Shown piece after piece: positions 1 through 64,000 of a stretch of DNA of 64,000 nucleotides. Position numbers and translations under genes: made by a program. The stretch's first letter is position 1. Every line of letters starts with the position of its first letter. The notes beneath the pieces are model-generated. The model searched no databases. It was given only the letters and a program-made list of their open reading frames with translations, and was not told where the DNA came from. Source of the stretch: Vulgatibacter incomptus (GTDB taxonomy: Bacteria; Myxococcota; Myxococcia; Myxococcales; Vulgatibacteraceae). The stretch is from the NCBI GenBank assembly GCA_040391605.1, contig JBEBXK010000008.1, forward strand, positions 46,635 to 110,634, read 5' to 3'.

Positions 1-258
1 CCGACTCTCCAGATCGACGCAGCGATAGTCGGCGCCCTGGCGGCTGAGCCGCAGGTGGGTCCGCGAGATCTGGGCGGAGGGGATGCTGATATCACCCTCC
101 CTGCCCACCACGATCTGCACGCCGTTGAGCTCGATGCGCCTGGGCGCGCCCGGTCCCCGGATCTGTTCGATCACGTGGGGCCGCGGCGGACGGCTCCCTT
201 CCACGACCAGCGGCGTTCCAGTCAGAGTCAGCTCGCGGCTGTGGGGTGCATCCGGCAT
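1..258 (-). CDS. FHA domain-containing protein (runs off the window start, 3' end missing)
   Basis: Not in the ORF track. My translation from ATG 258 (SD GAGGAG upstream) gives ...RRIELNGVQIVVGREGDISIPSAQISRTHLRLSRQGADYRCVDLESR, carrying the FHA signatures GR, SRxH and DLxS. Confidence 0.8.
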   Translation of the reverse strand, partial: MPDAPHSRELTLTGTPLVVEGSRPPRPHVIEQIRGPGAPRRIELNGVQIVVGREGDISIPSAQISRTHLRLSRQGADYRCVDLESR

Positions 259-277
259 CGTCTTGAAGATCTCCTCG

Positions 278-390
278 GACCCCTGTGAAAGGAGCCCCTC
301 CGCTGGAGCGGAGCGACTCATGCAAGCCCGCGCGCTGCGGCGAGAGGGCTTCCTATCGTTTTCTCGCCTCCAACTCGCGAGAGTTCATGC
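278..390 (+). repeat. Degenerate copy of dispersed MITE/REP-like family 1
   Basis: CCTGTGAAAGGAG...CGCGCGCTGCGGCGAGAGGGCTT...TTCTCGCCTCCAACTCGCGAGAGTTC matches the consensus of the copy at 21199-21330. Confidence 0.45.
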
Positions 391-468
391 CTTCGCCACC
401 GGCTCCAGGCTGAACACTACCTCCGGAACCATGGGACGTCCAAAGATGGTCTGCGAGAGTCCAAGCCG

Positions 469-1140
469 TCAGCGGCGGCGGCCGCCGACCCGGTAGGAGA
501 GGTCGAGAGCCTGGGCGTGTTCGTCCAGGCGCCCGCGGTCGTCGCTGTCGAGGACCAGAGAGGAGGCGCATCCCGCGGACCTGCCCTCCGGCGCGCCTTC
601 GGGAAAGCGCACCTGCAGCGCGGAGCGCATCGACTCGGTGCCGCGGGCCAGGTCCAGGCCGCCTGCGGTCACGCCCAGGAGGAGGAGGTTGGTGGCGGGG
701 CCGCCGTCGGGGTGGGCCTGGTTCTCGGCGCGCACTTGCAGCAGCCTGCGGGCGGCGCTCTGCTGGGACGGACGCAGGGTCCCCAGCGCCGCGAAGAGCA
801 CCCGGACTGCCCGCTCGTCCACGACGCAGTGGTTGAGGACCTTTCGCTGCTCCAGCAGCAGGCAGAAGGCCTCGTGCAGGGGATCGTCCGGGAGGAATCC
901 GGCTCGATCCAGCTCGGCGGAGGCGGCGCGGACCAGCACCCGATTGGCGAAGCCCGCCCGCCGCCAGGGGCCCTCGCGGGAGCCGAAGACCGCGCGCAGG
1001 GTCCAGACGTCGTGGAGGATCCGCTCCCGCCTGCCGGCCAGATGAACCTCGAGCACGGCCAAGGCTCGCAGCGAGTCGGCCGGGTGGGGAAGGCTGGGCG
1101 GATCGGCGTCTTTCGACGGGGGGCGATTCGAAGGCAACAT
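469..1140 (-). CDS. Hypothetical protein
   Basis: C-terminal part of ORF 469..1557, from ATG 1140. Strong G/C third-position codon bias on this strand; divergent from the gene at 1279. No motif recognised. Confidence 0.5.
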   Translation of the reverse strand: MLPSNRPPSKDADPPSLPHPADSLRALAVLEVHLAGRRERILHDVWTLRAVFGSREGPWRRAGFANRVLVRAASAELDRAGFLPDDPLHEAFCLLLEQRKVLNHCVVDERAVRVLFAALGTLRPSQQSAARRLLQVRAENQAHPDGGPATNLLLLGVTAGGLDLARGTESMRSALQVRFPEGAPEGRSAGCASSLVLDSDDRGRLDEHAQALDLSYRVGGRRR

Positions 1141-1278
1141 GGCCCGCTTGGTAGCACAGCCCTCGCGGTTGGGATAGATCACGAGCCCCGCGCCGCAGCC
1201 CGCCGCCGCCGACCCGTCTTCGTGGGATCTTTCGGCAGGCCGGGCTCGGATGCAGCGTCGCAGGAGACGGATCGACGG

Positions 1279-2145
1279 ATGAACGATTCCCAGCAGGAGA
1301 GCCTCGAAGAGGGACGCGAGCTGATCGCCGCGCTGATCGGCGACGGGCGCCTGGATCAGGCCGCCTTTCGCGCGCGCCGTCTCGTGGAGCTCAGCGGCGG
1401 CGATCCCGGCTGCATCGCGGATTCGACCCTCACCGAATGGCTGCTCGACGTCGACCTTCCCAAGGATCGGCCGGAGGCGTGGCGCGCGGCCTTCGGGGAT
1501 GACGCGATCCGGGCCCCGGCGATCTCCGCGACCATCGGCGGGGCGGTCCGTCGACATCTCGTCCGCGGCCTGGCGCGAGCGGTCGAAGGTCCGGAGGGCA
1601 GGGGCGCGCTCCTCGGTGGCGAGCCCGTCGGCGTCTTCCTATTGGCTGCCGGCCTCGCCGAGGAGGCGGCGGCGTCGCTCTATGCGACCGTGGCGAGGAT
1701 GCCCGGCAACGGCAGGGCAGCGCTCCTGCTTGGCAACGCCCTCCTGCGCCTGGAGCGGGTGGAGGAGGCGCGCGACGCCTACCGACGGGCCTTCCGGATC
1801 GCGCCCCTCGAGTTGGACGGCGCGGAGATCGATGACGAGGAGGTCCGCGACCTGCTGCCGCTCTCCGTCGAGCTCGAGCTCCCGGGGGATCCCCGACCGT
1901 GGCTTCCGGTGATCGGCCTGCTGGAGGATGTGCTGCCCTTCTCGGCGCTCGATCCGGTCCCGGGGGCGGGCTTCGGTGCGCCGACCCGGGCCTACGATCT
2001 GCTGATCGCCCATAAGGGCGCCCGCAGCCACGGCGAGCGGACCGCGATCCGGCGGGATCTGCGCGAGCTGGCGCCGGCCCTCTTCGACGCGCTGCTCCTC
2101 AGCCGGAAGCTCGACGCCACGCCGGCGCCGACGGGGACGGCGTAG
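1279..2145 (+). CDS. TPR-like helical hypothetical protein
   Basis: ATG 1279 preceded by AGGAG. Contains the TPR-like helix pair AALLLGNALLRLERVEEARDAYRRAFRIAP. The upstream part of ORF 517..2145 is an antisense shadow. Confidence 0.6.
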   Translation: MNDSQQESLEEGRELIAALIGDGRLDQAAFRARRLVELSGGDPGCIADSTLTEWLLDVDLPKDRPEAWRAAFGDDAIRAPAISATIGGAVRRHLVRGLARAVEGPEGRGALLGGEPVGVFLLAAGLAEEAAASLYATVARMPGNGRAALLLGNALLRLERVEEARDAYRRAFRIAPLELDGAEIDDEEVRDLLPLSVELELPGDPRPWLPVIGLLEDVLPFSALDPVPGAGFGAPTRAYDLLIAHKGARSHGERTAIRRDLRELAPALFDALLLSRKLDATPAPTGTA

Positions 2146-2239
2146 CGTCTGGCGCAGGAGAGGCCCCGCAGCACGGGCGCGGAGATCGTCGGCTGCGGGA
2201 CGCGTGGACCCGGCGCGCAGAAGGTCGGCGGCGGGTCTG

Positions 2240-3550
2240 CTACCGCTGCGGATTCCCCGGGACGATCTTCAGGATCTCGTCCTTGGTCGGAGGGCAGGTC
2301 CCGCGGCCATCGCAGTTGCTGGTGGTCACGTAGAGCTCCTTGTCCGGCCCGACGATCACCTCCCGCAGACGCCCCAATCCTTCGGGTGGATCGCCGCGGA
2401 AATAGACCTCGTGGGATCGCACCCGATGCTTGGAGTCCAGGACGACTCTGTGTAGGTGTCTGGAACCAAGAGTGCCCATCAGCACGCTGTTCTTCCAGGC
2501 GGAGATCCGGTCGCTTCGATAGATCGCGATCCCGCCCGGCGGCACCGCCACCACCCAGCTCAGGATCGGAGCGATCAGCCCCTGCTCCTCCTCGCATCCG
2601 AAGATCGTGGGCCAGCCGAGGTCGTCTCCCTTGGCGGCGACGTTGAGCTCGTCGTGCCCCGTCCTGCCGAACTCCCCGCTGGGGCCATGATCGGCGATGA
2701 CGATCGTCTTCTCATTCAGCCAGTCGAAGCCCTCGGTGTTTCGCAGGCCCTTCAGCCACAGCGGGTTGCCATGGATCGGATTGTCGCCGGGGATCTCGCC
2801 GTCGAGCCCCAGCCGCAGGAGCTTGCCGTTGGGGTGGCTGTCGTCCCTGGAGAGCGCGGGATCCCCCGCGTCGCCGGTGCCGACATAGAGCATGCGATCG
2901 GGGCCGATCCGCAGGCGCCCCGCGTCGTGGAAGGTGTGGCCACGGATCCCGTCGATGATGATCCGATCGGCCTTCGCGCTGCGATCGTCCTGGGCGAGGA
3001 CGTAGCGCTCCACCCGGTTGATCAGGCCTCCTCCTTCACTTCGGGTGTAGAAAACGTAGAACGAACGGTTCTTCTCGAAGTCCGGGTGGAGGGCGATGCC
3101 GAGGAGGCCTCCCTCTCCGAAGCCACTCTTGTAGGGGACGGTCATCACCGGCTCGGGGACGAGGGCGCCCTTCTCCACCAGGCGCAGCCTCCCGATCCGC
3201 TCGGTCACCAGCATCGATCCGTTGGGCAGGAAGGCGATCCCCCAGGGGACCGTGAGGCCTGAGACCACCCGCTCGGCCCGGACGGGGACGGTGCCATCCG
3301 GGCCGTAGTCCTTCTCCACCATCAGGCAGCGTTCGTCCTCCGCCTTGGCGTCGACCGCGCCTTCGCCGGCCGCCGACGACCCGACGTCCAAGGCACGAGC
3401 AGGCGCCTCCTCGGCCGCATGCGCGGCGCTCTGGAGCCGGCCCTCTACTCCACTCGGGGGCTGGGTGTCCGGGGTCGCCGAACGGCAACTTGTAGCGAGA
3501 ACGGTGAGGAGGAGGATCGTCGATGGGCTCGAAAGGGTCGGTTGGATCAT
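2240..3550 (-). CDS. PQQ-dependent sugar dehydrogenase (glucose/sorbosone dehydrogenase family), probable lipoprotein
   Basis: Motifs GLTVPWGIAFLPNGSMLVTER, EGGLLGIALHPDF, HDAGRLRIGPD, GLRN, NVAAKG..LGWP and GRLREV. Lipobox LATSC. GGAGG upstream of ATG 3550. Confidence 0.9.
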   Translation of the reverse strand: MIQPTLSSPSTILLLTVLATSCRSATPDTQPPSGVEGRLQSAAHAAEEAPARALDVGSSAAGEGAVDAKAEDERCLMVEKDYGPDGTVPVRAERVVSGLTVPWGIAFLPNGSMLVTERIGRLRLVEKGALVPEPVMTVPYKSGFGEGGLLGIALHPDFEKNRSFYVFYTRSEGGGLINRVERYVLAQDDRSAKADRIIIDGIRGHTFHDAGRLRIGPDRMLYVGTGDAGDPALSRDDSHPNGKLLRLGLDGEIPGDNPIHGNPLWLKGLRNTEGFDWLNEKTIVIADHGPSGEFGRTGHDELNVAAKGDDLGWPTIFGCEEEQGLIAPILSWVVAVPPGGIAIYRSDRISAWKNSVLMGTLGSRHLHRVVLDSKHRVRSHEVYFRGDPPEGLGRLREVIVGPDKELYVTTSNCDGRGTCPPTKDEILKIVPGNPQR

Positions 3551-3654
3551 CTTGCCTCCCGGTGGTTTGGGGGGGGGAGCCTGCGCGCGGTGATGGCGTC
3601 CGCGGGCGGGGGCCAGGGGAAGCGGCAGAGCCGGCGAGGCGGGCGGGCGAGCCG

Positions 3655-4167
3655 TTGGATCATCGCGCGCATCGCGGCCCGACGCAAACACCCCGACGGG
3701 ACGCGTGGCTCCGATGGAGCTGCCTCGTCGTCACGCTGGGGGTGGGCGCGTGTACGCCCTCGTATTTCCAGCCCGACGAGGAGCGGGCCGGGATCCTCGT
3801 CGATTGGGGGCCGCAGCGGGATCGAGCCGCCCTCGAATCCCTCGTCAGCGCCTGTGAGTCTGCGGTGGGCTTCGACTTCTCCCGCGGTGCCGCTGCCAAA
3901 TTCGTCCGCGATCCGAACCAGCATTGCTCGCTCCCCGCGAACACCAAGGTCGCCGGCTGCTGGATCCCGCAATACGATCTGATCGTCCTGAAGCCCGCCG
4001 CCAGCCTGAGCCGGACCGCCCTCTGCCACGAGCTGCTGCACCGCCAGCTCTACGACCGCACCAACGATCCCGACTACGACCACCAGCGGGAGGAGTGGTC
4101 GAGGCTCTCGACCACCGCGGGGACGCCACCCCGAGCGGAGCCCGCCAACCCGAGCCAAAGCCAATGA
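3655..4167 (+). CDS. Small putative lipoprotein with HExxH zinc-peptidase-like motif
   Basis: In-frame TTG at 3655. Signal ends LGVGAC. C-terminal half has CHELLH and DYDH. Start codon uncertain. Confidence 0.55.
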   Translation: MDHRAHRGPTQTPRRDAWLRWSCLVVTLGVGACTPSYFQPDEERAGILVDWGPQRDRAALESLVSACESAVGFDFSRGAAAKFVRDPNQHCSLPANTKVAGCWIPQYDLIVLKPAASLSRTALCHELLHRQLYDRTNDPDYDHQREEWSRLSTTAGTPPRAEPANPSQSQ

Positions 4168-4350
4168 GAAGTCGAGCCCCGTGCAGGGCGGAAGCGGTCT
4201 CCTCATCCCCGCTGCACGCGACGGGCTCTCATTGACGATCTCTCGCCTCCGGCTGGGAGCCGGTGAGAGAATCACCGCCGTGCAAGGGCGGCAGCGATTC
4301 TCTCACCCGCGCTGCGCGCGCCGGGCTCTGGCTGGCGTTTTCTCGCCTCC
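4158..4350 (+). repeat. Two tandem copies of MITE/REP-like family 1
   Basis: Second copy has a perfect stem GTGAGAGAATC (4263-4273)/GATTCTCTCAC (4296-4306), then CGCGCTGCGCGCGCCGGGCTCT...TCTCGCCTCCGGCT. The first copy shares GGGCTCTC...TCTCGCCTCCGGCT. Confidence 0.7.
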
Positions 4351-4445
4351 GGCTCGGGTGTCTGCCACGTGACCCGGCGCGGGCGCCTGCGATAGAGTGC
4401 CCACCTCGATTGTTCACGAAGGAACACGAGAGTCCGGGGAGCGGG

Positions 4446-7313
4446 ATGTCGGGAACGCTTGGCATGACAGAGGTAGGGCGCGTGGGTCTGATCGCCCTGG
4501 CGCTGGCCCTCGATCTGGGCTGCACCGCCTGCGGGGCGGAATCATCTTCCGTGATGGAGTTATTCACCGAGCAGGGCGCCGACCACCGCTGGCAGGAGGG
4601 GCGGACCTCCCTCGCGCTGCCCTACCTCCCTTTCGACGAGGCGCAGCGCGCGCCGCCACGGGACAGCGGTTGGCTGGAGGGCCAGCTCTACCTCAGCGCC
4701 CAACGAGGCGATCCCGAGGCAGACGTCGCCAAGGTCCTCTTCTTCGTCTGGCGGAACGAGCCCGGCGATCTGGAGCGGGCCAGGAGCCGCCTCGACGCCT
4801 TGCCGCAGGACGCGAGCTGGTGGAACGAGGTCGCGCTCCTCCACCTGGCGAACGGCGACGAGCTCGACGCGTTGGAGGCGCTCGAACACGCCCTAGAGCT
4901 CGAGCCCGAGCTGCTGCCGGCGCTCTTCAACCGAGCCTTGATCTTCGATCGTCTCAGCCTCCACGGCCCCGCCGAGGAGGCGTGGTCTCATTACGTCGAG
5001 GTCGATCCGGACGACGCGAGCGGTTGGCGGCAGGAGGCGGGGGGCCACCTCGAGCGCCTGCGTTCCCCTTCGCCGCCCCCGGTGCTCCTCGAAGACGAGA
5101 GGGCCTGGCTGGAGAAGGAGCTGCGATCGGTGGCCAGCGGGCCGGAGCTGGCGGCGCTCCTGGACGAGCCACGCACCGGGGAGGTCGTCTCCCGCCTCGC
5201 CGCCGTCGGCGACCGCCTCTTCGAGCGGGAGCTCGAGGTGCGGCAATCCTTTACAGAGAGGGATTGGCGCGAGAGCCGCCGGCGGGGGGAGGCCCTGGGC
5301 GCCCAGGCGGAGGCCACCCTCGCCGGCGCCCCCTCCATCGACGCGTTGGAGGCGCTCTGTGACGCGCCAGAGCCGATGATCGCCCTGCGCGCCCTCCGCC
5401 TCCTGGCCTACGACGCCATCGTGCGATTGTCGCCGTCGGTGGCGAAGGAGCGCCTCGACGCGGTGGTGGAGCGCTGCGACGAGCTGGGCTGCGTGCTCGA
5501 GAGCGCCCTGGCGCTCAGCGATCGCGGGACCCTCCTCCTCGAAGCCGGCGACTTTCGCAGTTCGGCCCTCGCCTTTCGCGAGGCCTTCGCGCTTCTCCCC
5601 GAGGGCTTCGACGCTCGCCAGGCCGAGATCCTGGCCAAGCAGGGCTATCTGGCCAGCGCTCTCGCCAGCCCGCGGGAGGCGGTGCGCCAGCTCCAGGCCG
5701 CCGCCGCCATCCAGAGCCGGCTTCGCAAGCCCATGTCGCTGGCGGTGGTCCTCACCAACCTTGGGGCGCAGGCGGGTGGCAGCGGTCTGGATGCGGCGGC
5801 GCTGGCCCTCTATCGGGAGGCGGCGCGGCTGGCGGCGCTCTCCGGTGTGACCTCCACGGATTTGATCGCGAGATCCGGTGTCTCGGCCATTCTGACGCGG
5901 ATGGGTAGGACCGAGGAGGCCCTCGCTGTGCAGGAGGAGGCCATCGCGGTCGCCAGGGAGAAGGGCGTCTCGGGGGCGTTGGTGCGCCTGCTCGGCGCTT
6001 CTGCCAGGACGCACCTCCAAGCAGGGCAGTCCGCGGATGCATTGGCGAGGGGCAGGGAGTTGCAGGGGCTCAGCGGTTCCCTTGGCATCGCCTCGCTGCA
6101 TGGGAGCGTCCGGGCCATCATCGGGAATGCCTACCTCGCTCTCGGCGATCACGCTTCCGCCATTCGCTCCTTCCAGGGCGCCATCGCCGCGAACCACGAC
6201 CTCCTCTCTTCGATCGAGGATCCGATCCGGCGCACCCTCCTCGAGGCGAGAGACGGAGATCCGCGGATCCGTCTGGCCCGCCTGCGCGCGGAGGAGGGGG
6301 ACGTCACCGCCGCCTGGGAGCTGGTGGCCGGGGGAGCGCTGCGAGGGCTGGATCGCGACGAGTGCACGATCGTCTTCGTCCGGGACGATGAGCGGCTCCT
6401 GGTCTGGAGCGCCACCGTCGAGGGCACCCGCTTCGATGTGCGTCCGCTCCCGAAGTCGTTGATCGGCAGCGGAGACTTCAATCTGCGGATCGGCCTGGAT
6501 GGCGGCCCCTTTCGAGGAACGCCGGAGCGCGCCATGTCGCAGGCGGAGTTCGTGGGCACCGCCTGGGACGAAGGCCGATGCCCGGCGCGCACCAGGCGCC
6601 TCACCATCATCGAAAACCCGGTTACGCTGGTGGGGGTCGCCAACCACGGAGCCCGGCTGTCCCGACCCGACGCCGCCGTGGTGATCGCGTCGAGCGCATC
6701 CAAGCCCTGGCCTCATCGGTCGCTGAAGGGACCGGGACTGGCGATCCACAGCCCTCGACCCGTCGTCTCCGACCGCATCCTCCCCAGCCTCCCGTCGGCG
6801 CCGAAGGAGGCGAGGCTGGTGCTGGGCCTCTGGCCCGACTCCGAGGAGCTGGCTGGTACCGACGCGACCCCTCAGGAGGTCGCGAGGCGGGTCTCCGGCT
6901 TCGAGCTGCTCCACTTCGGCGTCCACGGTGAGTCCCGCGCACAAGCAGGCGCGTCTTCCTTCCTGGTCCTGGCCGGCGAGCACGGCCATCTGCAGGTGGT
7001 GGACGTCCTCGATCTCTCCCTCGCGCATCGTTCACCGGTGGTGGTCCTCTCTGCGTGCAAGGGGGCGGGCGAGACATTGGAGAAGGAGCGGGATGGCGCG
7101 GGGCTCCCCTGGGCCTTCCTGCAGGCCGGCGCCTCCTCGGTGATCGCCTACGAAGACAGCCTCGACGATCGCGTGGCCCTGGATTTCTCGGCGGCCTTCT
7201 ACGCCAGGGTCGAGCGCGGCCTGGAGGTCTCCGTCGCCTTTGAGGAGGCGCTCGAGGCGCTGCGGGAGCGTTGGAGCCCGGAGATCGTGGCGTCCTTCGC
7301 CCTCTATATCTGA
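4446..7313 (+). CDS. TPR + CHAT (caspase-like protease) domain protein with N-terminal signal/lipoprotein-like segment
   Basis: C-terminal CHAT catalytic motifs LLHFGVHG (His) and VVVLSACKG (Cys), plus GLPWAFLQAGASSVIA. TPR motif ALFNRALIFDRL and many helical repeats. Hydrophobic N-terminus GLIALALALDLGC. Confidence 0.85.
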   Translation: MSGTLGMTEVGRVGLIALALALDLGCTACGAESSSVMELFTEQGADHRWQEGRTSLALPYLPFDEAQRAPPRDSGWLEGQLYLSAQRGDPEADVAKVLFFVWRNEPGDLERARSRLDALPQDASWWNEVALLHLANGDELDALEALEHALELEPELLPALFNRALIFDRLSLHGPAEEAWSHYVEVDPDDASGWRQEAGGHLERLRSPSPPPVLLEDERAWLEKELRSVASGPELAALLDEPRTGEVVSRLAAVGDRLFERELEVRQSFTERDWRESRRRGEALGAQAEATLAGAPSIDALEALCDAPEPMIALRALRLLAYDAIVRLSPSVAKERLDAVVERCDELGCVLESALALSDRGTLLLEAGDFRSSALAFREAFALLPEGFDARQAEILAKQGYLASALASPREAVRQLQAAAAIQSRLRKPMSLAVVLTNLGAQAGGSGLDAAALALYREAARLAALSGVTSTDLIARSGVSAILTRMGRTEEALAVQEEAIAVAREKGVSGALVRLLGASARTHLQAGQSADALARGRELQGLSGSLGIASLHGSVRAIIGNAYLALGDHASAIRSFQGAIAANHDLLSSIEDPIRRTLLEARDGDPRIRLARLRAEEGDVTAAWELVAGGALRGLDRDECTIVFVRDDERLLVWSATVEGTRFDVRPLPKSLIGSGDFNLRIGLDGGPFRGTPERAMSQAEFVGTAWDEGRCPARTRRLTIIENPVTLVGVANHGARLSRPDAAVVIASSASKPWPHRSLKGPGLAIHSPRPVVSDRILPSLPSAPKEARLVLGLWPDSEELAGTDATPQEVARRVSGFELLHFGVHGESRAQAGASSFLVLAGEHGHLQVVDVLDLSLAHRSPVVVLSACKGAGETLEKERDGAGLPWAFLQAGASSVIAYEDSLDDRVALDFSAAFYARVERGLEVSVAFEEALEALRERWSPEIVASFALYI

Positions 7314-7382
7314 GGCGACGAAAGCGATACAGTGTTTCACTGAGAGGCGTCTGCTTCTGCCTCGATGTCGAAGTGTCTGATC

Positions 7383-7402
7383 TTCAATAGTCATACATTG
7401 AA
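7383..7402. promoter_or_regulatory. Putative operator palindrome TTCAAT-N8-ATTGAA
   Basis: AT-rich inverted repeat in a low-GC intergenic gap upstream of ORF 7508. Confidence 0.3.
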
Positions 7403-7507
7403 CAGAAGGGGCATGGGGCGGGCAGGATTTGGCTGTCGTACCTTGTGGGTGCAGCCCGGATAGTGCTATCGGATGGGTGTTGTCTTCAATTCTCATTCGG
7501 AGGGGCC

Positions 7508-7972
7508 ATGCCCACCTTCTTCTTCTCGACAGGACTCATCACTACTGAAAACAACCTCCTTCGCGTCCGCGCGCCTGCATCTCCCAAGGACAGGGTGCAG
7601 CTCAGGCTGAAGGGCCAGGAGGCCATGGAGCCCAGGCCCTTTGGTCCAGACGCCGCGATCGTGGCCTTGGTGCATGCTGACAGCGGAAGGGCCGGGGACA
7701 ACCCCTTTGACGACACCGAAAGCAGCGTCACCTATGACCCCTACATCGAGTTCATCTTTTTCGGGGCATGCAAGCTGGCGAGGGAGACCGTGGCGGGCAA
7801 GGAGGGCCTGGTCATCGAGAGCGAGGGCAGCGTCACGTTGAAGTGCATGGAGGGCGCTTTCCCATTTGCGGAAGAGGAGGTTCGGCGGGCAAGCTTCATC
7901 GGTGTCTACTATGACGACGGCTTGCCCCGGGATCCGGGGCCCCACATCCCCAAGCCGAGCCCCGAGGCCTGA
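7508..7972 (+). CDS. Hypothetical protein (orphan, atypical codon usage) downstream of TPR-CHAT gene
   Basis: ATG 7508 with SD GGAGGGG. 154 aa, visibly more A/T-ending codons than neighbouring genes. No motif recognised. Confidence 0.6.
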   Translation: MPTFFFSTGLITTENNLLRVRAPASPKDRVQLRLKGQEAMEPRPFGPDAAIVALVHADSGRAGDNPFDDTESSVTYDPYIEFIFFGACKLARETVAGKEGLVIESEGSVTLKCMEGAFPFAEEEVRRASFIGVYYDDGLPRDPGPHIPKPSPEA

Positions 7973-7991
7973 CGCCGACGGGGCCGATCCG

Positions 7992-8825
7992 ATGCCCACG
8001 GACCGCGCGGTGGTGGTCACTACCCCGCGCAGGCCCTCCGAGCTCGATCGGCAGGAGGCCCTGGCCGAAGCCCGGCGCCTCGGGCTCCCCTACGAAGCGA
8101 GAGACGCGGGTATCGAGTCCATCGCGGCGCGATCGGGCGCCGAGCTGATCCTCGTCGTCTCGGCGATCGAGCGCTCGCTATGGGTCCCGGCTGGCTTGGC
8201 CCCCTGGCGCTTCCACGGCGGCATGGCGGTGCTGCGCATCCGACGAATGCTGAAGGAAGCGCCTCTTCACGCAGTCTCCGATCCGCTGCTTCGCGCCTGC
8301 GATCTGCGCCCAGGGGATCGCTTCATCGACGCCACCGCCGGCGCCTGTGCCGACGCGCTGGTGGCGGCGTGGGCCGTGGGGCCGTCGGGCTCGGTGGTCG
8401 CCATCGAGTCGAGCCCCATCCTTCACGCCGTGACCTCCTTCGGTGCCCGCCGGATCCGCTTCGGAGAGGAGGCCATCGACGCCGCCCTCGATCGGCTGGA
8501 GGTGGTGCAGGGCTCCCACCTGGAGCTCCTCGCCGCCATACCCGATCGCTCGGCCGACGTGATCTACTTCGACCCGATGTTCGAGAGCCCCACCCTTGCA
8601 CCGCCGGGCTTCGAGATCCTTCGGATGGTCGCGGAGCCAGCGCCGCTCGCCCCCGAGGCGGTGGCGGAGGCGACGCGGGTGGCCAGGCGGCGGGTGGTGC
8701 TCCAGGAGCGGCGCGGCAGCGGGGAGCTCGAGCGCCTCGGCTTTCGCGCCGTCGACGTCATCGGCAGGAGCGCCCCCGTGCGCTTCGGCGTCATCGACGT
8801 CGCCGATCGAGCAGCGCCCCCTTGA
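7992..8825 (+). CDS. Class I SAM-dependent methyltransferase, RsmJ (16S m2G1516)-like family
   Basis: FIDATAGACADAL (SAM-binding variant), VVAIESSPIL and DVIYFDPMF, typical of the SAM_MT/RsmJ family. Confidence 0.75.
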   Translation: MPTDRAVVVTTPRRPSELDRQEALAEARRLGLPYEARDAGIESIAARSGAELILVVSAIERSLWVPAGLAPWRFHGGMAVLRIRRMLKEAPLHAVSDPLLRACDLRPGDRFIDATAGACADALVAAWAVGPSGSVVAIESSPILHAVTSFGARRIRFGEEAIDAALDRLEVVQGSHLELLAAIPDRSADVIYFDPMFESPTLAPPGFEILRMVAEPAPLAPEAVAEATRVARRRVVLQERRGSGELERLGFRAVDVIGRSAPVRFGVIDVADRAAPP

Positions 8826-8966
8826 ACGTCCCGACGAACGAGGGCGATGAGCGGGATCCGTGACGAGGGCCTCTCGCCGGCCATACTTCCACGCGAAGGG
8901 CGGGAGCCAGGTGGGGGGCTCATCGATCAGCGCTCCGTGGACCCTCGGCGCCCCGGCCGAGTGGGC

Positions 8967-10391
8967 TCAGAAGGTGTATTCACCATTCACGTTGAGGACG
9001 CTGATCGACTGCTTGTAGGTGCCCGCCGCGTTGGGCTGCTTGGAGGGCGCCTCGAAGGGCTGGCTCTCCTCCACCGAGATCTCGCGCTGGGCGTAGAACA
9101 CCTGGGTGAAGGTGGCGGCGAAGGCGAGGGAGTGGCCGATCTCAAAGCGGCTGCCGATGGACGCCGTGGCCTTGTTCATGTCGTAGAGGGAGGGGTCCAG
9201 GGTCTTGGAGGGGATCGCGTTGCTGTCGTAGCCGGCGCCCAGGTAGACCTCGAACGGCGCAGAGATCCAGTAGGACGCGCCGGCCCTGACGCCGAAGGCG
9301 TCCTTCCACTGCCGGGGGATGTTCTGCACGATGTTGCTCGCGGAGCCCGGCTTGGCGGAGCCGTCGTCGTTCAGATCGCAGCGGGCGTCCTTGGGCTCGC
9401 GGCTCAGAAAGCATTGCTTCTGCAGCGTGCTCCAGCGGACGTATTCGCCGAAGAGGCGCAGCTCCCATTCGGGATCCGGCCGCCAGCGGGCGCCGAGGCG
9501 GTAGACGTCGGGCAGCCCCTGCACCAGCCGGATCTCCTGCTGGGATTCCTGGCCACCGAGGGAGACGTCCAGGGTCCCGTCCAGGTTGGAGTCACCAAAA
9601 CCCGGCCGGCTCTGGTACGAGAAGCCGAGCCAGAGGTCGTCGATGGGCTGCCAGATCACGCCGGCCGACGCGCCGAAGTCCCAGCCGGAGGCCTCGATCA
9701 GGCTGCGCCCCTCCTTCAGCGCCCCGTCGGCGGTGACGAGATCGTCGCTGCCGTCCACGTTCCGCGCCCGCACGGTATGCAGGACGTTGTTGATCAGGTT
9801 CAGCCCTGCGCCGAAGGAGAGGCGGGGGCCTTCGAACGTGTAGCTGCCGGCGAGGGTGAAGTAGAGCGAGGTGATCTCACCGTCCTCGGTGAACCACCGC
9901 TGCACACCGTCCTCGGCGCCGGGGTATTTCTTGCCGAGCTCATTGCCTTCGAAGTCCTTGTTCCTGCCCCAGACTGCGGTGCCGCCGAAGGGCACGTAGA
10001 AGGCTGCGCCGACCCCGAGGTTCTTCACGCCCAGATCCGAGACCACCGCGGCGAAGGGGGAGGAGACCAGGTTGGTCAGCTCGCCTCGGCCGGCGTTCGC
10101 GCCGATCGCCTCCTCTGGGGTCTGGCCCTCGGGGCTCGAGCCCAGGTGGCTGATGGCGCTGGCGGGCCGATCGTAGCTCGCGTGGCGGAGGGCGAAGGTG
10201 CCGTCGAGGTAGATCCGAGTACCACCCGTGAGGGAGAGGCCCGCGGGGTTGTAGTAGATCGCTGTCGGATTGGCTGTGGTGGGGTGTCCGTGCTCTCCGC
10301 CGAAGCGCGCGGCGAGGAAGCCGCTGGCGGCGGAAGGGCCAGCCAAGAAGATGGTCAACAAAGAAACGCCGGCTACAACGATCGGTCTCAC
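8967..10391 (-). CDS. OmpP1/FadL/TodX family outer-membrane transport protein
   Basis: Signal peptide, then ASGF...NPTAIYYNPAGL (FadL hatch motif). Amphipathic beta strands, C-terminal Phe. GGAGG SD before GTG. Confidence 0.9.
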   Translation of the reverse strand: MRPIVVAGVSLLTIFLAGPSAASGFLAARFGGEHGHPTTANPTAIYYNPAGLSLTGGTRIYLDGTFALRHASYDRPASAISHLGSSPEGQTPEEAIGANAGRGELTNLVSSPFAAVVSDLGVKNLGVGAAFYVPFGGTAVWGRNKDFEGNELGKKYPGAEDGVQRWFTEDGEITSLYFTLAGSYTFEGPRLSFGAGLNLINNVLHTVRARNVDGSDDLVTADGALKEGRSLIEASGWDFGASAGVIWQPIDDLWLGFSYQSRPGFGDSNLDGTLDVSLGGQESQQEIRLVQGLPDVYRLGARWRPDPEWELRLFGEYVRWSTLQKQCFLSREPKDARCDLNDDGSAKPGSASNIVQNIPRQWKDAFGVRAGASYWISAPFEVYLGAGYDSNAIPSKTLDPSLYDMNKATASIGSRFEIGHSLAFAATFTQVFYAQREISVEESQPFEAPSKQPNAAGTYKQSISVLNVNGEYTF

Positions 10392-10503
10392 GTGGCCTCC
10401 TGATGTGGTGTCGCACCACGGGCTGCCGAGGTTTGACAGCCTCGGCGACGCGTGGGCAGACTGGACTCGATCCTCTCACCATTTCATGCGGAGTGATTTA
10501 CCC

Positions 10504-11259
10504 ATGGTCGCAACGTACCTGTCAAAGCGATCCCTGATTTGGATCGGTGCAGCCGCGGCGCTGGCGATGCTGGCGGGGTGTCCGGATCCGACCGAGCGCT
10601 TCGACGAATTCGTTGATCGCACGGCGGGGATCGGGTCCGGTGGAACGGGAGGGCCCGGCACGGGCAAGGTCGCGGACTTGAGCGGGACCTGGTTCCTGGC
10701 GGTGGCGACGAACCTCAACCCGGGGACGCCGCTGCTCTTCGAGACCACGATCGCCATGGAGATCGGCCCCGGCGACACCTGCCCGCTGCCGGGGGGCCAG
10801 CCCTGTACGCTGGACTTCGAGGTCCAGCCGCTGGTCCGACCAGGCGCGCCTTCGCGATGTGGAGCGGCGCTCTCGCCGGTGGGCGAGGTGATCACGCTGC
10901 AAGGCGTCCCCGTCGAGGCCGACGGGACCTTCCTGGCGATCTTCGAGGCTGCCGAGGTCGACGGCTGCGCCAACCCGATCTCGGGCTCGTTGATCGAGGC
11001 GACGCTGGAGCTCGTCTCCGTGATCCGCAGCGCCGATCTCTTCTGCGGCGCCGTGGAGGGGAAGGTCATCGCCCCCCTCCCGAACCACAACCTCGCTGGC
11101 TCGACCTTCGGCGCGGCCCGGGTCACCGGCCCCATTACAGCCAGTACGACTGTCGTCGACAAATGCCCGCCGAGCAGCGGAGCCGGCGGCGCTGGTGGTG
11201 GCGGCGAGGGAGGCGAGGGTGGCGAAGGTGGGGCCGGGGGTGAGGGTGGCGCCGGCTAA
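10504..11259 (+). CDS. Lipoprotein of unknown function with Gly/Glu-rich tail
   Basis: Lipobox MLAGC followed by PDPTERFDEF. Beta-rich core with paired Cys, GGAGGEGGE tail. Divergent from the FadL-family gene. Confidence 0.75.
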   Translation: MVATYLSKRSLIWIGAAAALAMLAGCPDPTERFDEFVDRTAGIGSGGTGGPGTGKVADLSGTWFLAVATNLNPGTPLLFETTIAMEIGPGDTCPLPGGQPCTLDFEVQPLVRPGAPSRCGAALSPVGEVITLQGVPVEADGTFLAIFEAAEVDGCANPISGSLIEATLELVSVIRSADLFCGAVEGKVIAPLPNHNLAGSTFGAARVTGPITASTTVVDKCPPSSGAGGAGGGGEGGEGGEGGAGGEGGAG

Positions 11260-11269
11260 GCTGCGCCGC

Positions 11270-14050
11270 TTACGCCTTGGAGGCCGAGGGCTTGGTGGCC
11301 TTCTTGCCCGCGGTCTTGGCCGACGCCGCCGTCTTTTTGGCGGGGGCCTTCTTCGCCGTGGTCGACGAGGCCTTCTTCACTGGGGCCTTCTTTGCCGTTG
11401 TCGACGAGGCCCTCTTGGCGGGGGCCTTCTTCGCCGGAGTCGACGAGGCCTTCTTGGCGGAGGCGGTCTTGCGCGCCGCCGGTCGCTTCTTCTTCCCTTC
11501 CGGCGCTGCGTCCAGGGCCACCACGGCCTGCTCCACGGTGAGGGACTGCGGATCGAAGGAGGCCTCCTTGCTCACGGTGGCCGTCTTCTCCCCATGCTTG
11601 ACGTAGAAGCCGTAGCGCCCGGAGTAGAGCTGGATCGGCTGGCCGTCCTTCGGATGCGCGCCCACCTGCCGCAGCGGCTCGGCCTGGCCGCGGCCCCGCC
11701 CCTTGGGGATCGCCAGGAGCTCGAGGGCCCGGGGCAGCTCCACGGCGAGGACGTCGTCCTCCTTCTTCAGGGAGCGAAAGTCGCCGTCGTGAACGACGTA
11801 GGGGCCGAAGCGGCCGAGGCCTGCCCGAACGTCCTTGCCGGTGTCGGGGTGCGGGCCCAATAGCCGAGGAAGCTCCAGGATCCGCAGCGCCAGGGTCAGA
11901 TCCACGTCCTGGAGCTGGATCCCCGGGGGGAGGCTGGCGCGCTTGGGCTTCACGTCGTCGGCGGCGTCACCGAGCTGAACGTACGGGCCATAGCTCCCCG
12001 TCTTCAGGTAGACGGGCTTGCCCGAGGCCGGGTCTGCGCCGATCCCCTGCTCCCGGCGCTCGTACTTCTCCAGGATCTCGTAGACCCGATCGCTCGTCAG
12101 ATCGCCAGGCGCCACCTCGTCCGGGATCGAGGCCTTGCGTGGATCCGAGCCGGGCTCCTGCAGCTCCAGATACGGTCCGAACTTGCCGACGTGGATCTCC
12201 ACCCCGGGCAGATCGGAAGAGAGCTTCACCAGCTTGGCGTCCTTGGGATCGATCTGCTGGGCCTGCTGATCGATCCGGGTCTTCAGCCCGTGATCGCCCA
12301 GGTAGAACTGCTGCAGATAGGGCTTGGCCTCCAACTCCCCCTCGGCGATGGCGTCGAGGGAGCGCTCCATCTGGCTGGTGAAGCCCAGGTCCACCAGATC
12401 CGGAAAGTGGTTGGCCAGGAGATCCGAGACCACGAAGGCGGTGAAGGTCGGCACGAGTTGGTTGCCCTGCTTCACCACGTAGCCCCGATCGATGATCGTC
12501 CCCACGATGGTGGCGAAGGTCGACGGCCTGCCGATCCCCTCCTTCTCCATCAGCTGGATCAGCGAGGCCTCGGTGTAGCGGGGCGGCGGTTTGGTCTCAT
12601 GCCCCTCGGCCGCCAGCTTGTCGAGGTCGACGCGGTCGCCGGGCTGCAGCGCTGGAAGCAACCGCTCACGCTGATCGAGGGCGCCCTGGGCGTCGTCCGA
12701 TCCCTCCACATAGGCGCGCAGGAAGCCGGGGAAGACGATGCGGAGGCCGCTCGCGGCGAAGGTCGCGTCGCCGGCCTCGATCCGCACCGCGATCTGGGTC
12801 TGCCTGGCGTCCGCCATCTGCGTGGCCAGGGTGCGCATCCAGATCAGCTCGTAGAGATCGTGATCGCGGCCCACCAGGCCGGTGTCCCGCGGCGCGGTGA
12901 AGTCGGCCGACGGGCGGATGGCCTCGTGGGCCTCCTGGGCACCCTTGGTGCTGGTCTTGTACTGGCGGATCCCCGGCGCGACGTACTCGGCGCCGAAGCG
13001 GGTCTCCACACAGCGGCGCGCCGCCTGGATCGCCTCGTTGGAGAGGTTCACCGAGTCGGTACGCATATAGGTGATGAGGCCGCGCTCGTAGAGGGATTGC
13101 GCCACCCGCATCGTCTCCTGAGCGCTCATCCCCAGCTTGCGGTTGGCCTCCTGCTGCATGGTCGAGGTGATCAGCGGCGGCGGGGGCTTGCGGGTGACCG
13201 GCTTCTCCTCCACCGACTTCACCACGAAGGGCAGGGGCTCCAGGCGCTTGCGCAGCTCGTTGGCCTTGGACTCGTCCAGGTGGAGCAGCTTCTCGCGGGA
13301 CTCCTTCAGCGCGCCTGTCTTCTCGTCGAAGTCCTTGCCGCTGGCCAGGCGGGCGTCGCCCACCTGGATCAGCCTGGCATCGAAGGCTCCGCCCTTGGAG
13401 ACGGTGGCCAGCAGATCCCAGAAGCTCGCCTTGCGGAACGCCATCCGCTCTCGCTCGCGGCGGACGATGACCTCCACTGCCACGGATTGGACCCTGCCCG
13501 CGGAGAGGCCGAAGGCGATCTTGGACCAGAGCAGCGGCGAGAGGCCGTAGCCCACCAGCCGATCCAGGATCCGGCGGGTCTCCTGGGCGCGGACGAGGCG
13601 ATCGTCCAGATCCCGGGTCCGATCCAACGCCCGATGGATCGCGTCCTTGGTGATCTCGTGGAAGACCAGGCGCTCGAAGGGCACCTTGGGCTTGAGCACC
13701 TCCAGCAGATGCCAGCTGATCGATTCTCCCTCGCGATCTTCGTCGGTAGCGAGCAGGACGCGGTCGGCGTCCTTGACAAGATCTTTGAGCTCCCGGACCA
13801 CCTTGGTCTTCTTCTTGGGCACCACGTAGAGAGGCTCGAAGCCATTGTCCACGTTGACCCCGAGGCGGGCCCAGGGCTCCTTCTTCACCTTCTCGGGGAT
13901 CTCGGCAGCGCTCGTGGGCAGATCGCGGACATGGCCCATGCAGGCCTCGACCACGTACCCCTTCGGCAGGAACTTTCGGATCGTCTTCGCCTTGGTCGGC
14001 GACTCGACGATCACGAGGGTCCGGCTGTTTCCGTCCCGCGACATCTCCAC
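11270..14050 (-). CDS. topA: DNA topoisomerase I (type IA) with C-terminal repeats and Lys/Ala-rich tail
   Basis: LVIVESPTKAKTI, TDEDREGE, SAGRVQS, catalytic region LITYMRTDS and AHEAIRP. C-terminal G(K/R)(F/Y)GPYV repeats. Start could be GTG 14050 or ATG 14044. Confidence 0.97.
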   Translation of the reverse strand: MEMSRDGNSRTLVIVESPTKAKTIRKFLPKGYVVEACMGHVRDLPTSAAEIPEKVKKEPWARLGVNVDNGFEPLYVVPKKKTKVVRELKDLVKDADRVLLATDEDREGESISWHLLEVLKPKVPFERLVFHEITKDAIHRALDRTRDLDDRLVRAQETRRILDRLVGYGLSPLLWSKIAFGLSAGRVQSVAVEVIVRRERERMAFRKASFWDLLATVSKGGAFDARLIQVGDARLASGKDFDEKTGALKESREKLLHLDESKANELRKRLEPLPFVVKSVEEKPVTRKPPPPLITSTMQQEANRKLGMSAQETMRVAQSLYERGLITYMRTDSVNLSNEAIQAARRCVETRFGAEYVAPGIRQYKTSTKGAQEAHEAIRPSADFTAPRDTGLVGRDHDLYELIWMRTLATQMADARQTQIAVRIEAGDATFAASGLRIVFPGFLRAYVEGSDDAQGALDQRERLLPALQPGDRVDLDKLAAEGHETKPPPRYTEASLIQLMEKEGIGRPSTFATIVGTIIDRGYVVKQGNQLVPTFTAFVVSDLLANHFPDLVDLGFTSQMERSLDAIAEGELEAKPYLQQFYLGDHGLKTRIDQQAQQIDPKDAKLVKLSSDLPGVEIHVGKFGPYLELQEPGSDPRKASIPDEVAPGDLTSDRVYEILEKYERREQGIGADPASGKPVYLKTGSYGPYVQLGDAADDVKPKRASLPPGIQLQDVDLTLALRILELPRLLGPHPDTGKDVRAGLGRFGPYVVHDGDFRSLKKEDDVLAVELPRALELLAIPKGRGRGQAEPLRQVGAHPKDGQPIQLYSGRYGFYVKHGEKTATVSKEASFDPQSLTVEQAVVALDAAPEGKKKRPAARKTASAKKASSTPAKKAPAKRASSTTAKKAPVKKASSTTAKKAPAKKTAASAKTAGKKATKPSASKA
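11343..11459 (-). repeat. Three tandem 39-bp coding repeats in the TopA tail (xK(K/R)ASST(T/P)AKKAP)
   Basis: Units 11343-11381, 11382-11420 and 11421-11459 are near-identical (ggggccttctt...gtcgacgaggcc). Confidence 0.85.
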
Positions 14051-14182
14051 CCCTTCTGCCAGAAGGCCGATCTCTACGAAGGCGCCAGTCAGAGTCCCTG
14101 GGCGCCCCGCATTCTTAGAGGCCCGGCGTCAGAGTCCGCAACAAACATATTCGGAGCCCTCGGCGCAAGCCGCGCGCCGCCC

Positions 14183-15601
14183 TCAGGAGGCCGGGGCCAC
14201 CTCGTCGCTGGACTCCATGGCGCGCCGCAGGGGCCGATTGAGCACGAAGATGGCGAATCCCGCAGCGAGGCCCAACCCGGTCAGCACCATGAAGAAGAGT
14301 TCCTTGGGCATCACCGAGTAGAAGGTGCCGATGTAGCCGGAGAGGTAGTTGCCGAAGAAGCTGGAGAGGAACCACATCCCCATCATCATCGAGACGATCC
14401 GGGCCGGGGCGACCTTGGTCACCAGGGAGAGGCCCACCGGCGAGAGGTAGAGCTCGCCGATGGTGAGCAGCAGGGTGCAGAGTACGGGCCAGAGCAGGCT
14501 GCCCTTGCCGTCGCCGATGATCTTGGCGCCGACCACCATCACGATGAAGGAGAGGCCGAGGATCACGCAGCCGATCGCCATCTTGGTGACGCTGGTGGGC
14601 TCCTTGTTCCGCTTGGCCTGCCAGCCCCAGAAGAGGGCGATGAACGGAGTCAGCAGGAAGATGAACATCGGGTTGAACGACTGGAACCAGGGGCTCGGGA
14701 TCTGCCAGCCGAAGAGCGTGGGCCACTCCGTGCTCTTATCCGCCCAGAGCTGCATGGTGTTGCCCTGCTGCTCGTACACCGCCCAGAAGACCACGTTCAG
14801 GGCGCAGAGGATGATCAGCGACCACACCCGCCGCCACTCGTTCGTGCTGAGCTTCCTCTTGGGCTCGTGGGCAGCGTGGGCCTTCATCACGTTGTCGGGG
14901 GCCAGGAAGCGCTGCCCCGCCAGGTAGATCACCACGCCCAGGAGCATGCCCACGCCGGCGGCGCCGAAGCCGTAATGCCAGCCCAGGGTGAAGGCCAATG
15001 TGCCGCAGACCAGATTCGAGAAGAACGCGCCGACGTTGATCCCCACGTAGAAGATGGAGAAGGCCCGGTCGCGGCGCGGATCGTTCGGCGCGTAGAGGTT
15101 CCCCACCTGGGTGGAGATGTTCGGCTTGAACGCGCCGTTGCCGAGGATGAGGAAGAAGAGCGCCAGGAAGAAGAGCCCCTGGAAGGCCATCAGGAAGTGG
15201 CCGATCGCCATCAGCACGCCGCCCAGCACCACCGTCTTGCGCTGGCCCAGGAGCTTGTCCGCCAACATGCCGCCGAAGAACGGCGTCAGATAGACCAGGC
15301 CGGTGTAGAGCCCGTAGATCTGTGAGGAGAACTGCTGGACGTTCATCTCCCCGAAGAGCGATCCCAGCACACCGCCGATCGCCGCGTAGCCGAGGACGGA
15401 CTCAGCGTTCCCCTGGATGAAGAGGAAGTCCGTCATGTAGAGGATCAGCAGACCGCGCATCCCGTAATAGGAGAAGCGCTCCCACATCTCGGTCATGAAG
15501 AGGATGGCGAGCCCGATCGGGTGACCGAAGATCGTCCGGCCGTTCGCCGGTGCGACGAAGTCGGGGGTGGGGCTCTGCACGGCGGTCGCGGGCATGCTCA
15601 T
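14183..15601 (-). CDS. Proton-dependent oligopeptide transporter (POT/PTR family, MFS)
   Basis: EMWERFSYYGMR (ExxERFxYY motif), GGMLADKLLG, GNGAFKPNIS and FYVGINVGA. SD GGAG before ATG 15601. Confidence 0.95.
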   Translation of the reverse strand: MSMPATAVQSPTPDFVAPANGRTIFGHPIGLAILFMTEMWERFSYYGMRGLLILYMTDFLFIQGNAESVLGYAAIGGVLGSLFGEMNVQQFSSQIYGLYTGLVYLTPFFGGMLADKLLGQRKTVVLGGVLMAIGHFLMAFQGLFFLALFFLILGNGAFKPNISTQVGNLYAPNDPRRDRAFSIFYVGINVGAFFSNLVCGTLAFTLGWHYGFGAAGVGMLLGVVIYLAGQRFLAPDNVMKAHAAHEPKRKLSTNEWRRVWSLIILCALNVVFWAVYEQQGNTMQLWADKSTEWPTLFGWQIPSPWFQSFNPMFIFLLTPFIALFWGWQAKRNKEPTSVTKMAIGCVILGLSFIVMVVGAKIIGDGKGSLLWPVLCTLLLTIGELYLSPVGLSLVTKVAPARIVSMMMGMWFLSSFFGNYLSGYIGTFYSVMPKELFFMVLTGLGLAAGFAIFVLNRPLRRAMESSDEVAPAS

Positions 15602-15901
15602 GAATGCTCCATACAAGGTCCGACGGTGAATTGCCGCGCAGTCAACCACAAGCGCGATCGAGTGCCAAGGACTGCACGCTCGACCACGGCTGAGGGCGCT
15701 GGCCCGGAAACGTCGGCTTAGCTCGTTGGGCCCCCGAGCGCGGCGGGCCAACCCGCCACGCCGACCGCCCTTCCGGGCGAGGGCGCGAGATCGCCGAATT
15801 CCCAGCAAGGCGGCGGTCTCCGACGTCGAGAACGGAAAGACCAGCACCGTGATTCCGCAGGTCGTCGTCCCCCCCCCACGCCTATCCAGAAGGCCAGAGG
15901 C

Positions 15902-16279
15902 CACCTCGCCGAGAGGAGGCCGCCCACGGTCGCGAGGACGCTCGAGCCCAGCACCCTCCCCGATCCCAACGCGACCGTGCTCTTCGTGGGTTACCAGGCC
16001 GCCGGCTCCCGAGGCCGAAAGCTCGTCGACGGCGCCAAGACCATCCGAATCCATGGCAGGGACGTCCCCGTCCACGCACACATCCGGCAGCTGAGGGGCT
16101 TCTCCGCCCACGCCGATCGCGACGAGGACGACCGCTGGCTCTCCTTCTTCGGGAGCGCGCCCCGCCGCATCTTCTGCGTCCACGGCGAGCGCTCCGCCCT
16201 CGAAGCCAGCCGCGCCCGCCTCGAGGCCCGAGGCTGGCCCGCCTACGTCCCCTCCCACCTGGAGACCGTCGAGCTCTGA
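15902..16279 (+). pseudogene. C-terminal remnant of a beta-CASP/MBL-fold ribonuclease
   Basis: LPDPNATVLFVGYQAAGSRGR, GFSAHAD and VHGE are beta-CASP/RMMBL motifs. No upstream HxHxDH MBL domain in any frame. HLAER and LPDPN are separated by a 39-bp insert. Confidence 0.6.
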
Positions 16280-16340
16280 CGGTGATCTCCAAGGGGCCTC
16301 ACCCCCTGGCTGCATGGACAGTGAGTTTACTTACGCATTC

Positions 16341-16742
16341 TCAGTGAATGGATGGGGGAGCGGTGGCTTCGCTGGTTGGGGCTCTCGCGGCGTAGCTGCC
16401 CACTTCGCCGAAGTCGTAGGCGATGAAGGTCTCGTCTCCGAGCACGTAGGCGTCGTGTCCCCGGGGGATCGTGAAGGTGTCGCCGGGGCCGATCACTGCC
16501 TGCTCGCCGTCGTCCATCTCGACCTTGATCCGGCCTGCGACGCAGTAGCCGAGGTGGGCGGTGGTGCAGGATTTCATGCCGGTGAGGGGGCCCACGTGGA
16601 GCGACCACCTCCAGCCCGGCTCGGCCCTGATTCGTCCGAAGGTCGCGCCCTCGAGCCGATAGAGCTCCATCTGGCCTTTGTGGTCCTTGAAGGGCCGGGT
16701 CTCGTCCGGCGTTCCCAGGTGCTTGACCGACAGCCCCAGCAT
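16341..16742 (-). CDS. Cupin domain protein
   Basis: EPGWRWSLHV, HLGYCVAGRIKV and IGPGDTFTIPRGHDAYV (cupin motifs 1 and 2). Confidence 0.85.
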   Translation of the reverse strand: MLGLSVKHLGTPDETRPFKDHKGQMELYRLEGATFGRIRAEPGWRWSLHVGPLTGMKSCTTAHLGYCVAGRIKVEMDDGEQAVIGPGDTFTIPRGHDAYVLGDETFIAYDFGEVGSYAARAPTSEATAPPSIH

Positions 16743-16977
16743 GGCGCGCCCCTTTCGTCGATGTCTTCCACCAAGATGGCGACGGTCGAGAGGGTGGGGA
16801 AGCGGCGGATGGTGGGGAGGGCTGGATGCGGGGAGCGCCTGCCGGGCTGCTCGGGGCAGCGTTGCACCAGGCCGAAGGAGATCCCGACGATGGCGCCTCG
16901 ACGCTGCGAGCGAGCTGCTCCGCTCCCTCTCCCTTGAGCGTCGATCCCGCGCGTGCTCTACTCCGGGTGATTTGCAG

Positions 16978-17370
16978 ATGCGCACCTTTTCGATCATCGC
17001 CCTGGAGGCAGCATTCCGCTTGACGTCGATCGTCGTGGCGAGCGCGTCGCTCCTGGCCTGCTCGCCGTCGACTGCGAGCTGCGACGATCTCCTCCCGTTG
17101 GAGGTCGCGCGCTATCCCATCGTCTCGGAGATGTTCACCGCTTCCGGCTCGAAGGGCTGTGTTCAATGCCATAACACCAGGGAGCCGGTCTACGGGCTGA
17201 ACTTCGAGGGGCCGGCGGTGACCTTCGACGCCCTCACGACTCGCTTCGACGTGATCTACGATCAGCTGGAGACGGGGCGGATGCCGCAGGGCGGGGTGCG
17301 GTGGAGCCGGGACGATCTGAGGATCCTCCGGAGCTGGTACTGCCAAGGAGCGGTCTATGAGTCTCCCTAA
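16978..17370 (+). CDS. Monoheme c-type cytochrome lipoprotein
   Basis: Lipobox SLLAC, heme motif CVQCH, distal RMP and C-terminal LRSWYCQGA. Confidence 0.75.
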   Translation: MRTFSIIALEAAFRLTSIVVASASLLACSPSTASCDDLLPLEVARYPIVSEMFTASGSKGCVQCHNTREPVYGLNFEGPAVTFDALTTRFDVIYDQLETGRMPQGGVRWSRDDLRILRSWYCQGAVYESP

Positions 17371-17920
17371 GGTCGCGGCCGCAGTCTTCGCCGTCCTCCT
17401 CTCCTTCGACGCGAGCGCCGAGCCGGCCCGGCGGGCGGTGGCCAGCGGGAGCGAGGTGAGCTTCCTCGCCAAGATCACGGGCGGCTCCTTCGTCGCGAAG
17501 TCGGAGAAGATCTCCGGAAGCATCAGCGTCGATCGGGAGCGGAAGACGCTCTCCGCCTCGGTGGTGGTGGCGGCGGGCTCGTTCTCGTCCGGGCTCCGCC
17601 TGCGCGACAACCACATGCGCGACAAATATCTCGAGGCGGCGACCTTCCAGGAGCTCGTCTTCGACGCAGCCGAGCAGGAGGTCGCGATGAAGGCCGGCGC
17701 ATCCTCGCGGATCAAGGGCACGCTGACGATCAAGGGCGTGAGCCGGCCGGTCGAGGTCGAGGTGAACTTCGAGAGCGTGACCGAGGAAGGCGTGGTCGCG
17801 ACGGCCCGCTTCCCCGTGGACGTCACCCGATTCGGGATCCCGCAGCCCTCGTTCGCGGTGGTGAAGATGGAGCCGATCGTGGACGCGACGGTGCGATTGG
17901 TCGTGAAGCTTGAAAAGTAG
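17357..17920 (+). CDS. YceI family (polyisoprenoid-binding) periplasmic protein
   Basis: Signal peptide. SEVSFLAK, SSGLRLRDNHMRDKYLEAATF and GTLTIKGVSRPV are typical YceI motifs. Overlaps the upstream gene's stop codon. Confidence 0.9.
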   Translation: MSLPKVAAAVFAVLLSFDASAEPARRAVASGSEVSFLAKITGGSFVAKSEKISGSISVDRERKTLSASVVVAAGSFSSGLRLRDNHMRDKYLEAATFQELVFDAAEQEVAMKAGASSRIKGTLTIKGVSRPVEVEVNFESVTEEGVVATARFPVDVTRFGIPQPSFAVVKMEPIVDATVRLVVKLEK

Positions 17921-19061
17921 GCTGCGGCTCGCGCTGGCGTTGGCTGTGTCTGTGACGGCCCTTGGATGGACCGCCGAGGCCTTCGCCTATCCACAATACA
18001 TCGCGAAGGGGTACACGAGCTGTGGTTCTTGTCACTACAGCCCGACGGGGGGTGGGCTACCCAACTCCTACGGCCACCTCGCCGTCTCCGCGACCTTCCC
18101 CGACGAGATGGCCTTCGGGGGCGTCGAGAGGCTGCGGGAGCTGCTCGCCAAGCAAGACGTCACCGGCCGTGGCGCAGACGGCGCTCCCGAGCTGCACTTT
18201 GATGCGGGCCTCGACTCCCGCCTGCTCTTGCTGACCGTGCCCCGCGAGATGGGCGCCTCGCCCTCGCCTGTCCTGATCCCCATGTTGGTCGAGGTCGGCG
18301 GTGTGATGGCCTATGGCGCCGGCTTTGCGTACGCCACGATCACGCCGCAGCCGTCCACCGGCGCCCCGCAGAATCGAAGCTATCGCGCGGTCTCTCGGGA
18401 GCATTGGCTCCAATACAAGGTCTCCGAGGCGCAGGCCCTTCGCGCAGGGCGGATGGTGCTCCCCTTCGGCTTGCGGATCGCCGACCACTCCCAACCCACC
18501 CGCGAGGACTTTGGCTTCAATAAATACGATCAGCGGTACGCCCTCGCCTGGGAGCTCGCCGCGGAGGATTTCCTGGTCTCGGCCGCGGTCTTCGCCGGAT
18601 CGGAGCTCACCACCGTCGACGAGTGGGGGGGCGCCGCCACCTTCACCTACCTGCTGCCGTCGCGGCTGGCGATCGGAGCGTCTTTGCTCGGCTCCGAGGC
18701 GGTCGCGTCTACCCGCCTCGCGGCCAGCGTCTTCGCGAGGTGGAGGATCTGGGACTCCGCCTACGCGCTGGCCGAGGTTGCAGGGCAGCAGCGGTCCGCC
18801 AAGGCGGGCGGCGCGCGCATGGTCGAAGCGGCCACGTTGCTGCGAGTGGGGTACTTCCTGATGGAGTCGCTGGACGCCTACGGCCAGCTCGGCGGGCGGA
18901 CGATCGCTGACGCCTATGAGACCACCAAGCTCCGCTATATGTTGGGCCTGGATTGGAAGGCTCTCCCCTGGGTCGAGCTCTCGCCCGCCTACGTCTTCGA
19001 GGAGGACGTGGAGGGGGGGCCGAGTCATCAGGCGTTGGGACAGCTGCATGTCTTCTGGTGA
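17910..19061 (+). CDS. Outer-membrane beta-barrel protein with N-terminal CxxCH heme motif
   Basis: Signal peptide ending AFA, then YPQYIAKGYTSCGSCHYSPTGGG. The remainder is alternating amphipathic strands with a C-terminal aromatic end (LHVFW). TTG start overlaps yceI. Confidence 0.75.
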   Translation: MKSRLRLALALAVSVTALGWTAEAFAYPQYIAKGYTSCGSCHYSPTGGGLPNSYGHLAVSATFPDEMAFGGVERLRELLAKQDVTGRGADGAPELHFDAGLDSRLLLLTVPREMGASPSPVLIPMLVEVGGVMAYGAGFAYATITPQPSTGAPQNRSYRAVSREHWLQYKVSEAQALRAGRMVLPFGLRIADHSQPTREDFGFNKYDQRYALAWELAAEDFLVSAAVFAGSELTTVDEWGGAATFTYLLPSRLAIGASLLGSEAVASTRLAASVFARWRIWDSAYALAEVAGQQRSAKAGGARMVEAATLLRVGYFLMESLDAYGQLGGRTIADAYETTKLRYMLGLDWKALPWVELSPAYVFEEDVEGGPSHQALGQLHVFW

Positions 19062-19070
19062 GGTCGAACG

Positions 19071-19955
19071 ATGAACAGGCTGCTCCCGCTTGGTGCGCTC
19101 TCGATGGTCCTCGCCGGGGGCATCGCCTGCCTCGGCCCCGGCACGTTGAACGAGTCCGAAGCCTGCGCGGCCGACGGTCCCGAGCTGCTGCAGCTTCGAT
19201 GCCTGAGCTGCCACTCGATCCGGTTGGAAGGAGCGGAGCGGGCCAGCGCTCCGCTGGGGATCGACTTCGACACCGAGGACGATGTGCGGTGGCACGCCGC
19301 GCGCATTCGCGCCGCCGTGCTCGAGAAAGGATCCATGCCCCCGGAGCGGCCGCTCGCCTCCTGCGACCGGGCCACCCTGGAGGGCTACCTCGTCGAACTC
19401 GAGGACGAAGAGTGCGAGCCGTCCTGCGCGGGCCGTTCGTGTGGAGACGATGGCTGTGGCAAGAGCTGCGGTGACTGCGAGCGGGGCGAAGGCTGCGACG
19501 CCGACGGGCGATGCGTATGCGAGCCGATGTGCCAGGGTCTCCAATGCGGTGACGACGGCTGCGGCGGCTCCTGCGGCACCTGTGGAGACGGCCAGGACTG
19601 TGAGGAGGGCCGCTGCGGCAGGCAGCCGGAGTCCTACGCCGCCGACGTCTTCCCGATCTTCGCGGCGCGCGGGTGCGCGGCCTCCGGCTGCCACGGCTCG
19701 ATCCGGCCGTCCGAAGGTCTCGATCTCTCCACGGCAGCCGCAGGCTATGCCGGCCTGGTCGACCACCCCTCGACCCAGTGCAGGACCACGAGACTCATCG
19801 TGAATCCAGGCGACATCGACGGGAGCTACCTGATCAACAAGCTCCTCGGCACCGGGATGTGCGCCGGCGCTCGGATGCCCAAGAGCGGGCCGCCGTTCTC
19901 GGCGGAGGAGCTGAACGCGGTCCGGGCCTGGATCGAGTCGGGAGCGTCGCCCTGA
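19071..19955 (+). CDS. Putative di-heme cytochrome c lipoprotein with Cys-rich repeat linker
   Basis: Lipobox GGIAC. Heme motifs CLSCH and CAASGCH (CX4CH), each followed by MP. Two CEPxCxGxxCGDDGCGxSCGxC repeats in between. Confidence 0.75.
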   Translation: MNRLLPLGALSMVLAGGIACLGPGTLNESEACAADGPELLQLRCLSCHSIRLEGAERASAPLGIDFDTEDDVRWHAARIRAAVLEKGSMPPERPLASCDRATLEGYLVELEDEECEPSCAGRSCGDDGCGKSCGDCERGEGCDADGRCVCEPMCQGLQCGDDGCGGSCGTCGDGQDCEEGRCGRQPESYAADVFPIFAARGCAASGCHGSIRPSEGLDLSTAAAGYAGLVDHPSTQCRTTRLIVNPGDIDGSYLINKLLGTGMCAGARMPKSGPPFSAEELNAVRAWIESGASP

Positions 19956-20076
19956 CGCTCGCAGCTCCCATGTGCCGAGAGCCCATTTGAGCCGCCCACG
20001 CCAGAGGCCGAGCAGAGGAAGGTAGGCTATAGGTGGGGCTGAGCGGCATCCTGCCACTTACGCTCTGGAGGAAGAG

Positions 20077-21006
20077 ATGCCCCGATGGGCGGCGCTGCTG
20101 CCGATTCTTTTCTGCGCCTGTGCGATCCCGAGGCCACCCGCCCTGATGGGGCTGCCGAAGGACGATCGCGACGCGCCCTTGAGCGCGGTGTGGATCGGCC
20201 ACGCCACCGTTCTCCTGCGGATCGGCGACCAGCGGGTGCTGACCGATCCGAACCTGAGCGGCCTCCTCTACATCGTCCCCAGGGACACCCCGGCGTCGGT
20301 GCCCGCCAACGAGATCCCCTTCGTGCAGGCGGTGCTCATCAGCCACATGCACTTCGATCATTTCGACCGCCCCACGCTGCGCAGCCTCTCCCCCAATAGC
20401 GCGCTCTTCTACCCCGCGGGCGGCGAGCCCTACGCGGGGTCGTTGCCGCAAGGCAGGCGCGAGGCCCTGGCGCCCTGGCAGACGGTGCAGGTCGGGAAGC
20501 TCACGATCACCGCTGTCCCCGTGCAGCACTTCGGCGGTCGATACGGGATCGACTCCTTGTGGAATCACGCCTACACAGGCTACGTGATCGAGTATGACGG
20601 GTTGACGGTCTTCTTCGCTGGCGACACGGGCAACGCGCCCGCGCTCTTCCGCGAGGTCGGCGAGCGATTCCCCCGCATCGACCTCGCGCTGATCCCCATC
20701 GCGCCCTACATCGGCGAGACGGGCAATCGCGTCCACGCGAACCCCGCCGAGGCCCTCGAGATCTTTGCGGCGGTCGGCGCGCGCTACATGATCCCGATCC
20801 ACTACGAGGGCTACTACGGCTTCTGGGCGGGCTACGACACGCCCCGGCAGGACCTCGAGGCGGCGGTCGCGAAGACCGGCCTCGGGGAGCGGGTCTTCGC
20901 GCTGCGCCCCGGCGAGCGCTGGATCCTGGCTCGGGGGCAGGAGGCAGGCCCCATCGTCACGCGCGAGCCGCGGCGGCCGCGTGCGACGGAGTCGGCCACG
21001 CGGTAG
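20077..21006 (+). CDS. MBL-fold metallo-hydrolase (NAPE-PLD/RomA-like), probable lipoprotein
   Basis: WIGHATVLL, TDP, SHMHFDHFD, FFAGDTG, LALIPI and PIHY motifs. Signal ends LFCAC. Confidence 0.88.
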   Translation: MPRWAALLPILFCACAIPRPPALMGLPKDDRDAPLSAVWIGHATVLLRIGDQRVLTDPNLSGLLYIVPRDTPASVPANEIPFVQAVLISHMHFDHFDRPTLRSLSPNSALFYPAGGEPYAGSLPQGRREALAPWQTVQVGKLTITAVPVQHFGGRYGIDSLWNHAYTGYVIEYDGLTVFFAGDTGNAPALFREVGERFPRIDLALIPIAPYIGETGNRVHANPAEALEIFAAVGARYMIPIHYEGYYGFWAGYDTPRQDLEAAVAKTGLGERVFALRPGERWILARGQEAGPIVTREPRRPRATESATR

Positions 21007-21024
21007 CGATCGCGGCGTTGAAGA

Positions 21025-21173
21025 TCGGGAGCCGTCGCAGGAAATGCGCACCTGACACCGCGGGCGTCAGGACGGGCCGCTCCCCGGTTTCGCTTGCCGG
21101 CAGTGAGCCGCCGCAGGATGCCTGCGGTTTCGAGCGTTTCGAGGGCGTCGTTCGTCACCTGCACGGCTCCCGA
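21025..21173. mobile_element. Inverted-repeat-bounded mini-element (149 bp)
   Basis: Left TCGGGAGCCGTCGCAGG (21025-21041) vs right CCTGCACGGCTCCCGA (21158-21173): complementary with one bulge. Confidence 0.4.
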
Positions 21174-21198
21174 AGGTTCGCGATCTCTTCACGAAGCC

Positions 21199-21330
21199 TC
21201 AGAGCCTGTGAAGGAATCGCCCCGGCGCGAGGCGGGAGCGATTCCTTCACGCGCGCTGCGCGCGCAGGGCTCTTTTGCGTTTGCTCGCCTTCGGCTTCGC
21301 GAAAGTTCGTGAAAAATTCACGAACTCTCA
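21199..21330 (+). mobile_element. Full-length copy of MITE/REP-like family 1 (126 bp plus TCA flanks)
   Basis: TCA-GAGCCTGTGAA...TTCACGAACTC-TCA: imperfect TIRs and 3-bp direct flanks. Perfect 13-bp stem 21208-21220/21238-21250 and 10-bp stem AGTTCGTGAA/TTCACGAACT. Confidence 0.75.
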
Positions 21331-23064
21331 GTCCAGGACCACCGCGCAGGTGCAGCCGTCGCCGGGGGCACACTCGTCGGCGGTGTCGTTCAGGCAGCGC
21401 AGCCCGCGGCAGCAGCCGGCGGTGGTCGTGCAGGTCTGGCCCGGCATGCCGCAGCTCGCGCCCTCCTCGCATGTGCCGGCCTGGCTCCCTGCCGGGATGA
21501 CGCATGACAGCCCCAGACAGCAGTCTCCGCTGGCGGTGCAGGCCTCTCCCTTGGACTGGCAGATCGGGAGCCTCGCGCAGATGCCGTCGAGGCAATAGCC
21601 GGAGCAGCAGTCGGTGCCCGTCACACATTGATTCCCATTGGGCGCGCACTCGCCACCCGCGCCTCCTGTGCCACCCGTTCCGCCCGTGCCACCGCTACCT
21701 CCCGACCCGCCGCTGCCACCTCCCGGGCCGGTCCGGCAGACGAAGCCAAACTCGCCGTTGTTCAGGCAGGAGGTCCCATCGCAGCATGTGTCCTCGCCAG
21801 GCACACAGCTGTTCCCCGCCGGCACGCAGGTCTCGGTGGCGCAGACGAATCCGCCGCCGTCGCCGGGGATGCAGGGAGCGCCGTCGCAGCATTGGTCGCG
21901 GAACTGGCAGCTCTGGCCGCTCTCGATGCAACATGGTGCCTCCCCCGTATAGCCGTCGGGGCAGTCCGTCGATTGGCCGCCGAAGCAGCGCGGGATCCCG
22001 GACGAGTCCAGCTTGCAGACGCTCTTCTTTCCATCGCAGCAATTCTGCGACGCGTTGATGCTGCCGCCGCCCGGGAGCACGGGGGCGCCGCAGATGTTTC
22101 CGACGGGATTGCAGGCCGTGCCGTTGTCGCAGCGGCCGCCCGCGCATTGGACCGAGCCGTTGGGGTTGATCCCTCCACCGCAGCAGTCGTCGGCGCTGCC
22201 ACATGAGTTGCCGGTGAGACGGCATCCTGCGGCGGGCTGGCAGACGGTGACGCCCGATCCCGGATCGGCGCAGATCCGCGAGCAGCAGGTGGATCCCTTC
22301 GAACAGGGATTGCCGTCGGGATTGCAGCCGGTGGCGCCCGATCCCGATACGACCTCGCAGTAGCCGGCCGCGCCGCCGTGCTGGGAGCAGGAGCCGCCGC
22401 AGCACTCCATGTCGGAGAAGCAGAGGTCTCCGCTCGCCTGGCAGGTGTAGGCGCGGGCGCAGATGCCGTCACGGCAGTTCGTGGAGCAACACTCGGCGCC
22501 GCTCTCGCAGCTCTCGCCCAACACCCCGCAACCATCGCCTCCGGGAACCGTCGCGCAGGCTCCTGCGATGCAGGTCGAGGTGCAACATTGGGCGTCGTCC
22601 CCACAGAGCTGACCCACGCCGAGGCAGCGCTCATTCGAGCACGTGCCGCCCCCAACCCCCGGATCGCAGTGGTTGGAGCAGCAATCCGTGCTGCGGTCGC
22701 AAGTCTCTCCAGCGTCCTTGCAGAAGGAGACCGACGTGCAGACGCCGCCCTCGCAGGATCCCGAGCAACACGGAGGGCCGCCGGCCTCGCATGTGGAGCC
22801 GATGGGCGAGCACACTCCTCCGCCGTGGCCGCCGACGCCGTTGCCAGCCGTGCCTCCCGCGCCACCGCCATCGCCAGCCGTTCCTCCCGCGCCGACGCTT
22901 CCGCCTGCCGCGCCGCTGCCGGAGGTGCCGCCGCTTCCGCCTGCCGCACCAGCCCCAGCAGCGGCTCCATGACCGCCGGGGGACGCCTCGTCGTTCGAGG
23001 AACATCCCGCGAGCGCCAGCAGCGCAAGGCATGAGGTAATCGCGATTCCATTGGCCAGACGCAT
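21328..23064 (-). CDS. Cys-rich repeat lipoprotein (13 knottin-like C-C-CC-C-C units)
   Basis: Lipobox LALAGC. Gly-rich linkers. Repeats such as CKDAGETCDRSTDCCSNHCDPGVGGGTC and CAPNGNQCVTGTDCCSGYCLDGIC. Confidence 0.85.
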   Translation of the reverse strand: MRLANGIAITSCLALLALAGCSSNDEASPGGHGAAAGAGAAGGSGGTSGSGAAGGSVGAGGTAGDGGGAGGTAGNGVGGHGGGVCSPIGSTCEAGGPPCCSGSCEGGVCTSVSFCKDAGETCDRSTDCCSNHCDPGVGGGTCSNERCLGVGQLCGDDAQCCTSTCIAGACATVPGGDGCGVLGESCESGAECCSTNCRDGICARAYTCQASGDLCFSDMECCGGSCSQHGGAAGYCEVVSGSGATGCNPDGNPCSKGSTCCSRICADPGSGVTVCQPAAGCRLTGNSCGSADDCCGGGINPNGSVQCAGGRCDNGTACNPVGNICGAPVLPGGGSINASQNCCDGKKSVCKLDSSGIPRCFGGQSTDCPDGYTGEAPCCIESGQSCQFRDQCCDGAPCIPGDGGGFVCATETCVPAGNSCVPGEDTCCDGTSCLNNGEFGFVCRTGPGGGSGGSGGSGGTGGTGGTGGAGGECAPNGNQCVTGTDCCSGYCLDGICARLPICQSKGEACTASGDCCLGLSCVIPAGSQAGTCEEGASCGMPGQTCTTTAGCCRGLRCLNDTADECAPGDGCTCAVVLD

Positions 23065-23175
23065 GGGCTCTCTCCTGCTTCGAGCGCGAGCATTCACCGC
23101 CTGCGCGCACGTCGGTTGCGAATTCCCGGCCAACCTATCTCAAAATTCTCAAAGCGAGAAGGAGGTCGACGCATC

Positions 23176-23196
23176 ATGTGTGATTTCATCCCACAT
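23176..23196. promoter_or_regulatory. Near-palindromic putative TF site ATGTGTGAT-N3-ATCCCACAT
   Basis: 8 of 9 positions palindromic, in the AT-rich divergent gap about 110 bp upstream of the Cys-rich lipoprotein gene. Confidence 0.25.
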
Positions 23197-23390
23197 CGAG
23201 TAGAGGAAGACCCAGGACGCCAGAGCGGGTGAGGGCGCCGCATGCGCCTCGGTCGTAGCCGCTTCGAGGGCTCTATCCGGCTTGCGCATGCCTAAGGCCC
23301 AAGCCGGGGTGGGCGATGCCCTCCCCCCTCGCATACCGTCGAAGCTGATCCCTCGGGTACGCCTGCCTACCTTTCCGAGGGAGACCGGAT

Positions 23391-24674
23391 ATTCTCGCGA
23401 TCGCGCTGATCATCCTTGGGTTGATCGTGCTGCACGGGCTGCTTGCCGGCGCGGAGGTGGCGGTGGGCGGCGTGCGCAAGGGCCGCGTCCACGAGCTGGT
23501 GGAGGAGAGGCGGGCGGGCAGCCGATCGCTCGAGAGGCTCAAGGCGGAGCCGGAGCGGGCGCTGTCTACGATCCGCTCGACGTCGATCGCGGTTGCGATC
23601 GCGGCGGGGGCGGTGGGCGGAGCCTTCCTGGCGAGGGATCTGGCGGCGACCATCGGGTTGGTGCCGGCGCTGGTCGTGGCGATCGGGGGGATCGCCGTGC
23701 TCTTCCTGATCCTGGGGGAGCTGCTGCCGAAGGCGATGGCGCTGCGGAGCGCGGAGCGTTGGGCCCTATGGACTGCGCTCCCCCTGCGGGTCGCGGCCTG
23801 GCCGATTCGGCCCTTGGTGTGGCTGGTGCGTGGGGCGACCAACGCAGTCCTATGGTTCACGGGCGGGAGCACCTCCTTCGAAGCGCCGCAGATCGCATCG
23901 GAGGAGTTGCAGGAGCACCTGGAGGAGGCGGCGGAGGCCGGGTTGATCGACGCCGGCGCGGGGCGCATCGCCACCCGGGCGATCGACTTCGGCGAGCTGC
24001 TGGCGGCGGACGTGATGGTCCCCCGCAATCGGGTGGTGGCGGTGCCGTTGAACATCGGCGCGGAGGAGCTGCGACGGGTACTGCTGGAGGAGGGGCATTC
24101 GCGGCTGCCGATCTACCGGGAGACGATCGACGACGTGGTGGGCTACCTCTCGATCCGCGACGTCCTCTCGATGGCCTGGGAGTCGGAGCTGATCGTCCTG
24201 GCGGACTTGATCCGGCCGGCCTACTTCGTGCCGGAGACGGTGCACGCGGTGCAACTCCTGCGGGAGATGCAGGGCAGGAGGATCTCGATGGCGATCGCGG
24301 TGGAGGAGTCCGGCGGCTTCGCGGGGATCGTCACCATCGAGGATCTGGTGGAGGAATTGGTGGGGGAGATCTACAGCGAGGATGAGGCGGAGATCCCCGA
24401 GGCGATCCATCGCGGGCACGATCTCACGGCGTTGGTGATGGGGATCGCACCAGTGCGAGACGTGAATCGGGAGCTGGACATCGACCTCCCCGAGGGGGAC
24501 GGCTGGTCGACGATCGCGGGGCTCTGCATCGAGATCGCCGGTAGGATCCCCGAGAAGGGGGCGCATCTCGCCGCCCCAGGCGGGGTGGTGCTGGAGGTGA
24601 CGGAAGCGACGCCCCGGCGGGTACGGGAGGTGCGGATCCACCTGCCCTTCGCCAGCTCCGATGCTCACCCTTGA
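23391..24674 (+). CDS. Hemolysin/CNNM family protein (DUF21-CBS-CBS-CorC_HlyC; Mg/Co homeostasis)
   Basis: GELLPKAMA, VMVPRNRVV, GHSRLPIY, AYFVPET and GIVTIEDLVEELVGEI. The first TM helix extends upstream of the TTG 23421 start given in the ORF track. Confidence 0.92.
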   Translation: MLAIALIILGLIVLHGLLAGAEVAVGGVRKGRVHELVEERRAGSRSLERLKAEPERALSTIRSTSIAVAIAAGAVGGAFLARDLAATIGLVPALVVAIGGIAVLFLILGELLPKAMALRSAERWALWTALPLRVAAWPIRPLVWLVRGATNAVLWFTGGSTSFEAPQIASEELQEHLEEAAEAGLIDAGAGRIATRAIDFGELLAADVMVPRNRVVAVPLNIGAEELRRVLLEEGHSRLPIYRETIDDVVGYLSIRDVLSMAWESELIVLADLIRPAYFVPETVHAVQLLREMQGRRISMAIAVEESGGFAGIVTIEDLVEELVGEIYSEDEAEIPEAIHRGHDLTALVMGIAPVRDVNRELDIDLPEGDGWSTIAGLCIEIAGRIPEKGAHLAAPGGVVLEVTEATPRRVREVRIHLPFASSDAHP

Positions 24675-24768
24675 GGGGCTCGACTGCTTCGCCTGGCTGC
24701 TCTCGTGGCTCGGCTGGACTCTCGGGATGGTAGGCTGGGGACGACCCCGGCCCAGGTGCCGGGACGAA

Positions 24769-24894
24769 TGAAGGGGTCGTGAGGAGATTCACGACCGACT
24801 GCAGGCCAGAGGCGAGCGAGGGCTGGAGAGCGTCCCTCGCGTGCAGCGCGATCGCTGCCGCCTCGAGCCGGGGCGACCGTCTCATGGGCTCTAA
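24769..24894 (-). repeat. Copy of MITE/REP-like family 1 (reverse orientation)
   Basis: Reverse complement TTA-GAGCCCATGAGACGGTCGCCCCGGCTCGAGGCGGCAGCGAT...CGCGCTGCACGCGAGGG...TCGCTCGCCTCTGGC...GTCGTGAA..TCACGACCCCT-TCA. Confidence 0.65.
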
Positions 24895-24915
24895 AGAGCG
24901 AGGATCGAAGGGAAG

Positions 24916-25236
24916 ATGCCGGGATCGAGGGATGAGGGCGACGTGAAGGTCGCCATTCGGCCAAAGGCCGAGCGCAAGCTCGCCAGGCCGCCGATGTGGA
25001 AGGTGATGCTCCACAACGACGACTACACCACCCGGGACTTCGTGGTGGAGATCCTGCGGGGTATCTTTCACCGCTCGGAGGCCGACGCCGTGGCCATCAT
25101 GCTCCACGTCCACAACAACGGAGTGGGCCTCGCGGGCATCTATCCTCATGACGTGGCGGAGACGAAGGTGGCCCGGGTGAAGGACCTGGCGAAGATCAAC
25201 GAGTTTCCGCTGTTGTGTACGATGGAGCCCGCATAG
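24916..25236 (+). CDS. clpS: ATP-dependent Clp protease adaptor ClpS
   Basis: WKVMLHNDDYTTRDFVVEIL, HVHNNGVGLAGIY and FPLLCTMEP. Directly upstream of clpA. Confidence 0.97.
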   Translation: MPGSRDEGDVKVAIRPKAERKLARPPMWKVMLHNDDYTTRDFVVEILRGIFHRSEADAVAIMLHVHNNGVGLAGIYPHDVAETKVARVKDLAKINEFPLLCTMEPA

Positions 25237-25238
25237 AC

Positions 25239-27512
25239 ATGGCAAGACCTCCTCAGCTCACCGCGGAACTGCAGCAGACCCTGGAGCGGGCCTTCGAGGC
25301 CGCCCGTGTGCGCAGAAACGAGCACGTAGGCACCGAGCATCTGCTCCTGGGCCTGCTCGACGAGCCCTTGGCGGAGCAAACCATCGTCGCCTGTGGCGGC
25401 GAGCCCGGCGAGCTGCGCGACGAGCTGGTCACCTTCCTGGAGGACCACTTCGAGTCGCTGCCGAAGCCGGTGGAGCCGACGCCGACGCTGGGCTTCGCCC
25501 GGGTGATCCAGCGGGCGGCCGTCCACGCCCTCTCCTCGGAGAGCGAGTCGGTGGACGGCGGCACGGTGCTGGCGGCGCTCTTCCAGGAGGAGCAGAGCCG
25601 GGCGGCCTATCTGCTCCACCAGCAGGGGATCGAGCGCCTGGACGTGATCCACTATCTCGCCCACGGTCGCTCCGAGGAGGATGAGGAGGAGGTGGACGAC
25701 GACGAGGTCGACGAGGAGGAGGCGGGGCCGAGCCTGCGTCCCGCCAAGGATCCCCTGGAGGCCTATGCGGTGGATCTCCTCGCCAAGGCGGCCGAGGGGC
25801 GGATCGATCCCCTGGTGGGCCGCGACGCGGAGATCGAGCGGACCATCCAGATCCTGGCCCGACGCCGAAAGAACAACCCGCTCTACGTGGGCGAGCCGGG
25901 GGTGGGGAAGACCGCCCTGGCAGAGGGGCTCGCGCTGCGCATCCACGAGGGCAAGGTCCCGGAGGCGCTCCGCGACGTGAAGCTCTTCGCCCTGGACCTG
26001 GGTTCGCTGCTGGCGGGCACCCGCTACCGCGGCGACTTCGAGCAGCGGATGAAGGCGGTGCTCAAGGCCCTGGGCAAGCTCGAAAAGCCCATCCTCTTCA
26101 TCGACGAGCTCCACACCCTGGTGGGGGCGGGCGCCACCAGCGGCGGCAGCATGGACGCCTCCAATCTGCTCAAGCCCGCCCTCGCGTCGGGGGAGCTACG
26201 CTGTATCGGCTCGACCACCTTCGAGGAGTACAAGAGCTCCCTCGACAAGGACAAGGCGCTGGCGCGGCGCTTCCAGAAGATCGACGTCGACGAGCCGTCG
26301 ATCGAGGAGACCGTCCAGATCCTGAGCGGCCTGCGGTCGCGCTACGAGGAGCACCACGGCGTGCGCTACACCGACGAGGCGATCTCGTCGGCGGCGCAGC
26401 TCGCCGCCAAGCACCTCACCGATCGCCACCTGCCGGACAAGGCCGTGGACGTGATGGACGAGGCGGGTGCCGCCGCCACGCTCCTGCCTCCGGAGCAGCG
26501 CACGGGGGTGGTGGAGGCGGCCGATGTGGAGACGGTGATCGCGCGGATGGCCAAGGTGCCGCCCCGCAGCGTCTCCGCCGACGATCGCAGCGCCCTGGCC
26601 CGCCTGGAGCCGGAGCTCAAGGGCGTGATCTTCGGGCAGGACAGCGCCATCGAGTCGGTCTCCGCCGCCATCAAGCTCGCCCGCTCCGGCCTGCGCGCCG
26701 GGGACAAGCCGATCGGCTCCTTCCTCTTCGCTGGCCCCACCGGCGTGGGAAAGACCGAGCTCGCCAAGCAGCTCGCCCGGATCCTGGGGGTGGACTTCCT
26801 CCGCTTCGACATGTCGGAGTACATGGAGAAGCACGCGATCTCGCGGCTCATCGGCGCGCCTCCGGGCTACGTGGGCTTCGATCAGGGCGGCCTCCTCACC
26901 GACGCCGTGCGCAAGTCCCCCTACGCCGTGGTGATCCTCGACGAGATCGAGAAGGCCCATCCGGACCTCTTCAACGTGCTGCTCCAGGTGATGGATCACG
27001 CCACGCTCACCGACAACAGCGGCAGGAAGGCCGACTTCCGCAACGTGATCCTGATCCTCACCACCAACGTCGGGGCGCGGGAGCTCTCCGGCAGGCGCCT
27101 CGGCTTCGGCGGCGGCACCCCCTTCGGCGCCGCCACCGGCTCCATCGAGAAGGCCTTCAGCCCCGAGTTTCGCAACCGCCTCGACGCCCTGATCCAATTC
27201 GCTCAGCTCGGGCGGCCGGAGATCCTGCGGGTGGTCGACAAGAACCTGCGGGAGCTCCAGGCGCAGCTCGTGGAGAAGCAGGTCGACCTGGAGGTCGGCG
27301 ACGAGGCCCGGGCCTGGCTGGCGGAGCACGGCTACGATCCCGCCTTCGGCGCCAGGCCCATGGCCCGGCTGGTGGAGCAGAGCCTGAAGAAGCCGCTGGC
27401 CGAGGCGATCCTCTTTGGGGCCCTCGCCGAGGGCGGCAAGGCCCGCGCCGTGGTGGAAGACGAGAAGCTGATCCTGCGTTTCGACGGAAGCGACCTGCAT
27501 CCCCTCTCCTGA
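25239..27512 (+). CDS. clpA: ATP-dependent Clp protease ATP-binding subunit ClpA
   Basis: Two AAA+ modules ([17 protein letters not shown]), RRKNNP and [11 protein letters not shown]. No ClpB coiled-coil M domain; follows clpS. Confidence 0.97.
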
Positions 27513-27687
27513 GGCAGGGCGGGGAGGCGGCTAGAGTCGATGATCCAGGGTCTCGCAGGGCGGGAGCGCGGCCACCCAGCGACGTCTGTCGACTCGTCGA
27601 CAATTCTTGGTGCATTGGTGCGCCAACTTGGTAACCTCCCGTGAAGGAAGCCACCTTTTCTGGCTCCATACCTAAAGGGGTACCAAC

Positions 27688-28011
27688 ATGAAGAATCTCG
27701 CTTTGATCGCGCTCGTCGCTTCGACCTTCGTCCTTGGCTCCGGTTGTTTCGCGATGTCCACCCGCGCTCCGCTGACGGGCGCCCTCTACTCTGACGTGAA
27801 GGCCGGCGAGAACGTTACGTCGAACTCCGGCGCCTCCAAGACCGGCAAGTCCTGCGCCACGTCGATCCTCGGCCTCGTGGCCACCGGCGACGCCTCGATC
27901 GAGACCGCCGCACGCCAGGGAGGGATCACGAAGATCTCCTACGTCGACGGCCAGAGCACCACCATCCTGGGGATCGTGGCGACGTACTGCAGCGAGGTCC
28001 ACGGCGAGTAA
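27688..28011 (+). CDS. TRL-like family lipoprotein
   Basis: Lipobox LGSGC, and KTGKSCATSILGLVATGDASIETAARQGGITKISYVD, matching the TRL-like family pattern. Confidence 0.8.
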   Translation: MKNLALIALVASTFVLGSGCFAMSTRAPLTGALYSDVKAGENVTSNSGASKTGKSCATSILGLVATGDASIETAARQGGITKISYVDGQSTTILGIVATYCSEVHGE

Positions 28012-28033
28012 TCCCGGATCGCGCTTCGAAGAG

Positions 28034-28070
28034 GAACGGCCTCCCCAGCGATATGCCGGGGAGGCCGTTC
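28034..28070. terminator. Hairpin between convergent genes (probable terminator)
   Basis: 13-bp perfect stem GAACGGCCTCCCC/GGGGAGGCCGTTC. Confidence 0.6.
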
Positions 28071-28113
28071 GTGCTTCAGTCTAGCGCGGCCGGTGTTTGT
28101 GAGCCGCGGAGCC

Positions 28114-28581
28114 TCAGCTCCCGCCGAGGTAGCGGAAGACGCATTCGGCGACACAGGCAGGTTTGGCCTCGCCCTGGACCTCGATGGTGTTCTTGAAGAC
28201 CACCTCTAGGCCGCCCTTCACCTCGGTGACCGATTCGACCATGGGCACCAGCCGGTACGAGGCGCCCTCCTTGAGCGGCGCCGGGAAGCGGACCTTGTTG
28301 AGGCCGTAGTTCAGCACGGCAGGGAAGCCTGTCACGTCCACGACCTCGAAGAAGAGGCCCGCGATCCGGGACACGGTGTAGTAGCCATGGGCGATGGGAG
28401 CGCCGAAGGGCGACTCGCGCAGGGCCCGCTCCCGATCCACGTGGATCCACTGGTGGTCGCCGGTGGCGTCGGCGAAGGCCACGATCTCCTCGAAGCGCAG
28501 CGGATGCCAGGGGCCCGGCGACAGCGGCTTGCCGATCAGGGCCTCCAGGCCGGCGCGTCCTTCGATCTTCGTCCTCTCCAT
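28114..28581 (-). CDS. MaoC family dehydratase (R-specific enoyl-CoA hydratase)
   Basis: FADATGDHQWIHVD, IAHGYYTVS and NYGLNKVRFPAP. Confidence 0.92.
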   Translation of the reverse strand: MERTKIEGRAGLEALIGKPLSPGPWHPLRFEEIVAFADATGDHQWIHVDRERALRESPFGAPIAHGYYTVSRIAGLFFEVVDVTGFPAVLNYGLNKVRFPAPLKEGASYRLVPMVESVTEVKGGLEVVFKNTIEVQGEAKPACVAECVFRYLGGS

Positions 28582-28648
28582 TCGTCTCTCCTCGCGTGGG
28601 TCGAAAGCTCCATCTACCCAGAGCCTGACGCCCATGTCTCTTTGATTT

Positions 28649-28735
28649 GGCTCGCGGGAGAAAGAGCCGTAGCGCGCAGCGCGGGTGAAAAATCGCCCCC
28701 ACGTCTTACGAGGGCGAATTTTTCACAGGCTCTGA
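28649..28735 (-). repeat. Partial copy of MITE/REP-like family 1 (reverse orientation)
   Basis: Reverse complement TCA-GAGCCTGTGAAAAATTCGCCC...GGGCGATTTTTCACCCGCGCTGCGCGCTACGGCTCT. Confidence 0.7.
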
Positions 28736-28766
28736 GACGAGCGAACGCCGGGAGCGAGCCCTTCGG

Positions 28767-30326
28767 CTACTTCTTCCAGGGACGGGAGATCACGCAGGCG
28801 TTGATGCCGCCGATGCCCATGGAGAGCTTGCCGGCCAGGCCATCTGCCACGCTGGCGTCGTCGAGGACGAAGCGCTCGTGGAGCGCGCCGATGGAGCGGT
28901 TCAGCTCATCGCCCTGGAGCGGGGTGGGGAAGAGCGAGCCCCGCTGGTAGCCCAGATATTGGGCGGTCAGCTCCCAGCCGCCGCCGGCCGACATGCCGTG
29001 GCCGAAGGTGCCCTTGCGTGCGGTGACCATCACCGAACCGGGGAGCACTTCGCGTAGGGTCTCTACCTCGAGGAAGTCGCCGGGGGTGGCGGTGGCGTGG
29101 AGATCCCAACTCCCGACCTCGGCGGGAGCGGCGCCGGCCTGCTCGAAGGCGCTGCGCATCGACGCGATGGGCCCCTCCCGCGAGGGGGTGATGATGTGAT
29201 CCGCGTCGGCGGAGACGCCCACGGCGAGCGGCTCCATGCCCAGGGGGTGGAACCCTTGGGCGGTCATGTACTCATAGTCGCCGACGATCCACACCACTGA
29301 GCCGCCGGCGACGTGGGTGCCGCGCATGCCTGTGAGAGGCTTGGATACTTCGCCGTCCGCAGAGAGCACGCGGGCGTTGTAGAAGCCCCCCACCGAGAGG
29401 GAGTTCGGTGCGGGATCCGTCATGCCGACGACGACGGCCTTGGCGCTCCCCACCGAGATGGACTGCATCGCGAGGTGCAGGGCGTAGCCGAAGGAGGAGC
29501 AGGCGGCCACGGGGGCAAAGGACATCCCCGTGATCTGGCCCATCATCGAGATCTGCGAGGCAGGGGTGTTGTGGATGTTCCAGAGGAGGTTGGCGGAGAC
29601 CTGGTTCCAGGGGGGCTCCGGCGCGTTCCACTTCTTCTGCAGCCTGGTGGCCCGGACCTTCTTCTCCTTGATCACGGCGAGCTTGGCGGCCTCGACGTCG
29701 CCGTCGATGGAGAGGGACTCGATCTCCCGCAGCTCCTCCAGATAGGCGGCGAGCTCCGGAGAGCGACCGGTCCAATGGTGCCAATAGCGCTCCTCGGCGA
29801 GGTCGCGCTCCTCCTCCGGGACCGTCTCCGGCTTGGGCGGCAGGCCGGGCTCGTCCTCGGGATGCGCGAGCCAGGCGGAGAGGGCGGAGTTGCGCTCGGG
29901 GTTCGCCCAGAAGCGATCCCATCGGCGCTGGGCGCGATGGAGCGCCAGGCTGGCGCCCTCGATGGTGGGCAGATCGCCCAGGCCGGTGCCGACGTAGACG
30001 TGGGCCTTCAGCCCCAGCTCCCTCAGGACCTTCTCGATGCCGGGGTTCTGGCGCAGTGATTGGATGAAGGCGCCGATGGCGAATTGGGTGGGCTGCCCCA
30101 TCTTCTTCTCGAGCTGCCCGTAGCGGTTGGGCGGGAAGCGCTCGTCGATCCAGCCCTTGTAATCGGCGAAGCGGAACGAGGGCATGCCCACCAGGAAGTT
30201 GTTGGGCCCGAAGCCGTCGAAGGGCGAGAGCCAGCTCTCCGAGGATCCGAGGTTGCGCTCGAATGCCTCGATGTCCGGCGACTTCGGGGCCACCACGCCC
30301 CAACCGAAGATTCCGACTCTTCGCAC
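28767..30326 (-). CDS. Stand-alone beta-ketoacyl synthase (FabF-like) with ~100-aa insertion
   Basis: Catalytic Cys in VAACSS, His in WDLHATAT and His in KGTFGHGMSAGG. C-terminal SMGIGGINA. Confidence 0.85.
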   Translation of the reverse strand: MRRVGIFGWGVVAPKSPDIEAFERNLGSSESWLSPFDGFGPNNFLVGMPSFRFADYKGWIDERFPPNRYGQLEKKMGQPTQFAIGAFIQSLRQNPGIEKVLRELGLKAHVYVGTGLGDLPTIEGASLALHRAQRRWDRFWANPERNSALSAWLAHPEDEPGLPPKPETVPEEERDLAEERYWHHWTGRSPELAAYLEELREIESLSIDGDVEAAKLAVIKEKKVRATRLQKKWNAPEPPWNQVSANLLWNIHNTPASQISMMGQITGMSFAPVAACSSFGYALHLAMQSISVGSAKAVVVGMTDPAPNSLSVGGFYNARVLSADGEVSKPLTGMRGTHVAGGSVVWIVGDYEYMTAQGFHPLGMEPLAVGVSADADHIITPSREGPIASMRSAFEQAGAAPAEVGSWDLHATATPGDFLEVETLREVLPGSVMVTARKGTFGHGMSAGGGWELTAQYLGYQRGSLFPTPLQGDELNRSIGALHERFVLDDASVADGLAGKLSMGIGGINACVISRPWKK

Positions 30327-30471
30327 GTATTTGGCTCCTATCGCCTGCGTTTCATGCCGTTCGGCCCATGATCGCTTAATCGGACCTCCTTTGCATCACC
30401 AGAGCCGGCAGGTGCAAGGCCAAAGGGCGCCCCGATCTTCCCGCCTGCCGCTCCATTTCAGCATCAACGTC

Positions 30472-30570
30472 CAGAGCCCTTGGGAAAATCGTCCCCGCTC
30501 GAGGCCAGGCGGCTCTCTCTCGCGGGGCGCGCGAAGGGCTCCCGTTGGAGGGCGCTCGCCTCCGCTCGTA
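30472..30570 (+). repeat. Copy of MITE/REP-like family 1
   Basis: AGAGCCCTTGGGAAAATCGTCCCCGCTCGAGG...CGCGGGGCGCGCGAAGGGCTC...GCTCGCCTCCGCTCG. Confidence 0.55.
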
Positions 30571-30605
30571 TGGCCCTTCCGAGGCCAGCCGGTTAGGTTC
30601 GGCCG

Positions 30606-31514
30606 GTGAGTCCTCTACCTGTCGTCGTCCTCACCGGCTTCCTCGGATCCGGCAAGACCACCCTCCTGCGCGAGCTCCTGCGCCGCCCCCACGGCCTGCG
30701 GATCGGGCTGATCCAGAACGAGCTCGGCCAAGCCGGCATCGACGTGGGCACGCCGGCTGCCCGCTCGATGATCGAGCTCACCGAGGGATGCGTCTGCTGC
30801 CTGCGCAACCCGGATCTGCTGGAGGGGCTCCAATCCCTCCACGCCAGGGGCGATCTCGATCGCGTGATCCTGGAGACCACGGGCCTCGCCGATCCCCTGG
30901 CCCTGACCTGGACCCTGGCCCGCCCCGAGTTGGCCGGCAAGATCCGCCTGGACTCGGTGGTCACGGTGGTGGACGCCGCCAACTTCGAGGCGGCGTCGGG
31001 AGAGGAGTGGGAGTCGCAGGTGCGCTGCGGCGATCTCATCGTCCTCAGCAAGCTGGATCTCGCCGAGGCCGAGCAGATCGGCCGGGCGACCGAGGCGATC
31101 CGACGGATCAACCCCGCCGCGCGGATCCTGGAGGCCGGCGAGTCGCTGCCAGACGGGCTCCTCCTGGACAGCGCCCCGGGGGGCGCCAGGCTGCAGGGCC
31201 TCGAGGGGCGGGAAGGCGGGAGCCACTCGGACTTCGGCGTGGTCACGGTGAGTGGTGGTGGGAGATACTCGCTGGACCCGTTGGAAGATCTGCTCGAGGC
31301 GCTGCCCGAGGCGATCTTCCGTGCCAAGGGGATCGTCCAGGTGGAAGATGGTCGCTGGGTCAATTTTCACGTGGTGGGCAAGCGGCTGCAGATCGATCTG
31401 CGGGCCCCGGCGCCGGAGCATGGCGAGAGCCGGATCGCCCTCTTCGGCCGATCGCTCGATCGCGAGAGGCTCGAGGCGCTCCTCGCCGCCTGCCGGGCGA
31501 GCGGGCAGGCGTAA
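30606..31514 (+). CDS. CobW/COG0523 family GTP-binding metallochaperone
   Basis: LTGFLGSGKTT, NELG, GCVCC (CxCC), ILETTGLADP and C-terminal FRAKG. No His-rich stretch. Confidence 0.92.
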   Translation: MSPLPVVVLTGFLGSGKTTLLRELLRRPHGLRIGLIQNELGQAGIDVGTPAARSMIELTEGCVCCLRNPDLLEGLQSLHARGDLDRVILETTGLADPLALTWTLARPELAGKIRLDSVVTVVDAANFEAASGEEWESQVRCGDLIVLSKLDLAEAEQIGRATEAIRRINPAARILEAGESLPDGLLLDSAPGGARLQGLEGREGGSHSDFGVVTVSGGGRYSLDPLEDLLEALPEAIFRAKGIVQVEDGRWVNFHVVGKRLQIDLRAPAPEHGESRIALFGRSLDRERLEALLAACRASGQA

Positions 31515-31597
31515 CAACAAGTGATTCCATTCGGCACTCGGCCCGCTGGCGCGACTTTGGGGCGTTGAAAGCCCTCGCCGAATGTTAGGGAGAGAGC

Positions 31598-32632
31598 GTG
31601 ACCGACTCGACCGACCGCACCATCGCCGTGGTGATGATGAATCTGGGAGGGCCCACGTCCCTGGAGGACGTCGAGCCCTACCTCTACAACATCTTCTCCG
31701 ACCCCGACGTGATCCAGCTCCCGCTGGGCTTTCTCTGGCAGAAGCGCTTCGCCCGAAAGATCTCCCGAGCGCGGGGGGCCGAGAGCCGCGGGATCTACGG
31801 GCACATCGGCGGGCGCTCGCCGATCCTCGAGAACACCGAGGCCCAGGCCCTGGCGCTGGAGGCCGCCCTCGGCCCGGGCTACCGCACCTTCATCGCCATG
31901 CGCGCCTGGAAGCCCAGCACGGAGGAGGCCGTCGATCGCCTGCTCGCCGCCGGGGCCACCGAGGTGGTGGCGCTCCCGCTCTATCCCCAGCGCTCCCGGA
32001 CGATGACCACCTCGTCGATGCGGGAGCTCTATCGCGTGCTGGCGGAGCGGGCGCCCTCCCTCCCGGTATCGGAGGTCTGCTGCTTCCCCGAGGCGCCCGG
32101 CCTCCTCGACGCCTGGGCGGCGCCGGTGCGGGCTGCCTACGACGGCATCGCGGAGGAGCGCCGCGAGCGGGCCCACGTGCTCTTCAGCGCCCACAGCCTC
32201 CCCCAGAAGCTGATCGATCGCGGCGATCCCTACCTCGCCCACGTGCAGGCCACGGTGCGCGGCGTGATGGCACGGCTCCCAGCTGGGCTGGCACATAGCC
32301 TGGCATTTCAGAGCCGCGCCACCCGCGCCAGATGGCTCGAGCCCGCCACCGAGGACGCCCTCGCTGCGCTGGCGCGCGACGGGATCAAGGACGTGATCGT
32401 GGTGCCGATCGCCTTCGTCACCGAGCACGTCGAGACGCTCTACGAGCTCGATATGTTGCTCAAGGATCCCGCCATAGCCGCCGGCATCGACGGCTACCAT
32501 CGGGTGCGGGTCCCGGCGACGACGGCGGAGATGATCGGCGCCTTCGCCGAGAGGGTCCGCGCCGCCCGCGCTGCAGGACCTCGGAGGCTCTGCAGTGAGC
32601 CCGGCGGCGTGCGCTGCCCCGGGCTGAAGTAG
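31598..32632 (+). CDS. hemH: Ferrochelatase
   Basis: MNLGGP, IGGRSPI, LPLYPQ, LFSAHSLP, GDPY, SLAFQS, WLEP and FVTEHVETLYELD. Confidence 0.97.
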   Translation: MTDSTDRTIAVVMMNLGGPTSLEDVEPYLYNIFSDPDVIQLPLGFLWQKRFARKISRARGAESRGIYGHIGGRSPILENTEAQALALEAALGPGYRTFIAMRAWKPSTEEAVDRLLAAGATEVVALPLYPQRSRTMTTSSMRELYRVLAERAPSLPVSEVCCFPEAPGLLDAWAAPVRAAYDGIAEERRERAHVLFSAHSLPQKLIDRGDPYLAHVQATVRGVMARLPAGLAHSLAFQSRATRARWLEPATEDALAALARDGIKDVIVVPIAFVTEHVETLYELDMLLKDPAIAAGIDGYHRVRVPATTAEMIGAFAERVRAARAAGPRRLCSEPGGVRCPGLK

Positions 32633-32710
32633 GCGCGCCCCCGCCGCGCCCGCCTCGTCATTCGCGCGCGTCAGCTGCTTCGTCTCAGCACCCGGCTGTA
32701 GCGCCACCGG

Positions 32711-32733
32711 CCTTCGCCGTGGCGCGGCGAAGG
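32711..32733. terminator. Hairpin between convergent hemH and sod
   Basis: Stem CCTTCGCCG/CGGCGAAGG with a 5-nt loop. Confidence 0.45.
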
Positions 32734-32760
32734 GTCGACGCGAGCCTCACGTGCAGTCAA

Positions 32761-33573
32761 TCAGCCTCGCACTGCCTGGAGGCGCTGGTTCGCGTACTCC
32801 CAGTTGATCACGTCGAAGAAGCGATCGACGTACTGGGCGCGGTTCGCCTTGTAGCGCAGATAGTAGGCGTGCTCCCAGACGTCGCAGCAGAGCAGCGGCT
32901 GGCTCCCCTGGAAGCCCATGTTCTGATGGCTCTCCGGGGCGATGATCACCAGGCGATCGCCCAGCGGCTCGTAGGCCAGCACGCCCCACGCGCTCGCTTC
33001 GGCGGCCTTGGTTGCGGCGGCGAACTGCTTGCGGAAGGCGTCCACGCTCCCGAAGCTCGCCTCCAACGCGGTCTTCAAGGCGCCCTTGGGCTCGCCGCCG
33101 CCGTTGGGGCTCATCGAGTTCCAATAGAGCGAGTGGAGGATGTGCCCGCTGCCGTTGAAGGCGAGGGAGCGCTCCTGGGCCTTGACCTCGGCGAAGTCGC
33201 TCTTCTTCCGGGAGTCGGCCATGTCGGCCAGGGTCTTGTTCAGCCCACGCACGTAGCCTGCGTGATGGACGTCGTGGTGGATCTCGAGGATCTCCGCGCT
33301 CAAGTACCCGTCCAGCGCGTTCTTCGGGTAGGGCAGCGGCGGCAGGGTGTATTCGCCTGGGCTCATCTTCTTGGCCGCAGCGCCGGTGCCCACGGGGGCG
33401 GGAGGCGGGGCCGACTTGTCCTTGCCCGGCGCCGGCGCTGGCGCGGCGGCCAGCGCGTCGCCCGCAGCCAGGAGCGGCGCGGCGATGGCGGCGCCCGCCA
33501 TCAGCCCGAGGATCCTGCGTCGATCGACGCCCGGCTCCTCGGAGTTGGTCTCGAGATCGTGCTCGCTGCTCAT
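32761..33573 (-). CDS. Fe/Mn superoxide dismutase with twin-arginine (Tat) signal peptide
   Basis: LPPLPY, HHDVHHAGYV, FNGSGHILHSLYW and DVWEHAYY. N-terminal DRRRILGL followed by a hydrophobic stretch and ALA. Confidence 0.93.
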   Translation of the reverse strand: MSSEHDLETNSEEPGVDRRRILGLMAGAAIAAPLLAAGDALAAAPAPAPGKDKSAPPPAPVGTGAAAKKMSPGEYTLPPLPYPKNALDGYLSAEILEIHHDVHHAGYVRGLNKTLADMADSRKKSDFAEVKAQERSLAFNGSGHILHSLYWNSMSPNGGGEPKGALKTALEASFGSVDAFRKQFAAATKAAEASAWGVLAYEPLGDRLVIIAPESHQNMGFQGSQPLLCCDVWEHAYYLRYKANRAQYVDRFFDVINWEYANQRLQAVRG

Positions 33574-33755
33574 GTCGCTCTCCTTATCGGCGGCTTGGGG
33601 ATTGAGACTGTAGAGCCTACGAGCCGCGGAGGTTGCCGGCAATCGAAAGGCATGGATGGCAGCGGGCGAACGCTCCTGAGGATCCTTCGTGCCACACGCG
33701 AGTGAGACGATCTGCGGGGCGACCTTCTCTCCGTAAAGGCTTCGAATACAAGAAG

Positions 33756-34799
33756 TCAGGGCGCGGAGATGAGCCCCTGTGAGCGGAGCATCCAGCCGAT
33801 CATCTTGTAGAGGAGGCGGGCGCCCACGTTGCCGTCCCATTGATCGCCGGCTTCACCCGGCGCCACCTCGCAGAGATCGAGGCCGACGATGGTGCGGCCG
33901 CTCCTGGCGACCCCGGCCAGCAGCGCGGCGGCTTGCTGAAAGGAGAGCCCGCCGGGGACCGGCGTACCGGTGTGGGGGCAGAGGGTGGGATCGAGGCCGT
34001 CGATGTCAAAGGAGAGGTAGACCTGCTGCGGCAGCTCAGAGACGATCCGATCGACCTGCGCTCGCCAGGTGACGCCCTCGAAGCGCTCGTTGCAGAGGAG
34101 CTGGTCGAAGTGGGTCAAGACCCTGCCGCCGCTCTCGCGGATGTAGGCGTGCTCGGCGCGGCCCAGGTCACGGATGCCCACCTGCACCAACCTCGTCACG
34201 CCGGGGATCCGCTCCATCACGTTGTGGAAGATCGAGGCATGACTCCAGGTGAAACCTTCGTACGCGTCGCGGAGGTCGGCGTGGGCGTCCAGGTGGAGGA
34301 TCCCCATGCCGGGGTAGCGCTCGGCGTAGGCCTGGATCGCGCCGAAGGGCACAGCGTGGTCGCCGCCGATCACACAGGGGATCTTGCCGGCGTCCAGCAG
34401 CGCCTTCGTCTTACCGTAGACCCAGGAGTTCACCCTGGCGCCAGCGTGGTTCACCCGATCGAGCATCGCGCGAAGCTCCGGATCGTCACCGGCTCCTCCG
34501 GCGTCGAAGATCGCGGTGGCCTCGACCTTCGCCTCGTCGTTCCAGGCGCGGATCGAAGGGTCCTCGTCGAGCATCGCGATCCCCGGCTCGTAGGGCCTGC
34601 CGATCTCGACGTCGAAGAGGTCGATCTGCGACGAGGCGTCGAGGATGGCCGCGGGGCCGTTCGCCGCGCCGGCGCCGTACGAGGTCGTCGCCTCGAAGGG
34701 GACGGGCAGCAGGATCACCTTGGCCTCGTCGGCGGTGAAGGGCAGCCCGTACACGCCGGCGCCTGGCGCCGACGCGGAGTCTGGATCGAAGGGGGCCAT
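33756..34799 (-). CDS. speB: Agmatinase (ureohydrolase family)
   Basis: GGDHAV, HLDAHADLR, HAS, SFDIDGLDP and TGTPVPGG. Confidence 0.88.
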   Translation of the reverse strand: MAPFDPDSASAPGAGVYGLPFTADEAKVILLPVPFEATTSYGAGAANGPAAILDASSQIDLFDVEIGRPYEPGIAMLDEDPSIRAWNDEAKVEATAIFDAGGAGDDPELRAMLDRVNHAGARVNSWVYGKTKALLDAGKIPCVIGGDHAVPFGAIQAYAERYPGMGILHLDAHADLRDAYEGFTWSHASIFHNVMERIPGVTRLVQVGIRDLGRAEHAYIRESGGRVLTHFDQLLCNERFEGVTWRAQVDRIVSELPQQVYLSFDIDGLDPTLCPHTGTPVPGGLSFQQAAALLAGVARSGRTIVGLDLCEVAPGEAGDQWDGNVGARLLYKMIGWMLRSQGLISAP

Positions 34800-34918
34800 G
34801 GCGGAGCTCCGGTGGCACGATCGTCCGGGAGCGGAGCGATCGCGGCGCATCCTACGCAGCGCCATTCGGTGGTCAAGCGGGCGAGGGGCGCGTGGTGACG
34901 GGAGCCCCCTCGGAGTCG

Positions 34919-35120
34919 GAGCCTGAAAAGAAATCGCCCTCGCGAGGTGGGGGCGATCCTTTCTCCGGCGTTGCGCGCTTTCGGGTCATTCCAGCGTTCG
35001 CTCGCGTCCGGCTCGCAGAAGAAGGGACCGTCGCCGCAGAGCGCGATCGGGCCCCGCGCGCCGCGAGAGGGCCTCTCTGCTCTTGCTCACCTTCCGGCTC
35101 GCGAGAGCCGTGCATTCTCA
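34919..35120 (+). repeat. Two tandem degenerate copies of MITE/REP-like family 1
   Basis: GAGCCTGAAAAGAAATCGCCC...GGGCGATCCTTTCTC...GCGTTCGCTCGCGTCCGGCTCGC. Second copy ends ...CCGGCTCGCGAGAGCCGTGCATTC-TCA at the amidohydrolase stop codon. Confidence 0.55.
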
Positions 35121-36518
35121 GTCGCTCGATGCGACCGACGGTGCGGGGAGTCGCTCGAGCTTGCGGCCCGCCTGCCAGACCGCGACGATCCGGCCGACGG
35201 CGGAGATGTCCTCGAGGGGATCGCCCTCCACCAGCAGCACGTCGGCGTAGGCGCCGATGCCGATCACGCCGAAGGCGGAGCTCGGGGCGAGGAGGCGCAC
35301 CGGGTACGAGGTGGCCATCTTCAGGACCTCCGCCGGCTCGAAGCCCAGGGCGACCAGGGCCTCCAACTCCTGGTGGAGCGAGGCCCCGTGGACGACGCCG
35401 GGGAGGCCGGCGCCGGTCCCGGCGAGGAGCGGCACCCCCAGGGCGTGGAGCCTGCGCAGGTTCTCGCGGGTGGTCTCGTCGTAACTCGACGCGAGGCGGA
35501 GGGTCTCGTCGGAGATGCCGACGCCTCCAGGCTGCGCCGCCGTGGCGGTGGAGTTGGGCCGTTGGAGCTCGGCTTCCAGCGGGCTCCCCGAGGGCTTGCC
35601 CGACATGCGAGCACCCATCGCCGCCCAGATCCTGCCGGTGGTGACCACCGGTGCACCGGAGAGCGAGATCGAGTCCAGTTGCTCGGGGGAGAGGGCCGCG
35701 GTCCACGGCGTGTGCAGGAGGAGGGTGGCGCCGGCCTCCGCCGCCTCGGCAGCGTCCTCCGGGCGGGCAGCGTCCACGAAGACGGCGCGCTCGTACATAT
35801 GGGCCTCGGCCACGATGGCCTCCAACGCCTTGCGCGAGAGGCCGGGGCCGCCGTCGAAGTCGACCTTCACGAAGTCCGATCGCAGCTCCTCGAGGTCCCG
35901 GCGAGCGGCGCGGGCCGCGTTGCGCGGCGAGTCCACCACCCGCGTCGAGCCCGCCCGGAAGAAGCGGGCGAAGGGCCCGGGATCCAGGACCTCGCCGCCG
36001 ACGATGGCGTGGGACGAACGGAACATCCTGGGGCCGGCCACCCGCCCATTCGCGATCTCCTTCTGCAGGGCCTCGATGTCGGCCTCGTGGCCCACCGCCA
36101 CCACCGTGGTGATCCCGCTGTAGAGCAGCGCCTCCGCCTGGAGCCGCGGATCCACCATCGTGCCCGCCCAGGCCGGCGCGTCGCCCGCGCCCCCCAGCCG
36201 CACGTTCATATCCACCAGCCCCGGCAGGAGCGTGCGCCCCGTTCCGTTCACCACCTCGGTGCCCGCAGGCGCCTCCATCCTCCCCGCGTGGGTGATCTTC
36301 GCCACCCTGCCTCGGGCGAGGAGCACATCCACCGGCTCGCTGAGCTCGTCCTCCAGCCCCGTGAAGACCCGCACCCCCTTGATCAGCGTAGGGGGCGCCT
36401 CGTGGTGCGTATCCGGCGGCGTGACGAGGACCGGCCGATGCGCCGTAGCGCAGGCGGCAGCACCCGCCGCTGCGAAGACGAGGCCGACGATGGGGAGCAG
36501 GCGACGAGGATGGAGCAT
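35118..36518 (-). CDS. Amidohydrolase-family protein (degenerate metal site), probable lipoprotein
   Basis: GRTLLPGLVD, GITTV, LLAGT, GVIGIGAYADVLLVEGDPL fold motifs. The HxH position reads NVR. Signal ends AAAC. Confidence 0.82.
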   Translation of the reverse strand: MLHPRRLLPIVGLVFAAAGAAACATAHRPVLVTPPDTHHEAPPTLIKGVRVFTGLEDELSEPVDVLLARGRVAKITHAGRMEAPAGTEVVNGTGRTLLPGLVDMNVRLGGAGDAPAWAGTMVDPRLQAEALLYSGITTVVAVGHEADIEALQKEIANGRVAGPRMFRSSHAIVGGEVLDPGPFARFFRAGSTRVVDSPRNAARAARRDLEELRSDFVKVDFDGGPGLSRKALEAIVAEAHMYERAVFVDAARPEDAAEAAEAGATLLLHTPWTAALSPEQLDSISLSGAPVVTTGRIWAAMGARMSGKPSGSPLEAELQRPNSTATAAQPGGVGISDETLRLASSYDETTRENLRRLHALGVPLLAGTGAGLPGVVHGASLHQELEALVALGFEPAEVLKMATSYPVRLLAPSSAFGVIGIGAYADVLLVEGDPLEDISAVGRIVAVWQAGRKLERLPAPSVASSD

Positions 36519-36745
36519 GGGCGCATGATAGCAACACCCCATGCCGATCGTGGCAGCCTGCGCGGGGCGTGGCCGCTCCTACAGGCGCCTGCCCGCACGA
36601 TGACGCCTCCTCGGCTTCGCATCGCCTGCTCGGCGCAAGCCTCGTCCAAGGCCCTTTTCTACAGGATCGTGCGGCCCTCTCGATCGCGCCGTCTTCCTCC
36701 GCTCCCTTGCGGCGAGATGGAGCCTCGTCCCGGGGCCGGCGGCGA

Positions 36746-37855
36746 TCAAGGCTGGGAGGAGGGGAGGTGGGCGAGGAGGAGGGTGCAGGGGATCCCGCCG
36801 TTGCGCAGGGGGATCTCGGTGGGGGAGGGGAGGCGCAGGGCGGCGCCCAGGCCGGCGTCGGCTACGAGGATGGCGGCGGTCCAGCCGCCGAAGCGGATGC
36901 GCAGGGTCTCGCCCAGGCTGCGATAGAGGGAGCCCAGGGCCTGGGCCGGATCGCCTACCCGCTTGCCGTAGGGAGGGTTGACGACGATGACGCCGGGGGC
37001 GGTGTCTTGCGGTGGTGTGGCGGCGGCTACGTCGAGGCGGCTCAGGGAGATATGGTCGAACACTGAGGCACGCTGTGCGTTGCGGCGCGCTACGCCCAGG
37101 GCGCCGGCGTTGCGATCGCTTCCCAGGATGGGGGCCGTTGGGGAGGGCAGCTCCGAGGCGCGGAGCCTCTCTCGCTCGGCGGCCCCGCGCCCGTTGACGA
37201 GGGTCGGCCAGGCTTCGCAGGCGAAGGCGCGCTCGATGCCCGGCGGGCGGCGGAGGGCGATCAGCGCGGCTTCGATCAGGAAGGTGCCGCCGCCGCACAT
37301 GGGATCGAAGAGAGCCTGGCTCCCGTCATAACCGGCGAGGGCCAGGATCCCCGCTGCGAGGTTCTCACGAAGGGGCGCGGCGCCTGTCTCCTGTCGGTAG
37401 CCGCGCAGGTGGAGGTGCTCGCCGGTGGAGTCGAGGCGCAGGGAGATCTGGCCGTCGGCGATCCGGACGTGGACGGTCTGCTCGCCGTCGCGCTCGACCG
37501 CCTTCGCCTGGGGGAGCTGCCAGAGGATGGCGTCGCGGATGATCCGATCGAAGCGGGCGGGAGCCTTGCCTCCGCCGCTGACATTTACGGCGAAGGTGGT
37601 GGCGGGAGGGAGCCAGCGCTTCCAGTCGATCGCCGCCGCCATCGCCTGGATCTCGGAGGCAGGTCCCTCGCCGAGCTGCAGCAGGATCCGCGAGGCGGTC
37701 CGCAGGCCGAGGTTCGCTCGAAGGAGGGCGCTCTCGTCGCCGACGCACGCTACGCCTCCGTGGAGCGGGCGCACCCGATCGAGCCCCAGCGCGAGGGCCT
37801 CCTGCGCACAGACCTCCTCGAGGCCCGGCGGTGCGACGATGTAGAGCTCGTTCAT
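36746..37855 (-). CDS. THUMP-domain class I SAM RNA methyltransferase (RlmL/K N-terminal-like)
   Basis: PGLE, LRTASRILL, LHLRGYR, APLRENLAA, DPMCGGGTFLIEAA and NPPYG. Confidence 0.9.
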   Translation of the reverse strand: MNELYIVAPPGLEEVCAQEALALGLDRVRPLHGGVACVGDESALLRANLGLRTASRILLQLGEGPASEIQAMAAAIDWKRWLPPATTFAVNVSGGGKAPARFDRIIRDAILWQLPQAKAVERDGEQTVHVRIADGQISLRLDSTGEHLHLRGYRQETGAAPLRENLAAGILALAGYDGSQALFDPMCGGGTFLIEAALIALRRPPGIERAFACEAWPTLVNGRGAAERERLRASELPSPTAPILGSDRNAGALGVARRNAQRASVFDHISLSRLDVAAATPPQDTAPGVIVVNPPYGKRVGDPAQALGSLYRSLGETLRIRFGGWTAAILVADAGLGAALRLPSPTEIPLRNGGIPCTLLLAHLPSSQP

Positions 37856-37891
37856 GATGCGGGCGAAGGTACGTGGGGCGGCGACCCTTGG

Positions 37892-38920
37892 CTACTTCGA
37901 AGGCGGTTGGCTGCGCCTGGCCACCGAGAGGGCGAAGGACTCATCGGCGGGGGTATGCCAGCTCTCCATCGTCAGGGAGGAGGCGGCGTAGAGGCTCTCC
38001 ACCGTGCGCCGGGTGAACTTGCGGCTGATCTCGGTGTGGATCGTCTCGCCATCCTCGAAGTCGACTTCGATGTCGAGGGCTTCGATACGCACCGTCTGCG
38101 GGCCGAGGGAGCGGAGGTGCATCTCGATGCGGCTGTGCTCCTCGTGGAAGAAGGCCAGATGCTCGAAGCGATCCAGGTGGAAATCTGCCTGGAGCTCGCG
38201 GTTGATCACCCGGAGCACGTTCTTGTTGAACTCGGCGGTGAGGCCCTGCGCGTCGTTGTACGCGGCGTTCAGCCTCGCCGTGCTCTTGACCAGATCGGTG
38301 CCCATCAGGAGCCTGTCGTCGGGGCCCATGATCGACGCGATGGAGCCCAGGAAGCGGCGGGCTTCCGCGTCCCCGAAGTTGCCGATGGTGCCGCCGAGGA
38401 AGACGAAGAGCCGCCGGTCAAAGACGGGGATTCGATCGAGGTGTCGATCGTAGTCACCGACCACGCCGTGGATAGGCAGCCAGGGATAGTCGGCCTGGAG
38501 GCGGGAGGCGGCGGCGCGCAGCATCTCCTCGCTGACGTCGAAGGGGACGTAGGTGCAGTCGAGGCGCAGCCGCCGCGCGGCCTCGAGCAGGGAGCGCGTC
38601 TTCCGCGCAGCGCCGCTCCCCAGCTCCACCAGCCCCAGGGGCCCCGCGTCACCCTCGCCGCCCATGCGCTGGAGCAGCTCGTCGGCGATCTCCTCGAGGA
38701 GGGCGCGCTCGGTCCGGGTGGGGTAGTACTCGGGCGTCTCACAGATGCGATCGAAGAGGCGCGATCCCCGCTCGTCGTAGAAGTGCTTCGGCGGCAGGGA
38801 CTTGGGGCGGCGGCTCAAGCCCTCCCGGACGTCCCGCGCCAGCGTAGAGCCCGAGCCGGGCCGCACGTGGACGTCCACGACCAGGTGGGATGAGGTGTGG
38901 CCTCTCGTTGCTTCCGGCAT
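37892..38920 (-). CDS. egtD: L-histidine N-alpha-methyltransferase (hercynine synthesis)
   Basis: PKSLPPKHFYDERGSRLF, PEYYPTRTE, ELGSG, FLGGTIGN, AAYNDAQG and IHTEISRKF. Confidence 0.95.
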   Translation of the reverse strand: MPEATRGHTSSHLVVDVHVRPGSGSTLARDVREGLSRRPKSLPPKHFYDERGSRLFDRICETPEYYPTRTERALLEEIADELLQRMGGEGDAGPLGLVELGSGAARKTRSLLEAARRLRLDCTYVPFDVSEEMLRAAASRLQADYPWLPIHGVVGDYDRHLDRIPVFDRRLFVFLGGTIGNFGDAEARRFLGSIASIMGPDDRLLMGTDLVKSTARLNAAYNDAQGLTAEFNKNVLRVINRELQADFHLDRFEHLAFFHEEHSRIEMHLRSLGPQTVRIEALDIEVDFEDGETIHTEISRKFTRRTVESLYAASSLTMESWHTPADESFALSVARRSQPPSK

Positions 38921-39057
38921 TGCGATTCCCACGAGATCCCCTTCCCGATTTCTGTATCAGCATCAGCGATGGTGCTCCAGGAATCTGCGCCTCGCCAAGA
39001 CCTCGAGCGAGCCCCGCATGCACCATCCGACTCTCTCGGGGGCCGCCCGATCGGCCT

Positions 39058-39265
39058 GCGAGCTGGAGGCGAGCGATCGCTGGAGAGAGCGCCTCGCGGG
39101 CAGCGCGAGCGAGAGAATCGACGCTGGCTTGCGCGGAGGCATTCTCTCACGGGGCTTTTGAGGCGAGACGGAGGCGAGTGAACCCTGGAGAGCACACCCT
39201 TTCATGCGGAAGACGAGGTGAAGAATCGCTCCCGCCCATGCGGGGGTGATTCGTTCACGGCCTCT
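39058..39265 (-). repeat. Two tandem copies of MITE/REP-like family 1 (reverse orientation) in the egtD/egtC divergent gap
   Basis: Reverse complement AGAGGCCGTGAACGAATC...GCGATTCTTCAC...TCGCCTCCG, then GTGAGAGAAT...ATTCTCTCGCTCGCGCTG...TCGCTCGCCTCCAGCTCGC. Confidence 0.6.
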
Positions 39266-39281
39266 GGGCTATCTTGGCCCC

Positions 39282-40103
39282 ATGTGCAGGTTGCTAGGCT
39301 ATCTCGGCGCTCCGATCCCCCTTGGCAAGTTGGTGAATGAACCACCACACTCTCTGTTTCGGCAGAGCTGGCAGCCGAGGGAGCTGCGCGAAGCCACCGT
39401 CAACGCCGACGGTTGGGGGGCGGGCTTCTACGTCGAGGGCGATCTCGAGCCATGCCTCTATCGGAGCACCGTCCCGATCTGGGCGGACGCGAACGTGCCC
39501 CATCTGGGGCGGGCGATCCGCTCGAGCTGCCTGCTCGCCGCGGTGCGCAGCGCCACCGATCCGCTGAGCGTCGCCCAGGCGAATACCCAGCCTTTCGCCA
39601 GCGGGCCCCTCGCCTTCCTTCACAATGGCTTCATCGAGGACTTCCGCCGCCGCCTGCGCCGAAGGCTATGCGACGAGCTCTCGGACGCGCGCCATACCCA
39701 GATCGAGGGGACCAGCGACTCGGAGCACGTCTTCGCGCTGATCGGCCATCACCTCGATCGGCGCCTGGGCCAAGGCCCGCGGGCCGAGGCGATCGCCGCC
39801 GACGTTCTCCTCGACGCGGTACGGGGCGCGGTCCACCAGATCATGGGCTGGGCGCGGGAGGCGGAAGCCAAGGCCCTCTTCTCCATCGCCATCACGGATG
39901 GTGTCACGCTGGTGGCCCTCCGCGCGTCCACCCACCCCGACCCTCCGACGCTCTATCTGTTGGGGGCAGGCTCGGCGCTCGCCCCCGGCGTGGTCGTAGC
40001 CTCGGAGCGATTGAACGACGATCCTGCATGGCGATCCGTGCCGCCGGGGACCGCCGTGGTGGTGGAGGCCGGCGGCGCCGTCCGGGAGGTCCCGCTGGCA
40101 TGA
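39282..40103 (+). CDS. egtC: Class II glutamine amidotransferase, EgtC
   Basis: N-terminal nucleophile MCRLLGY, NADGWG, AAVRSAT, HNG and TSDSE. Adjacent to egtD and egtB. Confidence 0.9.
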   Translation: MCRLLGYLGAPIPLGKLVNEPPHSLFRQSWQPRELREATVNADGWGAGFYVEGDLEPCLYRSTVPIWADANVPHLGRAIRSSCLLAAVRSATDPLSVAQANTQPFASGPLAFLHNGFIEDFRRRLRRRLCDELSDARHTQIEGTSDSEHVFALIGHHLDRRLGQGPRAEAIAADVLLDAVRGAVHQIMGWAREAEAKALFSIAITDGVTLVALRASTHPDPPTLYLLGAGSALAPGVVVASERLNDDPAWRSVPPGTAVVVEAGGAVREVPLA

Positions 40104-40209
40104 GCTGGTCGTCGCAGGCCGTGTGGAGCGTCGCGGGGGAAGGCGCATCTGGCCATCTCCGAGCTGGATCGATGAACTCCTCGTCGGCACCCGCGGGGAG
40201 CGTCGCTCC

Positions 40210-41502
40210 ATGACGGCGGATGCCCTGCGGGCAGGGTTGGAGAGCGCCCGGGCCACGACCCTGCGGCTGATCGAGGGGCTCAGCGATTCGCAGGCGCGGC
40301 GGCAGCGTCACGCCGAGTTCTCGCCGCTGGCCTGGCATCTGGGTCACGTCGCCTGGCAGGAGGAGGTCTGGGCGTTGCGCCACGTGGCGGGGCGACCGCC
40401 TCTTGATCCGGAGTTGGACGGGATCTACGACTCCTTCTCCAGCGAGAAGGCGAGCCGGGGGCGGCGGCTGCCCTCCCTGGTCGAGGCGCGCGCCTACGTC
40501 GATTCGGTCCGGGAGCGGACCCTCGCCTTCCTCGCCGCCGCCGACCAAGAGCGGGATGGCTGGGTCTTTCGCTTCCTCGCCAACCACGAACGCCAGCACG
40601 CCGAGACCATGGCGGTGATCCGCCTCCTGGACGGGCTGCCGTTGGAGGGGCTCCCCGAGGCGGAGCCCGGCGAAGCGGCGGGGACGGATTGGCTCGCGAT
40701 CCCCGGTGGATCCTTCGTGCTGGGCAGCGACGACGATCCCGATGGCTGGGACAACGAGCGCCGCGCCCACCTCGTCGAGCTCCCTGCCTTCCGGATCGCC
40801 AGTCGCCCCGTGATCAATGAGGAGTGGCTCCGCTTCATCGAGGCGGGCGGCTATCGGGACGACGCGCTCTGGTCGGAGGAGGGGTTGCGCTGGAGGCGGG
40901 CGGTCCAGGCCTCTTCCCCCCTCCATTGGATCCGGGACGAAGCGGCGGCGAGGCTCGGCTGGAGTCGGCGGACCCTCGGCGGGCTACGGCCGGTCTATCC
41001 GGCGCATCCGGTGGCTCACGTCTCGTGGCATGAGGCCGAAGCCTTCGCCCGTTACGCAGGCGCGCGCCTGCCGACGGAGGCGGAGTGGGAGCGCGCGGCC
41101 TCCTGGGACGAGGCGGGACGCCGCAAGAAGCGTTGGCCCTGGGGGGACGATCCCGGCGGAGGCGCCGACGCCAACCTGGCCTTGGTGCGAGGTGATACCA
41201 CGGCCTGTGGTCGGCCGAGATCGTCGGCCGCCGCGCTCTCGTCAGAGAGCGGGAGGCCGGTGGATCTCGCCGGCAACGTCTGGGAGTGGACCTCGGCGAG
41301 CTTCCAGCCGTTTCCCGGCTTCACCGCTGGTCATTACGCAGGCTACAGCGCTCCCTGGTTCGGCGCGGAGCATCGGGTGCTGCGAGGTGGATGTCACCTC
41401 ACGCATCCCGCGCTGGCTCGAGCCACCTTCCGGAACTGGTTCGTGCCGTCGATGCGCGCCTATCCCAGCGGATTGCGCCTCGCCGCCGACGATCGTCCGT
41501 AA
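40210..41502 (+). CDS. egtB: Ergothioneine sulfoxide synthase (DinB_2 + FGE-sulfatase domains)
   Basis: SPLAWHLGHV, HERQHAE iron ligands, RLPTEAEWERAA, GNVWEWT, VLRGG and FRNW. Genomic context supports the call. Confidence 0.88.
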   Translation: MTADALRAGLESARATTLRLIEGLSDSQARRQRHAEFSPLAWHLGHVAWQEEVWALRHVAGRPPLDPELDGIYDSFSSEKASRGRRLPSLVEARAYVDSVRERTLAFLAAADQERDGWVFRFLANHERQHAETMAVIRLLDGLPLEGLPEAEPGEAAGTDWLAIPGGSFVLGSDDDPDGWDNERRAHLVELPAFRIASRPVINEEWLRFIEAGGYRDDALWSEEGLRWRRAVQASSPLHWIRDEAAARLGWSRRTLGGLRPVYPAHPVAHVSWHEAEAFARYAGARLPTEAEWERAASWDEAGRRKKRWPWGDDPGGGADANLALVRGDTTACGRPRSSAAALSSESGRPVDLAGNVWEWTSASFQPFPGFTAGHYAGYSAPWFGAEHRVLRGGCHLTHPALARATFRNWFVPSMRAYPSGLRLAADDRP

Positions 41503-41515
41503 TGGGCGCTGACGC

Positions 41516-41809
41516 TCAGTTGGTGGCGGTGCCTTCGGCTTCGGCCTTGGCCTTCTGGCAGGCGCACTCGCCCTTGGCGTGCTTTTCTGCGTGCTTCTCG
41601 CCATGGGCGTGGTGGCCGTCGTGGCCATGGTGGTGACCGGCCTCCGCGCCTTCACCTTCGGCGGCGGCCTTCGCCTTTGCGTGGTGAGGGCAGGTGGCGG
41701 GATCGCATTGCGCGCAGCTGGTCCCCTCGGCGCCGCTGGGGCAGGCCAGCGCCAGGGTGGGAACACAGAGAGCAGCGGCGGCGAAGAGAGAGAGCAGGAA
41801 CCTGGACAC
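41516..41809 (-). CDS. Small secreted His/Cys-rich protein
   Basis: GTG 41809 with GGAGG SD. Signal peptide ending LALA. CPxxxxxxxCxxCxxxxCPHH and HHHGHDGHHAH motifs, plus ECAC. Confidence 0.65.
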   Translation of the reverse strand: MSRFLLSLFAAAALCVPTLALACPSGAEGTSCAQCDPATCPHHAKAKAAAEGEGAEAGHHHGHDGHHAHGEKHAEKHAKGECACQKAKAEAEGTATN

Positions 41810-41873
41810 GGAGACCTCCGAAAAGAGTGCTTTCGAGGGCAACCCATAATACGGCGCCGGCGCGGAGGGCAAG

Positions 41874-42428
41874 CTATCGCTTATCGTTGTAGGGACGGAT
41901 GAGGCCACCTTTGCGGCCCGTCTCACGCAGCTCGATCCCCTCCTTGAAGAGGCGGCACGCGTGGGGGAGGAGGAAGTAGCCGGTGGGCTGGGATCGCCTG
42001 GCATGTCGGGTGACGAGGTCGCTGATCTTCTTGAAGACCTGCTCCACCACCGGCGCCTTCTGTACCCTGCGTTGCACGTCCCCCGAGACCTGGAGCTCCG
42101 CCCAGAGCTGGCCGCTGCGGAGCACCTCGCCGTTCGACTCGAGAAGCGAGCGCTCGAAGAAGATTACGGGGGAGAAGACCTCGAGGATCGTCAGCATGCC
42201 GCGGTTGGGACCCCGCTTGATCTTGTCGACCGTGATGGGGCCGGCCGCTGGGATCCCGAGGTAGTAGCCCGGATCCTCCAGGGTCCCGGCCAGGCCCCCA
42301 TCCACGGGGCGGGCCTCCCAATCCGGCGGGACGATGCGGGGATAGAGCTCGAGGTCCAATGGCGCCAGGTCGCGAAGGAAGCCGCTCTCGTCCTCGGGGC
42401 CCATGAAAAATCGGACGACATGCGCCAT
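41874..42428 (-). CDS. Hypothetical protein
   Basis: 184 aa, strong GC3 bias, globular composition. No motif recognised. Confidence 0.7.
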   Translation of the reverse strand: MAHVVRFFMGPEDESGFLRDLAPLDLELYPRIVPPDWEARPVDGGLAGTLEDPGYYLGIPAAGPITVDKIKRGPNRGMLTILEVFSPVIFFERSLLESNGEVLRSGQLWAELQVSGDVQRRVQKAPVVEQVFKKISDLVTRHARRSQPTGYFLLPHACRLFKEGIELRETGRKGGLIRPYNDKR

Positions 42429-42630
42429 CGATGATCCTGTGTCGCTAGAAAGTTGACATGCCGACGAAGGGGGCTCGACAGCCCTCCCGGCGGTCGGCTA
42501 GGCTCGTTTCTACTGCAACGTTGGTGAGATGGCGAGCGCGGGATGAAGGTCTGGGACCACCGTCGTTCGTTAAAGTCCGAGCGTGTCGATCTCTCGTGCC
42601 CCGGAGATCGTGCGATCGATTGGAGAGGCG

Positions 42631-45408
42631 ATGAGAAATTACGAGAAGTTCGAGTGGATGTCTGATGCGACGCTTGGGCGAATTCCCACCGGCGTTGCGA
42701 GTCTCCTGGCGAGCGTAACGATGGCGTTTTCGCTCCTCGCCCCCGCTCCGGCGAACGCGGCCTACTACACGGTGATCCAGGATACGGTCCCGTTCCAGGC
42801 GATGCCGCTCCCGGGCGGTGGTTCAGTCACCACCCAGAGCATGCAGGGATGGGGATATTCGCCCAAGGAGGTGAGCGTCACCCTTCCGTTCCCCGTGCTC
42901 TTCTACGGGCAGCTCTATACGCAGGTGAACGTCCTCGGCATCGGGATGGTGACCTTCGGCTCCACCTACAGTACGACACCCGCTTCGAACGGCCGGCGCG
43001 CGATCCCCGGAGCGGCCGCTCCTCATAACTTCGTCGCGGTCTGGTGGGACGAAGCGGTCTGCAGCAACTCTCCCGGCGGCCCCTTGAATACGCAGCAGGT
43101 CGGGGATCAGTTCGTGATCCAGTGGACCAACTGCCGCAAGTATGCAGGCACGGGGGAGTTCACCGCACAGCTCTGGCTCACGAAGAACTCGGACGAGATC
43201 ATCGTACACTACGGGCCTATCACCGGGACGTGGACTGGGGCGATGGGGGTCGAGAACATCGATGGGTCCGACGGCACGGCGGGGCCTTCGGCCACCGGAA
43301 CGGTCTGCAATCCATCTTGCTCCACGGCGCAGTTTCCCTCGGGCAAGCGGATCACCTACAGCGGTGGTCCGAACCTCGTGGTGGAGGCGGTGAACGGGGA
43401 GGGCGTGGGATACGCGGGCATCTCCATGCCGGTGAGCGCAAGGGTGAGGAACGTGGGAGGCAAGGCGGCCCTCGGCTTTACGGCCCGTGTCCTGGTGAAC
43501 GATCAGCCGACCCTCACGTCATCGGCACGGGAGCTCGCCGTGGCCCCTGGCAGCTTTGACGCCAATCCTGGCGAGGTGATCGACTTCGACTTCTTCGCAA
43601 GACTCCCGATCGATCTGGAGCCCGGCTCCTACTACATCCTCGTGGAGGCAGATCCCTTCGAGAACGTGCCGCAATCCAACCGCACGTCGATGGTCGGAGC
43701 GTTCGGCCCCTTCACCATCGGTATCGGAGCGCCGAACCTCGCGGTCCCGAGGGTGGAGGTCCTGGCACCGGAGGTGATCCGCCCGGGGGGCACCTTCAGT
43801 CTCGGCTGGACCGCCGCCAATACGGGCAACGACGACGCGATGTCGGCGCCGTATTCCATCGTTCTCTCCACCCACGACCTCCCGGGTCCCTCCAGCCGGG
43901 TCCTGCATCGGGGCGTGATCGATTCGCTGCCGCTGCTCTCTGAAGAGGACGTGGTCGAAGAGGTCCTGATGCCGGAGGACGTGGAGACCGGCTACTACCG
44001 AATCGGCGTGATCTTCGATCCGGATCAGCAGCTCTTCGAGCACGAGCGGACCAATAACGTGGGCGTCTCCGCCCCGGTGATCGTCGCCACGGAGACCCTC
44101 TCCGTGCTCACCAACACCCTCCCGTCCGCGGAGGTCGGCTCTCCGTATTGCACGCGCCTGGATGCCACCGGCGGAGACGCGATCTACGCCTGGTCCGTGA
44201 CGGCGGGCAGCCTGGCCCCGGGACTCTCGCTGGTCGAGAGCCCGGCTGGCGCCAGGGAAGCGGGCCGGCCGTTCAGGACGATGGTCTGCGGCACCCCTGG
44301 AATCCCAGGGAGCTTCGACTTCGAGGTCGAGGTGAAGTCCAACGGCGACCGCGCCGAGCGGAGCTTCACCCTGGACGTGGAGATCTCGCAGCTGCCGCCC
44401 CAGATCGCCTCCCTCGTCCTGCCGATCTTCCCCTTCGATCGGCAGAGCGAGGTGGGGCTCCGGGCGATCGGGGGTACGACGCCGTACAGCTGGAAGCTCG
44501 TCGCCGGCACCCTCCCGGTCGGGATGAACCTCGGCGACGACGGTGTGATCCATGGAGCGGCTCGGGAGAGCGGGACCTTCCCGATCACCCTGCGGATCAC
44601 GGATGCCAGAGGACTGACGGACGAGCAGCCCACCGAGGTGCGGGTGGCGGCCCCCGGGGGCCTCGCCTGCATGACCAATTCCCTGCCCAACCACGTGTTG
44701 AACGAGGAGTTCGACGGGAAGCTGGTCGGTGCCGGAGGCTCCGGGGTCTATCGATGGCAGAGCATCAGCACCAAGCGCCTCGCCAGCGGTCCGGGGGATT
44801 CGTCTCAGGAGTTGGGAGCGGTGTCGCCTCCCGGCCTGCACCTGAACGCGTTGGGGGAGATCAGCGGTGTGGCCGGCCAGGCAGGCTTCTTTCAGTGGAC
44901 GGTGGAGCTCAGCAACATCAGCCGGGATGAGAGCGCGCCGAGGCTGACGCCGATCAAATGCGAGGTGACCCTGGAGATCGCGGCGGATCATGGGCTGACG
45001 GTGACGACGACCCAGCTGCCGGCTGCTGCGGTGGAGAGCTTTTACACGTCGCAGCTCAGCGCCAGCGGCGGCGAAGGTGCGCTGAGCTGGACGCTATCTT
45101 CGCGCACCCAGCTCCCTGCCGGACTCTCGCTCTCTTCGGACGGCTTGATCGAGGGTGCGCCGACCGTGGCGCAGCTCGACGGCGAGCTCTCGCGGCTCTT
45201 CTCGTTCATGGTGGAGGTGCGGGACGGGTCGAACCGACGAGGGTGGGCGCCGCTCTCGCTCCTGGTGGACAGCCAGCCGCCGGCGCCGGCCCCCAAGGAG
45301 CGGCGGAGCGAATCCGGCTGCTCTGCCGGTCTGGGCGATCCCAGCCTCCTGCTCCTCGCGGCGGGCTCGGGTCTCGCGCTTCTGCGTAGGCGGCGGACCC
45401 GCCGGTAG
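42631..45408 (+). CDS. Cell-surface protein with CARDB-like and putative Ig (He_PIG) repeats and MYXO-CTERM-like sorting signal
   Basis: Signal peptide ending ANA. CARDB-like blocks (VRNVG...PGSYYILVEADP; TAANTG...GYYRIGVIFDP..E.ERTNN). Repeated LP.A.V.....L.A.GG...Y.W....G.LP.G Ig units. C-terminus SGCSAG-hydrophobic-RRRRTRR. Confidence 0.85.
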   Translation: MRNYEKFEWMSDATLGRIPTGVASLLASVTMAFSLLAPAPANAAYYTVIQDTVPFQAMPLPGGGSVTTQSMQGWGYSPKEVSVTLPFPVLFYGQLYTQVNVLGIGMVTFGSTYSTTPASNGRRAIPGAAAPHNFVAVWWDEAVCSNSPGGPLNTQQVGDQFVIQWTNCRKYAGTGEFTAQLWLTKNSDEIIVHYGPITGTWTGAMGVENIDGSDGTAGPSATGTVCNPSCSTAQFPSGKRITYSGGPNLVVEAVNGEGVGYAGISMPVSARVRNVGGKAALGFTARVLVNDQPTLTSSARELAVAPGSFDANPGEVIDFDFFARLPIDLEPGSYYILVEADPFENVPQSNRTSMVGAFGPFTIGIGAPNLAVPRVEVLAPEVIRPGGTFSLGWTAANTGNDDAMSAPYSIVLSTHDLPGPSSRVLHRGVIDSLPLLSEEDVVEEVLMPEDVETGYYRIGVIFDPDQQLFEHERTNNVGVSAPVIVATETLSVLTNTLPSAEVGSPYCTRLDATGGDAIYAWSVTAGSLAPGLSLVESPAGAREAGRPFRTMVCGTPGIPGSFDFEVEVKSNGDRAERSFTLDVEISQLPPQIASLVLPIFPFDRQSEVGLRAIGGTTPYSWKLVAGTLPVGMNLGDDGVIHGAARESGTFPITLRITDARGLTDEQPTEVRVAAPGGLACMTNSLPNHVLNEEFDGKLVGAGGSGVYRWQSISTKRLASGPGDSSQELGAVSPPGLHLNALGEISGVAGQAGFFQWTVELSNISRDESAPRLTPIKCEVTLEIAADHGLTVTTTQLPAAAVESFYTSQLSASGGEGALSWTLSSRTQLPAGLSLSSDGLIEGAPTVAQLDGELSRLFSFMVEVRDGSNRRGWAPLSLLVDSQPPAPAPKERRSESGCSAGLGDPSLLLLAAGSGLALLRRRRTRR

Positions 45409-45416
45409 CCTGCGCG

Positions 45417-45572
45417 GAGCCTGTAGAGGAATCGCTCTCACCCCAGGTGGGGGCGATTCTTCACGCGCCCGGTGCGCCAGGGCTCTTTCGCCTCCCGCTC
45501 GTAGAGCCTGTGAGAACGCGATCTCATTCTGGGTGGGACGGATTTTTACCCGTGCGGTGCGCAGGGACGGAG
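45417..45572 (+). repeat. Two tandem copies of MITE/REP-like family 1 between convergent genes
   Basis: GAGCCTGTAGAGGAATCGC...GCGATTCTTCACGCGC...AGGGCTCTTTCGCCTCCCGCTCG, then AGAGCCTGTGAGAA...GATTTTTACCCGTGCGGTGCGC. Confidence 0.65.
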
Positions 45573-45647
45573 GACTGCACACGTGGAACGCTCGTAGGGG
45601 CAGGGACTCCGCCTGGCTGCGGTCAGTAGGATGCGGAGGCGTGTTTC

Positions 45648-46655
45648 TCAGTACACGTTGTATTTGCGGCGTAACGCCTCATGCTCCGTGCCGTTTCGCG
45701 ACGGGCGCAGGATCTTGTCGGCGTCGTGGAGGTAGTACCAGTAGGGGCTCTCGACGGGGCGTAGGGCGGCGAGGAGGGAGTCGACGGTGGGGGCCCCGAT
45801 GGGCCCCGGCGGCAGGCCTACCTTGGTGCGGGTATTCCACGGGTCGCTGGGATCCCGAAGCTTGGCCAGGAAGGCCCGCCTGTCGTTCCACTCCGGGAGC
45901 AGGTAGCGGCTGGTGGCGTCCACGCCCAGCGGCTGCTTGCGGTCGATCCGCTTCCAGAGGATCCCGGCCACCAGCCCGCGCTGTGTCGGGAGCGGCTCCT
46001 CTCGCTCCAGGAGCGAGGCCATGATCACCAGCTCCCGCAGGCTGCGGCCACCTGCTTCGATCTCCGCCCGATGGGGGATCCAGAAGCGGGCGGCGAAGGT
46101 GTCGAGCTGCCGCTGGATCAGCTCGTCCAGATCGAGGGAGTCGGGGACGATGGCGTAGGTCTCCGGGTAGAGGTAGCCCTCCAGCGAAGCCTGCGGCAGC
46201 GGAAACGGCGCGCGAAAGCGAGAGGGGTCGCTAGCGGCGGCGAGATAGGCCCCGGGCCGGATCCAGCCCTTGGCCACCAGCGCGGCGTCGGTGTCTCGCA
46301 GGCGCCAGCCCTCGATCATCACGAAGGGCTCGTCCTCCGGCAGAGGCGGCCCCTCCAGGGCGCTGGCGATGGCGGCGAGGCTCATGTCGCGGCGGAGGGC
46401 GTGGCGGCCGGCCTTGGCGTTGAGGCCGCCGCGGCGCCAGAGGTGGTAGCGCCAGAGCCTGGCGTCGGCGATAAGGCCCTCCCGCTTCAGCAGCGCCCCC
46501 ACCCCCTGTCCCGACGCCCCCTTGGGGACGGTGATCTCATGGACGGCGGCGGCGTCGGTGGCGACGGCGGTCGCGGCTTGCCCTTCGAGCCAGAGGAAGG
46601 CCCCGCCAGCGGCGAGGACGGTGGCCACGAAGGCCCACATCAGGATCTTTTTCAT
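45648..46655 (-). CDS. mltG: Endolytic transglycosylase MltG
   Basis: N-terminal TM anchor, LEGYLYPETY, ASLLERE (catalytic Glu), PWNT...GLPPGPI and YWYYLH. Confidence 0.93.
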   Translation of the reverse strand: MKKILMWAFVATVLAAGGAFLWLEGQAATAVATDAAAVHEITVPKGASGQGVGALLKREGLIADARLWRYHLWRRGGLNAKAGRHALRRDMSLAAIASALEGPPLPEDEPFVMIEGWRLRDTDAALVAKGWIRPGAYLAAASDPSRFRAPFPLPQASLEGYLYPETYAIVPDSLDLDELIQRQLDTFAARFWIPHRAEIEAGGRSLRELVIMASLLEREEPLPTQRGLVAGILWKRIDRKQPLGVDATSRYLLPEWNDRRAFLAKLRDPSDPWNTRTKVGLPPGPIGAPTVDSLLAALRPVESPYWYYLHDADKILRPSRNGTEHEALRRKYNVY

Positions 46656-46930
46656 TTGGCGCGGGAGCCTACCAAAAGGATTCGCGGATCGCTCGACCGT
46701 GGCATCGAGGGCCCTGCATGCAAGGGCGCCGGACGTCAGGCGGGCGCGATTACGGCCAAGGCGTCGAGGAGGGCCTGGCGGGTGTCTGGGGGCCGGGCGG
46801 AGGCAAGGAGAGGGCGGAGATCGGCGAAAGAAGCCCCCGCGATCGCTTGCGGGCGGGGGCCATGCATAGATTCGCCCGGTCATCTACCAGGCGAGCGCCT
46901 TTGCGGGGGCCGGCCGGGGGGAGTTGCGGA

Positions 46931-47509
46931 ATGCGGGCGTTGATCTCCGGAACGGGCATCGTCGTCCTCCGCCGCCGGTCGCTACGACCGGCCGCCACGC
47001 TCTGCTTCGCCGTCTTCCTCGCCTCGCTTCCGTCGCCCGCATCCGCGGAGGTGGTGATCGCCCTCGACGCCAACGCGATCATCGGCCTTCGACCGTCCAA
47101 CGATCACACCACCGGCTTCAGCGTCGACCCCCGGATCGGATATCAATTCGAGCTGGCGGGCGGACTCAAGCTGACACCTGAAGTGATGGGGAGCTTCGCG
47201 CGGTTCGGGAAGCCCGATCGGATCTCCCTGGCCCCACCCGACCACACCGCATTCCGCGCGCTGGGCGGCGTCCGCCTCGCCTTCGGCAGGCTCTTCGAGC
47301 CCGGGATCTACGCGCATGGAGGCCTCGGCCGGCGGGATCTCGGCGATCGCAACGAGCTCGGGGCCGCCTTCGACGCGGGGCTGTCGCTTGACTACACCGG
47401 GATCCGTCACATAACCCTTGGTATCCAGGCTGGTTACAACGCCATCGCCCTCGACGGGCTCTTCGATTGGATCGGCCTGGGGATCCACGCCGGCCTCATC
47501 TTCTGGTAG
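46931..47509 (+). CDS. Small outer-membrane beta-barrel protein (OmpA-like TM domain)
   Basis: Signal ending ASA, about 8 amphipathic strands (RIGYQF, GGVRLAFG, GIYAHGGLG, GLSLDY, GIQAGYN), C-terminal LIFW. Confidence 0.75.
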   Translation: MRALISGTGIVVLRRRSLRPAATLCFAVFLASLPSPASAEVVIALDANAIIGLRPSNDHTTGFSVDPRIGYQFELAGGLKLTPEVMGSFARFGKPDRISLAPPDHTAFRALGGVRLAFGRLFEPGIYAHGGLGRRDLGDRNELGAAFDAGLSLDYTGIRHITLGIQAGYNAIALDGLFDWIGLGIHAGLIFW

Positions 47510-47572
47510 CGAGCGAGCAGGCGGCGATCATCGGGTTCGCGTCAGGCAGGCCGGGGCGATAAGATCGTCATC

Positions 47573-48133
47573 ATGTCGATCTCGCGAAGGACGCTGGTCC
47601 GGTATGGAGTGGGCGGCGCCCTGGTGCTGGCCGCCGGAGGCACGGGGCTGGCGCTGCAGCGCACCACGAGTCGGGCGCCGTCCAGGCCGCTGCGAGCGCT
47701 TGATTCCCGCTCGTTCTCGATCCTCGTGGCGGTGGCGGATCGGATCATCCCGGTGGGCGGCGGCTTTCCGGCTGCGTCGGAGTTGCAGGTCGCCGAGGCG
47801 ATCGACGAGCTGCTGGCCCGCTCGCATCCTGCGGTGGCTGCCGAGGTGAGTCAGGTCCTCGCCCTCCTGGAGAACGGCCTGGCGGGGCTGCTCTTCGACG
47901 GCCGGCCCCGCACCTTCACCTCCCTGGAGCCGGCGGAGCAGGACGCGGCCCTTCAGGCTTGGCAGGGCAGCTCCCTGGCGATCCGACGCACGGCGTACAA
48001 GGCGCTGCACGGACTCTGCGCCGCGGTCTACTACGCCTCGCCGTCGATCGATGGGCTGGTGGGCTATCCGGGGCCGCCCGACTACGGGAACCTGGCCGCT
48101 CCGGCCCCGAGGGTGGAGAGCGCGGGACCATGA
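47573..48133 (+). CDS. Gluconate 2-dehydrogenase subunit 3 family protein (Tat signal)
   Basis: SRRTLV Tat motif, VADRIIP, FTSLEPAEQDAAL and VGYPGP. Translationally coupled (ATGA overlap) to the GMC gene. Confidence 0.8.
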   Translation: MSISRRTLVRYGVGGALVLAAGGTGLALQRTTSRAPSRPLRALDSRSFSILVAVADRIIPVGGGFPAASELQVAEAIDELLARSHPAVAAEVSQVLALLENGLAGLLFDGRPRTFTSLEPAEQDAALQAWQGSSLAIRRTAYKALHGLCAAVYYASPSIDGLVGYPGPPDYGNLAAPAPRVESAGP

Positions 48134-49671
48134 AGGGCGCCGTCATCCGGACGGATGAGCTGACGAGAGACGAGGAGGTGCGCTGCGACGTCTGCGTCAT
48201 CGGCTCCGGGGCCGGCGGCGCCGTGCTCGCCGCGGGGCTGGCCGAGCGCGGCCTGCGGGTGGTGATGTTGGAAGAAGGGGGCCATCACACCAAGAGTGAG
48301 TTCGACATGCGGGAGGGGACGGCCTATCCGATGCTCTACCAGGAGCGCGGCATGCGGGCGACGGCAGATCTCGCGATCACGATCCTCCAGGGCCGCTCGG
48401 TGGGGGGCTCCACGACCATCAACTGGACCACCTGCTTTCGCACGCCGGACTCGATCTTCGAACATTGGCGGCGGGTCCACGGCGTCGAGGGTCTGGATGC
48501 CGCCTCGCTCACCCCGCACTTCGAAGCGGTGGAGGAGCGCCTCTCGATCCACGAGTGGCCGCTGGCCTTGGCCAACGCCAACAACCGCGTGCTCTGGGAT
48601 GGCTGCGAGAAGTTGGGCTGGGAGGCGGCCCCTCTGCGGCGCAACGTGAAGAGCTGTGTAAACAGCGGATACTGCGGCATGGGCTGCCCCATCGACGCCA
48701 AGCAGTCCACCCTGGTGACCTACGTCCCCGACGCCCTCGAGGCAGGGCTCCAGCTCTACGTGCATTGCCGGGCGGAGCGGCTGGAGGTCGCCGGGGCTCG
48801 GGTCCTGGCGATCCACGCCGTGGCCCTGGATCCGATCAGCGATCGGCCGACGGGGCGGCGGCTGATCATCCGACCGAAGGTGGCGGTCTCCAGCGCCGGC
48901 GCCATCAACGGCCCGGCGCTCCTCCTCCGCTCCGGACTCGACGCCAACGGCAGGGTGGGCCGGCGCACCTTCCTCCACCCCGTCGTGGCCATGGCGGCCT
49001 TCTTCGACGAGCCGGTGCGCGCGTTCTACGGCGCGCCACAGTCGGTGGGCTCCCACCACTTCGCCTCTCGCGGCGCCAACAAGATCGGCTTCTTCTTGGA
49101 GACGCCGCCCATCCATCCGATGCTCGCCGCCACCGCCTTCGGCGGCTTCGGTCGCACGCAGCAGGACTTCCTCCGGAGGCTGCCGTACCTCGGCGTGCTC
49201 ATCGCGCTGTCGATCGACGGCCTGCTGCCGGGGGACGAGGGCGGGCGGGTCTCGCTGCGGCGGGATGGGCGAATCCGGGTGGATTATCCCGTGGGCGAGT
49301 CCCTGGTCGAGTCGTTCCGCGCCTCGAGCCTCGCGATGGCCAGGATCCAGCTCGCCGCCGGCGCCAAGGAGGTGAGCTCCCTCCATCCTGAGCCGGTGAT
49401 CTTGCGCTCGGAGGCCGATCTCCCGCGGCTGGAGGCAGCCCCCTTCGGCTCGTTGCAACACCCGATCTTCACCGCCCATCAGATGGGTGGCTGCGCGATG
49501 GGATCCGATCCCGCCACCAGCGTCGTCGACTCCACCTTGCGGCATCATCAGATCCACAACCTCTTCGTCGTCGACGGCTCGGTCTTCCCCACTTCGCTCG
49601 GCGTGAACCCCAGTGAGACCATCTACGCCCTGGCCCATTGGGCGCGGGATCGAGTCGCCGCCGCCGTCTGA
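48130..49671 (+). CDS. GMC family oxidoreductase
   Basis: VIGSGAGG, VMLEEG, GRSVGGSTTIN, CVNSGYCGMGC, AHQMGGCAMG and LFVVDGSVFPTSLGVNP. Confidence 0.93.
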   Translation: MKGAVIRTDELTRDEEVRCDVCVIGSGAGGAVLAAGLAERGLRVVMLEEGGHHTKSEFDMREGTAYPMLYQERGMRATADLAITILQGRSVGGSTTINWTTCFRTPDSIFEHWRRVHGVEGLDAASLTPHFEAVEERLSIHEWPLALANANNRVLWDGCEKLGWEAAPLRRNVKSCVNSGYCGMGCPIDAKQSTLVTYVPDALEAGLQLYVHCRAERLEVAGARVLAIHAVALDPISDRPTGRRLIIRPKVAVSSAGAINGPALLLRSGLDANGRVGRRTFLHPVVAMAAFFDEPVRAFYGAPQSVGSHHFASRGANKIGFFLETPPIHPMLAATAFGGFGRTQQDFLRRLPYLGVLIALSIDGLLPGDEGGRVSLRRDGRIRVDYPVGESLVESFRASSLAMARIQLAAGAKEVSSLHPEPVILRSEADLPRLEAAPFGSLQHPIFTAHQMGGCAMGSDPATSVVDSTLRHHQIHNLFVVDGSVFPTSLGVNPSETIYALAHWARDRVAAAV

Positions 49672-49795
49672 GTTCGTGAAGAGTCGAACGCTGCGATCGA
49701 ACGCAGAATGAGCCCGCCGGGTGTCGCCACCTGCTGGCTGCAGCCGCCATGGCTCGGTGAGCGTGCAGCGAGTGGACGATCGGGGAAGGCTCTCG
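49669..49795 (-). repeat. Highly degenerate copy of MITE/REP-like family 1 between convergent genes
   Basis: TGA-GTTCGTGAA directly at the GMC stop codon (compare 60594). GGCTCTC near the far end. Internal match is weak. Confidence 0.3.
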
Positions 49796-49801
49796 CTGCG
49801 T

Positions 49802-50803
49802 TCAGCTCGTTCTTCGGGCGGGAGCGTTCCAGCTGAGGACGATCTTGCCGAAGGTCGCGTTGCTCTCGAGGAGGCGATGGGCCTCGGCGATCTCCTCCAT
49901 CGGCCATACGGCATCGATCAGGGGGCGTAGCTCGCCGGTGGCGAATTGCGGTGAGACCTCCCGGGCGAAGCGCTGCGCGAGGAGGATCTTTTCCTCCAGC
50001 GGGCGGCTGCGGAGCACCGTGCCGATCAGGGTCGCCCGCTTGGCCAGGAGCATCCCCAGGGGGAGCTCGGCCTGGGCGCCGCCCAGCAGCCCTACGACGA
50101 CGACGCGGCCCCGGCCCGCCAAGGCCCGGAGGTTCTCGGCTGCGTACGAGCCGCCCACCAGATCGAGGATCACATCGGCGCCACGCCCCATCGTCGCCGC
50201 GCGGGTGGCCTCGGCGAAGGCGCCGGCCTCCGCGACGATCCCCTCGTCCAGGCCGAGGCCGCGAGCCCGCTCCAGCTTCTCCGGCGTGCGGGAGGTCCCC
50301 AGGACCCTGCAGCCGGCGGCCTTGGCGAGCTGCACCGCCGCGGTGCCGACGCCGCTGCCCACGGCGTGGATCAGCAGGTCCTCGAAGGGCCGAAGGCCCG
50401 CCTGCACGAAGAGGGCGTCGAAGGCCGTGTAGAAGACCTCCGGGATGGCCGCTGCCTGCTCGAGGTCGAGCCCGTCGGGCACCGGGATGGCCTCGCGCTC
50501 GTGGAGTAGCAGGTGGGTCGCCATCGCGCCCCCGCCGACGATCCCCATCACCCGATCCCCGGGGCGATGGGAGAGGACCCCTTCGCCCACCGCCTCGACC
50601 ACGCCGGCGAACTCTAGGCCGGGTACCTCCTGCGGCGCCCCCGGCGGCGCGGGATAGAGCCCCTTGCGCTGGAGGAGATCCGCCCGGTTCAGACCGGCGG
50701 CCGCCACCGCCACCCGGATCTCGAAGGCTCCTGGATCGCGGATCGGAAGCGGATCGATCCGCAGTTCGGCGTCGACGATTCGTACGGCACGGGCGAGGGG
50801 CAT
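49802..50803 (-). CDS. NAD(P)H-quinone oxidoreductase, PIG3 family (zinc-independent MDR)
   Basis: AAGLNRADLLQRKGLYP, PGLEFAG, IHAVGSGVG, DVILDLVG and GKIVL. Confidence 0.93.
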   Translation of the reverse strand: MPLARAVRIVDAELRIDPLPIRDPGAFEIRVAVAAAGLNRADLLQRKGLYPAPPGAPQEVPGLEFAGVVEAVGEGVLSHRPGDRVMGIVGGGAMATHLLLHEREAIPVPDGLDLEQAAAIPEVFYTAFDALFVQAGLRPFEDLLIHAVGSGVGTAAVQLAKAAGCRVLGTSRTPEKLERARGLGLDEGIVAEAGAFAEATRAATMGRGADVILDLVGGSYAAENLRALAGRGRVVVVGLLGGAQAELPLGMLLAKRATLIGTVLRSRPLEEKILLAQRFAREVSPQFATGELRPLIDAVWPMEEIAEAHRLLESNATFGKIVLSWNAPARRTS

Positions 50804-50869
50804 GATCGAAAGCTACCATCTGCGGGTCCGTCTCCGATCGCTCGGAAACGACCCCTCTGGATTGTCAGG

Positions 50870-50978
50870 TCAGAGCCTGTGAAAAAACCGCCATCATCGA
50901 GGCGGAGGGGCGGTTTTCTCACGCGCGCTTCGCGCTATGGCGCTGCCTGTGGGCAAGTAAGCCACTTACGCACCATCA
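50870..50978 (+). repeat. Copy of MITE/REP-like family 1 flanked by TCA...TCA
   Basis: TCA-GAGCCTGTGAAAAAACCGCC...GGCGGTTTTCTCACGCGCGCTTCGCGC. Right hairpin GTAAG/CTTAC, ending at the TCA stop of the DCC gene. Confidence 0.6.
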
Positions 50979-51434
50979 GTGGATCCAGGGGTGGGGCGGC
51001 AAAGCGGACGGCATCTGCTCGGCCAGGTGCCGGCGGCGGATCTCCTCGATGGTCTGGCGATCCAAGGGGGATGGTGGGTCTTCCCCGAGATCGGCGCGGT
51101 AGTGACCGAGGGAGCCGCGGTGGCGGGAGACGAAGTGGTAGATCGCGTCGGCGAGCTGCTGCAGGCCGGGCAGGAGGTAGAGCGCGCGGAAGAGCGGGAG
51201 GCCCCAGGGCAGGAGCTCGTCGAAGGTGGCGGCTAGGGTGCCGCCGGCGTGGAAGAGCTGGCCGCCCGGCGTGAGGAGGAGCGATGAGCGCTCGGCGTCC
51301 TCTGCCGCGATCCCCGCGACCTGCAGCAGCCGGGGCGTCTGGGAGGGCACGAAGTAGAGCGTGTCCCGCCAGTCGATGGAGCGCAGGACGCGGACGGTGG
51401 CGGAGCAGAAGCCGCAGCGGCCGTCGTAGATCAC
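50976..51434 (-). CDS. DCC1-like thiol-disulfide oxidoreductase (DUF393)
   Basis: IYDGRCGFC (DxxCxxC). The true start may lie a few codons upstream (non-canonical). Confidence 0.85.
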   Translation of the reverse strand: MIYDGRCGFCSATVRVLRSIDWRDTLYFVPSQTPRLLQVAGIAAEDAERSSLLLTPGGQLFHAGGTLAATFDELLPWGLPLFRALYLLPGLQQLADAIYHFVSRHRGSLGHYRADLGEDPPSPLDRQTIEEIRRRHLAEQMPSALPPHPWIH

Positions 51435-51555
51435 CAGGCACTGGTCTGGGCGGAGCGTGATCGTCTCCTCTCGGATCGCCTTCCCTTCCGGAAAGATAGA
51501 TCCGCCGCGGCCCCGATGGCTCGGAGCAGGCGAGCGACCCGTGCGATCGAGAGCC

Positions 51556-51930
51556 TCAGCTCTCCTTTGGGCGGACGATCCGTTTGCCGATCACGCGGAC
51601 CCCCTCCGCCCGCAGCAGCTTCGCCTGCTCTCCCGCCACGGCGTCTGCGAGCGTGTGGTCTGCACGCGCTACCCGCCACCAGGGCAGCCCCTTCGAATGG
51701 GCCAGGGCGTGGGCCACGGCTCGTGCGGCCCTGGGGCTCCCCGCCCGCCTGGCCACATCGCCATAGGAGAGGACGATGCCGCGGGGGATGCCACGGACCA
51801 CCTCTGCCACCGCATCCGTGAAGGACTCGTCGTCGTGGATGGCGGGCAAGATTCCCTTTGCTGGTGCTCCCGGCGGGGGAGATACCTTGCGCTTGCTCGC
51901 CTGCGACTCGCGATGGCGCGGCGGGCTCAC
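51556..51930 (-). CDS. Alkyltransferase-like (ATL/MGMT family) DNA-binding protein
   Basis: IPRGIVLSYGDVA, ARAVAHAL, PWWRV (Trp in place of the catalytic Cys of PCHRV) and LLRAEGV. Confidence 0.85.
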   Translation of the reverse strand: MSPPRHRESQASKRKVSPPPGAPAKGILPAIHDDESFTDAVAEVVRGIPRGIVLSYGDVARRAGSPRAARAVAHALAHSKGLPWWRVARADHTLADAVAGEQAKLLRAEGVRVIGKRIVRPKES

Positions 51931-53072
51931 TTCGGTGGGGCCTCGGGGCCGTAGGAGAGGAAATCCACCTGGAGGGGGCCGTTGAAGAGGCGGTGACGAC
52001 GTCGTGCCTTGCGGCCGAAGGCGCGCTCGAAGTAGGGCGAGCCCGAGAGGACGACGAGGCGATGCTCGGCCTCGAAGGGTTCATAGGCCTCGCCGAAGCC
52101 GCGGTAGAGGCCCTCGAGTTGGAGGCGCTTGCCGCCCAGCCTCTCGCCATAGGGCGGGTTCACGAAGATCTGGCAGCCCTGCGGCAGCGGCGCCAGCTCT
52201 CGGACGTCCTGCTGTTCCAACTCGATCGACGCGGCGACTCCGGCGCGATGGATGTTGCGCTCGGAGATCTCCAGGGGATCGGCGAAGCGATCGCGGGCGA
52301 TGATCGGCGCGGGCGCCTCCGCCAGGGCCACGTCCTTGGCCTCCTCCTGCAGGGCGCGGAAGGTCTTGGCCTCCTCGGAGCCGAAGCTCGGCCAGCGCAT
52401 GAAGCCGAAGTGCCGCCCTCGCCCGGGCGCGATGTTGCGAGCCAGCAGGGCCGCCTCGATGGCCAGGGTGCCGGAGCCACACATGGGATCGACGAAGGGG
52501 AGCGCGGGATCGAAGCGGCCCAGCGCGAGCATGGCGGCGGCGAGGGTCTCGCGCAGGGGGGCCTCCGGCGCCTCCACCCGCCAGCCGCGCAGATGGAGCG
52601 GATCGCCGGCGAGATCGAGGGAGACCTGGGCGACGTCCCTGGAGAGGTGGATCACGATCGAGACGTCGGGGCGGTGGGGATCGATGTCCGGCCTGTCACC
52701 GAGCTTTTCGCGGAGGCGGTCGACCACGGCGTCCTTGGCCTTGAGGGCCACGAAGTGCGAGTGGGTCAGCTCCGAGTCCCGCACCGTGGCGCGGATGGCG
52801 AAGGTGCGTCGCAGGGAGAGGTGATCCTCCCAGGGAAACGAGCGGATCGCATCGTAGAAGCCCTCGGTGCCCTTCGCCTCCCGCTCGCCGAGGGAGAGCA
52901 GGATCCGCATGGCGATCCGAGACCAGAGACAGGCCCGCATCCCGTCGACCAGGGGCCCTTCGAAGTGGACGCCGCCGCGATCGGCGCGGATCCTCCGGAG
53001 GCGCAGCGCGCGGAGCTCGTCACGGAGGGCGCCTTCGGTGCCCTTGGCCGCGGTGGCAAAGAATCGATACAT
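51927..53072 (-). CDS. THUMP-domain class I SAM RNA methyltransferase (RlmL-like), second paralog
   Basis: FFATAAKGTE, LWSRIAMRILL, LHLRGWR, APLRETLAA, DPMCGSGTLAIEAA and NPPYGERL. Confidence 0.92.
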   Translation of the reverse strand: MYRFFATAAKGTEGALRDELRALRLRRIRADRGGVHFEGPLVDGMRACLWSRIAMRILLSLGEREAKGTEGFYDAIRSFPWEDHLSLRRTFAIRATVRDSELTHSHFVALKAKDAVVDRLREKLGDRPDIDPHRPDVSIVIHLSRDVAQVSLDLAGDPLHLRGWRVEAPEAPLRETLAAAMLALGRFDPALPFVDPMCGSGTLAIEAALLARNIAPGRGRHFGFMRWPSFGSEEAKTFRALQEEAKDVALAEAPAPIIARDRFADPLEISERNIHRAGVAASIELEQQDVRELAPLPQGCQIFVNPPYGERLGGKRLQLEGLYRGFGEAYEPFEAEHRLVVLSGSPYFERAFGRKARRRHRLFNGPLQVDFLSYGPEAPPK

Positions 53073-53116
53073 GGCGCGCATCTTGCCCGATCCGGGGGCT
53101 CCGCGGTGCAGCGATT

Positions 53117-53200
53117 GGGAGAACTCCCCTCGCGTTCCCCGTGGAGGCGCTACGGCTCTTTCTGGCGTTCGCTCGCCTCCTGCTCGCAGAGCCGCGATTC
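53117..53200 (+). repeat. 3' half of MITE/REP-like family 1
   Basis: GCGCTACGGCTCTTTCTGGCGTTCGCTCGCCTCCTGCTCGCAGAG matches the internal consensus. Confidence 0.5.
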
Positions 53201-53342
53201 GAGCGACGCCCGGGGCCGTCCGCCGTCGTCCTTACCGGGAGGGCCTGGCGCCAGCGGGGATCGAAGGAAGCGCTTGCTCGCGGTGAGGCGCGGCCCTATG
53301 CCTTGGGCTGCCCACCTTGTCCGGGCGCATCCGGAGGATCTC

Positions 53343-53774
53343 GTGATCGATCACATCCTGGTTGGAATCGACGGCTCGGAGGGGTCGCGGCGGGCGTCGC
53401 GCTTCGCCAGGGAGCTGGCGGAGAAGCTCGGCTCGAAGCTCACGATGCTCCTGGTGCTGGAGCCGATCCCCATGGTGAGCGTGGGCTTCGCGGACGTCTA
53501 CGGATTGGCCCGCCGGCAGCCGAGCGACGAGGAGCTGCAGCATCTTCAGCGGGCGCTGGACGAAGCGGCGGATGGCTTCCCTGCCGATCGTCTGGAGAAG
53601 GTGATCGAATATGGCACGGCTGCCGATACGATCTGCGAGCAGGCCGAGGCCCGGGGCGCCGACCTGATCGTCGTCGGCGCCAGGGGCATGGGCGCGGTGG
53701 GGCGCTTCCTCGTCGGCTCCGTCAGCGATCGGGTCGTCCATCTCGCCAAGCGCAACGTCACCGTCGTCCACTGA
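53343..53774 (+). CDS. Universal stress protein (UspA family)
   Basis: HILVGIDGS, GTAADTIC and DLIVVGARGMGAVGRFLVGSVSDRVV. SD GGAGGA before GTG. Confidence 0.93.
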   Translation: MIDHILVGIDGSEGSRRASRFARELAEKLGSKLTMLLVLEPIPMVSVGFADVYGLARRQPSDEELQHLQRALDEAADGFPADRLEKVIEYGTAADTICEQAEARGADLIVVGARGMGAVGRFLVGSVSDRVVHLAKRNVTVVH

Positions 53775-53793
53775 TTCATGGCGGAGGGGGCAG

Positions 53794-53975
53794 CTAGGAG
53801 GCCGTACCGCATAGCCTGCCTACTGCGGCGAACGATCTGGGGCTACGGACTGCGTGCTCACTCTTCGCTCCTGCGACGTGGCTAGGGCCACGCCTCGTCG
53901 CTCATCGTTGCGCGCGCCGCCCTCGCTTCCCGCCTCGCTCGCCTCGCTACGGCGCTATGCAGTGCGGCCTCCTAG
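53794..53975. mobile_element. 182-bp MITE-like element with 22-bp terminal inverted repeats including CTAG ends
   Basis: Left CTAGGAGGCCGTACCGCATAGC vs reverse complement of right CTAGGAGGCCGCACTGCATAGC (20/22 identical). No coding capacity. Confidence 0.65.
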
Positions 53976-53996
53976 AGGGGGGCTGGGCGGGGGGGC

Positions 53997-54026
53997 TTGA
54001 CTGACTGAACGAATGTTCTCATAGAT
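53997..54026 (+). promoter_or_regulatory. Sigma70-type promoter with overlapping LexA (SOS) box for imuA-imuB
   Basis: -35 TTGACT, then CTGAACGAATGTTC (GAAC-N4-GTTC). Reverse complement matches 14/17 of the Myxococcus LexA consensus CTRHAMRYBYGTTCAGS (recalled). Near-identical to the element at 57441. Confidence 0.75.
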
Positions 54027-54050
54027 CGCGGTGGAGGTTGAACTTCTACC

Positions 54051-55034
54051 GTGGCCCATCCCGCTCCCGATCTCGCTCGACTGCTCGATGACCTGCGCCG
54101 CACCCGCGCGCTGGTGACACCCCAGGAGCTCGCCCACCGCCTGCCTCCGATGGCGCCCACGGGGCTGCCGCCGCTGGATCGGCTGCTGGGCGGGGGGCTC
54201 CCGGAGGGGCGAGTGGTGGAGCTCGGGGAAGGGAAGGGGGCCTTCGCCTCCGCCGTGGCGTTGCAGATCCTGGCGCGGTTCACCTCGGAGGGGAGGCCGG
54301 CGGCCCTGGTGGATCGGGCGGACGCCTTCGATCCCCGCTGCGCCGCGGAGGCCGGCGTCGATCTCGAGCGGACGCTCTGGTGCAGGCCGTCGTCTTCGAG
54401 GGAGGCGATCCGGGCGGCGGATGCGCTCCTGGCCTCCGGCGCCTTCTCCCTGGTGATCCTCGACCTGGCGCGATGGCCTGCGCGATGGCCTGCCGGCGGG
54501 CCCCGGATGCCGAGCGGGCGCAGGCGGGAGCCGCCGATCTCCCAGGGGGCCTGGCTGCGCCTGGCGCGGGATGCGGAGGCGGCCCGGGCCAGCCTCCTCG
54601 TGGTGGGGGACGCGGTGGCGGCCGGGGTGTCGGCGGCCTCGCTCCGGCTCCTGCGCAGCAGGGCCTGCTTTCTGGGGCAGGGCCCGGGGCGCACCTTCGA
54701 GGGCCTCGAGATCACCGTCGGCCTGGAGCGCAACCGGCTGGGGCTGCCGCCGGGGGAGGCGGTCCTGGCCCTGCGCTCGCCCTCGCATTTTCCCTGGGCG
54801 GTCCGGGAGCCGGGGCCGGGCCAGGCACGCTCGGATGCGTGGGCTCCGTCACCGGAGGCGTGGCGCTGGTCTCTGCAGATGGATGCTTCGCAGATAGACG
54901 CCCCATCGGCTCAGAGTGAGAGGTCCATCGGCGTCCCTCCGAGCGTGAGGCGGGTAGACGCTCCATCGCCTCGGGATGGAGCGCGCGATGGGCGCGTCGC
55001 CAGCGGCTCGAAAGGGAGGGCGTCGTGGGCCTGA
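54051..55034 (+). CDS. imuA: ImuA (RecA-like mutasome accessory protein)
   Basis: TGLPPLDRLLGGGLPEG, ALVDRADAFDP...AGVDL and SGAFSLVILD. RecA-like but without a Walker A motif; overlaps imuB. Confidence 0.85.
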   Translation: MAHPAPDLARLLDDLRRTRALVTPQELAHRLPPMAPTGLPPLDRLLGGGLPEGRVVELGEGKGAFASAVALQILARFTSEGRPAALVDRADAFDPRCAAEAGVDLERTLWCRPSSSREAIRAADALLASGAFSLVILDLARWPARWPAGGPRMPSGRRREPPISQGAWLRLARDAEAARASLLVVGDAVAAGVSAASLRLLRSRACFLGQGPGRTFEGLEITVGLERNRLGLPPGEAVLALRSPSHFPWAVREPGPGQARSDAWAPSPEAWRWSLQMDASQIDAPSAQSERSIGVPPSVRRVDAPSPRDGARDGRVASGSKGRASWA

Positions 55035-56533
55035 TCGGCTGTCTCTACGTACATGATCTGCCGCTGCAGGCGCTGCTGCGGGTGGAGCCGGGGCTGGCCG
55101 GCGCCGCGGTGGCGGTGGCGGTGGGCGAGGGAGCCCGGGCGCGGATCCTCTGCGTCTCGGTGCCGGCGTACACCCAGGGTGTCAAGCCCGGCATCTCCGT
55201 CGGCGACGCGCTCTCGCTGGCGCCCCAGCTCGTCTTGCGGTGGGTCCCGCCGGAGATGGTGGAGGCTGCCCGGGCCGCGGTGCTGGACGCCGCCGCGAGC
55301 GTCTCACCCAGAGTGGAGGAGCTGCGCCCCGGAGTGGCGTTGGTGGACGCGGCAGGTCTGCAGAAGCTCCATGGGAGCGAGCGGGGGGTGGCGTCGGCCC
55401 TGGTGGTGGCGGCGGAGCGGCTGGGCCTGGAGGGCCGGGCGGCGGTGGCGTCCGGCAAGAAGCTCGCGACCATCGCCGCCATGCGAGGGAGCGGGATCGA
55501 GGTGATCGCCAGGGGGAGGGAGCGGGCGTTCCTGGCGCCGCTGCCCCTGGCGGCGCTGGGCGCGAGCCCCAAGCTGGCGGAGACCCTGGGCCGCTGGGGG
55601 ATCGGCGCCGCCGGTGAGCTGGCGGGCCTGCCCGCGGATGGAATCGGCGCCCGCCTGGGCGAGGAGGGCGTGAGGCTCCACCGCCTCGCCTGCGGTGTGG
55701 ACGAGGAGCCGCTGGCGCCGCGACATCCGCCGGAGATCTTCGAGGAGGGAGCGGACTTCGACTACGAGCTCAGCGCCATCGAGGGGCTGATCTTCGTGCT
55801 GCGGCCGGCGCTGGAGCGCCTCGTCGATCGCCTCGACTGCCACTCGATGGCCTGCGGCGGGATCACCCTGCGCCTGCTGCTCGATCCCGCCGGGGAGGCG
55901 ATCCTCCCGGTGGAGCTGGCGGCTCCCACCCGCGAGGTCTCCGCGCTGATCTCGCTCTGCCGCTCGGTGATCGAGCGGCGCCCGCCAGGGGCTGCGGTGA
56001 GGGGGCTGCGGGTGGCGGCCACGCCGGCTGCGGCGCGGCACGAGCAGCTCCGCCTCTTCGGCAGGCCGACCGTGGCGCCGGAGAAGCTCGCCACCGCCCT
56101 GGCCAAGGTGGCCGCCATCGTCGGCGACGATCGAATGGGGCGTCCGATCCTCTCGGACTCGCATCTCGCCGACTCCCATGCGATGGGCCGCTACGACCCG
56201 CCTCCACCGCCGGACGAGCTCCGCGCTGCCGTGCGCGAGGGCGAAGCCCGGTACGAGACTCACGACCCTGGGGGGCTGGCGGCGCTGCGCCTCTTCCGCC
56301 CGCCCCTCGAGGCCGAGGTGAAGGAGGGCAGCGAGGGGCCTCGGATGCTGCGGGCGGGGGCGATCGCCGGATGGGTCGTCTCCTGCGCCGGCCCCTGGCG
56401 CCTGGACGTGGGCTGGCATGAGAAGGCCGTATGCCGGGACGCCTTCGACGTCGAGCTCTCCGATGGCGCCGTCTACCGGCTGGCGCAAGACTCATCCACC
56501 GGCGCCTGGACCCTCCTCGGCCGGTACGACTGA
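55025..56533 (+). CDS. imuB: ImuB (inactive Y-family polymerase scaffold)
   Basis: Y-family N-terminus lacking catalytic acidic residues (CLYVHDLPLQAL), APLPLAAL, LGRWGI..AGELA and C-terminal GPWR...RDAFDVELSDG. Confidence 0.88.
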   Translation: MGLIGCLYVHDLPLQALLRVEPGLAGAAVAVAVGEGARARILCVSVPAYTQGVKPGISVGDALSLAPQLVLRWVPPEMVEAARAAVLDAAASVSPRVEELRPGVALVDAAGLQKLHGSERGVASALVVAAERLGLEGRAAVASGKKLATIAAMRGSGIEVIARGRERAFLAPLPLAALGASPKLAETLGRWGIGAAGELAGLPADGIGARLGEEGVRLHRLACGVDEEPLAPRHPPEIFEEGADFDYELSAIEGLIFVLRPALERLVDRLDCHSMACGGITLRLLLDPAGEAILPVELAAPTREVSALISLCRSVIERRPPGAAVRGLRVAATPAAARHEQLRLFGRPTVAPEKLATALAKVAAIVGDDRMGRPILSDSHLADSHAMGRYDPPPPPDELRAAVREGEARYETHDPGGLAALRLFRPPLEAEVKEGSEGPRMLRAGAIAGWVVSCAGPWRLDVGWHEKAVCRDAFDVELSDGAVYRLAQDSSTGAWTLLGRYD

Positions 56534-56777
56534 AAGAGCCGGTGGCCTGGCCCCGTCGAGCGTGCAGTCCAGGCCGGCCGTTCCGAGTCGTGAAGAACGG
56601 CACCGGCAGGCTGTCCTCCGACGCGGTGATGGAGCGGACCACATCCGGGGCGCGGCGGCCACGCTTCGAGAGACGGTGCAGCGGCGATGTCGGACCTCCG
56701 TGCGAGGATGGATCGGTCAAGGTACTCAGAGGGGTCAGGCCATGCATTCGGAAGCGATCGGTAGTATTCAGGAGGGG

Positions 56778-57338
56778 ATGTCACGAGAGGACGCATACGC
56801 TCGGCTGATGGAGCTGCCCGAGAACAAGGTCGGCGAGATCATCGCCGGCGAGCTGATCGTCTCGCCTCGGCCGGCTTCACCCCACACCGTCGCGGCGGGG
56901 ACGCTCGGGATGGATCTGGGCACGCCGTTTCAGCGAGGCCGGGGCGGCCCCGGAGGCTGGTGGATCCTCCCTGAGCCGGAGCTGCACCTGGGCGAGGACG
57001 TGCTGGTCCCCGATCTGGCGGGCTGGCGGGTGGAGCGGATGCCGACTGTTCCGAATGTGGCGGCGTTCACCTTGGCACCGGATTGGCTCTGCGAGGTGCT
57101 CTCGCCTTCTACCTCCTCGTTGGATCGGATTCGAAAGATGCCGATCTACGCTCGAGCCGGCGTGCGCGACGCCTGGCTCATCGATCCGTTGGCGCGCTTT
57201 CTCGAGAGCTACCAACTGCAGGACGGCAAGTGGCTTCGTCTTGGCGCCTGGAGCGAGGACGACCGCCCGCGTGTAGAGCCCTTCGCGGAGATCGAGCTCG
57301 AGCTGCAGGCGCTTTGGCTGCCACGCACCGAGCGATAG
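56778..57338 (+). CDS. Uma2 (DUF820) family PD-(D/E)XK endonuclease-like protein
   Basis: EIIAGELIVSPRP, VLVPDLAGW, PDWLCEVLSPST, DRIRKMPIYARAGV and WLIDP. Alternative start ATG 56742. Confidence 0.92.
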   Translation: MSREDAYARLMELPENKVGEIIAGELIVSPRPASPHTVAAGTLGMDLGTPFQRGRGGPGGWWILPEPELHLGEDVLVPDLAGWRVERMPTVPNVAAFTLAPDWLCEVLSPSTSSLDRIRKMPIYARAGVRDAWLIDPLARFLESYQLQDGKWLRLGAWSEDDRPRVEPFAEIELELQALWLPRTER

Positions 57339-57440
57339 CGCCTCCCTTTCAATCTCTGAAACGATCGCGTCAGGTCGACGCGATGGCGGCGCTGCCGGAC
57401 AGGCAAAAGCCGTACGCTCGGGAGGGGCGGGGCCGATGCC

Positions 57441-57470
57441 TTGACGGACTGAACGGATGTCTCTATGAAT
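57441..57470 (+). promoter_or_regulatory. Second SOS promoter (LexA box between -35 and -10) dedicated to dnaE2
   Basis: TTGACG-17 bp-TATGAA(T) containing CTGAACGGATGT. First 20 nt are 18/20 identical to the imuA promoter. Confidence 0.75.
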
Positions 57471-57497
57471 CGGGGCGAGTCCACTGCTCCTCCGAAG

Positions 57498-60400
57498 ATG
57501 CTTCCTGCCCGCCAACGCTCGACGAAGAGGCCGACCCGCTACGTGGAGCTGCGGGCGCGCAGCGCGTTCTCCTTCCTGCGGGGGGCGTCGCAGCCGGAGG
57601 ATCTGGCGGCCCGGGCGGCGTCGCTCGGCTATGGGGCGATGGCGTGTGGCGACCACGGCGGCCTCTATGGTTCGCCTCGATTCCATGCGGCGGCGAAGGA
57701 GGCTGGGCTGCGGGCGATCGTGGCTGCGGATGTGGACGTGGCGGAGGTGGGGAGCCTGCGCCTGCTGGTGGAGGACGAGGGGGGCTATCGCAACCTCTGC
57801 CGGCTGCTGACGCGCTCGCATGCCACGCGGGTGAAGGGGACGCACGTCGTCTCGCTCGAGGACGTGGCGGCGCATGGCCAGGGACTGGTGGCGCTGCTGG
57901 GCGCCTGCCGCGACGCGAAGGCGGCGCAAGACGTGGTGCGCAAGCTGGGCACGGAGCGGGTGGCGGCGGAGGTGCAGCGGCATCTGGATCCGGCGGACGA
58001 GCGCCGGAACCGCGCGATGGTGGAGTTGGCCCGACGCCATGGGCTTCCCCTGGTGGCCACCGGCGACGTGCGACATGCGACGCCGCGGGAGCGGCGGGTG
58101 CTGGACGTGCTCGCCTGTATCCGCGAAGGCGTCCCCCTGGACGCGGCGGGGACCCTGCTGGCGCGCAACGCGGATCGGCACATCCATCCCCCCGAGGAGA
58201 TGGAGCGCCGCTTCGCGGATCTGCCTCGGGCCATCGACGGCACGGTCGAGCTCGCGGCGCGCTGCGCCTTCACCCTGGACTCGCTGCCCTACCGCTTCCC
58301 GGACTTTCCGGTGGAGCCGGGAGACAGCCAGCAGGCCCTCCTCACGAGGCTCACCTTCGAGGGGGCGCGGCGCCGCTACGGGGCGAGGCTGGAGGGGAAG
58401 GCGCGGGCGCAGATCGAGCACGAGCTGGCGTTGATCGGCAAGCTCCAACTCGCGGGCTACTTCCTCATCGTCTGGGATCTGGTGCGCTTCTGCAGGGAGA
58501 ACGACATCCTCACCCAGGGCCGGGGCTCGGCCGCCAACTCCGCGGTCTGTTACGCGCTGGGGATCACCGCCGTCGATTCGGTGGGGATGGAGCTGCTCTT
58601 CGAGCGCTTCCTCTCGGAGGAGGGGGGCGAGTGGCCGGACATCGATCTCGATCTCCCTTCGGGCGACAAGCGGGAGCGGGTGATCCAATACGTGTATCAG
58701 CGCTACGGTCGCAGCGGCGCCGCCATGTGCGCGGAGGTGATCACGTACCGGGGGCGCTCGGCGGTGCGGGAGGTGGGCAAGGTGCTGGGGCTCGCGCCGG
58801 ACGCGATCGATCGCATGGCCCGACACGTCACGCGCTTCGAGTACGTGGACTCCACCGAGGATCCGGCGGAGCGGATCGAGCAGGCGGGGCTGCGCCCGGA
58901 CGACGAGAGGCTGCGCCTGCTGGTGGAGCTCTGCGGCGAGCTGCGCTCCTTGCCCCGACACCTCTCGCAGCACTCGGGGGGGATGATCATCGCCAAGGGG
59001 AGGCTGGACGAGATCGTGCCGCTGGAGCCGGCGGCGATGCCGGATCGCACCGTCCTTCAATGGGACAAGGACGACGTCGAGCAGATGCAGCTGATCAAGA
59101 TCGATCTCCTCGGCCTGGGGATGATGGCGGCCCTGGAGGACTCGGTGGCGATCCTCGCCGAGCGCGGCACGCCCATCGATCTCTCGCAGCTCCGAGCCGA
59201 CGATCCGAAGGTCTACGACGCGGCCTGCGCCGCCGACACGGTGGGGGTCTTCCAGATCGAGAGCCGCGCCCAGATGGCGACCCTGCCGCGGATGCGACCG
59301 CGTCATTTCTACGATCTGGTGGTGGAGGTGGGGCTGATCCGGCCGGGGCCGATCGTGGGGAAGATGGTGAACCCCTACCTCGCCAGGCGGGCAGGGCGGC
59401 AGGAGGTGAGCTACCCGCATCCATCCCTGGAGCCGGTGCTGAAGCGGACCCTGGGGATCCCGCTCTTCCAGGAGCAGCTCATGCGGGTCGCCATGATAGC
59501 ATCAGGATTCACCGGAAGTGAGGCGCAGGAGCTGCGCAAGGCGATGAGCCACAAGCGCTCCCGCGAGCGGATGCAGCGCTTCGAGGAGAGGCTCCGCGTC
59601 GGCATGGATCGAAGGGGCTTCTCACCCCAGGCCCGGGACGAGGTGCTCCTGGGGATCAAGTCGTTCGCCGAATACGGATTCCCCGAGAGCCACGCGGCGA
59701 GCTTCGCCCTGCTCGTATATGCGAGCCTGTGGATCAAGGTGCATCATCCGGCGGTCTTCCTCGCCGCGCTGCTCAACAACCAGCCGATGGGTTTCTACGC
59801 GCCGGCGACCCTGGTGAAGGACGCGCAACGCCACGGCGTCCACGTGCGCACGCCCTGTGTGATCCACTCGGAGGCCCGGGCCCGGGTGATGGGCGATCGT
59901 GAGGTGCGCCTGGGCTTGCGTGGTGTGGTGGGGATGAGCGCCGCCGCCGCGGAGCGGATCGTCGAGGCGCGGCGGCTGCGCCCCTTTTGCGACGTGGGCG
60001 ACGTCTGCCTGCGCGCGAGCCTCGACCCGCGGCGGGCGGAGCTCCTGGCGGAGGCCGGGGCCTTCGCCGCTTTGGGCGTGAGCAGGCGCCAGGCCCTCTG
60101 GGAGGTCCGCGCCGCCCTCACCGCCGGCGGGCCCCTGGCGCCGCCACCGCGGGGGCAGGCGTCGCCGCTCCCCGAGCTCAGCGCGCTGCAGCGCACCCTG
60201 GCGGACTACGCCTCCACCGGCCTCACCGTGGGGCCCCATCTGGTCGCGGCGCTGCGGGCGGAGCTGGACGAGCTGGGGGTCACGCCTTCGGGGGCGGTGA
60301 GCGCCGCGCGCAACGGGCGCTGGATCAAGATCGCCGGCCAAGTGATCGTCAGGCAGCGCCCCGGCACCGCCAAGGGGATGGTCTTCGTCACGGTGGAGGA

Positions 60401-60596
60401 TGAGACCGGCTTCGCCAACGCGGTGATCGATCCCGAGACCTTCCAGGCGCATCGCACCTTGTTGCTCACCAGCCCGCTCCTCCTGATCGAGGGGCCGCTC
60501 CAGAACGTCGACGGCGTCGCCACGGTGAAGGGCCGCGCGTTCCACGCGCTGGAGGGGCCGAGCGAGGAGCTGCCGCCCTCTCGCGACTTTCACTGA
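57498..60596 (+). CDS. dnaE2: Error-prone DNA polymerase DnaE2 (ImuC)
   Basis: YVELRARSAFSFLRGAS PHP domain, GRGSAANSAVCY, WPDIDLD, PRHLSQHSGG, YGFPESHAASF, OB fold and terminal SRDFH. ATG 57465 overlaps the -10 box, so 57498 is preferred. Confidence 0.97.
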   Translation: MLPARQRSTKRPTRYVELRARSAFSFLRGASQPEDLAARAASLGYGAMACGDHGGLYGSPRFHAAAKEAGLRAIVAADVDVAEVGSLRLLVEDEGGYRNLCRLLTRSHATRVKGTHVVSLEDVAAHGQGLVALLGACRDAKAAQDVVRKLGTERVAAEVQRHLDPADERRNRAMVELARRHGLPLVATGDVRHATPRERRVLDVLACIREGVPLDAAGTLLARNADRHIHPPEEMERRFADLPRAIDGTVELAARCAFTLDSLPYRFPDFPVEPGDSQQALLTRLTFEGARRRYGARLEGKARAQIEHELALIGKLQLAGYFLIVWDLVRFCRENDILTQGRGSAANSAVCYALGITAVDSVGMELLFERFLSEEGGEWPDIDLDLPSGDKRERVIQYVYQRYGRSGAAMCAEVITYRGRSAVREVGKVLGLAPDAIDRMARHVTRFEYVDSTEDPAERIEQAGLRPDDERLRLLVELCGELRSLPRHLSQHSGGMIIAKGRLDEIVPLEPAAMPDRTVLQWDKDDVEQMQLIKIDLLGLGMMAALEDSVAILAERGTPIDLSQLRADDPKVYDAACAADTVGVFQIESRAQMATLPRMRPRHFYDLVVEVGLIRPGPIVGKMVNPYLARRAGRQEVSYPHPSLEPVLKRTLGIPLFQEQLMRVAMIASGFTGSEAQELRKAMSHKRSRERMQRFEERLRVGMDRRGFSPQARDEVLLGIKSFAEYGFPESHAASFALLVYASLWIKVHHPAVFLAALLNNQPMGFYAPATLVKDAQRHGVHVRTPCVIHSEARARVMGDREVRLGLRGVVGMSAAAAERIVEARRLRPFCDVGDVCLRASLDPRRAELLAEAGAFAALGVSRRQALWEVRAALTAGGPLAPPPRGQASPLPELSALQRTLADYASTGLTVGPHLVAALRAELDELGVTPSGAVSAARNGRWIKIAGQVIVRQRPGTAKGMVFVTVEDETGFANAVIDPETFQAHRTLLLTSPLLLIEGPLQNVDGVATVKGRAFHALEGPSEELPPSRDFH

Positions 60597-60679
60597 AAGT
60601 TCGTGAAGAAACACGAACTCTGCGAGCCGAAGAGGAGCGAGCGCAGGGGAGGGCCCGGCGCGCATCGCGCGAGCGATCA
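60594..60679 (-). repeat. 3' half of MITE/REP-like family 1 between convergent stop codons
   Basis: TGA(stop of dnaE2)-AAGTTCGTGAAGAAACACGAACTC-TGCGAGCCGAAG...GGGCCCGGCGCGCATCGCGCG is the reverse of the 21250-21330 region. Confidence 0.65.
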
Positions 60680-61120
60680 GGCGCCAGCGGTGGCTGGGGC
60701 GGCGGAGCAGTAGGGGGCGATCTTCTCGCGGAGCTCGTCGGACCAGGGTATGGGCGAGCGGCTGGCGGGATCGACGCGCACCATCACGCGGCTGCCGACG
60801 GCGTAGTCCAGGTCTTCGTCCAGCGGGAGCACCCGAAAGCCGAAGGTGAGGCTGGAGCGGCCGAGCTTCTCGACCCAGATCCGGACCCGGACGTCGCCGA
60901 TCCCCTCCACCGGTCGCTCGTAGTTGATGTGGTTGGCGCGGACGAGGTGGCTCTGATCCGGATGTCTCTCCAGATCGAGGACGCCGCGCCAGCCGAAGAT
61001 GTGCTCCCAGAATGCACCCACCGTTCGCTCGATCAGCAGCACGTAGCGAGCGTTGTGGAGGATCTGGTAGGCGTCGAGATCGTCGAAGTAGACGCCGTGG
61101 ACCGTCTCGAAGAATCGCAT
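60677..61120 (-). CDS. Acyl-CoA thioesterase (4HBT/YbgC hot-dog fold)
   Basis: VYFDDLDAYQILHNARY, INYERP and KLGRSSLTF. Confidence 0.88.
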   Translation of the reverse strand: MRFFETVHGVYFDDLDAYQILHNARYVLLIERTVGAFWEHIFGWRGVLDLERHPDQSHLVRANHINYERPVEGIGDVRVRIWVEKLGRSSLTFGFRVLPLDEDLDYAVGSRVMVRVDPASRSPIPWSDELREKIAPYCSAAPATAGA

Positions 61121-61298
61121 CGTCCGGAAGATAACCCGGAAGGCTCGGGGCCGCCCCGTGATCCTGCGGCTGCCGGAACTCCGCCTCGACCCGGGCCGGC
61201 TTCGGGGCTATACGAAGGAGCCTCACCGCCCGCCGATCCCGCGCGCCGCACGGCCGCTCGATCGTGCCGTCTTCGTCGGCGGGCGGAGCCAGGAGCCC

Positions 61299-62678
61299 AT
61301 GTCAGAGCGTCACGCCGGCGCGCAGTCCGCAGCCAGAGAAGAGTCGCCCGCCCTCTCTGCTACCGAGGGGGAGGCCATCGGCGACGCCGCCAGACGAGGC
61401 GCCGAGCGGGTGCCCTGGCAGGGGATCCCCGGACTCGATCGCCTCGGCAGGATGCTCGCGCCCTTCCTCGCCCTCGACCGCAGGATCTGGCTGCTGGCGC
61501 TGGCCCGCTCGATCAACACCATGGGCTTCTCGTTGGTGATGCCCTTCATGGCCATGCACCTGGTCGAGGATCGGGGGGCGACCGGCGCGTTCTACGGCGC
61601 GATCTACCTGGTGGCAGGGCTGGTCGCGGCCCTGGCACAGGGGATCTCCGGCGAGCTCGCCGATCGGATCGGCCGCCGCAAGATGATGATCGGCGGGCTG
61701 TCGCTGCGGGCCTTGAACATGGCGGCCCTCGGCTGGGCGGTGCTGGTCACGGCGTCGGTGCCGACGATCGGGCTGCTGGTGATCTCCAACGGCCTCTTGC
61801 GGGCCTGGTTCGAGCCGGCGGCCAGCGCGGCGGTCACCGAGCTCTCGCCCCCTGCGTCCAGGGTCGCGGCCTTCGGCCTGCAGCGGATCGGCCTGAACAT
61901 CGGCTGGGCGGTGGGGCCGGCCCTCGGCGGCTTCCTCGCCTCCCACTCCTACGGCACGCTCTTCTTCGTGGCGGCGCCGGCGACCCTCGTCACCATCCTC
62001 GCGATCCTCCCGGTGAAGGATCAGCCCCGGCCCGAGGCCCAAGCCGTCGAGCGTCCCGCGAGGCTCAGCCTCGAGGTCGCGTGGGCGGCGCTCCGCGAGA
62101 ATCGGGTCTTCGCCGGCTATCTGGTGCTGGTGCTCCTGGGCTCGGTGATGACGGTCCAGATCTTCTCGACCCTCTCCCTCTACGCCAGCGCGTCGCTCGG
62201 CATGACCAAGGCGGACGTCGGTCTCCTCTACACGATCAACGGCCTCTTCGTGGTCCTGCTCCAGGTGCCGGCGGTGGCGTTGGTGAAGCCATGGGGCATG
62301 CGGCGCGCCCTGGTCTTCGGGGCGATGCTCTACGGGGTGGGTTATGTGATCTTCGGCGTCTCCGGCGGCTTCGTGGGTCTCGCGGTGGGGATGGCGGTGC
62401 TCACGGCAGGGGAGGTGATCTTCGCGCCGGCGCTCTCCGACACCGCCGCGACCCTGGGCGATCCCGCCCGCATGGGCCGGGCCTTCGGACTCTTCGGTCT
62501 GATGCAGACCTTCGGGATCTCGTTGGGACCGCTGGTGGGCGGGCTCGCCTTCGATCATCTCCGCGACGATCCGCTGATGATGTGGGGGCTGATGGCGATC
62601 GGCATGGTCGGCGTCGCCGCCGCCTACTCCCGCTTCGGCAAGCGCCACCGCGTCTTCGACGACATGGTGGCCGGCTGA
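61299..62678 (+). CDS. MFS transporter (DHA/MdtH-like efflux)
   Basis: About 12 TM helices, GELADRIGRR (MFS motif A) and NIGWAVGPALGG. SD AGGAG before ATG 61299. Confidence 0.92.
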   Translation: MSERHAGAQSAAREESPALSATEGEAIGDAARRGAERVPWQGIPGLDRLGRMLAPFLALDRRIWLLALARSINTMGFSLVMPFMAMHLVEDRGATGAFYGAIYLVAGLVAALAQGISGELADRIGRRKMMIGGLSLRALNMAALGWAVLVTASVPTIGLLVISNGLLRAWFEPAASAAVTELSPPASRVAAFGLQRIGLNIGWAVGPALGGFLASHSYGTLFFVAAPATLVTILAILPVKDQPRPEAQAVERPARLSLEVAWAALRENRVFAGYLVLVLLGSVMTVQIFSTLSLYASASLGMTKADVGLLYTINGLFVVLLQVPAVALVKPWGMRRALVFGAMLYGVGYVIFGVSGGFVGLAVGMAVLTAGEVIFAPALSDTAATLGDPARMGRAFGLFGLMQTFGISLGPLVGGLAFDHLRDDPLMMWGLMAIGMVGVAAAYSRFGKRHRVFDDMVAG

Positions 62679-62759
62679 GCCCCGACGTCTCCGTGGGAGT
62701 GTGTGCGGTTTGGAGCGCGGGGCCGACGAAGCGGGAGGGAGCGCAGCGGCGGTCCTTCG

Positions 62760-63086
62760 TCAATAGCGCGGGACCCTGGGGTCGACCTCCTGGGACCAGG
62801 CGTCGATGCCGCCGGCGAGGGAGACGGCCCCCGCGATGCCGAGGCGATGGAGGAAGGTCGCGCCGCTGATGCTCCGGACGCCATGGTGGCAGTAGACCAC
62901 CACCAGGGCGTCGGCCGGGATCTCGAGCTCATCGGCTCGGGACGGGAGCTGCTCCAACGGGATGGCTACGTCGCCTGGCAGCCTGGCGAGCTCGCGCTCC
63001 CAGGGGTGGCGGACGTCGACGAGGAGGGTGGGCTCGCCTGCCTTCAGCCGCGCCTCGAGCTCGGTGCTTCGGATCTCCTGGACCAT
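62760..63086 (-). CDS. Rhodanese-like domain protein
   Basis: LLVDVRHPWE, VVYCHHGVRS and SLAGGIDAWS...DP.VPRY. Confidence 0.9.
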   Translation of the reverse strand: MVQEIRSTELEARLKAGEPTLLVDVRHPWERELARLPGDVAIPLEQLPSRADELEIPADALVVVYCHHGVRSISGATFLHRLGIAGAVSLAGGIDAWSQEVDPRVPRY

Positions 63087-63231
63087 CCGCTCTTTCTGCC
63101 AGCGCGGCGGGGAGATTGCCACCGCGAAGCGAGCCCCAAGCGGAGCGGCGCCGCGGTCCCCGATTCGGGCTGGATTTTCGTGGATGGCTGAAGCAGACAA
63201 GGGGGCCGCATCGCTCTACGTCGGAGATCCC

Positions 63232-64000
63232 ATGAGCCCAACATTCGACTTCCTGCTTCGAGGGGGGACCCTGGTGAACCAGAACGGGATCGGGGTGGCC
63301 GACGTCGGGATCCGCGCCGGCCGCATCGCCGCGCTGGGCGATCTGGCCCAGGCCAGCGCGGCGGAGGAGTTGGACGCCACCGGACTCCACGTGCTCCCCG
63401 GCGTGATCGACACCCAGGTCCACTTCCGGGAGCCGGGGGCCGAACATAAGGAGGATCTCTCCACCGGCACGGCGGCGGCGATCCTGGGCGGGGTGACCTC
63501 CGTCTTCGAGATGCCGAACACCAGCCCGGCCACCACCACCGCGGAGGCCCTCGCGGACAAGATCGATCGGGCGGGCGGCCGGGCCTATTGTGACTTCGCC
63601 TTCTACATCGGCGCCAGCCACGAGAACGTGGACCAGCTCGCCGCGCTGGAGCGGCTGCCGGGCTGCGCCGGGATCAAGATCTTCATGGGATCGTCCACCG
63701 GCGATCTGCTGGTGGAGGACGACGAGGCCCTGGCCCGGATCCTCGCGGGTGGCAGCCGGCGGGTGGCGGTCCACTGCGAGGACGAGGAGCGGCTGCGGGA
63801 GCGCCGCGCCATAGCGGAGGAGGCGGGGAGGCCGCAGGCGCATCCCGAGTGGCGCGACGCGGTTACGGCGTTCCGGGCGACCGAGCGCCTGCTGCGCCTC
63901 GCGCGGGCGGCGGGGCGCCGGGTCCACGTGCTCCACGTGACCACGTCGGAGGAGCTGCAGATCCTCGCTGCGAGCAAGGATCTGGCCACGGTGGAGGTCA
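63232..64000 (+). CDS. pyrC: Dihydroorotase (partial, runs off the window end)
   Basis: Not in the ORF track. My translation gives MSPTFDFLLRGGTLV...LPGVIDTQVHFREPG.EHKEDL..GT.AAILGGVT.VFEMPNT...GIKIFMGSSTG...HCEDE...VHVLHVTT. Confidence 0.88.
   Translation, partial: MSPTFDFLLRGGTLVNQNGIGVADVGIRAGRIAALGDLAQASAAEELDATGLHVLPGVIDTQVHFREPGAEHKEDLSTGTAAAILGGVTSVFEMPNTSPATTTAEALADKIDRAGGRAYCDFAFYIGASHENVDQLAALERLPGCAGIKIFMGSSTGDLLVEDDEALARILAGGSRRVAVHCEDEERLRERRAIAEEAGRPQAHPEWRDAVTAFRATERLLRLARAAGRRVHVLHVTTSEELQILAASKDLATVEV

Follow-up and report, generated by a model that had tools for sequence, protein, structure and literature searches.

Correia or NEMIS elements of Neisseria are dense intergenic miniature inverted-repeat transposable elements (MITEs) of about 100–150 bp that make a short target-specific duplication and occur in many truncated and variant forms; to our knowledge, no active transposase for them has been identified in the host genome. 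The Tourist-type MITEs of eukaryotes (PIF/Harbinger) make a 3-bp TNA-type duplication, and their transposase superfamily is related to IS5. Within IS5, the IS1031 subgroup (IS1031, ISLrh) comprises elements of about 850–950 bp whose ends begin with GAG in the ISfinder classification. TNA preference and an exclusive 3-bp repeat are described for this subgroup (PMC12016507).

Here we analyse a 126-bp repeat in the window, that is, the whole 64-kb stretch of DNA under study, from a Vulgatibacter relative (Myxococcota) whose ClpA is at most 83% identical to known genomes. The repeats are very probably copies of a MITE that duplicates TCA/TGA and may be moved by an IS1031-type transposase. This Vulgatibacter MITE is reminiscent of Correia elements in its size, high density, short target duplication, truncated forms and the lack of an identified transposase, but the Neisseria elements duplicate TA, and promoter and RNase III sites are documented for them and their 26-bp inverted repeats, whereas the duplication here is 3 bp. 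Like the REP, BIME and REPIN sequences of Enterobacteria and Pseudomonas, it forms dense extragenic palindromes that are sometimes clustered and have compensatory stems; those sequences, however, are RAYT-dependent and make no target duplication. Tourist-type MITEs are functional analogues of a TNA-targeting MITE, with eukaryotic hosts and no sequence relationship, so that the chemistry alone is analogous. The direct 3-bp TNA duplication is common to IS1031 and ISLrh and takes the form of TCA/TGA here. In contrast to those elements, the MITE carries no transposase gene, and its interior is made of two nested palindromic modules instead of a deleted IS body, between inverted repeats that are short and imperfect.

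The repeat family in the window

An iterated nhmmer profile seeded with 21198–21332 gave 21 matches at E<=1e-3, which reduce to 14 loci because the internal palindrome was matched on both strands; none of ten dinucleotide-shuffled versions of the window gave any match. A covariance model (CM) run without filters found 15 distinct copies at E<=0.0015, with matches starting at 279, 4158, 4257, 21202, 24775(-), 28654(-), 30474, 34919, 39041(-), 39158(-), 45417, 50873, 51812, 53089 and 60597(-). A 23-base composite pattern was matched three times against 0.00 expected. Overall, the profile and CM scans distribute 15 solid copies over 14 intergenic gaps, a density of about 1 per 4.3 kb, and about a third of the window's gaps between genes hold a copy. 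The recurrent intergenic repeat proposed in the initial annotation is therefore real, and the consensus read there by eye differs at hardly any base from the computed one. Most of its loci stand, although it overlooked the copy at 51812–51910, and no scan supports the weak locus at ~33690. The locus at 49669 is probably just a ~40-nt right-end relic, below the HMM and CM thresholds. As for tandem copies, the pairs at 4158 and 39058 hold, whereas at 34919 and 45417 all that follows the first copy is a weak fragment.

Every copy in the window is intergenic, two seeming overlaps with genes being artefacts of over-long GTG start calls. The occupied gaps are convergent (4), co-directional (6) and divergent (3), with no bias of orientation or gene context. 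Pairwise identity among the copies is 59%, and they are mostly old relics. The right end is missing in 11 of the 15, and the same number end near model position 75 or 97–103; the right flank is TCA in all four that keep the right end. The short copies mostly retain the left GAGCC, behind left flanks of TCA (four), TTA (one), TCG (two) and CCA (two). Two head-to-tail pairs have a period of ~100 bp.

The only intact copy (21202–21327, plus strand; full-length HMM 1–126, E=8e-26; CM 123 bits) is flanked by convergent genes and reads, in order, left terminal inverted repeat GAGCCTGTGAAG, long hairpin, GC palindrome, GGGCTC, spacer and a right hairpin ending in TTCACGAACTC. Its flanks are TCA at 21199–21201 and TCA at 21328–21330, the latter doubling as the TGA stop of a minus-strand Gly/Cys-rich ORF (21328–23133); the GAG-starting, imperfect ends and TCA flanks first noted for this copy are thereby borne out. 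Two minus-strand copies also keep the right hairpin. The one at 24772–24891 (CM 69.9 bits; right hairpin 24772–24803) fills the CorC-ClpS gap and is nearly full-length, with a deletion on the 3' side of its long hairpin and flanks of TTA and TCA in element orientation. The other, at 60597–60676 (model 41–125, the right two-thirds; full-length HMM E=1.9e-10; CM 52.4 bits), constitutes the whole 80-bp spacer from a DnaE2-like TGA stop (60594–60596) to a convergent thioesterase stop (TCA, 60677–60679).

The head-to-tail pairs consist of core copies. On the plus strand, 4158–4256 (nhmmer E=3.6e-13; CM E=1.4e-7; 100-bp direct repeat D7), in the divergent gap between GSDH and a TPR-CHAT gene, is followed by 4257–4356 (model 1–98, without the right terminal hairpin; nhmmer E=6.8e-20; CM 85.9 bits). 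The minus-strand pair occupies a divergent gap between EgtD-like and EgtC-like genes, its downstream member at 39056–39152 (left flank TCA; nhmmer E=1.7e-15; CM 68 bits) and its upstream member at 39158–39264 (left flank CCA; nhmmer E=3.3e-16; CM 51.8 bits), which stops 14 nt short of the true GATase start codon (ATG, MCRLLG). Another core copy (34919–35020, plus strand, model 1–103, left flank TCG; nhmmer E=3.3e-17; CM 83 bits) lies in the arginase-amidohydrolase gap. The weak, mainly by-eye fragment after it (35050–35111, plus strand; nhmmer E=0.18; CM E=0.18 for 35050–35127) consists of a 3' half whose right hairpin has collapsed, and ends in ...TTCTCA. At 45417–45501 (plus strand; nhmmer E=5.5e-12; CM 63.5 bits), a copy with an internal deletion sits in a convergent gap 8 bp past the stop of a He_PIG/CARDB gene, with a weak fragment at 45503–45564 (nhmmer E=1.6 only).

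Two copies are reduced to the left 75 nt behind a TCA flank: 28659–28732 between MaoC and KAS (minus strand; inverted repeat, long hairpin, GC palindrome and GGCTC; nhmmer E=2.7e-13; CM E=5e-8) and 50873–50948 between Zn-ADH and DCC1-like genes (plus strand; nhmmer E=1.8e-10; CM E=9e-7). The remaining copies are on the plus strand. The degenerate copy at 279–390 (model ~4–109; nhmmer E=2.6e-12; CM 44.1 bits, E=4e-8), 78 bp past the 3' end of the minus-strand ORF 469–1557, has a right hairpin reduced to a stub (GAGAGTTCATG), and a degenerate core copy at 30474–30564 (left flank CCA; nhmmer E=2e-10; CM E=2.4e-8) lies in the divergent KAS-CobW gap, where conserved sequence on either side delimits the insertion point. 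A strongly degenerate copy at 51812–51910 (nhmmer E=1.3e-11; CM E=0.0015) is 16 bp from the 3' end of an RlmL-like gene, and only the 3' half (model ~34–109) is left at 53108–53196 (nhmmer E=1.1e-5; CM E=5.9e-6). A probable right-end relic on the minus strand, tentatively placed at 49670–49705 (GAGTTCGTGAA...CGAAC..CTGCGA..TCGAACGC; exact 11-mer GAGTTCGTGAA at 49670), overlaps the TGA stop of a GMC oxidoreductase gene by 2 nt.

Ends, target duplication and empty sites

The anatomy of the element was defined from young full-length copies, 93% alike, in a related MAG, where 15 near-identical copies give sharp boundaries and a 126-bp unit without coding capacity. The left end is GAGCCTGTGAAT and the right end the reverse complement of GAGTTCGTGAAT; the terminal inverted repeats GAGcctGTGAAT / GAGttcGTGAAT are short and imperfect (9/12 and 11/19 matching). 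Among 16 distinct full-length copies, 12 have identical 3-bp flanks (TCA/TCA in 11, CCA/CCA in one), against a background in which TCA makes up 0.74% of trinucleotides. As the flanks are direct (TCA..TCA) and not inverted (TCA..TGA), they lie outside the inverted repeat and represent a true target duplication. In several cases, the duplicated triplet is the stop codon of the neighbouring gene. The intact copy folds into a three-way junction and a terminal hairpin (z=-7.2 as DNA, z=-5.8 as RNA). Paired cells make up 87.5%, and changes on both sides occur in 14 pairs, compared to 7.0 +/- 1.7 in shuffles; compensatory changes thus keep the internal hairpins paired.

An exact empty site was found in a close relative (L161), which reads ...GGCGC TGA GCCTG... 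with one TGA stop codon, whereas the filled site in the MAG (L119) reads ...GGCGC TGA [family B] TGA [family A] TGA GCAGC.... This is the comparison that the initial annotation had called for. A second empty allele is a soil metatranscriptome contig that joins 20109 to 20499 and skips 389 bp. Exact empty sites are confined to the MAG lineage because the relatives of the window are too distant (ClpA 82%) for single-triplet boundaries. Nevertheless, gaps that are filled in the window are short and empty in syntenic relatives: the CorC-ClpS gap is 241 bp in the window versus 64, 43 and 43 bp in L118, L119 and L161, the KAS-CobW gap 279 bp versus 109–197 bp in five relatives, and the arginase-amidohydrolase gap 252 bp versus 85 bp in L161. 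The HemH-SOD gap is filled in L119 and empty in the window. The distribution is patchy, with presence in three Vulgatibacter-clade lineages and absence from four syntenic regions of 12–22 kb. This orthologous presence and absence, together with the 3-bp duplication, identifies insertion and not vertical descent of a gene.

Transposition, origin and alternative readings

Target duplication, the exact empty site and GAG inverted-repeat ends support the non-autonomous MITE reading first put forward in the annotation. A DDE transposase whose gene lies elsewhere most likely binds the ends and excises the element, which would then reinsert at a TNA triplet, nearly always TCA/TGA, and duplicate those 3 bp. 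Since TGA frequently serves as a stop codon and any insertion within a gene would be purged, copies would build up at gene ends and in intergenic gaps. Descent from an IS1031-type element is suggested by the TNA target, the 3-bp repeat and the terminus, where the ISLrh inverted repeat GAACCTGT... (GAACCTGTCTAGTATCT; PMC12016507) shares 7 of the first 8 bases with GAGCCTGT.... The IS5/IS1031 assignment of the annotation fits in these respects, but stays tentative, as no element that combines these ends with a transposase gene was found. Pfam searches of 40 ORFs detected no transposase or RAYT in the window, in line with the original reading, and neither 265 kb of clade DNA nor the plasmid and viral collections contained an autonomous element with these ends. 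The one candidate IS left end, in L163, is truncated at 109 nt and does not occur in the source run.

Elements that share this terminus and are flanked by TGA/TGA are also present in other phyla: in a Pseudomonadales MAG (L111, 57 bp), in L095 (~215 bp) and on the Azotobacter chroococcum plasmid pAcX50e (163 bp), where deleting the element and one TGA restores the thiolase reading frame. The mini-MITEs of Gammaproteobacteria share the terminus GAG(C/G)CTGTGAA, direct TGA/TGA flanks and absence of coding capacity with the Vulgatibacter family, but have long perfect inverted repeats (18–20 nt) and unrelated interiors. The Vulgatibacter element may be composite. Its positions 1–75 resemble such a mini-MITE (GAGCCTGTGAA..hairpin..TTCAC AGGCTC) with a GC palindrome inserted into, and splitting, the right arm; a spacer of 30 nt, followed by a bare inverted-repeat pair (GAGTTCGTGAAT-AAA-TTCACGAACTC), would supply the working right end, which is weaker, different and derived from a separate hairpin module.

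Some observations count against the MITE reading, in addition to the short, imperfect inverted repeats and the missing autonomous element. The lost right ends and the head-to-tail pairs are not obviously predicted by simple random decay, and a diverged core nested in a family-B element is flanked by CGCG microhomology instead of TNA. These features would suit a separate modular repeat, BOX/BIME-like and spread by recombination or slippage, of which the short copies (about 75–100 nt, without the right hairpin) are examples and which the 126-bp MITE captured. We consider this unlikely: GAGCC at the left end and a TCA-like triplet before it are retained in most short copies, stubs of the right hairpin persist in several (279–390, 35050–35111, 53108–53196), the low identity fits old copies losing a deletion-prone perfect palindrome, and TCA follows every retained right end.

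Hairpin-keeping compensatory changes are not required of a purely neutral relic either, and the stable fold and the frequent position directly 3' of stop codons could point to a structured RNA (small RNA, cis-regulatory element or terminator) whose three-way junction is selected, with mobility secondary or absent. That is highly unlikely, as copies take both orientations relative to their neighbours in all types of gap, insertion is evident, and paired transposase-binding arms explain the palindromes equally well. Terminator and Rfam-RNA readings fail: the sequence has no T-run after either hairpin, and Rfam gave no match at gathering score (best sub-threshold 24 bits, 72-bit cut-off). The dense, palindromic, sometimes adjacent intergenic copies with maintained stems also recall REPs and REPINs, short extragenic palindromes spread by RAYT (IS200/IS605-like Y1 transposase) via single-stranded hairpins. 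The probability of this origin is close to negligible. The specific direct duplication and single-triplet empty sites contradict the "REP-like" label given initially, the unit has distinct left and right ends and is not a 20–40-nt palindrome, and no Y1_Tnp/RAYT gene was found in the window or the neighbourhoods examined in relatives.

In the window lineage, most copies of the MITE are old and immobile and have mostly lost the right hairpin. Younger copies exist beyond the window in the source genome, and the source run (an insect metagenome) has many more copies: it contains 73 contig pieces at least 80% identical to the intact copy, 17 of these at least 95%, and the element has a summed depth of ~500 versus 16 in the flanks, with contigs breaking inside it. 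The family was called apparently uncatalogued from the start, and this holds within Rfam, the plasmid collection and the literature searched. In conclusion, the Vulgatibacter MITE adds an uncatalogued member to a class of selfish DNA that is already well known, and does not represent a novel type of system.

Copies of the element and their structure

The repeat that the initial annotation had read by eye from the gaps between genes is a genuine family, as confirmed by profile and covariance-model scans compared with shuffled sequence. Iterated nhmmer searching that starts from the copy at 21198-21332 converges on a core of ~97 nt and gives 21 matches at E<=1e-3. These represent only 14 loci in the window because the internal palindrome is also matched on the opposite strand. 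None of ten dinucleotide shuffles of the window, which has a G+C content of 69%, gave any match, and a 23-base composite pattern was found three times against an expectation of 0.00; chance similarity was rejected. A covariance model trained on 19 copies, searched without filters, recovers 15 distinct copies at E<=0.0015 in the 64 kb, on both strands. The consensus drawn by eye is essentially the computed one, and the list of loci needed correction. The weak locus at ~33690 is without support in any scan, the second copies proposed at 34919 and 45417 exist as weak fragments, and 49669 is a relic of the right end (~40 nt). One copy, at 51812-51910, had been missed.

The complete unit is 126 bp and has no coding capacity. 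It reads GAGCCTGTGAATCAATCGC, a long hairpin, a GC palindrome, GGGCTC, a 30-nt spacer and finally GAGTTCGTGAAT-AAA-TTCACGAACTC. The terminal inverted repeats are imperfect, GAGCCTGTGAAT agreeing with the reverse-complemented right end (GAGTTCGTGAAT) at 9 of 12 and 11 of 19 positions. The ends were defined on copies from outside the window. A specific pattern search of the metagenome collection returned 40 loci, 18 of which are family members that come without exception from a single Vulgatibacter sp. MAG, assembled twice; the other 22 are chance matches within genes of unrelated GC-rich contigs. The MAG copies are full length and 93% identical to each other (86-98%), and their similarity ends sharply on both sides.

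All copies in the window are intergenic and occupy ~14 of ~40 gaps, i.e. about a third. Convergent, co-directional and divergent gaps are all used, with either orientation relative to the upstream genes. The sole intact copy (21202-21327) is flanked by TCA on both sides, the right TCA being the stop codon of a minus-strand Gly/Cys-rich ORF. The window copies have a mean pairwise identity of 59% (44-79%), 11 of the 15 are missing the right hairpin, and two pairs are arranged head to tail. Where the right end is preserved, in four copies or relics, it is followed by TCA in every case, and the left flanks are TCA (four), TCG (two), CCA (two) and TTA (one). A shortened copy at 60597-60676 constitutes the entire stop-to-stop spacer of two convergent genes. 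The window sequence is present in one public run only, labelled insect metagenome. In this run, the intact copy has 73 matching contig pieces at >=80% identity, including 17 at >=95%, contigs end within the element, and the summed depth reaches ~500 at the element versus 16 in its flanks. The family thus extends well beyond what is seen in the window, and some of its members are young.

Several of the surrounding genes deserve mention in their own right. The usual SOS mutagenesis cassette is found at 55025-60596, with an ImuB-like gene of the IMS family and, after it, one for a DnaE2-like second Pol III alpha subunit; a relic of the element directly follows its stop codon. An ergothioneine-type set (37892-41502) comprises an EgtD-like histidine methyltransferase on the minus strand and an EgtC-like amidotransferase and EgtB-like FGE/DinB protein on the plus strand, with a tandem pair of elements filling the divergent promoter gap. 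The topoisomerase I gene, on the minus strand, contains within its 3´ end three 39-bp tandem repeats that are 80% alike (11324-11470) and suggest a repetitive C-terminal tail.

Folding of the intact copy gives a three-way junction and a terminal hairpin, with z=-7.2 for DNA and -5.8 for RNA parameters. A four-helix structure imposed on the 19-copy alignment has 87.5% of cells paired, compared to 26-44% with the partners slid, and in 14 pairs both partners have changed, compared to 7.0 +/- 1.7 after shuffling (0 of 500 shuffles). Such conservation could point to a structured RNA. An Rfam family is ruled out by the absence of any match in the window at the gathering threshold, the best candidate below it being ftsZ-DE at 24.1 bits with a cut-off of 72.2. 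An intrinsic terminator was rejected: the hairpins are followed by GCGCGC or CTC-TCA with no T-run, and the element faces its upstream gene either way. We read the helices as putative paired arms of transposase-binding inverted repeats, not RNA, because copies occur in both orientations and in all gap types, lack a T-run and come nowhere near an Rfam threshold. The REP-like label in the initial annotation has to be dropped, given that a 3-bp duplication is present and the unit is 126 bp rather than a 20-40-nt palindrome; a REP/REPIN-RAYT system is further rejected by the lack of a Y1 transposase in the window or the neighbourhoods examined. The family does appear to have been uncatalogued, as proposed. 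Searches of Rfam, the plasmid collection and the paper library turned up no description of it, and a literature search with the terminal sequence matched only eukaryotic primers.

Target duplication and empty sites

The same 3 nt occur on either side of 12 of the 16 distinct full-length copies (11 TCA/TCA and one CCA/CCA), at a background of 0.74% TCA among trinucleotides. The flanks are direct rather than inverted repeats, and in one copy they have changed on both sides together; they are therefore a target-site duplication that lies outside the element. The target is TCA/TGA in nearly all copies and the duplication is always 3 bp long.

An exact empty site is found downstream of ferrochelatase. 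In L161, a close relative whose ClpA is 94% identical to that of the MAG, the stop codon is followed by a gap of 51 bp that reads ...GGCGC TGA GCCTG. At the same point in L119, a locus of the MAG, the gap is 389 bp and reads ...GGCGC TGA [family B] TGA [main family, reversed] TGA GCAGC. The L119 gap is the product of two successive insertions, each of which duplicated TGA. A soil metatranscriptome contig from a 90-97% relative joins both gene ends and leaves out the same 389 bp.

For the copies of the window itself, the divergence of the relatives precludes comparison base by base, and gap lengths were compared instead. The CorC-ClpS gap is 241 bp in the window versus 64, 43 and 43 bp in relatives, the arginase-amidohydrolase gap is 252 bp versus 85 bp in a relative, and the KAS-CobW gap is 279 bp versus 109-197 bp in five relatives, with the insertion bracketed by conserved flanks. 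Conversely, the HemH-SOD gap is empty in the window and filled in the MAG. The comparison with orthologous empty sites, which the initial annotation had named as a check, bears out insertion by way of the single TGA of L161 against the TGA-B-TGA-A-TGA of L119, the metatranscriptome contig and an excision reconstructed in Azotobacter (see below). Together with a small non-coding unit, inverted repeats, a 3-bp duplication and copies dispersed in both orientations, these sites support the proposed identification of the main family as a MITE.

The second family seen in L119 (family B; 20110-20340, also in L123, L130, L131 and L141 of the MAG) is MITE-like, ~145 bp long, with near-perfect inverted repeats CAGGGTCTCCAGAAAT...ATTTCTGGAGACCCTG and TGA/TCA flanks; it is absent from the window. 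It repeatedly adjoins the main family with one triplet common to both, as if the flanking TCA of the element were itself a preferred target. Within the family-B element of L119, a diverged main-family core without terminal repeats (20131-20243) replaces 4 nt and is flanked by a CGCG microhomology, not TNA. At least one copy therefore came by a route other than TNA transposition. The MAG also carries an 11-mer, AAGCCGGTGAA, eight times at a spacing of 18 or 54 bp (L137, 9389-9587), apparently a tandem repeat within coding sequence that has no relation to the MITE.

Relatives and the probable transposase lineage

No other recorded protein exceeds 83% identity to the window ClpA, the nearest being those of Vulgatibacter incomptus and Vulgatibacter sp. 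MAGs (82% for the MAG that carries the family), and gene order is kept between the window and these relatives. A third carrier lineage is represented by GCA_041687135.1, in which a contig breaks inside a copy beginning TCA followed by GAGCGTGTGAAGGAATCGG. In V. incomptus and three further relatives, the syntenic 12-22 kb contain no copy of the main family.

A search of genome contigs with the loose pattern GAGCCTGTGAANNNNNCGCC caught, by chance, some loci of interest from other organisms among the matches listed. Two are from Gammaproteobacteria and hold complete small elements that share the terminus and are flanked by TGA/TGA, one of 57 bp with perfect 18-nt repeats (L111) and one of ~215 bp (L095). 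The latter led to a 163-bp relative on the Azotobacter chroococcum plasmid pAcX50e (L165 4002-4170, i.e. NZ_CP010420.1 ~20826-20994), which has the same terminus and a TGA duplication and lies inside a thiolase-like gene. Deletion of the element and one TGA restores the thiolase-like reading frame (...DELSGLSAPELGG...); at this position the plasmid record is annotated with a short "hypothetical protein" only. Two further loci of the search, L007 (1-65, Myxococcota MAG CTSoil_098) and L108 (a Methylomirabilota MAG), have termini of the form TGA followed by GAGCCTGTGAA right after stop codons. The first 20 nt of L108 are those of the intact window copy, and in L007 the contig stops after 65 nt of the element. 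Such termini may belong to further relatives or to IS ends. Positions 1-75 of the Vulgatibacter element would correspond to such a mini-MITE with the GC palindrome inserted in its right arm, and the separate terminal hairpin to a bare repeat pair that supplies the working right end, a comparison that suggests a composite origin.

Matches to GAGCCTGTGAANNNNNCGCC on several contigs of the SKQZ01 "Candidatus Hydrogenedentota" MAG were set aside as an unrelated repeat that has 15 bases in common with the pattern by chance. It is highly conserved, spans >=160 nt on at least 13 contigs (L002, L017, L022, L027, L035, L051, L053, L056, L071, L081, L087, L088 and L105), in several cases close to or at the contig terminus, and probably represents an IS or MITE belonging to this genome.

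Ends of the IS1031 subgroup of IS5 begin GAG. The subgroup prefers 5'-TNA-3' targets and generates an exclusive 3-bp direct repeat (PMC12016507), and both the TNA target and the 3-bp duplication are found in the main family. The inverted repeat of ISLrh, GAACCTGTCTAGTATCT (PMC12016507), compares to GAGCCTGT of the element with 7 of the first 8 bases identical and 9 of 17 overall, this being the one published repeat compared. As the initial annotation had stated, the window encodes no transposase or RAYT; Pfam analysis of 40 ORFs gave ordinary chromosomal genes or no Pfam match. Its proposal of an IS5/IS1031 derivative fares well on target and duplication, but a partner with matching ends was not found in the window, clade DNA, or the plasmid and viral collections. 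A search of 265 kb of clade DNA for solo or paired inverted repeats gave no autonomous partner. Blastn of the plasmid collection with the full element, the L163 left end and the Azotobacter terminus gave no autonomous partner, and scans of the viral collection matched phage genes. L163 is a candidate left end of an IS, TGA followed by GAGCCTGTGAAAGAATCGC, with an ORF that begins ~85 nt in; the locus is partial, and it equals the window consensus over 19 nt, but the search pattern itself dictated 17 of these. The source run lacks this left end. The element is thus a putative member of an IS1031-derived lineage, an assignment that agrees with every feature tested.

Possible co-option and significance

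One possibility, which we consider improbable, is that the 75-100-nt three-way-junction core has acquired a host function as a structured DNA or RNA element, e.g. a stabiliser of transcript 3´ ends, an insulator or a nucleoid-protein site. The idea arises because the stems are kept paired by compensatory substitutions at ~59% identity, and because copies occupy about a third of the gaps and in places make up whole stop-to-stop spacers. Similar structured roles have been proposed for REP/BIME elements. RNA coverage is sparse in the one soil metatranscriptome, from a 90-97% relative. If co-option were true, the lineage of the window would represent the genome-wide domestication of a MITE.

In conclusion, this is apparently the first MITE family to be documented from the Vulgatibacter clade (Myxococcota), and its exact ends, target duplication and empty sites are given. 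Our understanding of MITE mechanism is unchanged by these results, and their interest beyond annotation and transposon natural history is modest. The profile and covariance model can be used for masking and annotation, and the insertions as strain-level markers. Short-read assemblies are broken by the family, with contigs ending inside the element in three independent assemblies. Within the window, roughly one intergenic region in three is shaped by the family, which sometimes supplies or adjoins stop codons. The same terminus and TGA duplication recur in Gammaproteobacteria, including an Azotobacter plasmid, and point to a widespread, probably IS1031-like transposase lineage with many unannotated non-autonomous passengers.
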